A DNA stretch of 55,206 nucleotides from Chlamydiota bacterium (GTDB lineage Bacteria; Chlamydiota; Chlamydiia; Chlamydiales; JAAKFR01). The stretch covers positions 1-55,206 of the forward strand of contig JABDCM010000004.1 in NCBI GenBank assembly GCA_013288105.1. The letters run 5' to 3'. The stretch's first letter is position 1, and each line of letters opens with the position of its first letter. Below, one piece after another: positions 1-55,206 of the stretch. Position numbers and translations under genes: made by a program. The notes under the pieces are model-generated. The model did not search any database. It was not told the DNA's origin and was given only the letters and a program-made list of their open reading frames with translations.

Positions 1-312
1 GGATGCTCTTTTGTGCATTGGCTCTTTGGGAACAAAGCAGGCTATCAGCTTTTAACATATACAGATCAAGATATGCGAGCCATTGGGGAATTTCCCTCTT
101 CTATGGAAGTTCTAGTCATTGCAGGTAATAAGGGGAGGGGTTTTTTACGAAACTGGTTGCGCGATCCTCATGATGGGAAAGTAACGGTTGCTGAAACCCA
201 TCTTTCAACTCCTCATTTACATTATACTTTGTATGTCAGCCACTTTTGGATTATGAAAAGTAAAGAGACCATCTATATATTCCATCAATTTCTCTCCATT
301 CCTAAAAAATAG
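1..312 (+). CDS. Alpha/beta hydrolase (lipase/esterase-like), 5'-truncated by window edge
   Basis: Frame 1 is open from base 1 (GCSFVHWLFG...). VLVIAG, HDGKVTVAETHL and VSHFWI align with the C-terminal half of the next gene. Confidence 0.75.
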   Translation, partial: GCSFVHWLFGNKAGYQLLTYTDQDMRAIGEFPSSMEVLVIAGNKGRGFLRNWLRDPHDGKVTVAETHLSTPHLHYTLYVSHFWIMKSKETIYIFHQFLSIPKK

Positions 313-370
313 TTTGAGTATCTCATCCATTCTGCTATAAGAAGGCTCTTTTTACGGAGTCTGATTTTAG

Positions 371-1084
371 ATGAAAAAGTGGTGGATACTTTTACTGATA
401 TGCTTCTCCTTAAACGGTCAAGAAGAAGAAGCGCAACCCAAAGCTCAACTCAGAGATCATTCTGTAGTCCTGATTCATGGATTCGTCTCTTCTGCTCAGA
501 GTATGATGCCGATTAGAAAAGCGTTAACATGCTTAGGATTTGAACAATATGTATGGGAATATCCGAGTCGTGATCAGACGATTCAAGAGCACGCCTGCAA
601 TCTCATTCCTATGCTTCAATATGTGGCCTCTTGTAAGCCTGGTGTCCCCATTAACTTTGTGACTCACTCTGTAGGCGCTCTTGTTTTACGGTGCGCTCTA
701 AATCTTTCTGGATGCCCTGTGGAGGCAAAAGAGGGGCGTATTGTACTGATTGCTCCTCCTAATCAGGGATCGAGTTTAGGACATAGATTCCGGAATTTTT
801 ATCCTGCATATCTCGTGATGGGGGACAAATCAGGAGCTCAGCTTTTAAATTTTGAGGCGCGAGATGTTGCCTGTTTGGGGAATTTTCCTGACAAAGCACA
901 ACTACTTGTTATTGCAGGATACAGAGGAAACACCCTCTTTTGCGCACCTAATGATGGCTGGATTACTGTGGAGGAGACTGCTTTGAATACCCCTTACCAA
1001 TTCCTCTCCTTTCCAGTCTCTCATGGAAGGCTCTTATCGACAGCTGCTGTCTTTTGTGCTATACGCGATTTTTTTCTTAGATAA
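371..1084 (+). CDS. Secreted alpha/beta hydrolase (lipase/esterase)
   Basis: Signal peptide; VVLIHG oxyanion motif, THSVG nucleophile elbow, APPNQGS, NDG and SH triad motifs. Confidence 0.85.
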   Translation: MKKWWILLLICFSLNGQEEEAQPKAQLRDHSVVLIHGFVSSAQSMMPIRKALTCLGFEQYVWEYPSRDQTIQEHACNLIPMLQYVASCKPGVPINFVTHSVGALVLRCALNLSGCPVEAKEGRIVLIAPPNQGSSLGHRFRNFYPAYLVMGDKSGAQLLNFEARDVACLGNFPDKAQLLVIAGYRGNTLFCAPNDGWITVEETALNTPYQFLSFPVSHGRLLSTAAVFCAIRDFFLR

Positions 1085-1100
1085 CCCAAAACTCAGGTTA
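1082..1100. repeat. Collapsed remnant of palindromic element family A
   Basis: TAACCCAAAACTCAGGTTA matches the family A terminus and begins at the stop codon of 371..1084. Confidence 0.7.
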
Positions 1101-1102
1101 AT

Positions 1103-1136
1103 AAAAAAAACTGATGCAAGAAACCTCTTGCATCAG
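1103..1136 (-). terminator. Rho-independent terminator of 1154..1786
   Basis: Perfect 11-bp stem CTGATGCAAGA/TCTTGCATCAG with 4-nt loop; A8 tract on + reads as a U tract on -. Confidence 0.8.
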
Positions 1137-1153
1137 CTCTTGATTTTACAGAT

Positions 1154-1786
1154 CTAGTTTTTCCAAACAGGATTTCTGTTATCATCGCGCAACATTAAAA
1201 TTGCACCATTTTTGTTGACCTCTTTTCCGATAAACATTTTCTCACCATTTGCTGTCATCGGGAATACAGTCACAACAACTTTATCACCTGTCATCAGCTT
1301 GATTCTCTGTTGCTCAATGTATTTTGCAGGTCCAAGCATGATTTTCACATCTTTTCCATCATCCGTTGTGACAACCAGTTGTAGATGCACTCCATTGGGA
1401 TATTGCATTCTATTTACTGTTTTTATAACCCCTTTAATTTTATCTACAGAGTGACCACGAAGAGCTTTTAGCTCTTGGCCATTCTCATCATAGAAAGTTC
1501 CTTTTCCATTAACTCTTTGTCCTGGAGCAGGAACGGGTTGATTAAAATCTCTCCAATCTGTTCCATTATTCATGTTCATCGATTGGCTATCATCTTGAAC
1601 TCTCTGATTATTGTAATATCTCCAATCTGTAGGCCCTCTGGTATGAGCAGAAGCCCCATTATTGGAAGAATTGGGAGCTGAACAGCGTCCATCTTTACAA
1701 TCAGCTGACAACTTACCTAAAGAAAGAGAGAGCACGCAAGATGCGATAATTGTGCTCATAATATATAATTTTTTCTTGCTCAACAT
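1154..1786 (-). CDS. Exported protein with C-terminal OB-fold-like domain (MamS/MamX-like family)
   Basis: Signal peptide, low-complexity linker, then GVHL...LGPAKYI...GDKVVV...LRDDNRNPVW. Confidence 0.65.
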   Translation of the reverse strand: MLSKKKLYIMSTIIASCVLSLSLGKLSADCKDGRCSAPNSSNNGASAHTRGPTDWRYYNNQRVQDDSQSMNMNNGTDWRDFNQPVPAPGQRVNGKGTFYDENGQELKALRGHSVDKIKGVIKTVNRMQYPNGVHLQLVVTTDDGKDVKIMLGPAKYIEQQRIKLMTGDKVVVTVFPMTANGEKMFIGKEVNKNGAILMLRDDNRNPVWKN

Positions 1787-1977
1787 AAAATAAACTCCTA
1801 CTAAATTGAGACCTTTAATTTAATAATATAACAAATCTTTTATTTAATATATTAAATTCTATCTCATTCTCTTTAATTAGGGAGAGAGAAATCGTAACTA
1901 ATTGAAAATCAAACTGAAAGGAATTGTGACATATTAAGTATAGATTATATATTAAATAAAATTATAAAATTTATTTA

Positions 1978-2310
1978 ATGAGATATCTTATTCTTTTTTT
2001 ATTTTTAATAACGACTATTGATGCGAGTCCATGTTGTAATGAAATCGATATGAGAGGGGAAGTTTTAAGTATACAGCAGTATACCTATGCAGATCGGGCG
2101 GCCTCTTATATTCAGGTGATTTTAAAGACGGCAAAAGAGGAGATTGCGGTTGATTTAGGATTGAAGAGCTATCTGAAATTCCAGGGCATGGTGATTGCGC
2201 CTCATGACAAGATTGAGGTGAAGGGGTGTTTAAAGAGCAGGCAAGGAGTGACGATTGTGGAGGGCGTTCAGATTAAGAAAGGGAAGCGCACGCTCACGAT
2301 AGCTGAGTAA
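1978..2310 (+). CDS. Exported OB-fold-like protein, divergent paralog of 1154..1786
   Basis: Signal peptide; VDLGLKSYL...HDKIEVKG...IKKGKRTLTI aligns with the neighbour's C-terminal domain. Confidence 0.6.
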   Translation: MRYLILFLFLITTIDASPCCNEIDMRGEVLSIQQYTYADRAASYIQVILKTAKEEIAVDLGLKSYLKFQGMVIAPHDKIEVKGCLKSRQGVTIVEGVQIKKGKRTLTIAE

Positions 2311-3370
2311 ATAGACGAGTAAAATTCTCCTCAGAGTGAAATGCAGCATAAGCACTCTGCATTTTCCGCAATTTTTCATACACTATAGGCAACTGAATCA
2401 AAGCAAAGAGATGAGAAAAAAATTGGGGATCCTCCCAATCCACAATCAGCTCCTGAAGATGAAATTTCTCTAACTCATCAGCAAGCCATCCCCCCTTCAC
2501 TAAGGGGATCTTTCCCGCCATAATCGTCTCAACAAAAATACCAGAGGTACGCCATTTATATTGGTGCGGATCATAAGGAAGAAGGACGATATCACTTTTC
2601 TTAAGAAGCTCAAAATAGAATTCCTTAGATAAAACAGATTGACGAAAAGAGAGTTTGATTCCATTTCTAATCGGAAAAAGGGGGGTTTCTTCTGAAAGAT
2701 TAAGCGTAATATGTTCTGATCGATCATCTTGGATTTGTAATAACTGAGAAATTTCTCTCATCCCCTTTTCTTCTCGCGGAGAGCCTGGCCAGATACAGAT
2801 CAGCTCTTTTTTCATTCTGAGATCCTGTATAGGATAAAAAAACGTATGAGGAATCGGCAGTAGATGAGGTCTTCTCTTTAAAAGTCCCTCGTAATAAGGG
2901 AGTAGTTTTTCACTATCTGTCAAGGGAACCAGATGAGCGCCAAATTTCCATCTCAACAATCTTGTGAAAAAACGAAAAACTCCTGCATCTTTCTTATTTC
3001 TCAATGAGGGGTCATCTCGATATACAATCCAGAGATAATCCTCTTTTTTCCCATGAAGAAGAGCAGCTAATGCAAAAGCTCTAAACTCTCTTCTTCCAAA
3101 AGATTCAAAAAAAAAGATCCTTTTCCCCCCCTTTTTATCCAGAAATAACCGCTTACAATCACTCTGGAAGAGCTTTTTGTATTGATTGGAATAGGGATGA
3201 AACCAGCGAACCCATTGATCAGGCAGAGAGGCTAAAGAAGAGGCGAGAGGTGCATAAACAAAAACCTCTTTCGCGAGATTCTGAGCCGCTTTTTGCACAA
3301 CCAGATGGTAATGAAAGGTGTGACCCCCCTCATCAAGAGCACGTTGCGCAATTGAATAAAAACTTGTCAT
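2294..3370 (-). CDS. Putative GT-B glycosyltransferase
   Basis: GSPREEKG and SDIVLLPY...TSGIFVE...GKIP motifs. Confidence 0.7.
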   Translation of the reverse strand: MTSFYSIAQRALDEGGHTFHYHLVVQKAAQNLAKEVFVYAPLASSLASLPDQWVRWFHPYSNQYKKLFQSDCKRLFLDKKGGKRIFFFESFGRREFRAFALAALLHGKKEDYLWIVYRDDPSLRNKKDAGVFRFFTRLLRWKFGAHLVPLTDSEKLLPYYEGLLKRRPHLLPIPHTFFYPIQDLRMKKELICIWPGSPREEKGMREISQLLQIQDDRSEHITLNLSEETPLFPIRNGIKLSFRQSVLSKEFYFELLKKSDIVLLPYDPHQYKWRTSGIFVETIMAGKIPLVKGGWLADELEKFHLQELIVDWEDPQFFSHLFALIQLPIVYEKLRKMQSAYAAFHSEENFTRLFTQLS

Positions 3371-3438
3371 AAACCTTGCCCCTATTTTGCAAAAAGTCTA
3401 AATTTATACGCTTCAAAAAGAAAGATAATTGTTTTTTC

Positions 3439-4596
3439 ATGAACCAAATAGTCGATATTATCATCATAGGAGGGGGAGCCGCTGGTATCTTCGCTGCCAT
3501 TCAGGCTAAAATCGCACACCCCTCTTTAAAAGTCATTGTTCTGGAAAAAACAGCTGTTGTACTCTCAAAAGTAAGAGTGTCAGGAGGAGGGCGTTGTAAC
3601 GTGACTCACGCCTGTTTCGACCCTCCTATCCTTGTGCAAAATTATCCCAGAGGACACAAAGAGCTTCTCGCCCCTTTTTACTCTTTTCAGCCCCAAGACA
3701 CGATAGATTGGTTTGAATCCAAGGGAGTACAACTAAAAATCGAGCCAGATGGACGGGTCTTTCCTATTTCAAACTCCTCAGAAACAATCATTTCATGCCT
3801 TCTTACTGAGGCTGCTAACCTCGGAGTTGAGATACGATTAAGGCAAAAAATAGAAGATATCCTCTATGCAAGGGAGCAGTTTGAAATCCTGCTCGAGGGC
3901 CATTCTCTCATCGCTCCGCGCCTTCTTCTGGCTACAGGAAGCAGCAAGGAGGGGTATAGGTGGGCAGAAAGGCTAGGACACACGATTCAGCCCCCTGTCC
4001 CCTCTCTTTTTACCTTTAATGTCCCCTCCTCCCCTTTACGTGAGCTCAGCGGCATTGTCATCAACCCGGTTGAGGTTAAGCTCGCTGGCACTCACTTTAC
4101 GCAACAGGGGCCCCTCCTTATCACCCATTTTGGCTTTAGTGGACCTGCTATCCTAAAACTCTCTGCCTGGGGAGCACGTCACCTATACCATAAGAACTAT
4201 CAGACAGAAATCACCATTAACTGGCTCCCCTCCCTCTCTCAAAAAGAGCTCCTTAATACCCTCCTCTCCTCCCCATTAAACCCCTTTTCCCTACCTAAAA
4301 ATTTTTGGAAACTCATGATAGCTGGACTAAGCAGAAATAGTAAAAAAAATTTGAATTTGCTCTCAGAAAGATTGCATGCTGACCGGTATCTCATTCAGGG
4401 AAAAACAACTCATAAGGAGGAATTTGTCACCTGTGGAGGAATTTCTTTACAAGAGATCAATTTTAAGACGATGCAGAGTAAATGCTGTCCGGGGCTCTAT
4501 TTTGCGGGGGAGATTTTGGATATAGACGGGATAACCGGGGGTTTTAATTTTCAGAATTGTTGGACAAATGGGTCTATTTTTGCCAAAAATTTATAA
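3439..4596 (+). CDS. HI0933/YhiN (BaiN-like) flavoprotein
   Basis: IIGGGAAG, SGGGRCNVT, THFGFSGP, VTCGGI and GEILDIDGITGGFNFQ motifs; ATG at 3439 preferred to the upstream TTG. Confidence 0.92.
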   Translation: MNQIVDIIIIGGGAAGIFAAIQAKIAHPSLKVIVLEKTAVVLSKVRVSGGGRCNVTHACFDPPILVQNYPRGHKELLAPFYSFQPQDTIDWFESKGVQLKIEPDGRVFPISNSSETIISCLLTEAANLGVEIRLRQKIEDILYAREQFEILLEGHSLIAPRLLLATGSSKEGYRWAERLGHTIQPPVPSLFTFNVPSSPLRELSGIVINPVEVKLAGTHFTQQGPLLITHFGFSGPAILKLSAWGARHLYHKNYQTEITINWLPSLSQKELLNTLLSSPLNPFSLPKNFWKLMIAGLSRNSKKNLNLLSERLHADRYLIQGKTTHKEEFVTCGGISLQEINFKTMQSKCCPGLYFAGEILDIDGITGGFNFQNCWTNGSIFAKNL

Positions 4597-4661
4597 TTTA
4601 TTTATTTGAAGTTTAATGTGTTTTCATTCATAATTAATTAAAAACTAAAGGGTTTTAAATA

Positions 4662-6626
4662 ATGAGCGTTTTATCTACATGTACAGATAATCAGAAAGCA
4701 CGGTTGGAGATTTTTGCCCAGCAAACTCGTGATAAACTGTCCTCTTTCCCTTATGCTGAACTTCCAAAGCTTCAATCTGATGGGACATTTTGTGGGAATT
4801 TTTTAGCAGGAGCGCGCAAAATTAGAGCGGCTTGGGATCATGGAAGTCATGCGGTTGTGAGTAAACTTGCAACTCCCAGCTTGATATTAGGGGTTATTTT
4901 CACACTTATTGCAACGGCTGGCTGTATTTCTGTAATTTCTGGGTGGAAGGTCCCCGGTATCTCTATCTTTTTAGATAATATGCCCATGTCTGTTATCCTC
5001 TTTTTGACCATTATGCGTACCGGTCTTCACTCGATTGCTCAAGGGGTAAAACTCAGCCTGCGCTGTAGCCGTCAATATCACAATGTGACACGGGAAGACC
5101 GCATGTTCAATATCACACGCCATGTCTATAACTTAGAAGATCCTCAACCTCCCCTCTCACCAGCTGAAAAACATCGGTTAGATGAGGTCAGAAGATTGAA
5201 TGCGGTTGCGTTACCCGAGCACGATCTAAAATGTCATCATCGCATTCCTAACGTCCCTTATGGAAATAATGTAGGCGACCTCTTTCCTGCAGGAGAGAAA
5301 ACGACCGCCTTCAGAAAGGAATTATTAGGAATTGAAGATCCTCAACAACCTCAACCAGAAGCATCTAAAGTAAGCCCCTTCTGGGATCAATGGTATGATT
5401 GGTGGGAAAAACGGCTACCCGCTCTAGGAGCGCTTGATATTGCGCTTGGTCAGATTATGTTAATTACAGGGATTTCTGTGGTTGTTTTAGCCTCTCTTCC
5501 AAGTGGAAAAATTCCAGCTGTTCTCTCCATCATCTCTAAAGATCCCTATCTTTCTGTCGCTTTTGCTGCCACCCTGATTGGGAATTGGATCAACTGTACA
5601 AAGTCTGGAATTGATATGATGAATTTCAAAAAACGGCGGATGAAACGGGAGCTGATGGATCGGGAGCTCCAGCTCATAGCTTTTGGACTCGAGCGCGCAC
5701 GCGTCAGAAAGGCTATGGAGAATATGCTTGCAGACCAATGCTTTAGTGATGCTCAAAAGGGACAGATTCGCGCCACCTTTGAGAACCATTTTGGAGATGG
5801 CGTTGTTAAGGAAGCCCTTGACGCAATGGAGAAACTAAAAGTAGCTTTAGAAAAAACAGAAGATAAAACGTGTGGCTGTTTTAAAAAACTCAGCTCCTAT
5901 TTCTCGAATCCCTCGATTGTGGTTGGGATTTTCCTGATTCTTCTAGGGGTTGCTTGCTTTACGATAGGAATGTTAGGCTCTCCCCCACCCTATCTTCAAA
6001 TCTTATTTAAAAACACCCCTTTGACGATTTTCTTTAGTGGAACTTTGATCGTTTCAGGCCTCCATGCATGGCATAGAGGAGCGAGCATGGGTAGAAAAGA
6101 GGTGAAGAAAGATTGGAAAAAAAGAGAGGCCACCTATAGAGATCTCTTCCTTGTGAACCTCTTTCCACAACTTGCAACTACCGCATATTTTAAAACAAAA
6201 ACTGGAAATATCGAGCGTCCACAGCTTCCACAGAAGCCACTGAAAACAGTTAATCGCTGGAATGCTTTCTGGATTCACTCCTTAAAAGTCACCTGCATTC
6301 CTGATGCCCTCTTAGGACTCTTTTTCCTATTTGGTGGATGTGCGGGACTTGCCATGTGCTTTGGAGCCCCTGTCCCTGCCAGCTTAAGCTGGATTTTGCG
6401 AGAACCCTCCTTCTCTGCCCTCTTCTGCTTTGGGCTTTTAGGGGTTGCGGCCGACTGTGCAAACTCCGCATGGCGCCAGCTTTCAGATAAAGCTCGAGAG
6501 AATGCAGACAGAAAAATGCCAGATGAACTTGGGGTTGCGTACCATAGCTTTTACCCTGAAGAAAACCGCCCTGCATGGTTACCGAAACCATGGGCATCAA
6601 CAGTAGAAATGGATGCTGTAGCTTAA
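4662..6626 (+). CDS. Putative inclusion-membrane (Inc-like) protein with four bilobed hydrophobic segments
   Basis: Four long hydrophobic hairpins separated by charged or coiled regions; no Sec signal peptide. Confidence 0.55.
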   Translation: MSVLSTCTDNQKARLEIFAQQTRDKLSSFPYAELPKLQSDGTFCGNFLAGARKIRAAWDHGSHAVVSKLATPSLILGVIFTLIATAGCISVISGWKVPGISIFLDNMPMSVILFLTIMRTGLHSIAQGVKLSLRCSRQYHNVTREDRMFNITRHVYNLEDPQPPLSPAEKHRLDEVRRLNAVALPEHDLKCHHRIPNVPYGNNVGDLFPAGEKTTAFRKELLGIEDPQQPQPEASKVSPFWDQWYDWWEKRLPALGALDIALGQIMLITGISVVVLASLPSGKIPAVLSIISKDPYLSVAFAATLIGNWINCTKSGIDMMNFKKRRMKRELMDRELQLIAFGLERARVRKAMENMLADQCFSDAQKGQIRATFENHFGDGVVKEALDAMEKLKVALEKTEDKTCGCFKKLSSYFSNPSIVVGIFLILLGVACFTIGMLGSPPPYLQILFKNTPLTIFFSGTLIVSGLHAWHRGASMGRKEVKKDWKKREATYRDLFLVNLFPQLATTAYFKTKTGNIERPQLPQKPLKTVNRWNAFWIHSLKVTCIPDALLGLFFLFGGCAGLAMCFGAPVPASLSWILREPSFSALFCFGLLGVAADCANSAWRQLSDKARENADRKMPDELGVAYHSFYPEENRPAWLPKPWASTVEMDAVA

Positions 6627-6631
6627 AAAGA

Positions 6632-6660
6632 AAATCCCCTCTCAGAAAGAGAGGGGATTT
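6632..6660. terminator. Bidirectional terminator
   Basis: AAATCCCCTCTC/GAGAGGGGATTT 12-bp stem between convergent genes. Confidence 0.85.
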
Positions 6661-6667
6661 AGACTAA

Positions 6668-6979
6668 CTAGAAACGTTGTCTATTTGATTGGCCGCCTCT
6701 GCCGCCGCCGCCCGCACCACCGCCGAATGGACGGTTGTTCTCTTTTGGACGTGCTTCGTTAACGATGATTGCACCTTTGCCGATAACTTTTTTATCTAAA
6801 GCCATTGCAGCATTACCCTCATCTTTAGAGCTCATTTCGACAAATCCAAAACCTTTGGATCTACCTGTTTCTCTATCGATAATCATTTTAGCGCTAATCA
6901 CTGTACCATATGGAACGAACAGCTCTTTCAGATCTTCGTCTGAAAAGCCTGGGGGCAAATTGCCTACATAAAGTTTCAT
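6668..6979 (-). CDS. RRM (RNP-1) RNA-binding protein with Gly-rich tail
   Basis: KLYVGNL (RNP2) and KGFGFVEM (RNP1); AGGAGA RBS before the ATG at 6979. Confidence 0.95.
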   Translation of the reverse strand: MKLYVGNLPPGFSDEDLKELFVPYGTVISAKMIIDRETGRSKGFGFVEMSSKDEGNAAMALDKKVIGKGAIIVNEARPKENNRPFGGGAGGGGRGGQSNRQRF

Positions 6980-7264
6980 TTTATTCTCCTTTTGTCTCTC
7001 GGTGTACTTTATGCAACAACTGACCATGCTGGAAAGGCTTTGCAAAAAACAACCTAATAGAAACTGATTTCTTATTCTTTTGGAACTAAATCTTATGAAA
7101 GTGTTCGCAAAATTACCATGTATTTAACAGGAAAGAACTTTGCAACTCAAGAGTAAAAAATAAACTATGCGAAAAATTTTCTTAAGTTGCTGATTATCAA
7201 TTAATCTATGATATGTCAATAAAAACCTTTGACTCTATTTTTCTCCCCCTCGTACAATAAGGAC

Positions 7265-7417
7265 ATGTCATATTTATCTCATCCACTTTTCATTCCCTTA
7301 ATTACATTGATTGCGGGCCTTATTATTTTGGTTTTTCCTCGGGTCCTTAATTTTATTGTAGCAATCTATTTAATTATTGTTGGATTATTAGGTCTTCTTA
7401 GTTATTTCAAGGGATAA
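7265..7417 (+). CDS. DUF3096-like small membrane protein
   Basis: LIAGLIILVFPRVLNFIVAIYLIIVG signature. Confidence 0.8.
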   Translation: MSYLSHPLFIPLITLIAGLIILVFPRVLNFIVAIYLIIVGLLGLLSYFKG

Positions 7418-7434
7418 ACCTATAGGTTCCAAAC

Positions 7435-8052
7435 TTGGATTGTCTACCTTCAAATGATACGCTCTCATTCTGGCTATTGCATTATGGGGGTTTTGCCCTT
7501 TTTGGCCTACTTGCCTTAGGGATCATAGCGCTTCCGATTCCCGAAGAGACGCTTATGATTTTGACAGGGATTTTGTTACGTAATGGGAAGCTCTATTTTC
7601 CCACAACTATTTTAGCAACCTATTTTGGTTGTCTTACAGGCATTACCCTTAGTTATTTATTAGGAAGAACGGCTGGCAAATTTTTGTTAAGAAAATATGG
7701 CAGTTGGATAGGTATTACAGAGAAGAGGCTTGAGCAGACTCACCTTTGGTTTCAAAGATTTGGGAAATGGACGCTGGCGTTTGGCTATTTTATACCTGGG
7801 GTACGCCATTTCACAGGATTTTCTGCAGGAATGACCTATCTTGAGTTTAAAAAGTTTGCCCTATTTGCTTATACGGGGGCTTTTGTCTGGATGTCGCTCT
7901 TTCTTTCGATTGGCTATTTTGCTGGGGAGTACTGCCGTTCACTTTATGAAACCGTTGAGATTAATTTAGAAACGGTTGCTCTGATCATTATTCTGATTGC
8001 TGTATGTGGTATGCTGATTGTGCTTAAACGCACGCTTAAGGGCAAAAAGTAA
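7435..8052 (+). CDS. DedA family membrane protein
   Basis: LPIPEET, YLLGR and FIPGVRH motifs. Confidence 0.92.
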   Translation: MDCLPSNDTLSFWLLHYGGFALFGLLALGIIALPIPEETLMILTGILLRNGKLYFPTTILATYFGCLTGITLSYLLGRTAGKFLLRKYGSWIGITEKRLEQTHLWFQRFGKWTLAFGYFIPGVRHFTGFSAGMTYLEFKKFALFAYTGAFVWMSLFLSIGYFAGEYCRSLYETVEINLETVALIIILIAVCGMLIVLKRTLKGKK

Positions 8053-8061
8053 CTACGAACC

Positions 8062-8092
8062 TTTTGGGTTTTTCTCCCTCAAATTCAGGTTA
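8062..8092. repeat. Short form of palindromic element family A
   Basis: Reverse complement is TAACCTGAATTTGAGGGAGAAAAACCCAAAA; its TAA is the stop codon of the gene ending at 8090. Confidence 0.8.
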
Positions 8093-8779
8093 CAAAGGCT
8101 CTATTTGAAGAGTCACCTGAGCGATATAAAATTTAGTTCTGCTCTCATATCCTGAATCTGTTCCCAGAAAAATCCATATCTCCCCTTGAGAGTTGCTTTT
8201 AACCACAAAGAGATTTTTAGGGGCGTATAATTTAGGTAGATAGAGGCGATGGTGAGGATCAACCTCCTCATGTGCCAGAGTTCCGACGACAAGGCTATTC
8301 TTCCCCCCCTCTGACTGATCCCCCTTATCTACACTCAACTGGTAGAAACCATGAACGGCTATTTTTTCAGGTTTTTCAGTGGAGGCACCTATTTTCAAAT
8401 AGACACTCTCCCCTTCCGATCCCCCGACGCCAAAGGTGTCTGTAGGAATATTACTTTCAATAAGAACGGAGAGGTTGAGTAGATATTCTGTATCAGGTTT
8501 TAGGTTCTCCATCTTGCGACGGACGAACATAAAGAGATCATCGCTGTGGTTGTTTCCTGAGAGAAAAAGCCCCTTTTCCAGAGATTCTGGTTCCGTAAGT
8601 TTTGTAGGTAGATTCTCCCATCCCCAGGCAAGCTCATAAAAAGACTCTCCGCCTACAGGATAGTCAGAGAAGTCCCCCTCCCATCCTGCCGTATCCGAAG
8701 AAAAGGTGAAATCTATCGCAAGACAGAACTTACAAGGCAGAAGGAGGAAGAGTAGATAGAGGCTAATCCTCTTCTTCAT
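8090..8779 (-). CDS. Conserved exported hypothetical protein
   Basis: Signal peptide MKKRISLYLLF... from the ATG at 8779; GWEGDFSDYP and SGNNHSDDLFMF motifs. Confidence 0.7.
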   Translation of the reverse strand: MKKRISLYLLFLLLPCKFCLAIDFTFSSDTAGWEGDFSDYPVGGESFYELAWGWENLPTKLTEPESLEKGLFLSGNNHSDDLFMFVRRKMENLKPDTEYLLNLSVLIESNIPTDTFGVGGSEGESVYLKIGASTEKPEKIAVHGFYQLSVDKGDQSEGGKNSLVVGTLAHEEVDPHHRLYLPKLYAPKNLFVVKSNSQGEIWIFLGTDSGYESRTKFYIAQVTLQIEPL

Positions 8780-9083
8780 CAAACTCCTCATCCTCATCAA
8801 AATCCTCATCATCTTCCATTTCGTATGAGAAAAAATCCTCCCAAAGAAAATTAAGGAAGTTGAGATAGGCTCCCAGATCAATTCTTTCGCGTTCATTTAA
8901 TTTAGTAAAGTCGGGTGCTTTTGCAATTTTTTCTTCTAAGATCTGAACGACTTTCAAAATTAAGGTACTTGATTCACGAGCGGTTGGATCTTCTTTAATT
9001 TCTGCGTCAATATCTGTTCTAGCTCCGGCTAGAAATTCTTTAACTTCTTGTAGAGTTGGGAGTTGAATTAAAGCTTCGCTCAT
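8763..9083 (-). CDS. Hypothetical protein with acidic C-terminal tail
   Basis: 106-aa ORF downstream of the tRNAs with an AGGA RBS and a D/E-rich tail. Confidence 0.7.
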   Translation of the reverse strand: MSEALIQLPTLQEVKEFLAGARTDIDAEIKEDPTARESSTLILKVVQILEEKIAKAPDFTKLNERERIDLGAYLNFLNFLWEDFFSYEMEDDEDFDEDEEFDEEED

Positions 9084-9117
9084 GATTCTTCCTAAGAGTT
9101 GTTATTTTAAAATGAAT

Positions 9118-9200
9118 TGGGGGTGGTTAGATTCGAACTAACGTAGGCCGGAGCCGTCGGATTTACAGTCCAATGCAATTGGCCGCTATGCGACACCCCC
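9118..9200 (-). tRNA. tRNA-Tyr(GTA)
   Basis: GGGGGTG/CACCCCC acceptor stem, anticodon loop CTGTAAA, long variable arm, TTCGAAT T-loop. Confidence 0.95.
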
Positions 9201-9210
9201 AAATAAAATA

Positions 9211-9282
9211 TGCTGGAGAAAGGAGTTGAACCCTCAACCGTCCGATTACAAATCGGATGCTCTGCCATTGAGCTACTCCAGC
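9211..9282 (-). tRNA. tRNA-Thr(TGT)
   Basis: GCTGGAG/CTCCAGC acceptor stem, anticodon loop TTTGTAA, GGTTCAACTCC. Confidence 0.95.
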
Positions 9283-9317
9283 GACGGCTACACGTTATAG
9301 CAAACTCTCGCCTTTAT

Positions 9318-9740
9318 CTACAAGCCCTTCTCTTTATCATTTTTTTCGACTTGAAAATCTTTCTCGGTAGGCCTAAAAATAGTCTCCAAAGGCAAACTCC
9401 CCCCCTCTCTCTCTTGGGGTTTCTCATCCTCCACAGCTCCCCCTTCTACCGCCTCCTTTCGCTCCGCTTCCTGCTGCGATAAACGAAAATCATGCTCCGT
9501 CTTCCTAAATTTTAACCTCTCTAATGCTCCAGGCTCAGATGCAGACTGACTCATCTCTGCTCCAAAAAAAGGCTGCGTAGATGTATCTAACTTAATTACT
9601 TTTGCTTTAAATTTTCTCTTGCCAGAGGGGGTATATTTAGCTGCATGATTAGCTGTTCCCTCCTGTAACATATGGCACTGTTTATATTTCTTCCCAGAGC
9701 CACAGGGACAGAGCTCATTTCTACCAGGTTTTTTATTCAT
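9318..9740 (-). CDS. SEC-C zinc-binding motif protein
   Basis: N-terminal GRNELCPCGSGKKYKQCH. Confidence 0.9.
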   Translation of the reverse strand: MNKKPGRNELCPCGSGKKYKQCHMLQEGTANHAAKYTPSGKRKFKAKVIKLDTSTQPFFGAEMSQSASEPGALERLKFRKTEHDFRLSQQEAERKEAVEGGAVEDEKPQEREGGSLPLETIFRPTEKDFQVEKNDKEKGL

Positions 9741-9787
9741 ACTTAACCTTTTTTAAAACAGTAAGTAGATTCTAAGTCATCTTATCG

Positions 9788-9816
9788 TTGCTCTCAAGAG
9801 AAAAGTAGATTATACT
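9788..9816 (+). promoter_or_regulatory. Sigma66/sigma70-type promoter of ttcA
   Basis: TTGCTC-N17-TATACT. Confidence 0.55.
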
Positions 9817-9825
9817 GTTTATCCT

Positions 9826-10587
9826 ATGCTCCCTTTATCTAAACCCCCCCTACCTTTAGCCCTTCCCCCATGGAAAAAATTGGGTAAAAAGTTAGAAAGC
9901 TCCGTCAGAAAAGCTCTCTATGACTACCAAATGGTAGAGGGGGTCTCAAAAATCGCGATCGCTCTCAGCGGGGGAAAAGATAGTCTTGCTCTTCTTTTTC
10001 TCCTTCATGCCATCTCAGGTAAGGGGTTTCCAAAATTTGACCTCACTGCTATTCATGTAGGAGGGGAATTTTCCTGCGGGGCAGGCGTTCAAGAAAATTA
10101 TCTAAGAGCTATCTGTGAAAAATTGGAGGTCCCTTTTCTCTCTCGTCTCTCCACTCAAAAGAGGGAAAAATTGGAATGTTATAGCTGCTCTCGAGAGAGA
10201 AGACGCCTGATTTTCGATGCTGCTCAAAGTGTGGGTGCCCATACCATAGCCTTTGGCCATCATAGAGATGACAATGCTCAAACTCTCCTCCTTAACCTCC
10301 TCCATAAAGGGGAATTTGCAGGCACCTTACCCAAAATTGAAATGGTCCGTTTTGGACTTACCATCATCCGCCCTCTTACCTACGTGCCTGAGGAGGAGCT
10401 GCGGCAATTTGCTAAAGAGTATGGCTTTGCCAGAATCAGCTGCCAGTGCCCCGTAGGTCAACATTCTATGAGAAAAAAGGTTGACTCTCTTTTGACAGAA
10501 ATGGAAACTTACTTTCCACATGCACGCTCTAATATAGCAGCTGCTACTTTGATTTATGGATCTAATAAAGCTGCAAAAATTGACTAA
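9826..10587 (+). CDS. ttcA: tRNA 2-thiocytidine biosynthesis protein (PP-loop)
   Basis: SGGKDS, CYSCSRERR, GHHRDD, IIRPL and CQCP motifs. Confidence 0.9.
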   Translation: MLPLSKPPLPLALPPWKKLGKKLESSVRKALYDYQMVEGVSKIAIALSGGKDSLALLFLLHAISGKGFPKFDLTAIHVGGEFSCGAGVQENYLRAICEKLEVPFLSRLSTQKREKLECYSCSRERRRLIFDAAQSVGAHTIAFGHHRDDNAQTLLLNLLHKGEFAGTLPKIEMVRFGLTIIRPLTYVPEEELRQFAKEYGFARISCQCPVGQHSMRKKVDSLLTEMETYFPHARSNIAAATLIYGSNKAAKID

Positions 10588-10598
10588 AGGTTTATATC

Positions 10599-11438
10599 AT
10601 GCTTCCTCATCAAGAAAATCGTATCACCATTGACGGCATCGAAATTGCTCTCACCTCTCCCGATCTTTTTCCCTTTCATTGGGTAGGTCAAAGAGATGTT
10701 CTCGACCAACTCTTAGCTTGTTGGCTAGTGATCCACCCTGGGGATATTCCCTTAAATCCCCGCCTTGTCGGAAGACCAGGAGTTGGAAAGACGACTCTCG
10801 CCTATGCTGCTGCTAAAAAATTGGAAAAACAGGTCTATATTTTCCAATGCACCATGGATACGCGTCCAGAGGATCTTCTCATTACACCCGTTATCAATGA
10901 TAAAGGGGGCATTCGCTATGTGGCCTCCCCACTCGTTGCAGCTATGATTCAGGGGGGTGTCTGTATTCTTGATGAGGGAAATCGGATGAGTGAGAAATCC
11001 TGGGCCTCTCTCGCCCCCCTCTTAGATGCGCGTCGCTATATAGAATCTATTGTCACCGGATTAAAAATCTATGCACATGAGGATTTTCGTATCTGCGTTA
11101 CCATGAATGAGGATGCCTCTACTTTTGAGGTCCCTGAATATATTCACAGCCGTCTTCAGCCTCAAATTTATCTTGATTTTCCCGAAGCAGATGAGGAAAA
11201 GCGCATTTTGAAAGAAAATCTTCCTTTCGTAGAGGAGCAGATTCTTGATTATGTAGTAGCCTTTCTTCAAAAAGCCCATTTTCATCAAGAAAATTATTCT
11301 GTCCGTGATGGAATCAATATTGCTCGCTATGCCGCAAAACGGATGCATGCTCTTCCCGAAAAAGTCAATCGAGAGGCCATCATGCGTCAAGCCATCTTAA
11401 TGGTTCTAGGACAAGAGGCAACCATCCACTACTCATAA
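10599..11438 (+). CDS. MoxR-family AAA+ ATPase
   Basis: Walker A GRPGVGKT, Walker B CILDEGNR, sensor region TMN...SRLQP. Confidence 0.9.
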   Translation: MLPHQENRITIDGIEIALTSPDLFPFHWVGQRDVLDQLLACWLVIHPGDIPLNPRLVGRPGVGKTTLAYAAAKKLEKQVYIFQCTMDTRPEDLLITPVINDKGGIRYVASPLVAAMIQGGVCILDEGNRMSEKSWASLAPLLDARRYIESIVTGLKIYAHEDFRICVTMNEDASTFEVPEYIHSRLQPQIYLDFPEADEEKRILKENLPFVEEQILDYVVAFLQKAHFHQENYSVRDGINIARYAAKRMHALPEKVNREAIMRQAILMVLGQEATIHYS

Positions 11439-11439
11439 A

Positions 11440-13302
11440 ATGCATCCATTTCATCTTCGTAAAGGCAATGTGATTGCCCTCCCCACCCTCCATTATACCA
11501 TGGAGTGTGCCATGCATGTAAAAAAGGCCTTTGATTATTTTCAACCCGATTGCATCGCAGTGGAACTCTCCGAGGACTTAAATGACTCTTTTCTCCATGC
11601 TGCAAGCCGTCTTCCAGATATCACCCTCATCAAAACCTCCTCTCTCTACTATCTAGCGGAACCTTGTGATGCTTCATTCGAAGCTCTTCGCTTAGCTCTT
11701 GAGTCTGGTCTGCCCTCTTATTGCATTGATCTACATGTAGACAATTATCCTTTATTTAATGAGGCTCTTCCCGATCCCTACGCTATTTCCATTCTCGGTC
11801 TTGAAAAATATTACACAGCATACATCCAGTCTCAACCAGTCAAACACCCCTTAGATAGATCCAGAGAACTGCATATGGCGCGCCGTTTGAAAGAGCTCTC
11901 CTGTCTATATGAAAGGGTCTTATTTATAGCAGGATTTCATCATAGCGAGGCTGTTTTAGCCGCCTTAGATCAGAACTCTTTTCCCCTCGACGAAGTAAAT
12001 GGCCAAAGGCCCTTTACGAGTCAGAAAATCCCAAGAGATGCAAGTAAACTTCCTGAATTTGAGAAAGAAAAACCCAAAACTCAGGTTACTATTGCTACTT
12101 TAACGGAAGATTCTTGTCGAAAGGTGATGGCTGAATATGGATGGATCAGTCAAGCCTATGAAGAATGGAGAGGCTCTTCTGACATTGAGCTCGATAGACA
12201 ACAACTTATTCTCTCTCTCTATAAAAAAAGCAGTGATAACTACACAAAGAACACAGGAAACCCTTTTTTAGGATATCACTTAAGAAATACGATGAAATTT
12301 GCTCGCAACTACTCGCTCCAACAAAACCGCCTGCTTCCAGGGCTTTTTGAGCTCTTGAGCTGTGCCAAGGGATGCGTTGATCATAACTACGCCTATGAGG
12401 TGTGGGAACTTGCCACCTCTTATCCTTTTCGAAAAAATATCGACAATTTACAAGAGCTCGATCTTTCTGTGGAAGATATTTGGGGCCATTCTAAACCCAT
12501 TTACTTTCACCTAAAACAGAGACAAACTAAAGGGCTCCATTTTCAACGACGTCAAAAAGATAGAGGAGGGAAAAAGCCTTTTTCTCCCCCCTCACCCTTT
12601 TTTCTCTGCTCCTATCCCCCTGAAGATCTTCAAGTAGAAAATTTTGGAGATTTTTTAAAGAAAAAAGGGACTAGGCTTCTATCTGAGGAGCAGGCCCATT
12701 CCATCCCCTTTTCAACCAGCCTAGAAGAGGGATTAGATGTGAAAGAGACAGTCCGACATTGGCATGAGAAAAAGCTCTATGTTAGAAAAAGAGAAAAACC
12801 TCCTCAAGCTGCAAGCTCTGTTGTGATCATCTTTGATGAGGACAGCCCTGAAGAAAAAGATCTTTATAATGAAAAATTTCCCTGGAAAACGAGCTGGCAA
12901 GGAGAACACAGTCAAGAATCTGATATGGCCTTTTATGCCACCTCTCTTCAACAGAATATTATAGGGCCCGGTATCAGCCGCTGTGAATATGGTGGTTTTA
13001 TGCTTACCTCCCCTCCTCGGCGCCTTCAAGATGTCTGGACAGATCCAGACTATGAAAGATGCAAAAATAAGGGGGAGGTCCTCCTGCGAGCCGCTATTGA
13101 TTATGCTTTAAAACCCCTGATTATCTTAGTCGCAAAAAAACCCCCTACCAGCAAAATCAGAGGAATAGCTCAAAGATATGGAAAAAAAATTGTCTATTTG
13201 CCTTTGGGTAGCCTTTCCCCTATCATGCTTAATAAAATCCGCTCTTTCCATGCCCTAGATGGACATGACAAGAGAGAAATAGCTGGTGATTACATTTTTT
13301 AA
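11440..13302 (+). CDS. Conserved MoxR-partner protein with TraB/DUF5682-like N-terminus; contains an in-frame repeat insertion
   Basis: Starts 1 nt after the MoxR stop; IAVEL, RELHMARRL, FIAGFHH, CSYPPED, GLDVKETVRHW and GEHSQESDMAFYAT motifs. Confidence 0.75.
   Translation: MHPFHLRKGNVIALPTLHYTMECAMHVKKAFDYFQPDCIAVELSEDLNDSFLHAASRLPDITLIKTSSLYYLAEPCDASFEALRLALESGLPSYCIDLHVDNYPLFNEALPDPYAISILGLEKYYTAYIQSQPVKHPLDRSRELHMARRLKELSCLYERVLFIAGFHHSEAVLAALDQNSFPLDEVNGQRPFTSQKIPRDASKLPEFEKEKPKTQVTIATLTEDSCRKVMAEYGWISQAYEEWRGSSDIELDRQQLILSLYKKSSDNYTKNTGNPFLGYHLRNTMKFARNYSLQQNRLLPGLFELLSCAKGCVDHNYAYEVWELATSYPFRKNIDNLQELDLSVEDIWGHSKPIYFHLKQRQTKGLHFQRRQKDRGGKKPFSPPSPFFLCSYPPEDLQVENFGDFLKKKGTRLLSEEQAHSIPFSTSLEEGLDVKETVRHWHEKKLYVRKREKPPQAASSVVIIFDEDSPEEKDLYNEKFPWKTSWQGEHSQESDMAFYATSLQQNIIGPGISRCEYGGFMLTSPPRRLQDVWTDPDYERCKNKGEVLLRAAIDYALKPLIILVAKKPPTSKIRGIAQRYGKKIVYLPLGSLSPIMLNKIRSFHALDGHDKREIAGDYIF
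11989..12088 (+). repeat. Family A palindromic element arm inserted in frame in a CDS
   Basis: 11998..12088 matches intergenic 22513..22603 at 84/91 nt; encodes DEVNGQRPFTSQKIPRDASKLPEFEKEKPKTQV. Confidence 0.9.
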
Positions 13303-13305
13303 AAT

Positions 13306-14088
13306 ATGAAAAGAACAAAAATTCTTTTAACTAATGATGACGGAATTCACGCGCCAGGACTCCGCGTCCTTTGGGAGGCTCTTAAAAGGGCAGATTTTGC
13401 TGATCTTTGCATAGTTGCTCCCACCTCGGAACGGTCAGGTGCAGGTGTATCTATTACATGGGATCGCCCTCTTCTTATCCAAGAGATTAACCATTTTGAG
13501 GGGACTCCTGCTTGGTGCGTAGATGGCTCTCCTGCAGATTGTGTTAAATTAGGCATGCGTATCATCCTTGAACATCCCCCCGATTTCATCGCCTCAGGAA
13601 TCAATGCGGGCTCCAACGCCGGAAGAAATGTCCTCCACTCAGGAACTGTAGGCGCTGTGATCGAAGGAGTTTTCAGAGGCATTCCAGGAGTCGCTTTTTC
13701 TTGTGAAAATGGACGTGATCCCAATTTTCATGTCGCAGAAAAATATGTAGCTACCATTGTTAAATACTTGTTAGAAAATCCTTTAGCTCATGGCACTCTC
13801 CTGAATGTCAACTTTCCAAAAGTTGCAAAAGAAAAAGTTAAAGGATTTCGTTTGACCAAGCAGGGAAGGGGAAGATGGTCTGAAGATCCTCTTTTACATT
13901 TAGAATCGGAAAAAGGAAGAAGTTATTGGCTGGGGGGCAAGCCAGACGAGCTACCAGAAGATCAGGATTGTGATATTGCTTTATTAAAGGAGGGATATAT
14001 GACAGCAGTTCCCCTTTACGTGCATAATCTCACAGATCAAGAAGAGTGGGAAAAAAGGGGGAGTAGTTTTCAAGAACTGCTTGAGTAA
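13306..14088 (+). CDS. surE: 5'/3'-nucleotidase SurE
   Basis: ILLTNDDG, GSPADCV and SGINAGSN...SGTVGA motifs. Confidence 0.97.
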   Translation: MKRTKILLTNDDGIHAPGLRVLWEALKRADFADLCIVAPTSERSGAGVSITWDRPLLIQEINHFEGTPAWCVDGSPADCVKLGMRIILEHPPDFIASGINAGSNAGRNVLHSGTVGAVIEGVFRGIPGVAFSCENGRDPNFHVAEKYVATIVKYLLENPLAHGTLLNVNFPKVAKEKVKGFRLTKQGRGRWSEDPLLHLESEKGRSYWLGGKPDELPEDQDCDIALLKEGYMTAVPLYVHNLTDQEEWEKRGSSFQELLE

Positions 14089-14093
14089 AATTA

Positions 14094-14262
14094 ACGCCAG
14101 TTTAATTCAAGGAATGGCTAGAAGATGCTGAAAAGACATTTGAGCAGATTACGAGATCCAATTCGAAGCAAATCCCCTCAATGGGGCTTTGCGAGAATTG
14201 GATCGCGTGAGATGCTCAATGAATTACAGCAGATTCAGCCGTTCCTTAAATTAAGCTGGCGT
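14094..14262. repeat. ~170-bp long imperfect palindrome (family C, MITE-like or structured RNA)
   Basis: Termini ACGCCAGTTTAATTCAAGGAATGGCT / AGCCGTTCCTTAAATTAAGCTGGCGT plus nested stems up to the CCCC-TCAAT-GGGG apex. Confidence 0.8.
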
Positions 14263-14303
14263 AAAATTGAGCTTTCCAGTACCTTCTACCTCTTTTCGAT
14301 TGT

Positions 14304-14375
14304 GGGCGTATAGCTTAGCGGTAGAGCACCTGTCTTACACACAGGGGGTCATAGGTTCAAATCCTGTTGCGCCCA
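14304..14375 (+). tRNA. tRNA-Val(TAC)
   Basis: GGGCGTA/TGCGCCC acceptor stem; anticodon arm CCTGT-CTTACAC-ACAGG. Confidence 0.95.
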
Positions 14376-14379
14376 TCTT

Positions 14380-14453
14380 GCGGGAGTAGTTCAATTGGTT
14401 AGAGCACTGCCCTGTCACGGCAGAAGTTGCGGGTTCGAGCCCCGTCTCCCGCG
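14380..14453 (+). tRNA. tRNA-Asp(GTC)
   Basis: GCGGGAG/CTCCCGC acceptor stem; anticodon arm CTGCC-CTGTCAC-GGCAG. Confidence 0.95.
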
Positions 14454-14473
14454 TTCCCCTTTTTGGAGGCACT

Positions 14474-15385
14474 ATGCCTAGTAAAAATTTCCGCTTTGGC
14501 GTCTATTATTTAAAAACTCTTTTTTGGTTTATTCTTGGAGGGTTTTTAGCAGCTTTGGGTGTTCAGGTCTTCCTTGTGCCCAACCATCTGATTGACGGTG
14601 GTGTGGTAGGCCTTGCAATGATGGCATCTCACCTCTTTGGTGTCCAACATCTCCCCTATTTTTTAATCTTTTTTAACCTCCCCTTTGTCTATTTAGCCTA
14701 TAAACAAATTGGCAAACATTTTGTAATTGAAATGGTCACTGCAGTGATCGTTTTTGCACTCTTTTTGGGTCTTTTTTATTGGCTTCCCATCTGGTGGAAG
14801 TTTCGACCGTTTGAATTTCATGGTGAAGTACTTGAAGTGGTCGCTCTGGGCGGTTTTATTTTAGGATGTGGCATTGGGTTGATTATTCGACATGGGGGTT
14901 CTACCGATGGAACTGAGATTATGGGGATTATTATTAATCGAAAGAGGGGATTTACTGTCGGTCAGGTCATTCTTTTTGTAAACTTTTTTATCTTTGGGCT
15001 TTCTGGATTTGTTTACAAGAATTGGCACACAGCGATTTTATCTCTTTTGACCTATGTCGTAGCGACCAAGGTGATGGATACTGTTATCGTGGGGTTTGAG
15101 GACACCAAATCTGTCATGATTATTTCTACGAAGCCTCAAGAGATTACAAATATTCTCATGTCTGAGCTGGGTTTAGGTTTAACGGTTATGTATGGCAGGG
15201 GCGGCTATAGTGGGGATGAGCGAGAAATTCTCTATATTGTGGTAGAACGTTTGCAGCTTGCTGAATTAAAGGAGCTGGTTCATAGGGAAGATCCTGAAGC
15301 TTTCATAGCCATAGAAAACCTCCATGAGGTTATCAATGGTCGTCAAGCGGCGGTTAAATCAATTTCCTCCCCATCTTTGAAATAG
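14474..15385 (+). CDS. YitT family membrane protein
   Basis: PNHLIDGGVVG, GGSTDGTEI and C-terminal GRGGYSG...DPEAFI motifs. Confidence 0.92.
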   Translation: MPSKNFRFGVYYLKTLFWFILGGFLAALGVQVFLVPNHLIDGGVVGLAMMASHLFGVQHLPYFLIFFNLPFVYLAYKQIGKHFVIEMVTAVIVFALFLGLFYWLPIWWKFRPFEFHGEVLEVVALGGFILGCGIGLIIRHGGSTDGTEIMGIIINRKRGFTVGQVILFVNFFIFGLSGFVYKNWHTAILSLLTYVVATKVMDTVIVGFEDTKSVMIISTKPQEITNILMSELGLGLTVMYGRGGYSGDEREILYIVVERLQLAELKELVHREDPEAFIAIENLHEVINGRQAAVKSISSPSLK

Positions 15386-15949
15386 GTTATGAGGAAGACG
15401 AAAGGCATCAAGAACCTTTCCTACGATGAAATTTTCCACCTCTTCTAAGGATTTAGGGTGGAGATACCAGGCAGGAATGGGGGGTAATATGGTCGCTCCG
15501 ACCTTAGCGAGCTTCCATAGATTTTCCAGATGAATTTCACTAAAAGGGGATTCTCTGGGTACGACCACAAGAGGCCTCTTCTCCTTTAAGGTCACATCAG
15601 CTGCGCGTCTAAGAGCATTGTCTCCAAGTCCCATTGAAATCGCTGCAACTGTTGCCATACTACAGGGAATAATGACCATCCCGTCTACCAGATAGGTACC
15701 ACTTGCAATCATGCACCCTAAATCCTGAATCAAATTGAGATGGATTTTATTTTTAACCTCTTCAGGAAAGGAGTCCACCCATTTTGTAGCGGTGCTGTAC
15801 TCTTTTCCCAATTCCAAAGTTGCTGTGTAAAGTGCGCCGGACGTGATGACCAGCTCAATATGGTGACCTAAATGGGCAAGAGCTTGCACCATACGTACAG
15901 CCAGAATCATTCCAGAGGCGCCTGAAACACCCACTATATAACGGTTCAT
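15359..15949 (-). CDS. ubiX: Flavin prenyltransferase UbiX
   Basis: GVSGASG, PCSMATVAAI, RAADVTLKEKR and VPRESP motifs. Confidence 0.95.
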   Translation of the reverse strand: MNRYIVGVSGASGMILAVRMVQALAHLGHHIELVITSGALYTATLELGKEYSTATKWVDSFPEEVKNKIHLNLIQDLGCMIASGTYLVDGMVIIPCSMATVAAISMGLGDNALRRAADVTLKEKRPLVVVPRESPFSEIHLENLWKLAKVGATILPPIPAWYLHPKSLEEVENFIVGKVLDAFRLPHNLFQRWGGN

Positions 15950-16816
15950 TTAGGAACCTGTAAAAAAAGGAAGAATACCAACTAAAACAGCCATTAAAGT
16001 GGCAAAAGAGAAAATCACATTATTCCAAAAGAAGAGCGGTTCTAGAGGAGTTTTAGAAATTTTTCTATGTGAGAGAAAAAAGAGAGCTCCTAGGAAAGGA
16101 ATAATAAGGAAGTAGGGTAGAGAGAGGGGGGTGATCCAACCCAATAGAAAGAGCATCACTAGAGAAGAAAAATGGGAAAAACGGGAGATCCAGAGACTTT
16201 TTTTAACTCCGAAGCGCGCAGGAATGCTATGAAGACGATGCATCCGATCAAATTCGATATCTTGAATGGCATACACAATATCTTCTGCGGCGATGACAAA
16301 AAAGGCGGCTCCCCCTAAAAAAATGGGGGTCCAACTAAGAGATCCAGTTACAGTGATCCAGGCCATCACGGGTCCGCACAGATGGATGAGACCAAGGATG
16401 AAATGGCTAGAGGCGTGAATCCTTTTCATGTAGGAGTAACCCCCAATCAAAACAGCTGCACCTAAAGAGCAATAAAAGCAGAGCGGATTGATTTGAAAAC
16501 AGATGAGGAGAAAGGAGAAGAGGCTCAAAAAGGCGATAGAGAGCACTTGAGAGGCGTCTATTTTTTGAGAGGGAAGAGCTCTATTTTGCGTGCGAGGATT
16601 TTTTGCATCGATCTTCCGATCGATCAGCTGATTGAAGGCCATTCCAGAAATTCTTGCGGCAAAAAAAGCTGGAAATATCCAGAGAATGGGGAGCCATGCC
16701 TCAACAGTTAAAGGGGGATATTTTCTTAAGGCAAGGAGGGCTCCGGCAAGGACTATGGGAAGTCCAAAGAGAGAATGCTCTAGACGAGTAATGTCTTTGA
16801 AAATGGTGAATCTCAT
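15950..16816 (-). CDS. ubiA: UbiA-family prenyltransferase (MqnP-like, futalosine menaquinone route)
   Basis: HSLFGLP, AFNQLIDRKIDAKNPRT and DIVYAIQDIEFDR motifs; ATG at 16816 avoids overlap with the divergent gene. Confidence 0.9.
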   Translation of the reverse strand: MRFTIFKDITRLEHSLFGLPIVLAGALLALRKYPPLTVEAWLPILWIFPAFFAARISGMAFNQLIDRKIDAKNPRTQNRALPSQKIDASQVLSIAFLSLFSFLLICFQINPLCFYCSLGAAVLIGGYSYMKRIHASSHFILGLIHLCGPVMAWITVTGSLSWTPIFLGGAAFFVIAAEDIVYAIQDIEFDRMHRLHSIPARFGVKKSLWISRFSHFSSLVMLFLLGWITPLSLPYFLIIPFLGALFFLSHRKISKTPLEPLFFWNNVIFSFATLMAVLVGILPFFTGS

Positions 16817-16880
16817 ATTTACCTTTTGCATTTTATAGAAGAGTGAATTATCAATCCAGCATACGGAAAAAGAGGGAATC

Positions 16881-17558
16881 ATGATAGAAAATCTTTCTCT
16901 AGACGCGTGGCGTATTTTTAGAATTTTGTCAGAATTTGTTGATGGTTTTGAAACGATGACCAATTTTGGTCCCTCTGTTTCTATTTTTGGTTCTGCAAGG
17001 ATCTTGCCGGGAACCCCTTATTATGAATTAGCGACAGAGGTTGCGAAAAAAATAGCGGAGAAGGGGTTTGGGATTATTACGGGGGGAGGTCCTGGGATTA
17101 TGGAGGGGGCGAATAAGGGGGCGCAATTGGCCAAGGGGCGTTCATGTGGGATTAATGTGGATCTTCCTTTTGAAGAAAATTCCAACCCCTATCTCGATCG
17201 AAAATACACGCTTAACTTCCGTTATTTTTTTGTAAGAAAGGTGATGTTTATCCGTTATGCGCAGGCCTATGTATTTCTGCCTGGGGGTTATGGTACTTTT
17301 GATGAGCTATTTGAGGCACTTACACTGATTCAGACGAAGCGGATCAAACCTTTTCCTATTTTTCTGGTTGGGACCTCTTATTGGGAGACGCTTATGGACT
17401 GGTTAAAGAGGGGGCCGCTTCAGGAGGGGTATTTGAGTGAGGGGGATTTTGCACCTATTACGATTACGGATGATCCTAATTTAGTTGCACAGATGGTTGA
17501 GAAGCACTATCAGGAATCGGGTCCTGATCCCACCTTTCAGCTCGGCAAAAATGGTTAA
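16881..17558 (+). CDS. LOG family (TIGR00730) nucleotide phosphoribohydrolase
   Basis: FGSAR, TGGGPGIME, FFVRKVMF and PGGYGTFDELFE motifs. Confidence 0.93.
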   Translation: MIENLSLDAWRIFRILSEFVDGFETMTNFGPSVSIFGSARILPGTPYYELATEVAKKIAEKGFGIITGGGPGIMEGANKGAQLAKGRSCGINVDLPFEENSNPYLDRKYTLNFRYFFVRKVMFIRYAQAYVFLPGGYGTFDELFEALTLIQTKRIKPFPIFLVGTSYWETLMDWLKRGPLQEGYLSEGDFAPITITDDPNLVAQMVEKHYQESGPDPTFQLGKNG

Positions 17559-17596
17559 TATTCAATTTATAGGTAGTCTGAATATCAACCATCTTT

Positions 17597-18964
17597 CTAT
17601 TTCTTCTCGAGAGTAAATTGACAGCCAGAATCCATTAAATCATCAATATACTTGATGTCATACTTCGAATGGAGAAAATCAGCATTATCCATCATATATT
17701 GGTGAAAAGGAATGGTGGAATGCACCCCCCCAATATGAAACTCACGTAACGCTCGCTTCATCACAGCAATCGCCTCCCTCCTATCCCTACCCTTGACTAT
17801 CAACTTGGCTATCATAGAATCATAATAAGGGGGAATCCTATACCCCGTATAGCAAGCACTATCTACACGAACATGAGGCCCCCCCGGAGGAAGATAATAT
17901 TCCAATACCCCAGGAGAAGGAGCAAAATTCTGCGCTGCATTCTCTGCATTGATGCGACACTGAATCACATGCCCCTCAAAATTAATCTCTTTCTGTTTCC
18001 ATTTCAGCTCTTCTCCTCGCGCAATTCGAAGTTGCTCGCGTACAAGATCAATCCCCGTAAGCTCCTCCGTAACCGTGTGCTCCACTTGAATACGTGTATT
18101 CATCTCCATAAAGTAGAAGTTGAGATCTTTATCTAACAGAAACTCAATCGTTCCTACAGAAAAATACTTGGCAGCCTTCGCAATGTGTACGGCCGCTTGA
18201 CCAATCTTATCGCGCATCTTTTTAGAAAGGACGGGACTGGGCGCCTCCTCAATCAATTTTTGCCGTCTTCTTTGAATCGTGCAATCCCTCTCCCCTAAAT
18301 GAACATAATTTCCATGCTTATCCCCCATAATCTGCATCTCAATATGACGCGGACGGACAATCATCCTCTCCAAATAGACATCAGGATTATTAAAACTCGC
18401 CTCTGCTTCTGCTCTGGCTGCCGGAAATAAACGGTGAAGCTCCTCCAAATTATGCGCAATCCGTATCCCCTTTCCCCCTCCTCCTGCAACCGCTTTGATG
18501 AAAATCGGAAAGCCAAGCTCTTTTGCCCATTTTACAGCCTCCCCAATCTCTTTCACAATGCCATCAGATCCCGGAATCACCGGACATTTCACACTCTTCG
18601 CAATCGCCTTGGCCATTGATTTCTCCCCCATTAAAGCAATGGACTTAGGAGAGGGACCAATAAAATTTAAACCACAACTTTCACAAATGGATGCAAAATT
18701 GGCATTTTCACTTAAAAAACCATAACCAGGATGAATCGCATCCGCTCCTGTAATTTCACATGCTGAAAGGATGTTAGCAACTTTCAGATAAGAACGGCTC
18801 GCTTGAGGTTCCCCAATACAGACAGCCTCATCCGCGAGATGAACATGCAAAGCCTCAGCATCAGCTTGAGAATAAACAGCAACAGTGCCAAGCCCTAAGT
18901 CATGACAAGCTCGAATGATACGAACTGCAATTTCACCCCGATTGGCTATTAATACCTTTTTCAT
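17597..18964 (-). CDS. accC: Acetyl-CoA carboxylase biotin carboxylase
   Basis: ANRGEIA, HPGYGFLSEN and EMNTRIQVEH motifs. Confidence 0.98.
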   Translation of the reverse strand: MKKVLIANRGEIAVRIIRACHDLGLGTVAVYSQADAEALHVHLADEAVCIGEPQASRSYLKVANILSACEITGADAIHPGYGFLSENANFASICESCGLNFIGPSPKSIALMGEKSMAKAIAKSVKCPVIPGSDGIVKEIGEAVKWAKELGFPIFIKAVAGGGGKGIRIAHNLEELHRLFPAARAEAEASFNNPDVYLERMIVRPRHIEMQIMGDKHGNYVHLGERDCTIQRRRQKLIEEAPSPVLSKKMRDKIGQAAVHIAKAAKYFSVGTIEFLLDKDLNFYFMEMNTRIQVEHTVTEELTGIDLVREQLRIARGEELKWKQKEINFEGHVIQCRINAENAAQNFAPSPGVLEYYLPPGGPHVRVDSACYTGYRIPPYYDSMIAKLIVKGRDRREAIAVMKRALREFHIGGVHSTIPFHQYMMDNADFLHSKYDIKYIDDLMDSGCQFTLEKK

Positions 18965-19446
18965 TACGCTTCTACACTGAAAATTTTTGTTCCAAACTCC
19001 ACAGGATCCCCATTTTTCACAAGAATTTCAACCACTCTTCCCTTAACTCCTGCTTTTACCTCATTCATCACTTTCATTGCCTCAATGATACAAACCACAC
19101 TTTCCTCAGTCACAACATCCCCAACCTTTACAAAATTAGCAGCATCCGGAGAGGGGGAAGTATAAAAAGTTCCAACCATAGGAGAGGTGATCGCTGTACC
19201 CACCACTTTTGACTTACTCTCAGAAGAGGGGGAAGGAGCCACTGGAAAAGAGTGGACAGGTTCCACAAGGGGGGGAGATTCTAACCTTCTCTCCTCGTAT
19301 ACTCTCTCTTGAGGAGAAGAAAGGGTAACTCTTCCCCCACAGTCTCTCTCTAACTCGATTTCAAAACCCTCTTGTTTAAGAGCTAACCGCTTAATTTGCG
19401 CAAGCTTCATTGCTTGCATCAGCCTTTCAATCTGCTTTAAATCCAT
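18964..19446 (-). CDS. accB: Biotin carboxyl carrier protein
   Basis: SPMVGTFY and EAMKVMNE biotin attachment site. Confidence 0.97.
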   Translation of the reverse strand: MDLKQIERLMQAMKLAQIKRLALKQEGFEIELERDCGGRVTLSSPQERVYEERRLESPPLVEPVHSFPVAPSPSSESKSKVVGTAITSPMVGTFYTSPSPDAANFVKVGDVVTEESVVCIIEAMKVMNEVKAGVKGRVVEILVKNGDPVEFGTKIFSVEA

Positions 19447-19455
19447 GAACAACTC

Positions 19456-20013
19456 CTATACACGTTGAATATATTCGCGCGTGCGTGTATCAACTTTAAT
19501 CACATCGCCAGGCTCAATAAAGGGGGGAACTATAATCACCGCTCCCGTCTCTAAAATAGCCTCTTTGGTCGTATTTGTAAGGGAACTACCCTCTTCAGCC
19601 GGTTCTGATTTTGCAACCATCAATTCTAAAAACTGAGGAAGCTCCACAGAAAAAATCGTATCCCCATAAAAAGAGGCTTGGATCTCTACCCCCTCTTTCA
19701 AGAAATTAATCTTGTCTCCAATGACATCCGGAGAGACAAATACCTGCTCTAAATTATTAATATCTAAAAAAAGATAGCTCCTCCCCTCAAGATAAAGATA
19801 TTCTAACCTTCTTTCTTGCAAAGAAACATCCTTAACCTCTTGTCCCACTTTAAAGTTTTTCTCAACCGCTTTATCAGTAGTCAAGTTACGTAATTTAGTC
19901 TTAATAAAAGGCTGCCCCTTAGGAACTGTCACCTTGACGACCGATTCCACTCTAAATAGCTTTTCCTCAACAGAGACCACCATTCCAGGAGCTAATTGAT
20001 TACTCGTTACCAT
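19456..20013 (-). CDS. efp: Elongation factor P family protein
   Basis: VPKGQPFIKTKLRNL loop and LETGA...VPPFI...VDTR motifs. Confidence 0.93.
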   Translation of the reverse strand: MVTSNQLAPGMVVSVEEKLFRVESVVKVTVPKGQPFIKTKLRNLTTDKAVEKNFKVGQEVKDVSLQERRLEYLYLEGRSYLFLDINNLEQVFVSPDVIGDKINFLKEGVEIQASFYGDTIFSVELPQFLELMVAKSEPAEEGSSLTNTTKEAILETGAVIIVPPFIEPGDVIKVDTRTREYIQRV

Positions 20014-20718
20014 TTATACTTCTCCTCGGAGTTTTCCAATACCTATAGCCATATCTTTTTCTTTAAATAAATAAGAACCAGAAACGAGAACATTAGCCCC
20101 TGCTTCCACACATAAAGGGGCTGTTTTATCATCAACTCCCCCATCTACCTCGATCAAATAGGGGGGAAGTATCTCTCCTTTTTTAACCACCTCTCCTCCT
20201 GCACCTATTTTTAAATGGTGACAGGCTTCTCGCACAAAGCGGATTTTATCAATGACTTCAGGTAAAAAAGCCTGCCCTCCAAATCCTGGATTTACCGTCA
20301 TTAAGAGAATAAGATCTGCTTTATTCAAAAATTTAGCAACAAAATCAGAAGAGGTTTCTGGACAAAAGGCAAGTCCTACCTGAATACCACACGTGCGCAC
20401 ATAAGCTAAAATTTCTTCGACATTTTCTACAGCTTCAAAATGAAAAATGATCCGATCCGCCCCTGCCTCAACAAATCTTTCAATATATTCGTAGGGATTA
20501 TAGATCATGAGATGAACCTCTAAGAACAGGGAGCTTGCCCGATTGATGGCAGCAACTGCTTTAGGGCCCAAAGTGAGATTGGGGACGAAATGGCCATCCA
20601 TAATATCAATGTGAAGAAGATCCGCCCCTGCCTCTTCAACCCGTTTAGCCTCATCAGCAAGCCTGCCGAAATCCCCTGCAAGGATGGAGGGAGCTATATA
20701 AAGATTTTTCTTTGTCAT
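20014..20718 (-). CDS. rpe: Ribulose-phosphate 3-epimerase
   Basis: HIDIMDGHFVPN, MTVNPGFGGQ and EVDGG motifs. Confidence 0.97.
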   Translation of the reverse strand: MTKKNLYIAPSILAGDFGRLADEAKRVEEAGADLLHIDIMDGHFVPNLTLGPKAVAAINRASSLFLEVHLMIYNPYEYIERFVEAGADRIIFHFEAVENVEEILAYVRTCGIQVGLAFCPETSSDFVAKFLNKADLILLMTVNPGFGGQAFLPEVIDKIRFVREACHHLKIGAGGEVVKKGEILPPYLIEVDGGVDDKTAPLCVEAGANVLVSGSYLFKEKDMAIGIGKLRGEV

Positions 20719-20738
20719 TACCCTCTCAAATGGTGAAG

Positions 20739-20767
20739 AGCATACCCTTCTTTCTGCCTTAGGTCAA
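20739..20767 (-). promoter_or_regulatory. Sigma66-type promoter of rpe-efp-accB-accC
   Basis: TTGACC-N17-TATGCT on the minus strand. Confidence 0.6.
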
Positions 20768-20776
20768 GAGAAAAGC

Positions 20777-21934
20777 TTAATCCGTAATTGCATGTTTATG
20801 GGCTTGAGGCCAGTCTGGAAAGACAAAGCGCCCCTCTTTTGAAATGATCTGTCCATCGACTGAAAGAGTGCCCCCCTCTCTTAAATCACAAATCATATCC
20901 CAATGAAGTGCAGATTTATTCTCATTGCCTGTCTCAGGATACCCCATCCCCAGAGCCGCGTGAAAGGTTCCCCCTATTTTTTCGTCAAAGAGAATATTCT
21001 TAGTAAATGTTTTAATTTTATAATTAGTGCCTATTGCAATCTCACCCAGCCGACTTGCCCCCTCATCTTGAGCAATCATTGCTCTCAAGAAAGCCTCATT
21101 CTTACTCGCTCTAGCCTCGACAACCCTCCCTTTTTCAAAAGTGAGCTTAACCCCCTCGACAACTGTCTGGTTCCAGATTGCAGGATAGGTATAATGTACA
21201 ATCCCATTGACCCCCCCATCCGATGCCTTTAATTGAGGACCTGTAAAAATCTCCCCATCAGGAAAGTTTCTTTTCCCACAAGAATTGATCCAACGCATCC
21301 CCTCTATATTAACTCGGAGATCTGTCCCCTCTTTTGTTTTGAAGTGAAGCTCCTTTTTTCCCTTCATATAGTCGATCATGCGCATCTGTTTGACTTGCTG
21401 CTCTTTCAAATGTAAAATAGGATCCTCTTCATTGAGATGGCCTGCTTGAAAAACAAAATCCTCATACTCTTTTATCCCCATATCCCCCTCTTGAGCCCCT
21501 GCCGGCGTAGGACAGAGAGTCACGACCCACTCCATTTCACCTGCTGCTGATCGAGTTAATACTTTGGAGAGGATGGGGCCATTAGCTTTACTTAAAAGGG
21601 CAACTTTTTGCGAATCTGCATGCGATAATCCCCGCGTATTGGTAGGCGCAATGACACGAATTCTCTTATTACATTCGGAGACCTCATGAAGAGCTAACGG
21701 ACAGGTACGTTCTAACTGTTTTTGGTTAGCATATTTAAAAAATATCTCATCCCATCCCGCGGGAACGATGGATATTTTTACAAAAGCACCTGCTCGAATC
21801 AGATGTTCATAAAGGGCCTCCAGTAGAGGCATCCCAGCGATTTCTCCTGAAAGCAGAACAAAATCTCCTGCTTTAACTTCTAGAGAGTAATGAACCAAAA
21901 CGGAAGCCATCTTATCTAGGCGAATATCTCTCAT
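20777..21934 (-). CDS. M29 family aminopeptidase (AmpS/PepS-like)
   Basis: NFPDGEIFT, LGEIAIG, ILFDEKIGGTFHAALG and SALHWDMI motifs. Confidence 0.93.
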   Translation of the reverse strand: MRDIRLDKMASVLVHYSLEVKAGDFVLLSGEIAGMPLLEALYEHLIRAGAFVKISIVPAGWDEIFFKYANQKQLERTCPLALHEVSECNKRIRVIAPTNTRGLSHADSQKVALLSKANGPILSKVLTRSAAGEMEWVVTLCPTPAGAQEGDMGIKEYEDFVFQAGHLNEEDPILHLKEQQVKQMRMIDYMKGKKELHFKTKEGTDLRVNIEGMRWINSCGKRNFPDGEIFTGPQLKASDGGVNGIVHYTYPAIWNQTVVEGVKLTFEKGRVVEARASKNEAFLRAMIAQDEGASRLGEIAIGTNYKIKTFTKNILFDEKIGGTFHAALGMGYPETGNENKSALHWDMICDLREGGTLSVDGQIISKEGRFVFPDWPQAHKHAITD

Positions 21935-21956
21935 ATAAACCTACATCTATGCAAAT

Positions 21957-22010
21957 TTCGTCCCCGTGCCTGTGCCTGAATTTGAGGAAGACAACCCAAA
22001 ACTCAGGTTA
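21957..22010. repeat. Short family A element (21975..22010) preceded by a CCCGTG-type repeat fragment
   Basis: CCTGAATTTGAGGAAGACAACCCAAAACTCAGGTTA; the upstream TTCGTCCCCGTGCCTGTGCC resembles the element at 44248..44356. Confidence 0.8.
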
Positions 22011-22064
22011 TATCTAGCGAAAATCTAGTTGAAATGGTACATTTGGGGAAAGAGGTATTATTAT

Positions 22065-22274
22065 ATGCAAGAGCCGCGTGAGATCAATTGGATCATTACC
22101 CTGTTGATGTCAATTTTTTTTGGATCCTTAGGAGTGGATCGCTTTATGATGGGACATATAGGTCTTGGAATTCTTAAGCTGATCACTTTGGGTGGATTTG
22201 GAATCTGGTGGATCGTCGATGTGATTCTGATTGCTTCACAATACCCTTTTTGCAATATTCGTTGGAAAATTTAA
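22065..22274 (+). CDS. TM2 domain membrane protein
   Basis: GSLGVDRFMMGHIGLGILKLITLGGFGIWWIVD signature. Confidence 0.9.
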   Translation: MQEPREINWIITLLMSIFFGSLGVDRFMMGHIGLGILKLITLGGFGIWWIVDVILIASQYPFCNIRWKI

Positions 22275-22603
22275 TAACCTGAGTTTTGGGTTGTCTTCCT
22301 CGAAGGCAGAGAAGTTTACAACGCAGATCTTGGGATTTTCTGACGAAGTTATACCCCACCCGGCGGATAAAGTCCTATTTGATGACGCCAAAGCCCCGGG
22401 GTTGAACGATTGCAAGTCGGACAATATTAAAAATATTGCTCGACTTGCAATCGTTCAACCGCGGGAGCTTTCGCTGTCATCAAATAGGACTTTATCCGCC
22501 GGGTGGGGTATAAATGGCCAACGGCCCTTTACGAGTCGGAAAAGCACAAGAGATGCACGTAAACTTCCTGAATTTGAGGGAGAAAAACCCAAAACTCAGG
22601 TTA
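22275..22603. mobile_element. Full-length family A palindromic MITE-like element (~166 bp) carrying a nested element
   Basis: Terminal inverted repeats TAACCTGAGTTTTGGGTT / AACCCAAAACTCAGGTTA; imperfect complementarity extends about 70 bp; no transposase. Confidence 0.85.
22350..22512. mobile_element. Family B 163-bp palindromic MITE nested in family A
   Basis: Perfect 37-bp TIR TATACCCCACCCGGCGGATAAAGTCCTATTTGATGAC and inner perfect 20-bp IR GGTTGAACGATTGCAAGTCG; absent from the copy at 11989. Confidence 0.9.
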
Positions 22604-22668
22604 ATATCCATGTTCTTAAGCTGAATGAAAATGAAAAATTTGAACGCAAAACAATAAAGGAGATACAT

Positions 22669-23040
22669 ATGACAAAAACAGGAGCAGCAACGACAGGAAC
22701 AACAGCAGCAGACGGTGCACCTCCCCCCCCCCTTTCAGAGCGACCAGATCGCGAAGGCGAGATCCAGAGCAGAAAAGCTCAAGAAATGCCAAAAGAAGGC
22801 TTTTTCAAAAGAAATCTCCCCTGGATTGCAACAGCTCTTGTCGTGATAGGACTCATCGCTACCGGCGTCGGCTTTCTGATGCTTTTTCGAATAAGCGTCA
22901 TGCAACAGTTTACAAACCCCTTGATTCCTCAAATCGGGTTCTTTATGGTCTTAGGGGGCGGCTCTCTTGCGCTCGTCGTCTTTTTCACGACGCTCGCGCA
23001 TCTCATTTCAAATAGAAGACCTGTTGAGCAGCTCGCATAA
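22669..23040 (+). CDS. Putative Inc protein (one bilobed hydrophobic domain)
   Basis: AAGGAG RBS before the ATG at 22669; T/A/P-rich N-terminus; two closely spaced hydrophobic helices. Confidence 0.7.
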   Translation: MTKTGAATTGTTAADGAPPPPLSERPDREGEIQSRKAQEMPKEGFFKRNLPWIATALVVIGLIATGVGFLMLFRISVMQQFTNPLIPQIGFFMVLGGGSLALVVFFTTLAHLISNRRPVEQLA

Positions 23041-23052
23041 TTTAATTTTTTT

Positions 23053-23080
23053 AAGGTATAGGGATCTATCCCTATACCTT
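23053..23080. terminator. Terminator-like hairpin
   Basis: AAGGTATAGGGA/TCCCTATACCTT perfect stem directly after the stop at 23040. Confidence 0.7.
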
Positions 23081-23162
23081 CATAAATAATTAGTTTTCTT
23101 TAATAGACACGCTTTGTATAATCTATCTGTTTAATAACATCTTTACTGGGTTGTATGAACAC

Positions 23163-25892
23163 ATGGGTAAACCCTCGGAATCCCTCCCCGTTAGAGCTCT
23201 ACAGCTCCTCTTTAATCTCCATCCTGGAGAGGGCAAGAGAGCATGCCTATTCATTATCCTCGGTCTGCTTTGGGCCATAGGGAGCTATGGTACCTTTACC
23301 CTATCTGAAGGGCTCTTCTTAGAAAAAGTAGGTTCCCAAGCTCTCCCCTCCTCCTATCTTGCTAGTGCTGCCGGCATGTGCCTTTTTTCTACCATTCTCA
23401 TCCCCCTTTTAAGACGTTTATCCATTCGAAATCTGCTCCTCTCCCTTATTTCAGCCTGGGTTTTATCGAATTTAATTTTTTATTTCCTTCTTGACACCTC
23501 CGCAAGCACCACATCCCCTTACTGGTTTACCTATAAAGTCATCGGATGGATTATCCCCCTCTCTACTTACATCGTCTACTGGGCTTTTGTTGATCAATAC
23601 TACGATCTTCAAGATGCTAAAAGATTTTTTTGTCTCTTTAATGCAACTATTTTTTTGGGAGATGCTCTGGGGGGGGCCATTATCTCCTTTTTCCTCCATT
23701 CACTCGGTATGAAGGGGATTATTCTCATTTTTACAAGTTCCATGTTCCTATCACTTCCCTTCATCTTCTTTATCAGCAGGCGAATTCGCCCCCTACCAGA
23801 AGATCATGCAGAAAGTTCCGATATCCCCCCTCCTGCTGTTACTTTCAAAACTCTTTTTAAAACAACTGTCCGCTCAAAATTCACCCTCTATCTGCTCCTT
23901 TTTTACTTTTGCATGCAAATTCTTGCAGTCGTTACGGAATACAATTATCTCTCCACATTTCAAACCAGTTTTTCTCACTCAGAAGGTCATTCGTTGACAG
24001 AATTTTTAGGAACGTGCGGCTGCTGGGTCTCTCTTGGAAACATGTTTTTTGCTATGTTTTTATACAGCAGACTCGTCAGAAAATTGGGCATTAATAATAT
24101 TATTTTAATTGCCCCCTCCTTCTTCTTAGCTGTTTTTTCCATTTGGTTCTGGAAAGAGGCTCTTCCTGTTGCCATTTTTGGACTAATTGCACGAGAGGGG
24201 ATGGTCTATACTTTTGATGATAATAATCTTCAGCTTCTTATCTCTGGGGTGCCGACCAAGGTGAAAAATCAGGTACGTATTTTCGTGGAATCGTTTATAG
24301 AACCAGCGGGAATGTTTTGCAGTGCGGCTCTACTCTTCTTTTTCCAACAAGAGGGAAGATTTCTTGGTTTTACTTTGAGTATTTCTGCACTTGCGATTGT
24401 TATTTTTCTCAGAACACACTATCCACGCGCAATTTTTGATAATCTCATTGCTCATGCAATCCGGTTTGAAAGAAAAGCTGTGGATTGGTTGAACCAGTTT
24501 TCTCGAAAAGAGAGAAAAAATATGGAATTCACCCTTCTTTTTAATCTTAAAAATTCCGATGAAAAGCAGCAGCTTTTAGCCTTTGAATATCTCATTAAAA
24601 TAGGAAGCCCCCATTTGCTACCCCGTTTACTGAACCATATGGGACGGTTGAGCTTACAAGGGAAGCTAAAAGCTATTGAATTGCTTGGAGAAAGTGGCTG
24701 GGCAAAAGAGAGTATTGTGCTGGATCGCTTAGAACGCTGGAGGGTGATTCTCCCTCATCCTGCTATCAAAAATGTGATCCATTTTTATTTTGCACGTCAT
24801 GGGCTATTACGCCCTGAAAAAATCATACACGATGTCCATAGCGAACATTTAGGAATAAAGGCAGCTGCGATTTTAACGCTTAAAACAACCTCTCAATTTC
24901 CTGCTTTTTACTCACTGGCCGAAGAGAAACTCTCCTCTCTTTTACAGTCCAAAATGGATGTAGAGGTATGTACGGGGCTCAAAATCTTAGGATTAGAGAA
25001 GAAATCTGCCAATATAGAATCGATTCTTCCCTTTTTAAAGCACTCCTCTCCTACCATCCATCGAGCAGCGGCGGCAGCTCTTGCGGAGATGGCACATGTC
25101 GATTCCAAAGAATATGCGCGTCCTTTAATTGAACATATTTCAGCGACACGAGATGGGGAGGTCAGATTAAGCTGCTTGAAAGCGCTTCAGAAATTTGCGG
25201 ACGTCCATTCTGTAAAGGAGTTGATTCTGGCTGCTGTCCATTTCAAGACATCCGAACGCAAAGCCATTGAGCAGATTCTTGTGCAAGCAGGTAAACAAAT
25301 AGCCCCTCTGCTTTTGGAACTTCTGCAAGATTATACGATTCATAATCGTTGCCGTTTACTTGCGGGAACTATTTTGGGTAAGCTGGACCGTCCTCTTTTG
25401 CAAAAACAGCTTTTAGATCTTTCTCGAAAAGAGATTGAAAGAGCCTATTTTTATCTTTATCATGCCTCGACCCTATCTAAGCTTAAAGAGGAGACAGAGC
25501 TCCTTGTGGACTGGGACCTTTTAAAAAATTCCCTCTCCTCTAGATACCGTTCTATTTTAGATTTTATTATTCAAATTTTAGCTGTTGCAGGCAATATAGA
25601 GGAGGCAGAAGTTCTTGCGCATATGCTTCACAGTAAAAATCAGAAAATGCGTGCGCAAGCGATGGAATCTTTAGAAAAGACCTGTGGATCTACTATTTTT
25701 CAGCTTTTGGAACCCCTACTGGATGAAAAAAAGGGGGAGGCAAAAAGTATACGTTTTATAAAATTGGGTGGTATTTCGTTAAATCTGCACCAACTGCTTG
25801 ATTTTATGGAACGATCCCCCTCATTAGCCGAACAAATTGTAGCGATTGGATTAAAGAAACAGTTGCATATTTCACCGCTTAATATAGGATAA
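23163..25892 (+). CDS. Npt/TLC-like MFS transporter domain fused to HEAT repeats
   Basis: About 12 TM segments with DQYYDLQDAKRFF, followed by helical HEAT-like repeats; adjacent to a cNMP-binding gene. Confidence 0.8.
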   Translation: MGKPSESLPVRALQLLFNLHPGEGKRACLFIILGLLWAIGSYGTFTLSEGLFLEKVGSQALPSSYLASAAGMCLFSTILIPLLRRLSIRNLLLSLISAWVLSNLIFYFLLDTSASTTSPYWFTYKVIGWIIPLSTYIVYWAFVDQYYDLQDAKRFFCLFNATIFLGDALGGAIISFFLHSLGMKGIILIFTSSMFLSLPFIFFISRRIRPLPEDHAESSDIPPPAVTFKTLFKTTVRSKFTLYLLLFYFCMQILAVVTEYNYLSTFQTSFSHSEGHSLTEFLGTCGCWVSLGNMFFAMFLYSRLVRKLGINNIILIAPSFFLAVFSIWFWKEALPVAIFGLIAREGMVYTFDDNNLQLLISGVPTKVKNQVRIFVESFIEPAGMFCSAALLFFFQQEGRFLGFTLSISALAIVIFLRTHYPRAIFDNLIAHAIRFERKAVDWLNQFSRKERKNMEFTLLFNLKNSDEKQQLLAFEYLIKIGSPHLLPRLLNHMGRLSLQGKLKAIELLGESGWAKESIVLDRLERWRVILPHPAIKNVIHFYFARHGLLRPEKIIHDVHSEHLGIKAAAILTLKTTSQFPAFYSLAEEKLSSLLQSKMDVEVCTGLKILGLEKKSANIESILPFLKHSSPTIHRAAAAALAEMAHVDSKEYARPLIEHISATRDGEVRLSCLKALQKFADVHSVKELILAAVHFKTSERKAIEQILVQAGKQIAPLLLELLQDYTIHNRCRLLAGTILGKLDRPLLQKQLLDLSRKEIERAYFYLYHASTLSKLKEETELLVDWDLLKNSLSSRYRSILDFIIQILAVAGNIEEAEVLAHMLHSKNQKMRAQAMESLEKTCGSTIFQLLEPLLDEKKGEAKSIRFIKLGGISLNLHQLLDFMERSPSLAEQIVAIGLKKQLHISPLNIG

Positions 25893-25901
25893 GAGACGAA
25901 A

Positions 25902-26336
25902 ATGAAGCAGATCAGCCTGATTGACAAAGCCTTTATTTTGAAAAAGACCCCCCTTTTTGAGACGCTTGATCTAGATTTACTTTTAACGATTTCTGATAAG
26001 ATGGATCTTCTCTCTTTTAAAGAGGGGGAGAAAATTTTTTCCATTAACCAAGAGGCGCAGAAGATGTATATTTTGGTGGAGGGGAGAGTCGGGATCTATA
26101 ATAAAGCAAAGGAGCTCATTGCAGAGGTGATACCGGAAGATTTTTTTGGGGAGGAGGCGATTTTCAATGAACGCCCGCGCGCCTATGAGGCGTGCTGTTT
26201 AGCTGAGAGCCGGCTCTTGTCTCTCTCGCGCACCTATCTTTTGAGCATTCTTTCGGAATGCCCTGCAGTGGCCATCTCGCTTTTAGAGATTTATGCCGCT
26301 CACACCGATTTTCGTACAAGAGGCTCTCAAAAATAA
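25902..26336 (+). CDS. Cyclic nucleotide-binding domain protein
   Basis: GEKIF...MYILVEGRV...FFGEEAIFNERPRAYEA. Confidence 0.9.
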   Translation: MKQISLIDKAFILKKTPLFETLDLDLLLTISDKMDLLSFKEGEKIFSINQEAQKMYILVEGRVGIYNKAKELIAEVIPEDFFGEEAIFNERPRAYEACCLAESRLLSLSRTYLLSILSECPAVAISLLEIYAAHTDFRTRGSQK

Positions 26337-26337
26337 C

Positions 26338-27045
26338 TTACCTGTTATTTTGAAAGCAGAGCGTATTTTTAGTCTTGGCAACAAGTTGATAACCCTTGTC
26401 ATATAAAAACAGGGCAAGATCAGAGCGCATCGCCTCTTCAATAGAATGGGTCATCAAAGATTCTATAAGAATAAAGCTGGGAGAAAAACCATCCCAATCA
26501 TTGCTCTTTAAAACTTCTAGATCAAGCCCCTCAACATCAACACTTAAGAAATCAATTTGTTGACCATCTGGTACATTTTCTCTTAAAATAGCTCCCAGAG
26601 GACGCATGGGCACTTGTTGAACATGAGAGTGTCCCTCTGCTTGGTTGGGATTGCATGTGTTGAAAGCAGGCTCATCAAAGAGGTAGAAATTAACCTCCCC
26701 CTCTTGCTCTCCAATAGCAACTTCCAGATTGATATCCTCTGGTCTTAAGCGTTGAAAGAGCTGCATACTACCTGGCATGGCATCAATATTAATCCCTCTC
26801 CAGCCTCTTCTATAAAAATGGTAGGTATTAGAAAGTTTGATGGGATGATGAGCTCCCACATCCACAAAGAACCCTGTTTTTTTCTTCCCAATAAAGCGTC
26901 GGATTAACATGTCCTCCCCCTCTTGAGAGTAACAGTCTAAAAAGTGGCGTGGGTGTAATGTGCGTTCTATGAGGTGGAACCCCACAATAGAAAAAACTGA
27001 AACGCAACAGGAAAAGAGACCTATTTTAAGAAATTTAAGCAGCAC
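26338..27045 (-). CDS. FkbM family methyltransferase
   Basis: YSQEGED, FVDVGAHHP, GWRGINID and IDFLSVDVEGLD motifs; GTG at 27045 preferred because the track start lies in the acpP terminator. Confidence 0.88.
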   Translation of the reverse strand: MLLKFLKIGLFSCCVSVFSIVGFHLIERTLHPRHFLDCYSQEGEDMLIRRFIGKKKTGFFVDVGAHHPIKLSNTYHFYRRGWRGINIDAMPGSMQLFQRLRPEDINLEVAIGEQEGEVNFYLFDEPAFNTCNPNQAEGHSHVQQVPMRPLGAILRENVPDGQQIDFLSVDVEGLDLEVLKSNDWDGFSPSFILIESLMTHSIEEAMRSDLALFLYDKGYQLVAKTKNTLCFQNNR

Positions 27046-27064
27046 GCTCTCAGCCTCTAAAATT

Positions 27065-27109
27065 AAAAAACTCACCTCATACACTTCCAGGAAGCGCATA
27101 AGGTGAGTT
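27065..27109 (-). terminator. Rho-independent terminator after acpP
   Basis: Minus strand AACTCACCTTATGCGCTTC...GAAGTGTATGAGGTGAGTT, a ~19-bp stem with G-U pairs ending in a U run. Confidence 0.8.
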
Positions 27110-27112
27110 CAA

Positions 27113-27379
27113 TTACTCTCCCTTCTTCTGAGAGATATAAGTAATGACATCCCCTACTGTCTTCAGCTTTTCAGCCTCCTCTTCGGAAATCTCAAAACCA
27201 AAACGCTCCTCAAATGTCATGATGAGCTCTGTAAGGTCGAGACTATCCGCATTTAAATCCTCTACAAAGGATTTGTCTGCAGAGACATCCTGCTTGTCTA
27301 CACCAAGCTGCTCAACAACGATGTCAATCACTTCTTGTTCTAAGGTCATAGTCGTCCCTTTTAATTGTTCTTTAGACAT
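27113..27379 (-). CDS. acpP: Acyl carrier protein
   Basis: [14 protein letters not shown]; alternative start at 27349. Confidence 0.97.
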
Positions 27380-27441
27380 AATTTCTCCTTAAACTTGAGA
27401 GGAATCCAATTATATAGGTTGTATACCCTTTTTTGGCAACC

Positions 27442-28197
27442 CTAAATTGCCATTCCACCATCAACTGTTAAAACTTGCCCCGTAATATAGTCAGCATGAG
27501 AGCTGGCTAAAAAAAGAGCCGCATGCGCAATATCCTCAGGGTTTCCCAGCTTTTGTAAAGGAATCTCTGCTAAAAGTTTTTCTTTTATCCCCTCACTTAA
27601 GCCCTCTGTCATATCTGTCTGAATATATCCTGGCGCTATACAGTTTACGCAAATATTCCTTGAACCCACCTCTTTCGCCAAAGACTTGGTAAACCCAATC
27701 ATCCCAGCTTTAGAGGCTGCATAGTTTGTCTGCCCCGCATTTCCTATCAAGCCTACAACAGAACTTATATTAATAATTTTTCCCTGACGCGCTTTAATCA
27801 TAGATCTTACAAGAGCTCGGCAGATGTAATAGACAGAACGGAGGTTGGTATTCAAAACAACATCCCAATCCTCCGGGGAGAGCTTAAGAAGTAAATTATC
27901 TCTAGTAATCCCTGCATTATTTACTAAAATATCAATCGTTCCAAAGTCAGCTAAAACTTTTCCTATAGCCTCTTCTATCTGCTTGCCCTCTGCAATATCG
28001 ACCGTATAAAAGATAACCTTTCCCTTCTCTCCAACGATCTCTTGTAATTCTCGAACCGCCTCCTCACCTTTGGCGGCGTTCGTTCCAAAAAGAGCAAGAG
28101 AGGCCCCCTCTTCCGCATACTTTTTGGCAATCGCCTTGCCAATTCCCCGGGCCCCACCCGTCACAAGCGCGTGTTTTCCTAATAGTAATTTTTTCAT
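27442..28197 (-). CDS. fabG: 3-oxoacyl-ACP reductase
   Basis: TGGARGIG, NNAGITRD and YAASKAG motifs. Confidence 0.97.
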   Translation of the reverse strand: MKKLLLGKHALVTGGARGIGKAIAKKYAEEGASLALFGTNAAKGEEAVRELQEIVGEKGKVIFYTVDIAEGKQIEEAIGKVLADFGTIDILVNNAGITRDNLLLKLSPEDWDVVLNTNLRSVYYICRALVRSMIKARQGKIINISSVVGLIGNAGQTNYAASKAGMIGFTKSLAKEVGSRNICVNCIAPGYIQTDMTEGLSEGIKEKLLAEIPLQKLGNPEDIAHAALFLASSHADYITGQVLTVDGGMAI

Positions 28198-29138
28198 TGC
28201 AACAACTCGTTTAATAATTCCAAATCTTCTCGCTTATTAATGGTTAACGTGGGAGCCACCATTCCCATTTGTCTATTCATTCCCGCAAGCGTTTTTCCCG
28301 GTCCTATCTCTATAAATAGGTCTACCCCCTCTCGAGCCATTGCTTGAATCCCCTGCTGCCAACGCACAGAAGAGGTCACCTGTTTAATGAGATTTTTCCT
28401 CATCATCTCAAAATCCTTCACAAAATCCCCTGGAACATTCATCACAACTTGAATGGGACTCTCTTGAATAGTGAGAGAGGTCATCTCTTTTTCTAATTTT
28501 TTCTCAGCAAGAGCCATTAAACCACTATGAAAAGCGCCATGCACTTTAAGAGGGATGGCTCGTTTAGCACCTCTTGCTTTGGCCTCTTCAATGCCCCTCT
28601 GCACTCCTAAAAGCGTTCCAGAAATAACCGTCTGACCTGGACAGTTAAAATTGGCAACCCAAAGATCTGAGGGAAGAGAGAGCTCTTGAACCATCTTTTC
28701 CACCTCTTCTGCAGAAAGTCCAAAGAGGGCTGCCATCGTTCCTTGAGTCTTGTGACAGGCCTCCTGCATCGCCTCCCCTCTAAACTGCACGAGAGCAAGA
28801 GCTGTCTCAAAGGGAATTTTCGATGAGGCTGTCAATGCTGTATACTCTCCTAAACTCAGACCAGAACAGACAGCTGGTCTAAGCCCAGGAAACTCATGTT
28901 CGATCGCTTTCAAAATAGCATACGAGGTGAGATAAATCGCAGGTTGGCAATGTCCTGTTTCTACAAGCCTCTCCTCTGGCCCCTCAAAAATCATCTTAGA
29001 AAGAGAGCGTTTTAGTATCTCATCCCCATATTGAAAAACCTCTCGCGCACATGTGTATTTTTCATAAAAATCTCTCCCCATTCCAACTGCTTGTGCCCCT
29101 TGTCCTGGGAAAAGAAGGGCAATTTTTTGATATTTCAT
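28194..29138 (-). CDS. fabD: Malonyl-CoA:ACP transacylase
   Basis: FPGQGAQ, GLSLGEY and GAFHS motifs. Confidence 0.97.
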   Translation of the reverse strand: MKYQKIALLFPGQGAQAVGMGRDFYEKYTCAREVFQYGDEILKRSLSKMIFEGPEERLVETGHCQPAIYLTSYAILKAIEHEFPGLRPAVCSGLSLGEYTALTASSKIPFETALALVQFRGEAMQEACHKTQGTMAALFGLSAEEVEKMVQELSLPSDLWVANFNCPGQTVISGTLLGVQRGIEEAKARGAKRAIPLKVHGAFHSGLMALAEKKLEKEMTSLTIQESPIQVVMNVPGDFVKDFEMMRKNLIKQVTSSVRWQQGIQAMAREGVDLFIEIGPGKTLAGMNRQMGMVAPTLTINKREDLELLNELLQ

Positions 29139-30133
29139 AACCCCCCCTCACTTTTTGTTAAAATAGAGGCTCCCCAGGCAAAACCTGCTCCAAAAGCAAG
29201 GAGCATCATATTCTCCCCTGGTTTAATCTCTCTCTCGCAAATGAGCTCATCAAGGGCAATGGGAAGAGAGGAGGCTGAAGTATTTCCATATTTTGCTACC
29301 GTTTTGAATACTTTTTCCTCTGCAATCCCAAAACGCTTAGCAAGCGCATCAATGATTCTCTCATTTGCCTGATGAGGAACCAACCAATCGATCTCCTCCT
29401 CTTTCATAGAGGCTTTCTCTAAACACTCCTTGGCTGCATTCTCCATACGACGCACCGCATGTTTAAACACCTCCTTTCCACTCATAGAAATGTAATGGAG
29501 CCCCTGCTCCACTGTTTCGTGAGAGGCAGGTCGTCTACATCCTCCAGCAGGCAGCATGAGAAACTCAGCCAACTCCCCGTCAGCCCCTAGACAAATTTCT
29601 TTAATCAGGTACCCCTTCGCTTCACCACTCACCACGCAGGCAGCAGCCCCATCTCCAAATAAAACACAGGTGCCTCTATCTCGATAATTGACAATAGAGG
29701 AGAGCTTTTCAGAGGCAATCACAAGTACATTTTTGTACATGCCCGATTCAATATACCCCTTTGCTATAGACAGACCATACAGAAAGCCTGTACATGCCGC
29801 TTGGACATCAAATGCTGCTGCCTGCTGAGCGCCCAAAGCACACTGAATAAGAGCTGCGGTGCTCGGAAAGAGATAATCGGGGGTCAAAGTGGTGACGATG
29901 ATGACGTCGATCTCTGAGGCCATTTTACCAGCTGACTTAAGCGCTTTTTTGGCAGCGGCCAACCCCATATCAGAGGTAAATTCATCTTCCCTAGCAAGAC
30001 GACGTTCGCGCATCCCCGTGCGGCTTACAATCCACTCATCGGATGTTTCTACCATTTTTTCTAAATCTTGATTCGTTAGAACACGCTCTGGTAAATAGGA
30101 GCCCATTCCAATGATGTAAGCTTTTTTTTTCAA
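29135..30133 (-). CDS. fabH: Beta-ketoacyl-ACP synthase III
   Basis: AACTGF, PHQANERII and YGNTSAS motifs; probable TTG start at 30133. Confidence 0.97.
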   Translation of the reverse strand: MKKKAYIIGMGSYLPERVLTNQDLEKMVETSDEWIVSRTGMRERRLAREDEFTSDMGLAAAKKALKSAGKMASEIDVIIVTTLTPDYLFPSTAALIQCALGAQQAAAFDVQAACTGFLYGLSIAKGYIESGMYKNVLVIASEKLSSIVNYRDRGTCVLFGDGAAACVVSGEAKGYLIKEICLGADGELAEFLMLPAGGCRRPASHETVEQGLHYISMSGKEVFKHAVRRMENAAKECLEKASMKEEEIDWLVPHQANERIIDALAKRFGIAEEKVFKTVAKYGNTSASSLPIALDELICEREIKPGENMMLLAFGAGFAWGASILTKSEGGL

Positions 30134-30218
30134 ACCTGATCCTTCAAAAACATAAGAAAGAACGACTTTAGCAAAACTTAGTTTGATACTCAAACAAATT
30201 TCGTTTATTCTGAGGAGC

Positions 30219-30815
30219 GTGAACTATCCAGACCATCTACTCAAATTAATGGCCGTCCTCAGAAAACTTCCTGGCGTGGGGAGTAAAACAGCAGAACGGT
30301 TCGCCTTCCACCTGCTGAATTGGCCGGAGGGAAAATTGCAGGAAATGGGGCTCATTCTTCAAGATGTAAAAAAAAATCTAGCCTTCTGTGAAGAATGTGG
30401 AGCTCTTATTGAAAAAAATAGATGTATCTTCTGCAACTGTAATAAGAGAGATTCTAAAATCTTATGCATTATTGCCACTCCTCGCGACCTCTTTTTAGTA
30501 GAGGAAACTCGAGAATACAAGGGGCTTTATCATGTTTTAGGAGCCCTTCTTTCTCCCATTCATGATCATGGGTTTTCGACTCTCGCATTAGAAAAGCTTA
30601 AAAACAGGATCGAACGACTCTCCATTAAAGAGGTGATTATAGCTCTTGATTCGACCTTAGAGGGGGATGCAACTGCTCTTTTTTTAAAAAGAGAATTACA
30701 ACCTCTTTCGATCTCTGTCTCTAGACTTGCTTTTGGCCTTCCTATGGGAAGCTCTTTAGACCTTATTGACGGGGGAACTCTTGCGAGAGCTCTTTCTGGG
30801 CGTCGCATCCTCTAA
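30219..30815 (+). CDS. recR: Recombination mediator RecR
   Basis: LPGVGSKTAER, C4 zinc finger and TOPRIM EGDATA; GAGGAG RBS before the GTG at 30219. Confidence 0.96.
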   Translation: MNYPDHLLKLMAVLRKLPGVGSKTAERFAFHLLNWPEGKLQEMGLILQDVKKNLAFCEECGALIEKNRCIFCNCNKRDSKILCIIATPRDLFLVEETREYKGLYHVLGALLSPIHDHGFSTLALEKLKNRIERLSIKEVIIALDSTLEGDATALFLKRELQPLSISVSRLAFGLPMGSSLDLIDGGTLARALSGRRIL

Positions 30816-30828
30816 AATTGATCTTTTC

Positions 30829-30857
30829 TTGCAAATATGCTCCCCTTCGCATACCAT
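30829..30857 (+). promoter_or_regulatory. Sigma66-type promoter of bamA-skp-lpxD
   Basis: TTGCAA-N17-TACCAT. Confidence 0.55.
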
Positions 30858-30894
30858 CTCCCTTCTTTTATAAACTGAAGATCATCTCGCCTTT

Positions 30895-33252
30895 ATGAAA
30901 TATGCCCTTTTGTTCTGCTTTCTTTCTTTTTTTCTATTATCTTCCCATTTGAAAGCTGACTCTTATGAGAGTATGCGTATTGCACGCATTGAAATCACTC
31001 CACAAAATGTCCCCGCCGATTCCTCATTTAACGCTCAGGCAGTTCGCGCGCGTATGAACACAAAAGTAGGAAGCCTCTTTTCACAAAATGATCTTGATTG
31101 CGATCTAAAAATGTTAACAGATGAATATGAACAGGTAGAACCTGATATCGAAGTCATCAATAATGAAATTCACATTACTTTGTCCATTTGGCTAAAAGCA
31201 ACCATTCGCAAGATTGAATTCTGTGGTAACCAACTGGTCTCCTCTAAAAAATTAAAGAAAACTCTTGAAATTGAAGCTGGAGCTACTTTCGACCGGGAAA
31301 AATTCATCGAACAGTTCAATAAACTAAAAATCGTCTATTTCAAAAAGGGATTTTTCGAAGCACATTTAGATTATCATATTCAACCCATTGAAGGTTGCAA
31401 TCAGGTCGATATCACCATCTCTATTCTTGAGGGGCGCTCAGGAAGAATCCGCAAAATTTGCTTCCAAGGGCTAGATCCTTGTGATGAGGAGGCCCTTTTA
31501 GAATGTATGATCACTCAAAACTACCATTTTTTATTTAGCTGGTTCAATGGGAAAGGGATTTATCATCCTGACATGATTGAGCATGATAGAATTCAGATTG
31601 TCAATTATTTACAAAATAAGGGATTTGCTGATGCAGTTGTAGACCTTTGTATCGAAGAGATTTCTTGCGATTGCATCCAGCTTGTCATCTCCGTGGATAA
31701 GGGGATCTGCTATCAAATTGGTCAGATCTGTTTTTCTGGCAATACTCTGTTTTCTGATGAGCAGATCTGGAATGCATTCACCTTTAAGGAGAGATGGGTC
31801 TATTCTCCCGAACGTATCCGTAGCACAGCAAAAGCTATCAATGATCTCTATGGAAGTTGCGGCTATATCGATGCAGGGATCGATATCCAACTCTCTTTAA
31901 GAGAAAATTGTCCCATCTATGACGTTCAAGTGATCATTGATGAGGGAAAGCAGTACTATGTGGGACTCATCAAAGTTTTTGGAAATCAATGCACGAAAGT
32001 AGGCACGGTCCTCCATGAAAGTCTTTTATGTCCTGGGGATGTCTTTAATAGTAAAAGACTAGAAGGTACTGAAAAAAGGCTCGTTCATACAGGTCTTTTT
32101 GACACTGTCAATGTCTATGCTGTTCAATCGCAGCTTGAGGAAGAAGCAGAAAATTGCATGTTCCGAGATATTTTTATTGAGGTTCAGGAGGGGGATACAG
32201 GAAATGTAGGCCTTTTCTTTGGTTTTAGCTCCATTGATCAGTTATTCGGCGGGGTGGAGGTCACCGAGAGAAATTTTAATATTGCGGGGGTCACTCAGCT
32301 CTTTCAAAAAGGGCCCAGGGTCTTACGAGGAGGGGGAGAGTATGCCCACGCCAAAGTGAATATTGGGGATCGCGTAACCTCCTATATCTTCCAATGGACA
32401 AAGCCCTACTTCCTAGATACCCCCTGGATAGTGGGTTTTGATCTAGAAAAAGCAGATAATAGAGCCCTTTCTCGTGCCTACGAACTCAAAACTTATGGGG
32501 GTAACATCCATGCTACCTACATTTGTAACGAGTATTTAAAACATGCTTTAACCTATCGACTGTTACATACCAATGTGAGTGTTTCTGGCCAGCAAACGGC
32601 AGCTTTAGATCAAGCAGCTCAAAAAACAGGGTGCATCTCAGCTGCGGGGACCTCCTTCAACTATGATTCCACAGATCACCCAAGACGACCCACTAATGGA
32701 TTCCGCTCCCGTCTTCTCTACGAACTTGCAGGTTTAGGGGGTAACTATCAGTTCATGAAGTTTGCATATCTCAATACCTATTATTATCCGGTGAGTAAAA
32801 AAAGCGTCCTCAAATTCCGCGCTGATATCCAATTTATCAAAACCTATGGAACAACAACCGCTAATGACCTCCCCTTGAGTGAACGGCTCTATTTAGGGGG
32901 GGAAACCACTGTCAGAGGTTACCGAAATTACATCATAGGACCCAAATTTGCGAATAATGAGCCTGCAGGGGGGCTTTCTTCCCTTTTACTTTCTGAAGAA
33001 TATCAGTATAATCTGCTCAAAAACCCCTGTTTGGATGCCTTTGCCTTCGTCGATGCAGGAGCCGTCTCTAAACGTGAGTTCTATATTTCCTCGCTGGCTG
33101 CTACTGTCGGGTTTGGAATTAGAATAGAGATTATGCGTAATATGCCTATTATGTTAGGCTTAGGTTGGCCCATACATCCTGTAGAGTATGTCAATGGGAA
33201 TAGAGTAGATAATACCCAGCGCTTCTTCTTTGCAATGGGGGGAAATTTTTAA
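30895..33252 (+). CDS. bamA: Outer membrane protein assembly factor BamA (Omp85)
   Basis: Signal peptide, POTRA repeats, LGGETTVRGY and C-terminal F. Confidence 0.96.
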   Translation: MKYALLFCFLSFFLLSSHLKADSYESMRIARIEITPQNVPADSSFNAQAVRARMNTKVGSLFSQNDLDCDLKMLTDEYEQVEPDIEVINNEIHITLSIWLKATIRKIEFCGNQLVSSKKLKKTLEIEAGATFDREKFIEQFNKLKIVYFKKGFFEAHLDYHIQPIEGCNQVDITISILEGRSGRIRKICFQGLDPCDEEALLECMITQNYHFLFSWFNGKGIYHPDMIEHDRIQIVNYLQNKGFADAVVDLCIEEISCDCIQLVISVDKGICYQIGQICFSGNTLFSDEQIWNAFTFKERWVYSPERIRSTAKAINDLYGSCGYIDAGIDIQLSLRENCPIYDVQVIIDEGKQYYVGLIKVFGNQCTKVGTVLHESLLCPGDVFNSKRLEGTEKRLVHTGLFDTVNVYAVQSQLEEEAENCMFRDIFIEVQEGDTGNVGLFFGFSSIDQLFGGVEVTERNFNIAGVTQLFQKGPRVLRGGGEYAHAKVNIGDRVTSYIFQWTKPYFLDTPWIVGFDLEKADNRALSRAYELKTYGGNIHATYICNEYLKHALTYRLLHTNVSVSGQQTAALDQAAQKTGCISAAGTSFNYDSTDHPRRPTNGFRSRLLYELAGLGGNYQFMKFAYLNTYYYPVSKKSVLKFRADIQFIKTYGTTTANDLPLSERLYLGGETTVRGYRNYIIGPKFANNEPAGGLSSLLLSEEYQYNLLKNPCLDAFAFVDAGAVSKREFYISSLAATVGFGIRIEIMRNMPIMLGLGWPIHPVEYVNGNRVDNTQRFFFAMGGNF

Positions 33253-33269
33253 TTGAATAGGGAGAAATC

Positions 33270-33818
33270 ATGAAAAAAAACTTTTTATACATAAGTCTAT
33301 TAACAGTCGGAGCTCTTACGCTCAGCACTCTTTCTGCAGCTGAAGAGAGTTTAGGATTTGTTAATTTTAAAAAATGTGTTGAACATTCTAAAGCTGGGCA
33401 GCAGGAAAAGAATAGTTTTGAAGCGATGAAAAAGCAGATGACAGAGGTATTAGAAAAGAGTGATAAGGAGCTTTCTGATATTGCGAAGAAATTAGAAGAT
33501 CAGGAATACATGGATGGGCTTTCTCCTACAGCGGAGGAGGAACTCAAGCAGAAGTTTCAAGTATTGAGTCAAGAGATGAGCCGCTATCAAACACAATATT
33601 ATCAACTTTTGAATCAAGCCAATTACAGAATGTTACAGACTTTGCACGATAAAGTAAGTTCAGCTGCTGAAACAGTACGTGAGAAAAATCACTTAGCACT
33701 GATTATCAGCGAGGACTCCACATTTGCCTATGCTCCTACTCTTGATTTCACACAAGAGGTGATTAAGGCATTGGATGGAGCTTTTGAAGCTGAAAAAGGG
33801 GCGAAAGAAAATGGCTGA
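33270..33818 (+). CDS. skp: OmpH/Skp periplasmic chaperone
   Basis: Signal peptide, GFVN...SKAG, coiled coil and DFTQEVI; lies between bamA and lpxD. Confidence 0.92.
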   Translation: MKKNFLYISLLTVGALTLSTLSAAEESLGFVNFKKCVEHSKAGQQEKNSFEAMKKQMTEVLEKSDKELSDIAKKLEDQEYMDGLSPTAEEELKQKFQVLSQEMSRYQTQYYQLLNQANYRMLQTLHDKVSSAAETVREKNHLALIISEDSTFAYAPTLDFTQEVIKALDGAFEAEKGAKENG

Positions 33819-34902
33819 AAAGAAGCTCTATTCTCTGGGAGAACTTGCGACACTCACCGCATCTCAGCTAATGGGGGATCCCCAATATCTGATTCATGGG
33901 GTGGAGGATTTAGAGCAAGCGGGACCGGAGGAGATTGCTTTTTTAGACAATCCTCGTTACGAGAAGCAGCTTTTTTCATCTAAAGCAGGAGCTGTGATTG
34001 TTCCTTCCAACCAAACGCCCCTTCCAACGGGGCGTTTTTTGCTTTTGAATAAATTCCCCTCTTTTGCTTTTCAGCAGATTCTCTCCCTGTTTATAACAGC
34101 TCCCCCTTCCGGTTTTTTAGGGATTCATCCGACTGCCATTATTCATCCAGAAGCAGTCCTGGATCAAAATGTAGAGGTCGGCCCCTATTCTGTCATTGAC
34201 CGGGGAGCGAAAATTAGAGAAGGAACCCGCATAGGTGCCTCTGTATTTATAGGAGCGGAGGCTCTTTTAGGGAAAGGGTGTGTTATCCATGCTCATGTCA
34301 CGATTCGAGAGGGATGTGAACTTGGGAATCGTGTCATTATTCAACCGGGAGCTGTCATCGGTTCCTGTGGATTTGGATATTTCACTGATGATAAGGGAAT
34401 CCATCACCCTCTGAAGCAACTTGGAAAAGTTGTGCTGGAAGATGATGTAGAAATAGGTGCTAATACAACCATCGATCGTGCCCGTTTTAAAACGACCTAC
34501 ATTGGAGCTGGAACGAAAATTGATAATCTCGTGCAAATCGCCCATCAGGTCTCTCTTGGGGAGCATAATCTCATCGTCTCTCAAGTGGGCATAGCTGGAT
34601 CCACTAAGACAGGCCACCATGTGATTATGGGGGGACAAGTAGGAGTTGTGGGCCATCTCCACATTACAGACCAGGTCATGCTAGCTGCTAGAAGTGCGGT
34701 CAGTAAATCCATTGAAAAGAGTGGTATTTATAGTGGCGCCCCCGCCATTCCCATCAAAGAATTTAACGAACAGTTCGTTAAACTCAAAAATATTAGTAAA
34801 TGGATGGACAGGCTAAAAGCGCTCGAAGAGCGCCTCTCCTCTCTTGAAAAAACGGCTCTTAAAGATCAAAAAAGTGCGCCTTCAGAGAAAGAAGCTTTTT
34901 GA
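33811..34902 (+). CDS. lpxD: UDP-3-O-acylglucosamine N-acyltransferase
   Basis: Hexapeptide repeats; GFGY, DDVEIGANTTIDR and KIDNLVQIAH motifs. Confidence 0.97.
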   Translation: MAEKKLYSLGELATLTASQLMGDPQYLIHGVEDLEQAGPEEIAFLDNPRYEKQLFSSKAGAVIVPSNQTPLPTGRFLLLNKFPSFAFQQILSLFITAPPSGFLGIHPTAIIHPEAVLDQNVEVGPYSVIDRGAKIREGTRIGASVFIGAEALLGKGCVIHAHVTIREGCELGNRVIIQPGAVIGSCGFGYFTDDKGIHHPLKQLGKVVLEDDVEIGANTTIDRARFKTTYIGAGTKIDNLVQIAHQVSLGEHNLIVSQVGIAGSTKTGHHVIMGGQVGVVGHLHITDQVMLAARSAVSKSIEKSGIYSGAPAIPIKEFNEQFVKLKNISKWMDRLKALEERLSSLEKTALKDQKSAPSEKEAF

Positions 34903-35704
34903 CGCGTCGATCAATGGAGTCTATAGAAATTTTCCCAGAACGCACCCTTTGTGCAAGCTGCAAAATCGTCTCACTCACATGGGATTTAACAATAAAAGCC
35001 TCTCCCTGAAAATCTAAATGCTCTATCTGACACTCTGAAAAATAAAGTGACCCCATTCCAATCGTAGCATGATTCACCCCCTTTCTACCGACAATCCCTC
35101 CTGCTGCTCGAATCCCCTTGCGAAAAGATTTAGCCTCCTGACTCTCCTCATTCTCGCTAAATTGTATATGGACACCAGCTCGGCGATTGACCTCCATAAC
35201 CCCCATTCCCTGTGAATCAAAATTAAAATCCTCATCCCCTCTAACAAAGGAATTAAGCCCATACTCATAGCTCCTGGCGATTAATAGGGGCGTTTTTGAA
35301 ACAGCTTGAAATCTCTCAATCAAATATTTTTCACGCAGAGGATCCCCTCCTCGTATGATAATACCCCCGATGCGCCATGTCTGAATCAGAAGCTCTATTT
35401 CTAACTGCGCCTGTGCATCATAAATAGCCTCTATTTCTAAGAAGATCAGCTGACCAATTTTTTCCTCTAAAGTCGTGAGCTCTAAGAATTTTTTTAAAAC
35501 CTGACTTGAATGTCCATGATCTTCAAAAATGGTCTTTCTTTCGATAGTTGCTGAGGAGGCTTTAGGCTCTATAGGAATTTTTTCATTGGATTCTCTCCAC
35601 ATGCGCCCAAATTTCTTCTTTTTTTCATCTCGAGGATCTCTGGGGTCTTTTTGTACAGGATCTAACCTATTAATATTTTGTCCGAAGTGCGGCCCGTAAA
35701 CCAT
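34859..35704 (-). CDS. Degenerate glycoside hydrolase family 3 N-domain-like protein
   Basis: TLEEKIGQL, IGGIII, SKTPLLIA..YEYG and VRSGKISIDSIDRRVKKLLSLK are present; catalytic KHF/TD motifs are not visible. Confidence 0.6.
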   Translation of the reverse strand: MVYGPHFGQNINRLDPVQKDPRDPRDEKKKKFGRMWRESNEKIPIEPKASSATIERKTIFEDHGHSSQVLKKFLELTTLEEKIGQLIFLEIEAIYDAQAQLEIELLIQTWRIGGIIIRGGDPLREKYLIERFQAVSKTPLLIARSYEYGLNSFVRGDEDFNFDSQGMGVMEVNRRAGVHIQFSENEESQEAKSFRKGIRAAGGIVGRKGVNHATIGMGSLYFSECQIEHLDFQGEAFIVKSHVSETILQLAQRVRSGKISIDSIDRRVKKLLSLKAHFFDL

Positions 35705-35722
35705 ATATTTTCCTTTTCTTCC

Positions 35723-35755
35723 ATTTTACCATATAAAAATTAAGATAATATTAAG
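35723..35755 (-). promoter_or_regulatory. Direct-repeat box plus -10 element (PmrA/OmpR-like geometry)
   Basis: cTTAAT-ATTATC-TTAAT-N10-TAAAAT. Confidence 0.5.
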
Positions 35756-35878
35756 GCGCAAAATGATGGTAAAGTTATTGTTAAGCTATTATGGCTTATG
35801 TATTTAAAAATGTACTTTATATAAATTGTTTGTTAAGAAATACTTTAGGTGCTATTAACAAAATTTAAAGGGTAGGTC

Positions 35879-37225
35879 ATGAGTATTTTTCTAAGAACAG
35901 AGCAGAGATTACCTCAGATGGTATGGGGAGCAGGAAAAGTGGTACGTAGCCACTCCACTGCTCTGACTAAAACGCAACAAGTTGTTTCTGCACACAGACC
36001 TTGGTCTGGTAATATTTCTAGCTGTCGTTATGCGAGTGGAAGGGCTCTCAGTGCGCTCGCTGCTTGGATGGATAGACGTCAAGCACAATTAAAAGTAGCA
36101 AAAACGACGACGACGCCTCGCGGTCAGGTTGTGGACTGGGTTCCGATAGAATCCCAAACAAGCGGTGAGATCGCCTCTCCTCCTTCTGATAGCAAGAAAA
36201 CTGATACATCTGATCCTAAAAGAGCCTCCAAGCGCGCCCGTTTTGATATTGGCGAGCCCGGTCCAAAAGGGCATGTTCCCGTTTTACGTCCAGATCTATC
36301 TACTCTTTCTATTGCCCATGTAAAGAGCGCAAAAGAGGGGGGTCGTCTCGTCAATATACATCGATCCACAAGAAGGGAGGGAAGGATTGACTCCGCTCCT
36401 CCTAATCCCCAAGGCTATTTTCATGCGACCAGCTCACAAACGGTACAAGCCTATGGTTGCGAAGGTCTGTTAAACCTATGGAATCCTCAAATCAATACCC
36501 CTTCAGGGAATGGTAGTGATCACTCGATTTCACAAACCTGGCTGCAAAATTATCAAACAACGAAAACCCATTCTGTCGAAGCGGGATTGACCGTTGATAA
36601 GAGCCTGAACGGGGACGATTCTGCTCACCTCTTTATCTATTTTACCACGAATGGTTATGGGGGAGATGGAGATAACATCGGGGGTTATAACCAATTACAC
36701 AAGGGGTGGGTGCAGACACATCCGACTATTTTCCCTGGTACCGGCTTTAACGGCATCAGTAGTGATGGTAGTACACAACATGAGATAGGAATTAAGTTTC
36801 AGCTTTATCAAAGCAATTGGTGGTTCGGTATCGAAGATGCTGATTCGGGACCCTCTTGGAGTTGGCTGGGCTACTATCCAGGTACTTTATTTAAGAAGGG
36901 TCTTGACACCGTTGCTCAATGGGTAAGTTTTGGGGGTGAGGTTTTCTCTGCCCTTGCCAATCCCTGCTCTACAAAGGATCAGATGGGTAGCGGACGTCAA
37001 GCGGCCAGCGGATGGACTCATGCAGCTTACCAAAGAAATTTGCGGATACAAACAAATACGACAACTACACTGGAGGAAACAGTTACATTAGTAAACTTTA
37101 ATGGCGTCGCAGGAGTAGATGCAGCAGCGACAACATGCACATCCAACCCCTATACTATTCAAACTACAATGAATAATACCGGAAGCTGGGGTAGCTTCCA
37201 ATATTTTGGCGGACCTACAAAATAA
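35879..37225 (+). CDS. Neprosin-family (DUF239, glutamic peptidase) protein
   Basis: VDWVPIESQ propeptide; SISQTWL, SVEAG, HLFIYFTTNGY, NWW, WLGYYP, FGGEV and QMGSG motifs. Confidence 0.85.
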   Translation: MSIFLRTEQRLPQMVWGAGKVVRSHSTALTKTQQVVSAHRPWSGNISSCRYASGRALSALAAWMDRRQAQLKVAKTTTTPRGQVVDWVPIESQTSGEIASPPSDSKKTDTSDPKRASKRARFDIGEPGPKGHVPVLRPDLSTLSIAHVKSAKEGGRLVNIHRSTRREGRIDSAPPNPQGYFHATSSQTVQAYGCEGLLNLWNPQINTPSGNGSDHSISQTWLQNYQTTKTHSVEAGLTVDKSLNGDDSAHLFIYFTTNGYGGDGDNIGGYNQLHKGWVQTHPTIFPGTGFNGISSDGSTQHEIGIKFQLYQSNWWFGIEDADSGPSWSWLGYYPGTLFKKGLDTVAQWVSFGGEVFSALANPCSTKDQMGSGRQAASGWTHAAYQRNLRIQTNTTTTLEETVTLVNFNGVAGVDAAATTCTSNPYTIQTTMNNTGSWGSFQYFGGPTK

Positions 37226-37247
37226 GAACACACCACCCATATTAAAA

Positions 37248-37271
37248 GATACGCCTGGTCTCAGGCGTATC
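37248..37271 (+). terminator. Terminator-like hairpin
   Basis: GATACGCCTG-GTCT-CAGGCGTATC. Confidence 0.65.
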
Positions 37272-37323
37272 CTACTTGAATTTTTCTGTGGATAATCGTT
37301 AGAGTAAATTCACGGTTTACAAA

Positions 37324-38346
37324 ATGACAAATCCCTATTTTTCTCCACATTCTACCCCCTCACCTGAAAGAGAATCCCTTTTTATTAAACGGGAGGGCAA
37401 AGAAAAACTGCTCACAGCTCTCCGACAGATGTTACTGATTCGCCATTTCGAAATACGAGGTGAATCTGCCTATCAACATGGGCTTGTAGGGGGGTTTTAC
37501 CACTCCTATATAGGTCAGGAGGCAATCGCCGTCTCCGCAATTCAAGCTTTTGGTACAGAAAATTGGTATAGCACTACCTACAGATGTCATGCACATGCTC
37601 TCCTTTTAGGGGCAACCGCTGAAGAGTTGATGGCGGAACTTTATGGCAAAGCAACAGGTAATGCTAAAGGACGTGGAGGGTCTATGCACCTCTACACAGA
37701 CCATCTTCTAGGCGGATTTGGAATTGTAGGCGGTCATCTTCCTATCGCTTTAGGTGCTGCATTTTCTCTAAAATACCTCAAGAAAAGGGGGGCCTCCATC
37801 TGTTTTCTCGGAGAGGGGGCGTGTGCTCAAGGCGCCTACCATGAAACTTTGAATCTCGCCTCCCTATGGAAACTTCCTCTTATTATCATCATCGAGAATA
37901 ATCAATGGGGAATGGGAACCCATGTCAGCCGCGCTCTTGCTACAGATAAAATAGCAGAAAAACAGGCTCCTGCTTATGGTATCAAGGGATATACTCTCGA
38001 CGGAATGGATTATTTCAACTGTTTCGAAGGCTTCTCTCATATCTATAAGGAGGTTCTAGAAACAGGTAAGCCTATCCTTGTGGAATGTGTGTGCGAAAGA
38101 TTTAAAGGGCACTCTATTTCTGATCCCGCCTCCTATCGAGGGAAAGAGGCCCTTCAGGCCCTTCTACAAAGAGATCCCCTTCTCCATTTAAAAGAGGTGT
38201 TAGAAAAAAATAACCTCCTCAATGAGGCTGAGTTCAAAAAAATAGATCAGCACATCAAACAGGAAATACTGGATGCTATGAAAACTGCAGAAAATAGTCC
38301 ATGGCCCTCGCTTGCCACTTTGGAAGAGGGGGTCTATGCCCCCTGA
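37324..38346 (+). CDS. pdhA: Pyruvate dehydrogenase E1 alpha
   Basis: GFYHSYIGQEA, GRGGSMH, GEGA...ENN TPP motif and GHSISDP. Confidence 0.96.
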   Translation: MTNPYFSPHSTPSPERESLFIKREGKEKLLTALRQMLLIRHFEIRGESAYQHGLVGGFYHSYIGQEAIAVSAIQAFGTENWYSTTYRCHAHALLLGATAEELMAELYGKATGNAKGRGGSMHLYTDHLLGGFGIVGGHLPIALGAAFSLKYLKKRGASICFLGEGACAQGAYHETLNLASLWKLPLIIIIENNQWGMGTHVSRALATDKIAEKQAPAYGIKGYTLDGMDYFNCFEGFSHIYKEVLETGKPILVECVCERFKGHSISDPASYRGKEALQALLQRDPLLHLKEVLEKNNLLNEAEFKKIDQHIKQEILDAMKTAENSPWPSLATLEEGVYAP

Positions 38347-39322
38347 GATGCAGTTGGTAGAAATGCGAGAGGCGCTCAAACAAGCAATTGATGAGGAGAT
38401 GGAACGAGATCCTACGGTCTTCGTTTTAGGAGAAGAGGTCGCTGAATACCAGGGGGCCTATAAGGTCACCAAAGGACTTCTTGAAAAGTGGGGCCCCTCA
38501 CGTATTTTAGATACCCCTATTTCTGAACTGGGCTTTACGGGACTGGGGATTGGTGCGGCCATGACAGGGCTTCGTCCCATTGTTGAGTTCATGAGCTGGA
38601 ATTTCTCTTTTGTAGCAGCAGATCAGATCATCTCCAATGCTGCTAAAATCCATTATATGTCGGGCGGTCGTTTCCATGTCCCCATCGTTTTCAGAGGTCC
38701 CAATGGAGCTGCAGCGCAAGTTTCCTGTCAACACTCCCACTCTGTAGAAGCTCTCTACAGCAATCTTCCAGGACTCCTCATCGTGGCCCCTAGTAATCCC
38801 TATGATGCTAAAGGACTGCTTAAATCAGCGATCCGTAATAATAACCCTGTTCTTTTCCTCGAAAATGAACTGAGCTATGGAATGAAAATGGAGATTCCTA
38901 AAGAGGAATATCTGATTCCTATAGGAAAAGCGCGCGTCGTCCATGAGGGAAAAGAGCTCACCCTGATTTCCCATAGTCGTATGGTCACGGTTTGTCAACA
39001 GGCGGTTGAAGAGGCAAAAAAAGAGGGGCTCTCCATAGAACTTGTAGACTTACGCACCATTAAGCCACTAGATATTGCCACTATTTTGAAATCGATTCAA
39101 AAAACACACCATGTGGTCATTGTTGAGGAGGGGCACCAGTTTGCCGGCATTGCAGCTGAAATCTGCTTTCAAATTAACCAGTTTGCTTTTGATTATCTCG
39201 ATGCGCCCATTGCGCGCATCTGTCAAAGAGAAACTCCCCTGCCCTATTCTAAACCCCTAGAAGCAGAAACGCTTCCAAATGTTTCACGCATTTTACAAGC
39301 GATTAAAACAACACTAAATTGA
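38336..39322 (+). CDS. pdhB: Pyruvate dehydrogenase E1 beta
   Basis: DTPISELGF, FRGPNGAAAQVSCQHS and VDLRTIKPLD motifs. Confidence 0.96.
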   Translation: MPPEMQLVEMREALKQAIDEEMERDPTVFVLGEEVAEYQGAYKVTKGLLEKWGPSRILDTPISELGFTGLGIGAAMTGLRPIVEFMSWNFSFVAADQIISNAAKIHYMSGGRFHVPIVFRGPNGAAAQVSCQHSHSVEALYSNLPGLLIVAPSNPYDAKGLLKSAIRNNNPVLFLENELSYGMKMEIPKEEYLIPIGKARVVHEGKELTLISHSRMVTVCQQAVEEAKKEGLSIELVDLRTIKPLDIATILKSIQKTHHVVIVEEGHQFAGIAAEICFQINQFAFDYLDAPIARICQRETPLPYSKPLEAETLPNVSRILQAIKTTLN

Positions 39323-39332
39323 GAGGGACACT

Positions 39333-40595
39333 ATGCTTTTCAAACTTACTCTTCCGAAACTCTCCCCAACGATGGAGGAGGGAACAGTTGCAAAATGGCA
39401 TAAAAAGGAGGGGGAGTTTGTCACAGCTGGAGAGGTCATTTTCGAAGTCACCACAGATAAAGCGACTGTCGAACATCAAGCATTAGATGAGGGGTGGTTA
39501 CGCAAAATCCTCATTAAGGAGGGGCAGTTTGCCAAAGTTAATCAACCGATTGCCCTTTTTTCCACAGAAAAGGATGAAAATATAGAGCAGGTGGAGAGTG
39601 AGGAAAAAAAACCCTCTCCAGTCAGTAAAAAGCCTGCTCAAAAAAAGGAGCTCTCCTCTGCCCCTGCTCCCCTTTCTTTTTCTCAACCAGCTTTTGTTCC
39701 TGAGCCCCCTCTTCCCCTCTCTTTGCAAGAAGAGACAACGAGCCACTTTGCCAGCCCTCTTGCTCGTAAAAAAGCCCGTGAACAGGGTTTAGATCTTACC
39801 TCTGTGAAAGGAAGTGGTCCTGGTGGACGTGTGAAAAGTCAGGACCTTGAAAAAGCGCAGCCTCAAGCTCTCCTCTCCTTTGGACACAAAGAATCCCCCT
39901 CAACTCCTCCTGGAACGTATGAGGAAATCCCTCTAACACCTATGCGTAAAGCGATCGGAAAACGGTTGCAAGAGGCAAAGAGCTTTATCCCCCATTTTTA
40001 TGTGAAACAAAGAGTCGATGCGCTTGCTCTCATGGAACTGAGAAAACAGCTTAACTTTCACAAGATACAGATCAGTGTGAATGATCTTCTTATTCGAGCC
40101 TGTGCTCTTGCTTTGCGTAAACATCCAGAGGTAAATAGCGGGTTTAACAGTGTCAATCAGACCCTTATTCAGTTCAAAACCATTGATATTTCTGTCGCAG
40201 TCAGTATCGAGGGGGGATTAATCACTCCTATTATTAGACATGCTGATTTCAAAGATTTAGGTCAGATTTCTGCTGAAGTAAAAGAGCTTGCAGAGAGAGC
40301 TCGTTCTGGTAAACTGAAAGAATATGAATATAAGGGGGGCTCTTTTACCCTCTCCAATTTGGGAATGTTTGGTCTTTCAGAATTTTGTGCTGTTTTGAAT
40401 CCCCCGCAAGCTGCCATTTTGGCAGTAGGAGCCATTGAGGAGCAGCCCTCGATTAAAGAGGGGAAAGTGGTTGCGGGTCAATCGTTAATCCTGACTCTAT
40501 CTGCAGATCATCGGGTGATTGATGGAGCAACTGCCGCCCAGTTTATCAAATCGGTCCAACAATTTCTGGAGAATCCCGCTCTTCTTGTTATGTAA
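39333..40595 (+). CDS. pdhC: Pyruvate dehydrogenase E2 dihydrolipoamide acetyltransferase
   Basis: Lipoyl TDKA, E3-binding ASPLARK...GSGPGGR and DHRVIDG motifs. Confidence 0.96.
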   Translation: MLFKLTLPKLSPTMEEGTVAKWHKKEGEFVTAGEVIFEVTTDKATVEHQALDEGWLRKILIKEGQFAKVNQPIALFSTEKDENIEQVESEEKKPSPVSKKPAQKKELSSAPAPLSFSQPAFVPEPPLPLSLQEETTSHFASPLARKKAREQGLDLTSVKGSGPGGRVKSQDLEKAQPQALLSFGHKESPSTPPGTYEEIPLTPMRKAIGKRLQEAKSFIPHFYVKQRVDALALMELRKQLNFHKIQISVNDLLIRACALALRKHPEVNSGFNSVNQTLIQFKTIDISVAVSIEGGLITPIIRHADFKDLGQISAEVKELAERARSGKLKEYEYKGGSFTLSNLGMFGLSEFCAVLNPPQAAILAVGAIEEQPSIKEGKVVAGQSLILTLSADHRVIDGATAAQFIKSVQQFLENPALLVM

Positions 40596-41619
40596 CGTTA
40601 GCATCAGTTAATAAGGAAGGGTGACCATGGGCTATATACCCTGAATCTGTTTGTAGAATAATCGATCGAAAAGAGACACCATACTTACCCCCTGTCTGGT
40701 CGTAACCCCATGTACTAGCACTCTTTCTATCCTTTACAACCGCTATAGGTTGCCAACAACCAGCCATATAAGATCCATTTCTTCCAAGCTTTTCAGGAGA
40801 GCCACCCCCCTCCCACTTGAATCCAGGAGCAGGAATAGTTATCCAAAACCCCTGACAAAGAGGGACATCACCTGCCCACTCTCTTTCTAAGAGAGAAAGC
40901 AATTTTCCCCCATTTAGCCAATCGATCTTCTGATAAAGCGCAGCGTACATACATGCCAATCCATAAAAAGGTGACATCACCACCACACGTAGAGAGTATT
41001 TCATCTGCCTAGAGATATCTTTCCACTTAAATTGTCCCTCTCCCTTAAACTCAGTTTTTCGAGCTATATGATAGAGAATATAGAAAGGAACTATGAGAGT
41101 ACGCAATAGATGATACCCCATCGTTAACACAATCTCTAAAGGTTTAAAGGCAAAGACCCCTAAAGATACCCATGAATGGTGCACGCAGTGTTTGTTCTGG
41201 TAAACCAACGCTATGCCTTTTTCGTCTACCTGTGTAGATGTATCTAAGTATCCAACCTTTTTGTAATCTTCTTTTTTTAAAACAATCGGAACCCAATGTT
41301 TTTCCCCGTAGAAGCTACCCTTCCCCTTTTTGACCTCACGAATCAAGAGGAAAGCGCCTGCAGAAAAGAGCACCGTGACCCCTATCCCTATTCCAAAGGA
41401 GAGCCACTTAATATTTTTAAACAGTGAAAGCAGATCTTGACGGAGAGCTGGAAGTCTATCAAAATTAAAAAGAATAACAAATGCTAGGACAGTCAAAACA
41501 AAACAGGTGATATGAAAAGCAGAGCGCATCTGATAAGGAGGAGGCATCTCCTTATCAGGTCTTACCTTTTCTTGATGATAAGAAGCTATCCTACTTCCAA
41601 AACAAGTTTGACAATCCAT
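40588..41619 (-). CDS. Hypothetical membrane protein with N-terminal bilobed hydrophobic domain (Inc-like)
   Basis: Two adjacent hydrophobic helices near the N-terminus and further hydrophobic segments; inserted antisense between pdhC and glgP. Confidence 0.55.
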   Translation of the reverse strand: MDCQTCFGSRIASYHQEKVRPDKEMPPPYQMRSAFHITCFVLTVLAFVILFNFDRLPALRQDLLSLFKNIKWLSFGIGIGVTVLFSAGAFLLIREVKKGKGSFYGEKHWVPIVLKKEDYKKVGYLDTSTQVDEKGIALVYQNKHCVHHSWVSLGVFAFKPLEIVLTMGYHLLRTLIVPFYILYHIARKTEFKGEGQFKWKDISRQMKYSLRVVVMSPFYGLACMYAALYQKIDWLNGGKLLSLLEREWAGDVPLCQGFWITIPAPGFKWEGGGSPEKLGRNGSYMAGCWQPIAVVKDRKSASTWGYDQTGGKYGVSFRSIILQTDSGYIAHGHPSLLTDANVT

Positions 41620-41626
41620 ACGTACT

Positions 41627-41691
41627 ATTGTACAAAGACCTCTGATTAAAAACAAGAAAGCGTTGACGACTTAAACTAAAAATTTTACCAT
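41627..41691. promoter_or_regulatory. Back-to-back sigma66-type promoters
   Basis: + strand TTGACG-N17-TACCAT (41663..41691); - strand TTGTTT-N17-TACAAT (41655..41627). Confidence 0.6.
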
Positions 41692-41698
41692 CTATATT

Positions 41699-44152
41699 AT
41701 GTCTGAATTAGATCTCTTTAAAGAAAAAATTCTCCAAGGAGATGCCACCTCTCTTCAAACTCAAATCATCGATCATATCCATTTTACTCTTGGAAAAGAT
41801 CGTTATACAGCCACTAAAAGAGATCTTTTTTTTGCGGTTGCCTATACGATTCGCGATCATCTTGTAGATGGATGGATCAAGACCCAACAGCAATATTATG
41901 AAAAAGATGTGAAACGGGTCTACTATCTTTCCATGGAGTTTCTCATGGGACGCACTCTTCAAAATAGTTTAGTCAATTTAAATCTTTGGGAAAATTGTAA
42001 AAAAGCTGTCCGTGATCTGGGGTATGATATCGATTTTTTAGTAGAGATTGAGGCAGATGCGGGATTAGGAAATGGGGGGTTGGGAAGGCTTGCTGCCTGC
42101 TTTTTAGATTCGATGGCTACGTTGGGAATTCCAGGTTATGGCTATGGCATTCGGTATGATTATGGGATCTTTACACAGAAAATTATCCATGGAAACCAGT
42201 TTGAAACTCCAGATAACTGGCTTCGCTATGGCAACCCCTGGGAAATCTGTCGTGCAGAATATCTCTATCCTGTTCAATTTTATGGACGGGTAGTTAAATA
42301 TACCGATTCTTCCGGAAAGCTGCGTTGTGAGTGGGTGGATACACAAGAGGTCATGGCTATGGCCTATGATAATCCTATTCCCGGTTACAACAATAATACT
42401 GTCAATACGCTTCGACTCTGGCAAGCGCGCTCACCTAGAGGCTTTGATTTAAGCTATTTTAATCATGGTGACTATATCCGAGCGGTTGAGGAGGTCACCC
42501 TAAAAGAAAATATCTCGAAGATTCTTTATCCAAATGATAATGTTTTCGAGGGTAAAGAATTGAGATTGAAGCAGGAATACTTTCTAGTCTCTGCGACTAT
42601 TCAGGATATCATCCGAAGATACACGAAGGGTCATATTCATCTAGATGCTCTTCCAGATAAGGTTGCGATCCAGTTAAATGATACACATCCTGCCCTTGCG
42701 ATTGCTGAGATGATGCGTCTTCTGATGGATCGAGAGGAGCTCAGTTGGGAAAAGGCGTGGCAGTTAACGCGAGATACCTTCGCCTATACCAACCATACTC
42801 TTCTTCCTGAAGCGCTCGAAAGATGGTCGGTCCCTCTCCTTGAGAATCTACTGCCTCGCCATCTAGAAATCATCTATGAGATTAATGCGCGCTGGCTACA
42901 AGAGGTCAATAGACACTATCCTGGGGATTTAGAAAAACAGCGAGCCCTCTCTATTGTTGAGGAGAGTGAGCCCAAAAAAATCAACATGGCCCATTTAGCT
43001 ATTGTAGGCTCGCACAAAGTCAATGGGGTCTCTGCTCTCCATTCAGACCTTTTGAAACAGCACCTCTTTAAACCCTTCTGGGAGATGGAGAATGCAAAAT
43101 TTACAAATAAAACCAATGGAATTACCCCCCGGCGCTGGTTAAAAGTCTGTAACCCACCTCTTGCACGTTTAATTACAGATAAATTGACCGATAAATGGGC
43201 AACAGATCTCTATGATCTCAAACGACTCAACTCTTATGCAGATGATGCCAGTTTTCGCCAAGAGTGGGACCTCATTAAGAGGGAGAATAAGGTCCATCTG
43301 GCCAAAATCATTTTCTCTGAACATGAGATCTCTGTAGATCCTGACTCCCTATTTGATTGCCATGTTAAACGCATTCATGAATATAAACGACAACTGCTCA
43401 ATATCATGCGCGTTATTCACACCTATTTTCAAATCAAAGATAACCCGAATAAAGAATGGATTCCCCGCACGGTAATTTTTAGTGGAAAAGCGGCTCCGGG
43501 TTATTTTATAGCAAAAAAAATCATTAAATTAATTACCTCAGTTGCCAATGTTATTAACCATGATGCTCTGGTTTCTCAGTATTTAAAGATCGTGTTTTTA
43601 GAAAACTATCGAGTCTCTTTAGCGGAGCGCATTATTCCAGCGGCAGATCTTTCGGAACAAATTTCTACAGCTGGTACGGAGGCATCTGGTACAGGCAATA
43701 TGAAATTTACTTTAAATGGAGCTTTGACGATTGGAACTTTAGATGGGGCTAATATTGAAATATTGGAAGAGGTGGGAGCGGACAATATTTTTATTTTCGG
43801 TTTAAAGATTGAAGAGGTGGAAAAGCTGAGGAAGGAGGGGTACCAGCCCTGGGATTATTATTCAAAAGATCCTGCTTTGAAAAGGGTTGTAGATGCGATT
43901 CGAGATGGACTTTTTAGTGCAGGCGATCATGATTTATTTAAGCCGATTGTGTCGAGTTTATTGGAGTGGGGGGATCACTATCTTCTCTTTGCAGACTTTC
44001 ACTCTTATGTAAATAGTCAAGAGCAGGTGAGTGCACTTTATAAAAACCGGGAAACATGGATTCGAAAATCGATTTATAATGTGGCCTCTGTGGGTAAGTT
44101 TTCCAGTGACCGCACCATTCAAGAGTATGCGAAAGAGATCTGGCGATTATAA
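41699..44152 (+). CDS. glgP: Glycogen phosphorylase
   Basis: [24 protein letters not shown] and [13 protein letters not shown] site. Confidence 0.98.
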
Positions 44153-44405
44153 CTTGAGTTTTGGGTTTTTCTCCCTTAAACTCAGGAAGTTTGCTTGCAT
44201 CTCTTGTGCTTTTCCGATTAGTAACTATTCAGGCTATCTTTCACAAGAATCGGGCACGGTAACGTTCACGAAAGAAGGCCCTTGAATCATTTTTTTAAAA
44301 ACCAGCTTAGATGTTCTCTTTCGTGAACGTTACCGCTCCCGTTACCGTGCCCGATTTTCTTCTAATAAACTGAATTTGAGGGAGAAAAACACAAAACTCA
44401 GGTTA
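44150..44405. mobile_element. Composite of palindromic elements filling the glgP / Inc-like intergenic space
   Basis: Family A arm 44150..~44220, GTAACTATTCAG end 44221..44232, family D palindrome 44248..44356, short family A ~44366..44405; both outer TAA/TTA ends are the stop codons of the flanking genes. Confidence 0.85.
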
Positions 44406-45338
44406 ATATATTGGGAAGTTCCATAGAGCGCAAGCGATACCACAGCAGTTGCGATTGTCACCCAATTGGTTGAAGAAGACATCGAGGCCATCGGGGGCAA
44501 AGTCCCCAACAACGACAGGATATTTCCCCTCTATTATTTCCCTGCAATGAGTATAAGTCCCCTCTCCATATACTCGTTCTTGAGTAAAGGCAAAGACCAT
44601 CAGATTAAGCACGACAGCATCCAGCATACTCGGGATAGAACAACCTTTGTCTTGTACCCTCTTGTTCTGGACTTCATAAGCTTGTCCCTGGCTATCAGGA
44701 AGTACCTTTCTATCAATAAGAACCCATCCTCCTGGAGCGATGTTATCGCCTAATTTTCTTTCAACGTATTCATTGAGACGCTTGAATGGACCACCGCTAA
44801 TTTCTTTCAGCACTTTCAGAGTCAAAAGTTGTTCTGTGCCATTAACTCGAATGCTGTTCGGGATATATAGAAGAACCTTATCTCCTTCTTTCAGATCAAT
44901 TTGTGGACGTTGTGAAACAGTATCCAAAACCTCTACATCCCAAATTCTCCATGCTTGCGGTCCATATACCAAGCCACCCTCTGTATCAATGGATCTGATA
45001 ATTTCTGTACGTCTTGCCGAATCCGCATGAGTTGCACCACTACGTTTAGAATCCACCTGTTGCTGACTACTGCTCTGTTGATTGTGCACAATACCCACAA
45101 TGCCCATAATCAATAGAATCGTTCCGCCTCCACCGCCAGCTGCCATCATGATAATTGCATTGACTTGAGCCCTATTGCTAAGCACACCAGCAAGTCCAAC
45201 TGCTCCTACAGCAACTCCACCCATGCCCACAATGATGGCAATAGCGAAAACATACGGTTTCCATTTTAAGAGAGGAGGGGATGTGGGTACATGATGACCG
45301 ATTCCTTCCGGCCCAACTCCAGAAGTTGAACTACCCAT
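44403..45338 (-). CDS. Inc-like protein with C-terminal chlamydial effector-type domain (paralog 1)
   Basis: Gly/Ala-rich bilobed hydrophobic domain; WVLIDRKVLPDS...SMLDAVVLNL...YTHC...VVVGDF domain. Confidence 0.7.
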   Translation of the reverse strand: MGSSTSGVGPEGIGHHVPTSPPLLKWKPYVFAIAIIVGMGGVAVGAVGLAGVLSNRAQVNAIIMMAAGGGGGTILLIMGIVGIVHNQQSSSQQQVDSKRSGATHADSARRTEIIRSIDTEGGLVYGPQAWRIWDVEVLDTVSQRPQIDLKEGDKVLLYIPNSIRVNGTEQLLTLKVLKEISGGPFKRLNEYVERKLGDNIAPGGWVLIDRKVLPDSQGQAYEVQNKRVQDKGCSIPSMLDAVVLNLMVFAFTQERVYGEGTYTHCREIIEGKYPVVVGDFAPDGLDVFFNQLGDNRNCCGIACALWNFPIY

Positions 45339-45380
45339 GATAAATGCCTATGTTTATAAAAACTATCTTAACCAAGATAG

Positions 45381-45413
45381 ATGATACAGGAATAAGATTA
45401 AATTTTTATTAAG
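45381..45413 (-). promoter_or_regulatory. Direct-repeat box plus -10 element
   Basis: cTTAAT-AAAAAT-TTAAT-N10-TATCAT. Confidence 0.5.
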
Positions 45414-45490
45414 GCTGAGATATTAAAATTATCTTTTGATAAAAAATTGAAGAAATTGCTTTTTTAATGCAAATACCAAGTAATCTAGCA

Positions 45491-46426
45491 CTAATAGAAC
45501 CGCCGCCGGACACGAGCGACGCCACAGGATCTTTTGTCACGGGCGTTGTCTAAGAAAGAGAGGCCTTTCTGGCCAAAGCCCCCAACCATGACAGGATATT
45601 GATCACGCGTTTTTTCAATACAATGAGTGTAAGTCAAAGGCTTTTGTCCATACAATCGTTCTTCAGTGCGGGCAAAGACCATCAGGTTAAGCACGACAGC
45701 CTCCAGTACAGTCGGCATGCTGCAATCTTGTTCCTCTACCATTATTTGCTGGAGAGCATAACTTTTTCCCATGCTATCAGGAAGCACCATTCTATCAATA
45801 AGAACCCATCCTCCTGGAGCAGGTTTATTGCCGAATACTTCTGTAACGGATTGACTGGGATACTCGAATGGACCCTTACTAATTTCTTTCAGAACGTTCA
45901 AAGTAAGCTCTGTTTCTCGTCCATCAACCAGAATCCTTGCGGGGATATATAGAAGAATCTGATCTCCTTTGCTCAGGTCAACTTGTGGACGTTTTGGAAC
46001 AATATCCAAAACCTTTACCTTCCAAAGAGTTTCCCATTCTTCAGGTCTATATACCGAGTCGTTTTGCGCATCGATGGCTCTAGTAGTTCCTGTAGATTCT
46101 GTTGAATCCGATTCATGAGTCGCACTGCTACGTTTAGGATCCACCCGTTGATGACTGCCGCTCTGTTGATTTTTCACAATACCCACAATGCCGATAATCA
46201 ATAGAATTATTCCGCTTCCACCGCCAGCTGCCATCATGATAATTGCACCGACTTGAGCCCTATTGCTAAGCGCACCAGCAAGTCCAACTGCTCCTACAGC
46301 AAGTCCACCTATGCCCACAATTATGGCAATAGCGAAACCCCATGGTTTCCCTTTTGAGGGGGAAGGGGATGTGGGTACATGATGACCGATTCCTCCCAAC
46401 TTAACTTTAGCAGCTGAACTACCCAT
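45491..46426 (-). CDS. Inc-like protein (paralog 2, tandem duplicate)
   Basis: 311 aa like paralog 1; near-identical hydrophobic domain and 5' UTR. Confidence 0.7.
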   Translation of the reverse strand: MGSSAAKVKLGGIGHHVPTSPSPSKGKPWGFAIAIIVGIGGLAVGAVGLAGALSNRAQVGAIIMMAAGGGSGIILLIIGIVGIVKNQQSGSHQRVDPKRSSATHESDSTESTGTTRAIDAQNDSVYRPEEWETLWKVKVLDIVPKRPQVDLSKGDQILLYIPARILVDGRETELTLNVLKEISKGPFEYPSQSVTEVFGNKPAPGGWVLIDRMVLPDSMGKSYALQQIMVEEQDCSMPTVLEAVVLNLMVFARTEERLYGQKPLTYTHCIEKTRDQYPVMVGGFGQKGLSFLDNARDKRSCGVARVRRRFY

Positions 46427-46461
46427 GATAAATGCCTATGTTCAAATTTGAACCAAGGCAG

Positions 46462-46493
46462 ATGGTACATGAGTCCGATTAAATTTTCATTAA
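46462..46493 (-). promoter_or_regulatory. Direct-repeat box plus -10 element
   Basis: TTAAT-GAAAAT-TTAAT-N10-TACCAT. Confidence 0.5.
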
Positions 46494-46528
46494 AATTGTA
46501 TTAAAGTAACTGCTCAGGAAGTGGAGGC

Positions 46529-46605
46529 GTAACCGTTCAGAGGGCCGCCCCTTTGAGCCTCTTTGCTACACTCGGAGCGCGACTGCGGCCCCTCTGAACA
46601 GTTAC
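46529..46605. mobile_element. 77-bp MITE-like element (family E)
   Basis: TIR GTAACCGTTCAGAGGGCCGC / GCGGCCCCTCTGAACAGTTAC; flanks AGTGGAGGC / AATGGAGAC match at 7/9. Confidence 0.7.
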
Positions 46606-46623
46606 AATGGAGACGAAGTGATT

Positions 46624-46740
46624 CTAATCAGAGAGACGGGTCAGAAATCTTTCAAGAAGAAGTTGTTTCCAGCAGGCATTGAAATGAATATTCTTCTCTT
46701 TTGCGATGGTGTGTAGGCGATCTTTCAACGCTTGTTCATT
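46624..46740 (-). pseudogene. N-terminal relic of an AbiEii/AbiGii nucleotidyltransferase toxin
   Basis: Manual translation NEQALKDRLHTIAKEKNIHFNACWKQLLLERFLTRLSD*; stops before the expected KGG motif and has no in-frame ATG at the expected start. Confidence 0.7.
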
Positions 46741-46845
46741 GGAGGTATGAACGCCATTGCGAAGCTTTAGCGCCCCCCTCCCCTCCCCAGGCCAAAGACC
46801 GAGGCGTCTAGCCGAGGGCCTTTGCCTGGGAAAAGCCTCGGCCGA

Positions 46846-48420
46846 TTATAATTTATTCAGAGCTGCAATTACCTTTTCTTTCTGACGCCTGAGCTCCCTG
46901 AGCTCCTTCTCAATCTCCTCCTTATTTTCAACCGTTAATGTATCCATCAAATCTCTCTCGTGCAGAGCAATGATCTCAACCTCATTTCTCAAATACTCCT
47001 GCTCAAAGGACCAGCCAAACCACCTTCTTATCCAGCGCACAAGACGATTGAGGGGTCGATAGAGCCTTGGGAAAAAATGCAGATAATCAAATCTCGCTGT
47101 TCTCTCCTGATTTTCCTTGGCAATTTCAGCCTCAGTAAGCTCTACAGAGACCCAATTTTCATATAATGCGATAATATGTTGATGCGCAGGAAATGCCCGT
47201 CTAACATTAACAATAAACTTGCCAAGCGCAACAAATAAGAGAAGATAATCTTTATAAGTAATAGGAAAATATCTCCAACGGCTCTTTCCTAAAAATAGGG
47301 TGACCTTTCCCACCACTTTTGCTCCAATCCTCCAAAATGCAAAATCATCAAGGTTGACGTGGATAAGAATTTTGTCTTTGATTGCAGCAGATAAATGGTG
47401 GTAAAACTCATGATCTCTCTCATTGGGCATAGGGGGGTTAAAAGCATAAATATTCTCAATCAAATTGTGAGAATAGAGCCCAATCTGAATCGCAAGAGAT
47501 CCCCCCATACTATGTCCCGCAACCAGAGGCAACTTCCCCTCTTTTCCTTGTAACTCTCGTAAATGTTGGTGAATTCTTCTCCAAGAATGGGCGTACGCAG
47601 CTGTGGCCGATCCGTGAATTGCAAAATTTGCCAGAATCGAACCCAGCACAGAGGGCTGAGAGGGCCATAATTCTGTCCCTTGACAGAGATAAATTCCTGA
47701 AGCTCCCTCCTGTAAAGGGCGGAGACTCACCGTCTTTATCCCTTCCGCAATAAAATGTTGTGCACAGCTGTAAGAAATCCATTTTCCCTTTTCATGAAAA
47801 GAGGGAATTTCAATAACAAGACGATCCAATTCACGATAGACAGCACCATGACTTAATATTGCTAATGTTAACCATTTGCGCTCTTCATTTTTTTCTATAT
47901 TAGCAATCAGTTTTAAGTCAGAGGCAATGTGTTGCAACAGCTCCTCATCTTTTTTCAAACGAGAACGGGTAAAAAACTTAGGAGCAAAACCTGGGGGGGA
48001 GGCATCTACGTCATAAAAGGGATGAGAAAGCTCTTGACATTCTACTCGAAGAGGAGAGGGCAAGAGAAGCTTTATGAGCTCCTCTTTTTCTTGTAACCTC
48101 TCCCAAATTCTTCTAAAAAGTCCGACTTTTAAGGGGGATCCCATTGCATACATGCGTAAAAAGCCATCTTCTCCAATGATCCGAGGAATTCCAAGGGGTG
48201 GTTTGGGATCGACTACTTGCGTCCACAGATAGCGAAGGAAGGGATTTGCTTGAGGATCTGCCCGCTCTTTTACACAATCGAGGTAGAGATGGGCAAGAGT
48301 TTCTCGGTTAGCCATTGCCTGTTTTGGTTTAATCAGAGAGGTTTGGTAGGAGCCCTTTTCCCAGAACATCCAGTGCGAGGGTTTAATTTTGGGATCATTA
48401 TAAATGTCAGTGAGTTTCAT
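46846..48420 (-). CDS. Lipase-like alpha/beta hydrolase
   Basis: VAGHSMGG nucleophile motif, AFNPP and a C-terminal coiled coil. Confidence 0.75.
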   Translation of the reverse strand: MKLTDIYNDPKIKPSHWMFWEKGSYQTSLIKPKQAMANRETLAHLYLDCVKERADPQANPFLRYLWTQVVDPKPPLGIPRIIGEDGFLRMYAMGSPLKVGLFRRIWERLQEKEELIKLLLPSPLRVECQELSHPFYDVDASPPGFAPKFFTRSRLKKDEELLQHIASDLKLIANIEKNEERKWLTLAILSHGAVYRELDRLVIEIPSFHEKGKWISYSCAQHFIAEGIKTVSLRPLQEGASGIYLCQGTELWPSQPSVLGSILANFAIHGSATAAYAHSWRRIHQHLRELQGKEGKLPLVAGHSMGGSLAIQIGLYSHNLIENIYAFNPPMPNERDHEFYHHLSAAIKDKILIHVNLDDFAFWRIGAKVVGKVTLFLGKSRWRYFPITYKDYLLLFVALGKFIVNVRRAFPAHQHIIALYENWVSVELTEAEIAKENQERTARFDYLHFFPRLYRPLNRLVRWIRRWFGWSFEQEYLRNEVEIIALHERDLMDTLTVENKEEIEKELRELRRQKEKVIAALNKL

Positions 48421-49079
48421 GAAAAAATCGCCTCTCCTAAACGTATAAGAGTCGCCCCCTCCTCTATAGCTAGAGGATAATCATGACTCATTCCCATAGA
48501 CAAAGTCGCTAAAGGAACACCATACACCTTCTGCAGCTTTTCTTGTAATCTTTTGAGTAAACAAAAGGTGTTTCTGATAACTCTCTCATCCTCGGTGTAG
48601 GGAGCCATTGTCATCAAACCTGCCACCTCTATTCCCGTTAGCTCAAGCACTTTTGGAAATAGCTCCTCCCACTTTTCTGGAGAAAGCCCCCCCTTACTGA
48701 GTTCTCCTGAAGTATTTGTCTGTAGAAGGATGGCTGTTTTCACTCCCCTCTTTTCACTTAATGTGGAGATATATTCTGCAAGCTCATAGCAGTCCACAGA
48801 ATGGATAAGAGCAAACTTTCCTATGGCCTTACCTACCTTATTTTTCTGTAATTTTCCAATAAAATGCCATCGAATATCTGAGGGGGTGCACTCCATTTTT
48901 TGCAAAGCTTCAGGAATTCTACTCTCTCCAAAATCCCGGCACCCCTCTTTATATACCTCTTGAATTTCTTCTACTGTTCTATTTTTGGAAACGACTATTA
49001 ATTGAATCTCTTCATATGCGCGCTGTGCACGTAAAGCAACTGCACGGATCTCTTTCTGAATGCATCTTATGTTACTCAT
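48417..49079 (-). CDS. yggS: PLP homeostasis protein YggS
   Basis: VVSK, FGESR, WHFIGKLQKNK and LSMGMSHDY motifs. Confidence 0.95.
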   Translation of the reverse strand: MSNIRCIQKEIRAVALRAQRAYEEIQLIVVSKNRTVEEIQEVYKEGCRDFGESRIPEALQKMECTPSDIRWHFIGKLQKNKVGKAIGKFALIHSVDCYELAEYISTLSEKRGVKTAILLQTNTSGELSKGGLSPEKWEELFPKVLELTGIEVAGLMTMAPYTEDERVIRNTFCLLKRLQEKLQKVYGVPLATLSMGMSHDYPLAIEEGATLIRLGEAIFS

Positions 49080-50361
49080 CTAGATGAGCTAAAAGGGCAT
49101 TACGCGTAACAAGAAGATGGTCCCACGTATGGGCAGATGAGATAAAATTCACCTCAAATTGAGAGGGGGAAAAATAAATACCCTCTCCCAATAAAAAGTG
49201 CCATAATTGCTTAAATCGAGAGGAATCACACGCCTTTACATCCGCTAACCTTTTCACCTCTCGCCTTCCGCTAAAAAGAGTAAACATAGAACCCACCCTG
49301 TTTAAACAGAAATCAAGCCCCCTCTCTTTGATTTTTTCCTCAACCGGTTTGAGTAAAAAAAGCGCTTTTTCCTCAAGAGAGGCATAAAAATGGGGCCGCT
49401 CACAAAGAAGCAGTGCCTGAAGACCTGCCTCCATCGCAACCGGATTGCCTGATAGGGTCCCCGCTTGATAGACAGCACCTACAGGTGCCAAAAGCTCCAT
49501 AATCTCCGCTCTCCCTCCAAATGCAGCCGCAGGAAAGCCCCCTCCGATAATCTTCCCTAAACAGGTCATATCAGGGGTAATCTTAAACAGTCCTTGCGCC
49601 CCTTGAAGCCCTACCCGAAAACCTGTAATCACCTCATCGAAAATTAAAAGAGCTCCCGCTTTGCGCGTCTCCTCTCTTAATAACTCTAAAAAACCCCTCT
49701 CAGGCAATACAAGCCCCATATTGGCAGCAATAGGCTCTACAATAAGAGCTGCAATTTCATGCCCCCGTTCTCTAAAAAGTGTGCGCACAGCCTCTTTATC
49801 ATTAAAGGGAATCGAAAGAGTATGTTTCACAAAATCTTGAGGAACGCCTTGCGAAAAGGAGGGATTATCAAAATGTAAGACACCCGAACCTGCCTGAACA
49901 AGAAGAGAATCGGAATGGCCATGGTAGTGACCATCAAACTTCACTAAAAGAGCTCTTTTTGTAAAAGCTCTCGCTAAACGCACAGCACTCATCGTCGCCT
50001 CTGTTCCCGACGAGACAAAACGGATCTTCTCAATCGAAGGAAGATGCATGCAAATTCTTGCTGCCAACCTGCTCTCAACGGGAGTTGAAAGACCAAAGGT
50101 AGTTCCACTTGCCACTCTTTTTTGCACAGCTTGAACGATTAAAGCGTGTGCATGTCCATGAATAAGCGCTCCCCAAGAACCACAATAATCGATATGAGAA
50201 AATCCATCTGCATCTACAAATGAATCCCCCTGCCCAGACTCAACAATTAAGGGGGTACAGTCAAGCCCTGAAAAAGCCCTTACAGGAGAGTTCACCCCCC
50301 CTGGCAACTGTTGGCATAATTCTTGATAAATAAGAGCACTTTTAGGGCGCAGGAAGTTCAT
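49072..50361 (-). CDS. hemL: Glutamate-1-semialdehyde 2,1-aminomutase
   Basis: PGGVNSPVRAF, SGTEATMSA, FDEVITGFR and YQAGTLSGNP motifs. Confidence 0.97.
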   Translation of the reverse strand: MNFLRPKSALIYQELCQQLPGGVNSPVRAFSGLDCTPLIVESGQGDSFVDADGFSHIDYCGSWGALIHGHAHALIVQAVQKRVASGTTFGLSTPVESRLAARICMHLPSIEKIRFVSSGTEATMSAVRLARAFTKRALLVKFDGHYHGHSDSLLVQAGSGVLHFDNPSFSQGVPQDFVKHTLSIPFNDKEAVRTLFRERGHEIAALIVEPIAANMGLVLPERGFLELLREETRKAGALLIFDEVITGFRVGLQGAQGLFKITPDMTCLGKIIGGGFPAAAFGGRAEIMELLAPVGAVYQAGTLSGNPVAMEAGLQALLLCERPHFYASLEEKALFLLKPVEEKIKERGLDFCLNRVGSMFTLFSGRREVKRLADVKACDSSRFKQLWHFLLGEGIYFSPSQFEVNFISSAHTWDHLLVTRNALLAHLDE

Positions 50362-50848
50362 GAGGAAGCTCCGGATATTTGCTCTTATCAGGAAGATAGG
50401 AGTTATGTTTTTTAACGATCTGAGAAAATTCAGAAAGGCCCTGTTGCAAAGAGAGAGTGGTGCCTATCTTTTCCCACAGCTGCAAAGCATCATTAAATAA
50501 GGGCTTCTCCTGCTGCACAGTCAAATAGTTGGCCTTCAGTTCTTGATGGAGATAGTATTCAAAGGCAAGAATCTCCCCTTTCACAAAGTTCTCCGGACTA
50601 TCTAAAAGAAGAGTTGGGTAGGGCGTTTTGAGAAAAGAGTTCATCCGCTCGACAAGAGCATTAAACTTAGAAAGCGCTTCCGATATATCCACTTCTTTTA
50701 GCTGAAGGTGTGTTGAAATAGTTATTGCCTCTTCTCGAAACTTTTCCATCTCCTCATGCGAGATGCTTTTATTCTCTTGAGCAACATTCAGAAATAAGAG
50801 AAAGACTTGAATGGCATATGAAACTTTCTCCTCATTCAAAGAATACAT
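50342..50848 (-). CDS. Hypothetical helical protein
   Basis: 168-aa ORF in the operon between ispG and hemL with a GAGGGG RBS. Confidence 0.7.
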   Translation of the reverse strand: MYSLNEEKVSYAIQVFLLFLNVAQENKSISHEEMEKFREEAITISTHLQLKEVDISEALSKFNALVERMNSFLKTPYPTLLLDSPENFVKGEILAFEYYLHQELKANYLTVQQEKPLFNDALQLWEKIGTTLSLQQGLSEFSQIVKKHNSYLPDKSKYPELPHELPAP

Positions 50849-50857
50849 AATCCCCTC

Positions 50858-52621
50858 TTATTTTAGAGAGGGTTCGACCCAACGCCCCTCTTTTTTTATT
50901 AAACTCACCAAACGGTCGACCGCCTCTGACATCTCAATATCCCTCTCTACACAATTTTTTCCAATATAAAGATCGATTTTTCCAGGTTTAGAACCCACAT
51001 ACCCGAAATCAGCATCCGCCATCTCCCCTGGACCATTCACAATACAACCCATGATGGCAATCTTCACTCCAGGAAGATGGGCTGTCTGCTCTCGAATCCC
51101 CTTGGCAACCTTTTGAAGATCAAAAAGAGTGCGGCCACAACCTGGACAGGAGATAAACTCTGTCTTAAAGCTACGCAAACGCGCCCCTTGCAGAATAGAA
51201 AAGGCAACCATCCGTCGCTCTTTGAGAGCAATATCCGCATTCAAAGAAATACCCTCTCCAAAACCATCACATAAAAGAGAGCCATATTCAGCCGCAGCTG
51301 GGATCAGAAAATCCTCCAAACTCCCCTGGTAGGAAAAATCCAAAATCAGAGGAATGGCAAGCTTATTCTCCCCCATCCATGCACAAAACCTGCGTGTATG
51401 GGTCACATAATCCCCTGTAGGAGAAAAGAGAATATAGGCAGGAGCTGCCCTTTTTAACCTCTCCCACCCCGCCTCATCTTCCGTCACAAGAGCCTCTTTC
51501 TCTAAAATCGCAATCCCTGCCCTTTCTAAAAGCTGCAGCTTTTCATTCTTAGTTTCTATAACCAGCGCATCCACAGAATCTTGCATTTTAACTAGACGCC
51601 CCTCTTGCATTTCACATCCGATATCTTGAAAAAAGGTAGGTGAATCAAGCTCCTCTTCACGGATCCGCAATACCACAGATCCATTGCGATGCAAGAAAGA
51701 GGCTAAAGGGAGCCTTTTTTTCTCCCGCTTTTTAGGGGGAGTCTGGTAGGGGCGCACAAGAGTGGCAAGCTTTTTACAAGGAGCAATTTCACACCAGGGA
51801 TCTTCCGTAAGAGAGACCCGAATCGTATCCCCAATCCCATCCAAAAGAAGAGAGCCGATACCAATTGCCGATTTAATTCTCCCATCCTCCCCCTCTCCCG
51901 CCTCTGTAACCCCCAAATGCAGAGGATAATCCCATCCCAATTGAAGCATCGCCTCTACCAAAAGACGATAGGCCAAAATCATCACCTGCGTATGGCTGGC
52001 CTTCATAGAAAAAATCAGATCATGAAAATCCAGCAGACGAGCCACACGACCAAATTCCAGAGCAGATTCCACCATCCCAGCCGCCGTATCCCCATACCGG
52101 TTCATAATCCGATCGGAAAGCGAACCATGATTCGTCCCAATCCTAATGGCTCTTTTCAATCGTTTACATTTCTCCACAAGCGGGGTGAATTTTTCTGCAA
52201 TTTTCTCCAGTTCAGATGCGTAGGTCTGATCATCATATTCCATGATCTTAAAAGAGGCCCGTTTATCTACAAAATTGCCCGGGTTAATTCTGACCTTATC
52301 TGCAAAATCTGCAACCCGAAGAGCTGCAGGTGGATAAAAGTGAATATCTGCAACTAAAGGAATCAGATACCCCTTTTTAAGAAGCGCATTTTTAATGAGT
52401 TCACACGCATCCGCCTCTCGCATTCCCTGCACGGTGACGCGTGCGATCTCGCAACCTGCGTCTGATAAACGCATAATTTGCTCTACCGTTGCCTGCACAT
52501 CCCGTGTATCTGAGGTGGTCATCGATTGAATACGGATAGGGTTTCCCCCCCCTACTTTTATATTTCCAACGAGAACTTCACGCGTTTTCCATTGATAGGG
52601 AGGCTGTTGGGGATTTTTCAT
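50858..52621 (-). CDS. ispG: (E)-4-hydroxy-3-methylbut-2-enyl-diphosphate synthase, long (three-domain) type
   Basis: IQSMT, ADIHF, RINPGN, NHGSLS, ISCPGCGRT and MGCIVNGPGE motifs with an inserted middle domain. Confidence 0.97.
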   Translation of the reverse strand: MKNPQQPPYQWKTREVLVGNIKVGGGNPIRIQSMTTSDTRDVQATVEQIMRLSDAGCEIARVTVQGMREADACELIKNALLKKGYLIPLVADIHFYPPAALRVADFADKVRINPGNFVDKRASFKIMEYDDQTYASELEKIAEKFTPLVEKCKRLKRAIRIGTNHGSLSDRIMNRYGDTAAGMVESALEFGRVARLLDFHDLIFSMKASHTQVMILAYRLLVEAMLQLGWDYPLHLGVTEAGEGEDGRIKSAIGIGSLLLDGIGDTIRVSLTEDPWCEIAPCKKLATLVRPYQTPPKKREKKRLPLASFLHRNGSVVLRIREEELDSPTFFQDIGCEMQEGRLVKMQDSVDALVIETKNEKLQLLERAGIAILEKEALVTEDEAGWERLKRAAPAYILFSPTGDYVTHTRRFCAWMGENKLAIPLILDFSYQGSLEDFLIPAAAEYGSLLCDGFGEGISLNADIALKERRMVAFSILQGARLRSFKTEFISCPGCGRTLFDLQKVAKGIREQTAHLPGVKIAIMGCIVNGPGEMADADFGYVGSKPGKIDLYIGKNCVERDIEMSEAVDRLVSLIKKEGRWVEPSLK

Positions 52622-52643
52622 ATAAAACCTTTAAAAAAAAGAA

Positions 52644-52673
52644 TTGACGAACTTAATCAGCAATGAGCATAAT
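52644..52673 (+). promoter_or_regulatory. Sigma66-type promoter of the terminal repeat protein
   Basis: TTGACG-N18-CATAAT, followed by a G-rich RBS and the ATG at 52694. Confidence 0.55.
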
Positions 52674-52693
52674 AGATTGGGGGGATTAAGACA

Positions 52694-55206
52694 ATGGCAA
52701 CAAGAGGAATAGGGCCAGGACAGGAGGGGGGTCAACCACCTCCTCAGCAAGAGCCAGAAGGTGTCTTAGGTCGGATATTTGCTGCTGTAAGCGCTCCTTT
52801 TCGAGCACTCTCTCTCTATTTAAAAAAGAGGGAGGCTCTTCATCGCTTGGCTGACTTAACAGATACGGATTATGGTGCAGTCGAGAGAGGACATGGTCGA
52901 TTACCGCTTGCAAAGATTCAAGAAATGATATTGGGCCCTGCAGTTAAAGAGAGGGCGATTCAGAAAATTCTCGGTATGACGTATGCATCTGAAGCTAAAG
53001 AAGCGGAATTAAGAGAGGCACTAGAAGAAGCCTCTTCAGCACAGGTCCTAGAAATCCTCTCTCTCTGCAAAAATTCAATGTTTGCAGATTTCTTATCACG
53101 CATGGAAGCAGATCAATATGCAGAGGTGATACCCGATTTTAAAAGAGCCTTTTTAAAAGAACAGGACATTATAGATATTTCTAGCGCTGTAGAGCAAGCA
53201 TACTATGCACCCTTTCTTCTGGCCACTACCACTATCCCTTCTGAAAGAGATAATATAGCTAAAGATCTAAGGAAATTACGCCAAGAGCTTCAAGAGCTTG
53301 ATGCGGATACTGTGCGAGAAATTCACCAGATTTGCCAACATAATCCCTATGCACCAAAGTACTTAGCAGAAATAATAGATGTGCGTCAATATGCAGCTGT
53401 TTTACAAAACTTTGGGGAGAATGTTGAAAAAGGTGAATATAGCTCAAAGATTACTGCCCTTCTTCCCACCTTATCTGCCGAAAAAAAAGGGGCTTTAAAA
53501 GAGGTTCTTCAAAAAGCTTCTCCTGAACAGATCCGGGTTATCCACTCTTCTTGCCAAAACCACCCCCTAGCTCGAGAATATTTAACAAACATGCGCTCCT
53601 CTGACTATCTCAGAATACTCACTAGTCCATATCTTAACTTTACAGAGCTAAGAGGTGAGCAGAAGGTAGAACAAAAGCGGTTAACAGAAAGTATTTTACA
53701 ATTCCTACCAGATGAACAAGCAAAGAAGAGCTTCGGTGATCTGCTCCTCTCTTATCCTCTAGATGCACTTGATACGCTTCTAGAAAAAATAGACCACGAG
53801 GAGGTACGCATCTATTTCTCCCTGCTGCCTCCTTCGCAATACAAAACTGGAATGGATACTATCTTAGACCCCTCAACACCCCTTAATGCGGAGCTCTACC
53901 TCTCACGTCTATTAGAACCCTTTAAAACCTTAGAGCCAGAGAATTTTGAGGCATTAAAAAAAGCGCTCTCAGAAGCTACTCTTCCACAGCTGCAAAACTT
54001 CCAAAAAGATACCTATAGACAGGCTTATCTTTTTCTCGCACCTGTAACAGAATATAATGAGATTATATATAGCACTTCTGAAGAATACAGAAGTTGTAAA
54101 GCTAAGATCCATGACATTCTCCAATACATTTTTAAACCCCATACTCTAAAAAATCTTCCCCATTCAGCTTTTATCCATTTATGCTCCGCTCTTCATGGAT
54201 TTGACATAAATGATCGCAAATTCCTCAAAGAGACCTTCGGGAAATTGATCGATCCTCTTGTAGCAAGCAGTCTGTCTCCTCAACAGCTCAACCAGTTTCT
54301 CATCCGTTTAGCAGAAATGCCCTTGGAAAAAAGAGAGGAAATCGCTGAAAGAGAAGATCTTTTGGATGCTCTTAAGGCGTTAGTAAAAACAAAATCGATT
54401 GAAACCTTTTTTTCAGACTCTACAAAAGAGCAGGCTATTGCAAAAATTATTGCCCTCCTTCCCTCCTTATCCGGTGAAAAAAAAAGGGCATTAGAAGCAG
54501 CTCTTGGATTAGCTACCTTGAAGAATGTTCAGTTAATTTATGCTCTTTGCAAACACGAGCCTTATGCACGACAGTACTTAGCAGAAGTGGAAATAATGCA
54601 ATATTTAGCAGTTCTGCCAAAGTTTGAGGAGAATGTTACAAAAAGTAAGCGTATTTTAGAAATTACTACTTTTCTTCCCACTCTATCTGCTGACAAAAAA
54701 GAGGCTTTAAAAGAGGTTCTTCAAAAAGCTTCTCCTGAACAGATCCGGGTTATCCACTCTTCTTGCCAAAACCACCCCCTAGCTCGAGAATATTTAACAA
54801 ACATGCGCTCCTCTGACTATCTCAGAATACTCACTAGTCCATATCTTAACTTTACAGAGCTAAGAGGTGAGCAGAAGGTAGAACAAAAGCGGTTAACAGA
54901 AAGTATTTTACAATTCCTACCAGATGAACAAGCAAAGAAGAGCTTCGGTGATCTGCTCCTCTCTTATCCTCTAGATGCACTTGATACGCTTCTAGAAAAA
55001 ATAGACCACGAGGAGGTACGCATCTATTTCTCCCTGCTGCCTCCTTCGCAATACAAAACTGGAATGGATACTATCTTAGACCCCTCAACACCCCTTAATG
55101 CGGAGCTCTACCTCTCACGTCTATTAGAACCCTTTAAAACCTTAGAGCCAGAGAATTTTGAGGCATTAAAAAAAGCGCTCTCAGAAGCTACTCTTCCACA
55201 GCTGCA
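52694..55206 (+). CDS. Large helical-repeat protein, 3'-truncated by window edge (not in ORF track)
   Basis: Manual translation MATRGIGPGQEGGQPPPQQEPEG... shows no stop for 837 codons up to the window end. Confidence 0.85.
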   Translation, partial: MATRGIGPGQEGGQPPPQQEPEGVLGRIFAAVSAPFRALSLYLKKREALHRLADLTDTDYGAVERGHGRLPLAKIQEMILGPAVKERAIQKILGMTYASEAKEAELREALEEASSAQVLEILSLCKNSMFADFLSRMEADQYAEVIPDFKRAFLKEQDIIDISSAVEQAYYAPFLLATTTIPSERDNIAKDLRKLRQELQELDADTVREIHQICQHNPYAPKYLAEIIDVRQYAAVLQNFGENVEKGEYSSKITALLPTLSAEKKGALKEVLQKASPEQIRVIHSSCQNHPLAREYLTNMRSSDYLRILTSPYLNFTELRGEQKVEQKRLTESILQFLPDEQAKKSFGDLLLSYPLDALDTLLEKIDHEEVRIYFSLLPPSQYKTGMDTILDPSTPLNAELYLSRLLEPFKTLEPENFEALKKALSEATLPQLQNFQKDTYRQAYLFLAPVTEYNEIIYSTSEEYRSCKAKIHDILQYIFKPHTLKNLPHSAFIHLCSALHGFDINDRKFLKETFGKLIDPLVASSLSPQQLNQFLIRLAEMPLEKREEIAEREDLLDALKALVKTKSIETFFSDSTKEQAIAKIIALLPSLSGEKKRALEAALGLATLKNVQLIYALCKHEPYARQYLAEVEIMQYLAVLPKFEENVTKSKRILEITTFLPTLSADKKEALKEVLQKASPEQIRVIHSSCQNHPLAREYLTNMRSSDYLRILTSPYLNFTELRGEQKVEQKRLTESILQFLPDEQAKKSFGDLLLSYPLDALDTLLEKIDHEEVRIYFSLLPPSQYKTGMDTILDPSTPLNAELYLSRLLEPFKTLEPENFEALKKALSEATLPQL
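53491..55206 (+). repeat. Intragenic direct repeat with period 1212 bp (404 aa)
   Basis: 53491..53994 reads identical to 54703..55206 (504 bp, cut by the window end). Confidence 0.92.

Follow-up and report, generated by a model that had tools for sequence, protein, structure and literature searches.

Why a short palindromic repeat, here named family A, so often coincides with TAA stop codons is the question raised by the 55,206-nt stretch of DNA from a Chlamydiota bacterium analyzed in this work, hereafter referred to as the window. The initial annotation had proposed that family A is a mobile and abundant MITE-like element which inserts into TA dinucleotides and regenerates the TAA of the stop codons it hits. 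Our analysis upheld the mobile, abundant element and the regenerated stop codon, in which the terminal A of the element completes the TAA, and returned a different target duplication and a different candidate transposase.

Six family A loci were located in the window by a motif search followed by boundary curation. Eight matches to the 16-nt end motif were detected with up to three mismatches against 0.58 expected, and none of 100 shuffled sequences reached this number; the match at 435-450, with three mismatches, probably occurred by chance. The copies and fragments previously listed were all present, but the one placed at about 44,366 is the right arm of the copy at 44152-44403. The first locus is a terminal fragment of 16-18 nt on the minus strand (1083-1098) followed by TAATA at 1099-1103, whose inner, truncated edge is overlapped by the stop codon (1082-1084) of ORF 371-1084. 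The second is a solo terminal-hairpin unit of 32 nt (8059-8090, unstranded), which shows a 4-nt deletion (TGAG) in the left arm and is flanked by TACGA (8054-8058) and TACAA (8091-8095). Its last base, together with TA, constitutes the stop codon (8090-8092) of a minus-strand ORF at 8090-8896; the reconstructed empty site carries TAG in the same position, and no spacer then separates this ORF from the VTT-domain gene, a convergent gene stopping at 8050-8052. The third locus, on the plus strand at 11989-12086, is an incomplete copy from which about 65 nt are missing at one end; it is read in frame within an ORF encoding 620 aa (11440-13302). A further solo hairpin unit of 35 nt (21974-22008, unstranded) is located in the divergent 5' region between an M29 peptidase gene (20777-21934, minus strand) and a TM2-domain gene; it involves no stop codon and no clean target duplication was found in its flanks (CCTGT and TATAT).

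The complete 325-nt copy at 22277-22601 (plus strand, 22272-22606 including the flanks) is bounded by a perfect 5-bp duplication, TAATA, at positions 22272-22276 and 22602-22606. It consists of a 163-nt element and a nested 162-nt palindrome (22349-22510), and one reading frame is open across its whole length. The first TAA of the left TAATA is the stop codon (22272-22274) of the TM2-domain gene (22029-22274); this stop, formerly described as lying just before the element, is real, but it belongs to the duplicated target. The last locus is a 252-nt composite copy (44152-44403, unstranded, 44147-44408 including the flanks TTATA and TAATA), with an interior (about 44225-44366) filled by a second family of palindromic repeats. 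The glgP gene ends at its junction TAA (44150-44152) and a convergent ORF of 311 aa ends at the opposite junction TTA (44403-44405). The C-terminus of the glgP product reads EIWRLD or EIWKLD in three relatives versus EIWRL here, and the neighbouring genes differ. The terminal TAA of the element had been assigned as the stop codon of four genes: the assignment was correct for 8090-8092, 44150-44152 and 44403-44405, all made up of the flanking TA and the terminal base of the element, but not for 1082-1084, at the truncated inner edge of the fragment. The contigs of X1, the only public run containing the window and probably the source sample, were compared with the window over positions 7500-23500. 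Breaks occurred at the family A copies, one joint skipped the nested 162 nt (22349-22510), and no allele devoid of a family A copy was present in these contigs across the interval. A search of the window against Rfam at the gathering threshold returned four tRNAs as sole matches.

Genome-wide mapping was performed on G000, the 969-kb Chlamydiales MAG to which the window belongs and which is 61% complete, and returned about 59 loci with 97 curated ends, in agreement with the high copy number suggested by the initial annotation. A 14-mer of the family A end occurred 78 times with at most one mismatch, while the reversed control gave no occurrences. Boundaries were curated by eye, 20 motif hits being dropped as unrelated to family A and three as inner arms. 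The copies are modular, palindromic throughout and distributed in size classes of about 36, 57, 95, 163, 252 and 325 nt; their ends correspond to ACCTGAGTTTTGGG, and terminal inverted repeats of about 16-17 nt, ACCTGAGTTTTGGGTT, delimit 38 complete copies on either side. A length of 36-325 nt, a transposase gene being absent, and a multicopy occurrence (59 loci in 969 kb) are the size and copy number features of MITEs. Together with the inverted ends and the duplicated targets, they identify family A as a palindromic, MITE-like mobile element. The 163-nt copies share a mutual identity of 94%, a sequence similarity which suggests a recent spread.

The target duplication of family A is 5 bp long, with the consensus T-A/T-A/T-T-A and TAATA as the commonest form. 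Of the 41 paired copies of G000, 15 showed an exact 5-nt repeat, whereas permuted flanks gave 2.3 on average and never more than 9 in 2000 trials, and flank identity reached 0.61-0.85 per position in the 5-nt register only. The TA duplication originally proposed did not survive this comparison, as a 2-nt repeat was observed in 15 of the 41 copies versus a mean of 18 for permuted flanks, i.e., no better than the permutations. Most copies indeed read TA-ACCTGAG...CTCAGGT-TA, as had been described, but this TA merely represents the last two bases of the 5-bp duplication. Clean duplications lacking a terminal TA were also detected (TACAG, TAAGA and TATAA), and intragenic copies sit at the unrelated pentamers TACAG and CCTCA. 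The 325-nt composites carry perfect duplications of their own (TAATA, TTTTA and TAATA), thus indicating that the composite moves as a single unit. In G066, a genome from another family, eight of 14 complete elements showed perfect 5-bp duplications and the other six matched at four of five positions.

IS982-family insertion sequences carrying family A ends were identified in three other chlamydial genomes (G033, G013 and G066). The 1021-bp element from G033, L063, ends with ACCTGAATTTTGGGTTT and ACCTGAGTTTCGGGTTT, both matching family A, and its transposase scored 229.8 bits against NF033520 (cut-off 130) and gave an E-value of 1.6e-73 against PF13612. Degraded relatives were found in G013, a genome with about 200 end motifs, where L053 is 72% identical over 653 bp and carries the left end, and in G066, where L101 carries the right end. 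No intact IS982 transposase with these ends was seen in the genomes examined: the L063 gene is interrupted by a stop or a frameshift at about position 440, L101 has lost its 5' part, and L053 is a truncated copy. PF13612 gave no matches in G000, the MAG being 61% complete. L063 is the sole insertion sequence with both matching ends, and it has no clean duplication (TTTTA versus TAACT). Target duplications of the IS982 family range from 3 to 9 bp in ISfinder; IS982 copies with different ends were flanked here by repeats of 4 bp (L054) and 6 bp (L064 and L066). The same ends of about 17 nt are scattered patchily across many families of the order with differing interiors, a distribution that points to one transposase lineage spawning MITEs repeatedly. 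The elements of about 163 nt in G066 were considered as members of the same family and rejected, as they have only the ends in common with those of G000, their interiors being 54% identical and hence close to unrelated. Contig C14 of G000 encodes IS5-family transposases, which were also discarded as a source, their inverted repeats of 107 nt being unrelated and devoid of family A ends. From the shared ends, we infer that IS982 is the mobiliser of family A.

Two other kinds of transposase were considered. The initial annotation had invoked an IS630/Tc1-mariner MITE with TA as both insertion site and target duplication, TAA being regenerated whenever the TA of a stop codon is hit. Such a model accounts for the TA on both sides of most copies and for junctions reading TAA, and an IS630-type DDE_3 gene (PF13358) does occur in the element-rich relative G011. 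The same domain was absent from the other four of the five further element-bearing genomes, however, and neither PF13358 nor PF01359 was found in G000. Moreover, the strong support for the 5-nt register as opposed to the 2-nt one, the clean duplications not ending in TA and the occurrence of matching ends on IS982-family elements make IS630-type mobilisation very unlikely. The short, abundant, palindromic and mostly extragenic units would also be in keeping with a RAYT (Y1) transposase acting on REP/REPIN-type elements. The clear 5-bp duplications and terminal inverted repeats contrast with this assignment, and PF01797 was detected in none of five element-bearing genomes, while control genomes gave matches; hardly any weight can be given to this origin.

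The excess of coincidences with stop codons was borne out at the genome scale. In 23 of the 59 loci of G000, a called stop either belonged to the duplicated target or fell at the junction, whereas target preference alone would account for about 5-6 loci. A position-weight null returned an expectation of 8.4% (P about 1e-10) and a pentamer-matched null 6.3 loci, with none of 200,000 simulations reaching 23, both under a model in which all intergenic positions are equally tolerated and which does not allow selection to be told apart from a wider target context. The underlying gene calls (928 ORFs) came from a crude home-made caller, which overlooked one or more plausible ORFs, 8090-8896 among them. 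Among the 51 ends facing the 3' end of a gene, the distance to the stop was 0 in nine, 1 in three, 2 in one and 3 in twelve; the remaining ones lay 9-1027 nt away, except for one ORF ending at the TGA of the element (distance -5). The 5'-facing ends, 44 of the 95 classified, were always at least 13 nt away from the nearest gene start. Seven junction stops could be tested by reconstruction of the empty site: four were already present at the same place, while three, including both at the glgP copy, reconstructed to TAT, which is not a stop; these genes were either shortened on insertion or had their flanks altered later. In G066, four of the 14 complete elements showed a similar coincidence, ORFs of 100 codons or more terminating within the target or at the junction. 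About 60% of the loci in G000 lie away from stops, in divergent 5' regions and coding sequence among others, and share the same TAATA-like target.

The likeliest cause of this enrichment is selection within a compact genome, favouring landing sites where the element does no harm, combined with the AT-rich target. Should the transposase or a host factor acting at gene ends steer insertion to stops or 3' ends, the enrichment would be a property of integration itself, and both its persistence under the exact-pentamer control and its recurrence in G066 could be read in this sense, as could the common target of the non-stop loci. The majority of loci are not at stops, however, and the unrelated pentamers hit by the intragenic copies fit insertion anywhere followed by filtered survival. 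In addition, no spacer separates the reconstructed convergent genes at 8050-8095, and the stop was therefore the only tolerated site there. Active targeting thus appears unlikely, although it keeps some plausibility, and we infer that selection caused the enrichment. Selection might also have retained the copies as domesticated hairpins favouring RNA termination or protecting mRNA 3' ends, since many of them immediately follow stops and the predicted folds are very stable (-77 kcal/mol, z = -10, for the 163-nt form, -97 kcal/mol for the 252-nt form and -222 kcal/mol, z = -23, for the 325-nt form). Such stability is, however, an automatic result of the palindromic build, and a search at the ends of copies 22277-22601 and 44152-44403 detected no intrinsic terminator, i.e., no T tract downstream of a G+C-rich stem. 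The orientation relative to the adjacent stop was unbiased (7 versus 5), and the many 5'-facing ends and the copies inside coding sequence further render a role as 3' hairpins rather improbable.

The element can also be read through. Its ends close two frames within 6 nt, by the junction TAA and then by ACCTGA, while the third is open, and 163+5 and 325+5 nt are multiples of three; the offset-2 frame was open in nine of the 11 copies with a length of 163-164 nt and in four of the five 325-nt copies. At least two copies lie in frame inside conserved genes, and two were confirmed by comparing orthologous sites at the protein level. The 620-aa ORF (11440-13302) shows a net gain of 24 residues from copy 11989-12086, a segment absent in seven orthologues. 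The NAD-dependent glutamate dehydrogenase (NAD-GDH) gains 56 residues from an in-frame 163-nt element in comparison with five orthologues; excision of the element and one TACAG from the gene restores LFTEVVEK, the orthologues reading FT(E/Q)(A/V)(V/I)(E/K)(K/P/R) at the same site. A third gene shows a probable C-terminal read-through into a copy. A candidate in the UDP-glucose pyrophosphorylase gene (151-nt copy, contig C3, 24608-24758) was not confirmed, as the orthologue match starts just past the element and the 76 codons upstream may be non-coding. Nine of about 22 large copies were located just upstream of, and in phase with, gene starts, a number judged by inspection to be within chance at no more than about one third of the start-facing sides.

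Overall, the best explanation, and a probable one, is that family A is a palindromic MITE moved by IS982 with a 5-bp duplication, the survivors collecting on stop codons. According to this model, a non-autonomous element would be mobilised in trans by an IS982-family DDE transposase recognizing ends of about 17 nt, ACCTGA(G/A)TTTTGGGTTT, with a 5-bp staggered cut at AT-rich pentamers (T-A/T-A/T-T-A) that would be duplicated on insertion. Any DNA between two such ends would move, from a 36-nt hairpin up to the 325-nt unit with its nested palindrome, which would explain the wide size range. As TA occupies both extremities of most targets, and the element itself begins with A and terminates in T, both junctions would read TAA inward; a second frame would meet the TGA in ACCTGA, and the third would remain open through the 163- and 325-nt forms, which, once the 5-bp duplication is included, would lengthen the frame by exactly 56 or 110 codons. 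An insertion might then keep the stop, if this lies inside the duplicated target, regenerate or create a stop at the junction, add an in-frame peptide, or be lost, and in an 88%-coding genome these four outcomes would lead the surviving copies to accumulate on stop codons.

Small palindromic MITEs are known from other bacteria, and family A adds a further case. The Correia elements of Neisseria and the RUP elements of pneumococcus are likewise abundant MITEs bounded by terminal inverted repeats, with TA forming the junctions; they duplicate TA, whereas family A duplicates 5 bp. The target of bcr1, a repeat of the Bacillus cereus group, is TTTAT. This repeat of about 155 bp forms a hairpin flanked by 5-bp direct repeats, as does family A, the host and sequence being unrelated, and the portion of its description considered here names no parental insertion sequence (PMC3184786). 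A closely comparable case is offered by MITECca01, an IS982-derived MITE of about 240 bp from the Cardinium endosymbiont of Oedothorax gibbosus: it is non-coding and abundant in an intracellular host, its ends match an IS982-family insertion sequence, and the parental insertion sequences are largely pseudogenised, like the degraded IS982 relatives described here (PMC9769881). Its host, however, belongs to the Bacteroidota, while family A is modular (36-325 nt) and hosted by Chlamydiota; intact parental copies are reported for MITECca01 and none was seen for family A, and the sections of that description available to us mention neither an association with stop codons nor in-frame insertions (PMC9769881). 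As regards behaviour, family A resembles the Rickettsia palindromic elements (RPEs), palindromes of about 150 bp inserted in frame in unrelated conserved genes of obligate intracellular Rickettsia, in that it enters conserved protein genes and keeps the frame (PMC10969869). In contrast to RPEs, family A occurs mostly between genes or on stops, with only two intragenic copies confirmed, and it displays distinct terminal repeats, duplicated 5-bp targets and a candidate parent among the insertion sequences (PMC10969869).

A literature search, including one by the family A end strings, returned no description of MITEs in Chlamydiae, and the Waddlia genome paper, in the part accessible to us, mentions only "numerous repeated sequences". 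Family A has practical consequences, as it breaks MAG assemblies, with contigs ending inside copies, and generates annotation errors, with ORFs that seem to cross copies and gene ends made of element bases. It also provides a natural data set on the insertion sites tolerated by a compact intracellular genome, and the in-frame copies in glutamate dehydrogenase and in the conserved 620-aa protein represent testable protein segments derived from selfish DNA outside Rickettsia. We tentatively suggest, as a possibility that at present we would not favour, that environmental chlamydiae share a MITE superfamily with IS982-type ends, shaped to be harmless anywhere and constituting the chlamydial counterpart of the Rickettsia palindromic elements. 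If this were true, the element would either sit on or replace a stop codon or be read as a loop of 56 or 110 residues in essential enzymes, and it would keep providing new peptide segments and sustain horizontal exchange among co-infecting chlamydiae.

Bases 1-55206 of contig C4, which make up the window, belong to an assembly (G000) of 968,882 bases in 45 contigs, with 42.8% G+C and a completeness of 61%. About 88% of it was assigned as coding by a home-made gene caller, and its glycogen phosphorylase shares 74% identity with that of an uncultured Chlamydiales MAG. The existence of the repeat was confirmed: the 16-nt end motif of family A, searched with up to three mismatches, returned 8 matches in the window where 0.58 were expected, a count reached in none of 100 shuffles. 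With at most one mismatch, the 14-nt core of the motif gave 78 matches across G000 and none for the reversed control, in agreement with the high genome-wide copy number suggested by the initial annotation. Curation of the ends by eye, in which 20 matches were dropped as unrelated and 3 as inner arms, returned 97 ends at 59 loci, 38 of them complete. As a MITE family, family A is both real and abundant. An Rfam search of the window returned four tRNAs and nothing else.

The anatomy of the elements was read from an alignment of all inward-pointing ends. The end occurs in two versions, each starting with ACCTGAGTTTTGGG and forming a fold-back hairpin of about 36 nt. By length, complete copies group at 35-37, 55-57, 95, 163, 216-266 and 325 nt, the 163-nt form being the commonest (11 copies in G000, mean pairwise identity 94% over 55 pairs). 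Every complete copy is a single long imperfect palindrome, with predicted folds of -77.1 kcal/mol (z = -10) for the 163-nt form, -97.4 kcal/mol for a 252-nt form and -221.9 kcal/mol (z = -23) for the 325-nt form. The latter consists of the 163-nt form plus a nested, near-perfect 162-nt palindrome (window 22349-22510), a third repeat whose 38-nt arms are 100% complementary and which occupies a constant internal position in every 325-nt copy; contigs of the public sequencing run X1 connect 22348 to 22511, matching the 163-nt form. Enclosed in the 216-266-nt forms is a second family of palindromic repeats, whose arms read CGGGCACGGTAACG...CGTTACCGTGCCCG and which is found within family-A ends. 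Its copies lie at window 44225-44366 and at G000 C3 32108-32234, C6 29638-29742, C10 27528-27637, C14 1778-1891, C15 12647-12758, C39 3881-4027 and C45 908-1000, those on C15 and C39 being apparently without family-A ends.

Other repeats were also recorded. Genes for a 311-aa protein with no Pfam match occur as tandem and dispersed paralogues of 70-88% DNA identity, at window 44403-45338 and 45491-46426, on C37 (four matches) and at C2 65947-66455. Two 300-nt direct repeats (window 53387-53686 and 54599-54898; 91% identity, 1212 nt apart) sit within a very long ORF running from 52694 to past the window end.

The initial annotation had proposed an IS630/Tc1-mariner MITE duplicating a TA target. 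Flanking sequences were compared for 41 copies that had been paired automatically, 3 of which were subsequently set aside as inner arms, and they contradicted the TA duplication: 2-nt repeats occurred in 15 copies against 18 by permutation, with no excess, while a perfect 5-nt direct repeat was present in 15 of the 41, where 2000 permutations averaged 2.3 and gave 9 at most. Next to no repeats were found in the 3-, 4- and 6-8-nt registers, and an identity per flank position of 0.61-0.85 was seen in the 5-nt register only. The duplicated pentamers were TAATA, TTTTA, TATTA, TACTA, TGTTA, TCTTA, TAAGA, TATAA, AAATA and TACAG, with position weights of about T, A/T, A/T, T, A. Clean 5-bp repeats also flank single 36-nt hairpins and 325-nt composites, so anything between two ends moves as a unit. 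The duplication is proved most clearly at a single site by an NAD-glutamate dehydrogenase gene (1062 codons), where the insertion site reads ...CTCTTTACAG, element, TACAGAGGTT...; removal of the 163-nt element and one TACAG returns LFTEVVEK, and five orthologues read FT(E/Q)(A/V)(V/I)(E/K)(K/P/R) at the same point. G066, which belongs to another family, yielded 14 complete elements with the same ends among 20 fetched loci, with 5-bp repeats perfect in 8 and matching at four of five positions in 6.

No match to the IS630/Tc1-type domains PF13358 and PF01359 was found in the 61% complete G000; among five other element-bearing genomes, PF13358 was present in just one and a Y1/RAYT transposase in none. 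The IS5-family genes of C14 were rejected as mobilisers, their 107-nt inverted repeats being unrelated to family-A ends. One of them (C14 8008-9168, positions 1005-2165 of the fetched locus L057; NF033579, 247.7 bits) sits between perfect copies of these repeats, and a second IS5-type gene adjoins it on the opposite strand. Since IS982 ends start with AC, relatives were searched for the IS982-type domain PF13612, which returned three elements with family-A ends, in G033, G013 and G066. The G033 element (locus L063) is 1021 bp long, with ends ACCTGAATTTTGGGTTT and ACCTGAGTTTCGGGTTT, and its transposase belongs to the IS982 family (NF033520, 229.8 bits, cut-off 130; PF13612, E=1.6e-73). A truncated relative in G013, which holds about 200 family-A end motifs, has the left end ACCTGAGTTTTTGG and 72% identity to L063 across 653 bp, and a 5'-truncated one in G066 adjoins a right family-A end. 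None of the three is intact, and L063 shows no clean target duplication; among the remaining IS982 copies in the family, whose ends differ, the repeats are 4 or 6 bp long. PF13612 gave no match in G000 at its 61% completeness. The TA/IS630 mechanism is replaced by one of 5-bp duplication and IS982-type ends. An IS982-derived MITE was previously described in Cardinium (PMC9769881), and family A likewise has IS982-type ends.

When the 14-mer, with at most one mismatch, was sought in 121 genomes of the order, it proved abundant in a patchy set spanning several families (100 matches in G011, 34 each in G066 and G091, 29 in G131, 28 in G129, 27 in G052 and 14 in G043), against 0-3 for controls and 0-2 in most genomes. 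G011 and G013, of the same family as G000, share the interior sequence with it as well, while the G066 and G000 elements have only ends and length in common. In G003 a variant end, ACCTGAACTTTGGG, recurs close to contig ends (at contig starts, for example, C92 125-138, C124 125-138 and C150 107-120), and probably represents a sister lineage, of MITEs or insertion sequences, that breaks that assembly. Within the library of papers searched, no relevant paper contained the family-A end strings and none gave an account of such elements in Chlamydiae.

The coincidence with stop codons, first noticed in the window, held genome-wide when evaluated on 928 G000 genes from a crude ORF and codon-usage caller. 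For the 51 ends whose nearest outside gene terminus is a 3' one, distances were measured between the edge of the element and the last base of the stop. They were 0 in 9 ends (a stop made of TA and the element's own A), 1 in three, 2 in one and 3 in 12 (the stop being bases 1-3 of the duplicated pentamer); in one end, at -5, the element's own TGA terminates the ORF, and the other 25 lie at 9-1027. The 44 ends facing a gene 5' end had a minimum distance of 13 nt. A called stop falls in the target or junction at 23 of the 59 loci, in two of them at both ends. A null of all intergenic or stop-overlapping pentamers, weighted by the target preference of non-stop loci, predicts 8.4% at stops (binomial P about 1e-10), and an exact-pentamer-matched null predicts 6.3 loci, with at least 23 in none of 200,000 simulations (maximum 19). 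Of the 14 complete G066 elements, 4 have in their target or junction the stop of an ORF that is 100 codons or longer.

Seven junction stops could be reconstructed: TAA or TAG was already there in four and TAT in three, the latter including both ends of the glgP copy. The glgP product ends in EIWRL in G000 and in EIWRLD or EIWKLD in three relatives, and the copy may have clipped the gene. A pair of adjacent paralogues, each of about 600 codons, lies at C5 46852-48826. Both end in the same TAATA and then a family-A hairpin, and they share the flank as well; the hairpin was apparently duplicated in tandem along with the gene. At window 1105-1150, between convergent genes and just past an element fragment, the hairpin CTGATGCAAGA...TCTTGCATCAG precedes a T-rich run and resembles an ordinary intrinsic terminator.

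As for the cause of this enrichment, our preferred reading is that selection acts together with a preference for AT-rich targets, because G000 is largely coding, about 60% of the loci lie away from stops and intragenic copies use unrelated pentamers. Reconstruction of 8050-8095 returned convergent genes with no spacer before insertion, so the stop was the sole tolerated site there, in line with this reading. Active targeting of insertion to stops would also yield an excess over both nulls, and we consider it unlikely. A domesticated role as 3' hairpins, for copies at gene ends, is more improbable still: orientation relative to the stop is unbiased (7 vs 5) and a terminator-like tail is missing from both complete copies in the window, two results which argue for target preference and selection.

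Copies also occur inside genes. At the family-A end the junction TAA shuts one frame and ACCTGA another, but the frame at offset 2 stays open across nine of the 11 163-164-nt copies and four of the five 325-nt copies; 163+5, 325+5 and 151+5 are each divisible by three. The window copy at 11989-12086 is read in the offset-2 frame within a conserved 620-aa protein, as a segment missing from seven orthologues with a net gain of 24 residues, and the glutamate dehydrogenase copy adds 56. The copy at C5 2521-2683 apparently added about 96 codons to an ORF of about 205; the element starts at residue 205 and three orthologues cease aligning at residues 206-235. Confirmation failed for a fourth candidate, which lies in a UDPGP gene. 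Rickettsia palindromic elements are described as behaving in this way (PMC10969869), and in-frame insertion in their manner is added to the picture of family A.

Follow-up and report, generated by a model that had tools for sequence, protein, structure and literature searches.

Background

Palindromic repeats lying in frame within genes were described in Rickettsia as Rickettsia palindromic elements, or RPEs (Ogata et al. 2000, as summarised in PMC10969869 and PMC3733652), and in R. conorii nearly half of 44 RPE insertions are reported to be intragenic (PMC10969869). In-frame MITEs have also been reported from bacteria, the examples given being intragenic ERIC, pneumococcal BOX, QMITE1 of Coxiella burnetii and the MITEs of Anabaena (PMC10969869). 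REPs, according to their published description, measure 20-40 bp, are marked by GTAG or CGTC tags, show no 5-bp duplications and are RAYT-mobilised (PMC3733652). On similar in-frame elements in other prokaryotes, the main text of a 2024 review merely speculates (PMC10969869). The main texts of the open-access literature searched yielded no description of such an element in Chlamydiota, which agrees with the first-pass annotation of the DNA considered here, whose author knew of no chlamydial example.

The window analysed is a stretch of 55,206 nucleotides from one contig (JABDCM010000004.1) of an environmental chlamydial genome (GCA_013288105.1). The first-pass annotation had proposed that one arm of a palindromic repeat, found elsewhere only between genes, was recruited as codons of a conserved 620-aa protein, and that this lineage possesses a peptide-donating palindromic element of its own.

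Results and discussion

A family of mobile palindromes

A BLAST search with positions 11,989-12,095 across the genome (0.97 Mb in 45 contigs, 61% complete) returned 62 matches, the best of them other than the query itself at 97% identity and E 1e-42; the sequence is therefore a repeat far beyond chance expectation. The nhmmer search of the same genome gave 86 hits that merge into 51 loci on 27 of the 45 contigs. The full element is an imperfect palindrome of 163 nt bounded by the terminal inverted repeats ACCTGAGTTTTGGG and CCCAAAACTCAGGT. The genome holds 28 such paired copies, 11 of which are 163 nt long, and their termini are conserved. The same pair of termini occurs in at least 115 stretches from other genomes, and the terminal repeats were counted 165, 100, 35, 19 and 8 times in five relatives against 0-2 for a reversed-pattern control. 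The named records that contain the element are nearly all chlamydial MAGs, with a few under other labels. Contigs of related MAGs often stop at element termini.

The 5 bp on the two sides of the element agree perfectly for 12 of the 27 elements from this genome and for 75 of 118 from other genomes (87 of 145 overall), whereas the next-outer 5 bp, taken as a control, never do (0/27, 0/118 and 0/145). Other duplication lengths fail (2/145 at k=3, 0/145 at k=4), and the consensus of the perfect cases is TANTA. With its terminal inverted repeats and 5-bp target duplications, the element thus behaves as a MITE. Its sole open frame codes for 55 residues, and it contains no transposase gene. Among terminus pairs 0.7-3 kb apart in this genome and five relatives, none encloses a transposase, and the same is true of a complete relative genome; this genome contains one pair of 1975 nt, in which two mini copies lie around a 593-aa TPR-like ORF. 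Because the genomes are incomplete, an autonomous partner may be unassembled or lost.

A full copy folds as a single hairpin (-81.8 kcal/mol, z -11.6). The 163-nt unit is accompanied by mini forms of 36-95 nt and a composite of 325 nt; family-wide, element lengths are 161-173 nt, most commonly 164 nt. Membership of a known RNA family was rejected, as an Rfam search of positions 21,900-22,700 at E<=1 gave only miRNA-like hairpins scoring 24-28 bits against gathering values of 53-70.

One of the six frames of the canonical copy is open, and nine of ten canonical copies are open in it. Element length plus the 5-bp duplication is divisible by three in 46 of 125 exact-terminus elements (163, 166, 151, 154, 325 or 130 nt), or about one third. 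Nucleotide diversity at the three codon positions is 0.306, 0.298 and 0.317 among 83 full copies, and in the consensus of the whole family a stop interrupts the open frame. On these three grounds the idea of an element built for coding was rejected, and the fit of 168 nt to the reading frame in this genome is probably luck.

Half an element within a conserved gene

Features of the window are collected in Table 1. The composite element has a second palindrome of 157 nt nested at its centre and lies upstream of a gene starting at about 22,670, while the ORFs that converge on the 252-nt copy occupy 41699..44152 (+) and 44403..45338 (-).

Table 1. Element copies and associated genes in the window
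Feature	Position	Strand	Basis
Solitary right-terminus fragment, 3' end of ORF 371..1084	1081..1098	+	Repeat search, flank listing
MoxR-type AAA+ ATPase, 279 aa, directly upstream of host gene	10599..11438	+	Pfam AAA_5, E 3.7e-19
Host gene, 620-aa conserved chlamydial protein	11440..13302	+	ORF list; 1763 homologs
Right-hand 98 nt of the 163-nt MITE (element positions 66-163)	11989..12086	+	nhmmer profile 66-166 at 11987-12087, E 1.4e-29
Central mini-hairpin GTAAA-GGCC...GGCC-TTTAC	11995..12017	+	Fold of 11960-12120 vs full-copy fold
TACTA, putative retained right-hand copy of the target duplication; fits TANTA	12087..12091	+	Flank listing, TSD statistics
Mini derivative of about 36 nt, terminal sequences only, intergenic	21973..22010	+	nhmmer, flank listing
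Composite 325-nt element, both MITE arms, TAATA/TAATA flanks, intergenic (comparison copy of the first-pass annotation)	22277..22601	+	
252-nt variant copy, exactly between stops of convergent ORFs	44152..44403	-	Repeat search, nhmmer, flank listing

Within the host gene the element DNA is read in frame from D184 to the first two bases of V216, and native reading restarts at T217 (ACT). Much of what had been noticed at first was reproduced: positions 11,998-12,088 match 22,513-22,603 at 84 of 91 nt (the repeat search lists them as a direct repeat of 97 nt at 92%), the two copies share the terminus CTCAGGTTA, codons 184-216 read DEVNGQRPFTSQKIPRDASKLPEFEKEKPKTQV, and the frame is open for all 620 codons. 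The repeat had been taken to span 11,989-12,088; this is indeed element DNA, but only for 98 nt, since base 12,087 already begins TACTA. The segment is likewise an arm of the palindrome, as had been supposed, although only half an element is present. As the left-hand copy of the duplication is missing, TACTA can be assigned to it only putatively.

Compared with ten full copies, the gene copy is identical to their right arms at 82-95 of 98 nt, and the full copies agree with one another at 82-97 (median 92). The gene copy is thus as similar to the others as these are mutually, which suggests that it is equally young. Its fold reaches only z -1.6, compared with the value for a full copy given above, and the mini-hairpin is the only part of the stem still able to pair.

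The host protein matches no Pfam family, while PF18934 is present in some of its homologs. A search of 5.8 billion proteins returned its homologs at E<=1e-3, those with names being Chlamydiales and the best non-self match reaching 61% identity. No close relative suitable for dating the insertion was found, the best matches standing at 61% among these proteins and at 61-68% when 28 family genomes are included. The insert is absent from 29 of 29 database homologs and from 12 of 12 same-family orthologs (41 of 41); for nine of these 12 orthologs the match falls into two parts, at query residues 182-190 and 203-216. A gap of about 30 residues had been expected in the orthologs; a gap exists in all 41, but it measures 24 residues, since 33 element codons stand in place of about 9 native ones, the latter a loop length assumed from more distant orthologs. 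One ortholog (P0029) carries an independent insert of 39 residues in the same loop.

In an AlphaFold2 model, residues 176-216 form a coil without regular structure, pLDDT being below 50 for 188-211, so that the insert is modelled as an unstructured loop; the model, built from 30 sequences, is of low overall quality (mean pLDDT 57.5), with good regions only at residues 1-180 and in parts of 217-270. The insert site lies between well-modelled neighbours, a helix at 166-175 and a strand at 217-221. The 33 element-coded residues are hydrophilic and probably disordered. Foldseek found no match in the PDB at E<=0.001, the best being 0.14.

In-frame copies in other genes

The earlier view that the repeat is otherwise confined to intergenic DNA is correct for the remaining copies in the window. 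It fails genome-wide: four more genes carry element codons, all in the same frame as the host gene, giving five of 51 loci. A glutamate dehydrogenase-like (GDH-like) gene has a precise insertion of 168 nt with TACAG duplicated, a UDP-sugar pyrophosphorylase-like (UDPGP-family) gene contains a 151-nt copy, and a conserved hypothetical gene retains its conserved C-terminal tail in frame after the element. In a histidine kinase, a terminal fragment of 31 nt adds 6-9 residues to a PAS loop. No clear out-of-frame disruption of a gene was found among the 51 loci. A mini copy at genome contig C2:22705-22740 is associated with a possible frameshift.

Relatives also have in-frame copies, in an 894-aa SBP_bac_5 protein, ORFs of 622 and 288 aa, a RecD-like helicase and an MFS transporter, and in another genus the GDH ortholog was hit independently, at a point about 14 residues distant. 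In a library of 1.84 billion proteins the peptide matches 62 clusters, 21 of which comprise proteins of at least 200 aa with the peptide internal. The 51 loci, the absence from orthologs, the unstructured loop of the model, the contigs of a public run that cover both junctions (see below) and these further in-frame copies support the proposal of the first-pass annotation that the lineage has its own peptide-donating palindromic element.

Origin of the insert

The repeat family with its terminal repeats and target duplications, the absence of the insert from orthologs, the open frame and the other in-frame cases are all directly observed, and what they reflect at this locus is very probably a MITE remnant, inserted in frame in a variable loop, later trimmed by deletion and now translated as a harmless loop. 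According to this explanation, a non-autonomous palindrome of 163 nt would have spread to about 50 loci here and through many genomes of environmental chlamydiae, one copy entering the DNA that codes for the variable loop of the 620-aa protein. It would have landed in the one orientation and frame, out of six, that lacks a stop in this subfamily; element and duplication together make 168 nt, or 56 codons, so that the downstream frame was kept. A later in-frame deletion of 96 nt may then have taken out element positions 1-65 together with 27 native nt and 4 nt of the left duplication, destroying the long mRNA hairpin at the same time and leaving the right arm's 98 nt where about 9 native codons had stood. 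This history in two steps appears to be the most economical, although insertion of an already truncated copy in one step would look identical.

On this explanation the protein would be made with its element-coded loop of 33 residues. The insertion would survive as harmless at its site rather than through any activity of the peptide, whereas selection would purge copies that arrive in another frame or in a structured part; such purging would explain why all five genes read the element in one frame.

That the insertion instead recently killed the gene, the frame being open through youth and frame-neutral luck and the protein non-functional or not made, is improbable. The copy is as young as the others, a recently inactivated gene would still look intact, none of the RNA runs searched contains the stretch, and a gene found in only 12 of 28 other family genomes may be dispensable. 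However, the host protein keeps every invariant column of a 30-sequence alignment and both flanks show about 60% identity over the 620 codons; moreover, both proposed events are multiples of three, one open frame serves all five element-coded genes, and the loop also carries an independent insert in P0029.

True exaptation, in which positive or purifying selection maintains a loop that has gained a function, for instance as a linker that binds a partner or has a regulatory role, is very unlikely. The peptide is conserved across genera, an alignment of in-frame copies having 18 invariant columns in 8 sequences, the same GDH-like linker was hit independently in two genera, and internal peptides occur in the 21 long clusters mentioned above. 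Yet hairpin pairing and youth account for this conservation, the peptide is encoded by intergenic copies too, and the model shows the loop as disordered; the flat diversity across codon positions and the consensus stop point the same way. No sign of peptide function was seen, including any coding constraint across copies. Without codon-position bias, "tolerated insertion" fits better than "exaptation", and the terms "exaptation" and "recruited" used at first are therefore not upheld.

An assembly artefact, in which two loci were joined through the repeat or the repeat was collapsed into the gene, is scarcely credible: it would suit a high-copy repeat whose summed depth in one public DNA run is about 3300-4400 inside the element against 20-41 in the flanks, whose termini often end the contigs of related MAGs, and whose 98 nt in the gene no single Logan contig spans, but unique contigs of that run (11500-12018, entering the element by only 30 nt, and 12034-12600) cover each junction with 0 differences, albeit in a run that may be the same sample as the assembly and so not independent, the two flanks encode, in frame and correctly ordered, the N-terminal and the C-terminal portion of a single conserved gene product, and without the element they would miss 9 loop codons of conserved length.

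Significance and comparison with known systems

The preferred reading, a tolerated remnant of a MITE, implies that gene-dense reduced genomes can take up mobile DNA inside genes where frame and site permit, and the copies are natural insertion experiments that mark permissive loops of conserved chlamydial proteins. There are practical consequences as well, in that the element fragments assemblies of chlamydial MAGs at its termini, extends predicted ORFs upstream of true starts and, through its shared 55-residue segment, inflates protein families; its termini could in turn flag chlamydial contigs binned under other names. A broader proposal, which is doubtful, is that this phylum-specific counterpart of RPEs is a recurrent source of disordered loops and linkers, some of them fixed and functionally integrated, in convergence with Rickettsia; if true, the same route of protein innovation would operate in two unrelated obligate intracellular lineages. 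Candidates for such integrated inserts include the GDH-like linker, a protein kinase, a PP2C phosphatase, an MFS transporter loop and a 2957-aa protein.

Compared with REP and REPIN sequences as published, the chlamydial element is likewise palindromic, of high copy number and mostly extragenic, but its unit is 163 nt long, has terminal inverted repeats and target duplications, and its ends, ACCTGAG..., lack the tags. With the bacterial MITEs, as these are characterised in the cited review, it shares small size, terminal inverted repeats, target-site duplication, many copies, the lack of a transposase gene, internally deleted and nested derivatives, and occasional in-frame fusion to ORFs. In contrast to them, it forms one long hairpin rather than two short inverted repeats around an unrelated core, and its sequence family is new, with no parent insertion sequence identified.

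The likeness to RPEs is drawn from descriptions of those elements. Both are palindromes of about 150 nt in obligate intracellular hosts, both can encode a conserved peptide in an open frame, and both occur repeatedly in frame in unrelated housekeeping genes at sites compatible with the fold, as well as between genes. They differ in host (Chlamydiota as opposed to Alphaproteobacteria), in the lower intragenic share of the chlamydial element (5/51 loci), and in its clear terminal inverted repeats and 5-bp TANTA duplication, which make a transposition mechanism evident. In-frame palindromic elements, which had been held peculiar to Rickettsia, are thus present in a second, unrelated obligate intracellular lineage. 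The chlamydial element is an RPE-like, in-frame MITE: its kind is known, and its family is new.

Anatomy of the repeat family

The repeat represented at 11989-12095 is real and far beyond chance. A BLAST search of the window's own genome (968,882 bases in 45 contigs, 61% complete) returned 62 matches for this segment, the best non-self match at 97% (E 1e-42), and a repeat scan of the window gave the pair seen by the first-pass annotation, confirmed as reported there, as 97 nt at 92%. A profile search based on 11 full copies found 86 matches in the genome that merge into 51 loci. Full copies are 163 nt long and almost perfectly palindromic, with the ends ACCTGAGTTTTGGG and complement CCCAAAACTCAGGT; one such copy folds into a single hairpin with an energy of -81.8 kcal/mol (z -11.6, equalled by 0 of 200 shuffles), and the element has no match in Rfam at gathering score. 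By length, the 28 paired elements comprise eleven at 163 nt, one at 164 nt, five at 325 nt, three at 95 nt and several that are shorter or of odd size. A second, 157-nt palindrome is nested at the centre of the 325-nt form, and in this genome it occurs only inside the element, as six full copies and a 32-nt fragment. The whole 325-nt composite has spread as well, its target duplications differing from copy to copy.

Within this genome, the flanking 5 bp are identical for 12 of 27 elements, and in other genomes for 75 of 118; the next-outward 5 bp are identical for none of either set. The perfect duplications fit T-A-N-T-A (T in 82, A in 64, any base, T in 75 and A in 84 of 87). Because it is small, bears TIRs, has a TSD of fixed length and exists in many copies, with internally deleted and nested forms among them, the element is classed as a MITE; it shows four of the five features of that class, and the missing one is a parent insertion sequence, as no transposase-bearing parent was found in this genome or five relatives. 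The TPR-like ORF bracketed by mini copies (table) does not represent an insertion sequence; a local duplication may explain it. At the 252-nt variant, both stops seem either to come from the TANTA target and the element ends or to adjoin them, and the 300-nt repeat pairs elsewhere in the window look like tandem paralogous genes.

Location of the element copies, their host genes and other repeats
Feature	Position	Strand	Description
ORF of the 620-aa protein	11440-13302	+	codons 184-216: DEVNGQRPFTSQKIPRDASKLPEFEKEKPKTQV
Gene copy in this ORF	11989-12086		right arm, 98 nt, then TACTA
Profile match of the gene copy	11987-12087		profile positions 66-166 only
Repeat pair	11998-12088 / 22513-22603		84/91 identical; common ending CTCAGGTTA
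157-nt palindrome, window copy	22353-22509		ends ACCCCACCCGG... / ...CCGGGTGGGGT; five other full copies in genome
252-nt element variant	44152-44403		exactly between stops of the convergent ORFs
Convergent ORFs	41699..44152 / 44403..45338	+ / -
Direct repeats	44550-46413 and 53331-54898		three 300-nt pairs, 73-91% identity, spacing 1082-1212 nt
GDH-like protein			1062-codon open frame; Pfam ELFV_dehydrog + Bac_GDH_CD; precise insertion after ...ILFT, TACAG duplicated
UDPGP-family protein			151-nt copy (156 nt with duplication) between N-terminal segment and catalytic core
Conserved hypothetical			267 aa from first ATG; C-terminal motif in frame after element, common to two aligned orthologs
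Mini copy in conserved hypothetical	C5:2105-2140 (inside L065)		36 nt, in frame near N-terminus; reads ...NLIEKEKPKPQVK...; two orthologs shorter there
PAS-HisKA-HATPase kinase			31-nt terminal fragment; +6-9 residues in PAS-domain loop vs 9 orthologs
TPR-like ORF	C5:46852-48826		593 aa; bracketed by two mini copies with same adjoining 30-nt flank
GDH-like ortholog, another genus	L070, G376:C144:1-2815		independent in-frame insertion of related element

The copy inside the 620-aa gene

The gene copy lacks the left arm upstream of 11989, and the TACTA that follows it fits the target consensus. It no longer has the hairpin of full copies (z -1.6). It agrees with ten full copies at 82-95 of 98 positions, and the full copies agree among themselves at 82-97 (median 92); because these similarities are equal, it is placed in the same recent burst. 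Orthologs had been expected to show a gap of about 30 residues. The gap is present in 29 of 29 database homologs (58-64% identity) and in 12 of 12 same-family orthologs, but its size is 24 alignment columns, as in FPE-LEHAKRADVR-LATLTED versus FPL-(33 residues)-TIATLTED in the window. Thus, 33 element-coded residues replace about nine native ones.

The arithmetic fits two in-frame events, in which a 168-nt insertion (163 + 5) would have been followed by the deletion of 96 nt (27 native, 4 from the left duplication and 65 from the element). Alternatively, a copy that was already truncated may have inserted in one step. A chimeric join is very unlikely, because the flanks are two halves of one conserved gene, ordered and in frame; moreover, 97% of sampled words of the stretch occur in one public DNA run (X1), which may be the sample of origin, and both junctions are covered, since Logan contigs of X1 run over 11500-12018 and 12034-12600 with zero differences in each, none of them crossing the whole element and the left one entering it by only 30 nt. 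In the genomes of two relatives, G002 and G376, element termini lie about 20-130 nt from many contig ends; assemblies of chlamydial MAGs therefore often break at the element.

An AlphaFold2 model of the protein, made from a 30-sequence alignment (A1), is good in the N-terminal domain, where most blocks of residues 1-180 have means of 80-97, and poor in the rest; the overall mean is 57.5. It places residues 176-216 in coil between helix 166-175 and strand 217-221, with pLDDT <50 for 188-211. The protein yielded no Pfam family, and its modelled structure no significant fold match. At the place of the element insert (A1 columns about 249-287), the homolog P0029 carries 39 extra residues of unrelated sequence, which suggests that the loop is generally permissive. 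P0029 is a chlamydial ortholog, and its insert perhaps comes from a different repeat in that genome.

In-frame copies in this genome and its relatives

Only one of the six frames of the canonical copy is open, nine of ten canonical copies are open in it, and it is the frame used by every gene of this genome that has element codons. With 51 loci and five such genes, the 620-aa protein included, the proposal of a peptide-donating palindromic element in this chlamydial lineage is supported. The 11 aligned orthologs of the GDH-like protein lack its insertion, and in 23 family genomes the match is split at this point; UDPGP-family ortholog alignments start just past the element copy in 27 of 28 family genomes. 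When all 51 loci were scanned for long open runs to either side, no gene was clearly disrupted out of frame; a 36-nt copy on contig C2 is the one possible case. Many copies lie just upstream of gene starts, for example those of transaldolase and HAD hydrolase, and merely extend the open frame.

Element matches occur in 52 of 401 genomes of the phylum, this genome counted; they are found in 12 of 23 same-family genomes and in 0 of 30 in a family of small 1.0-1.2-Mb genomes, and full-length matches (68-89% identity) occur in several families. Termini number 165, 100, 35, 19 and 8 in five relatives versus 0-2 for a reversed-pattern control. The exact two-terminus pattern recovers at least 115 stretches in public genomes; among the 80 matches listed, all are MAGs, mostly labelled Chlamydiae, Chlamydiales or Chlamydiia (among them Rhabdochlamydia, Rhabdochlamydiaceae, Parachlamydiaceae and Protochlamydia), and a few have different labels. 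MAG records labelled Verrucomicrobiae/Verrucomicrobia, Bacteroidetes, Methanosarcinaceae and 'Chlamydia trachomatis' have exact termini at canonical spacing (other-label loci L089, L096, L099, L102, L111, L128, L130, L133, L138, L146 and L159) and may be mis-binned or mislabelled chlamydial contigs.

Hosts of in-frame copies in relatives are an 894-aa SBP_bac_5 protein, a 622-aa ORF, a 288-aa ORF, a RecD-like helicase and an MFS-type transporter, whose central part holds a copy of a diverged subfamily read in another of its frames. The insertion in the GDH-like ortholog of another genus is about 14 residues downstream of this genome's site. Among 1.84 billion cluster representatives, a profile made from eight element peptides matched 62 proteins at E<=1e-3 (44 at E<=1e-10), all predicted ORFs; 21 of these are at least 200 aa long and have 30 or more residues on each side of the peptide, and four of ten scanned have Pfam domains (SBP_bac_5, PP2C, AAA_30/UvrD_C_2 and Pkinase). 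This count is a floor, because a protein is missed when the representative of its cluster has no insert, as happens with the 620-aa protein. In P0136, a 477-aa protein kinase homolog, the Pkinase match ends at residue 283, profile position 166 of 263, and residues 319-373 are the element peptide; the insert may lie inside the kinase domain.

Function or tolerance

The first-pass annotation spoke of exaptation, which is not borne out: diversity is flat over the three codon positions (0.306, 0.298 and 0.317 in 83 full copies), and a stop interrupts the open frame in the pan-family consensus. Since element lengths range family-wide from 161 to 173 nt, most commonly 164, it looks fortuitous that the subfamily of this genome adds a frame-neutral 168 nt. 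The element peptide is hydrophilic (8 S, 6 K and 6 E of 55) and is modelled by AlphaFold2 as disordered in the 620-aa protein. Thus, codon-position diversity, consensus frame, lengths, composition and model give no sign of peptide function. The best reading is a selection filter, whereby an insertion within a gene survives only if it is in the open frame and falls in a permissive loop.

No chlamydial description of such an element was found in searches of the main texts of an open-access library, PMC9723776 and PMC2878342 included. The element would mean that palindromic elements which donate peptides occur in a second lineage of intracellular bacteria, independent of Rickettsia. As portrayed in section 4.2 of PMC10969869 and in PMC3733652, Rickettsia palindromic elements behave in the same way but in a different host lineage, and the behaviour of MITEs that make in-frame fusions is likewise matched by the chlamydial element.
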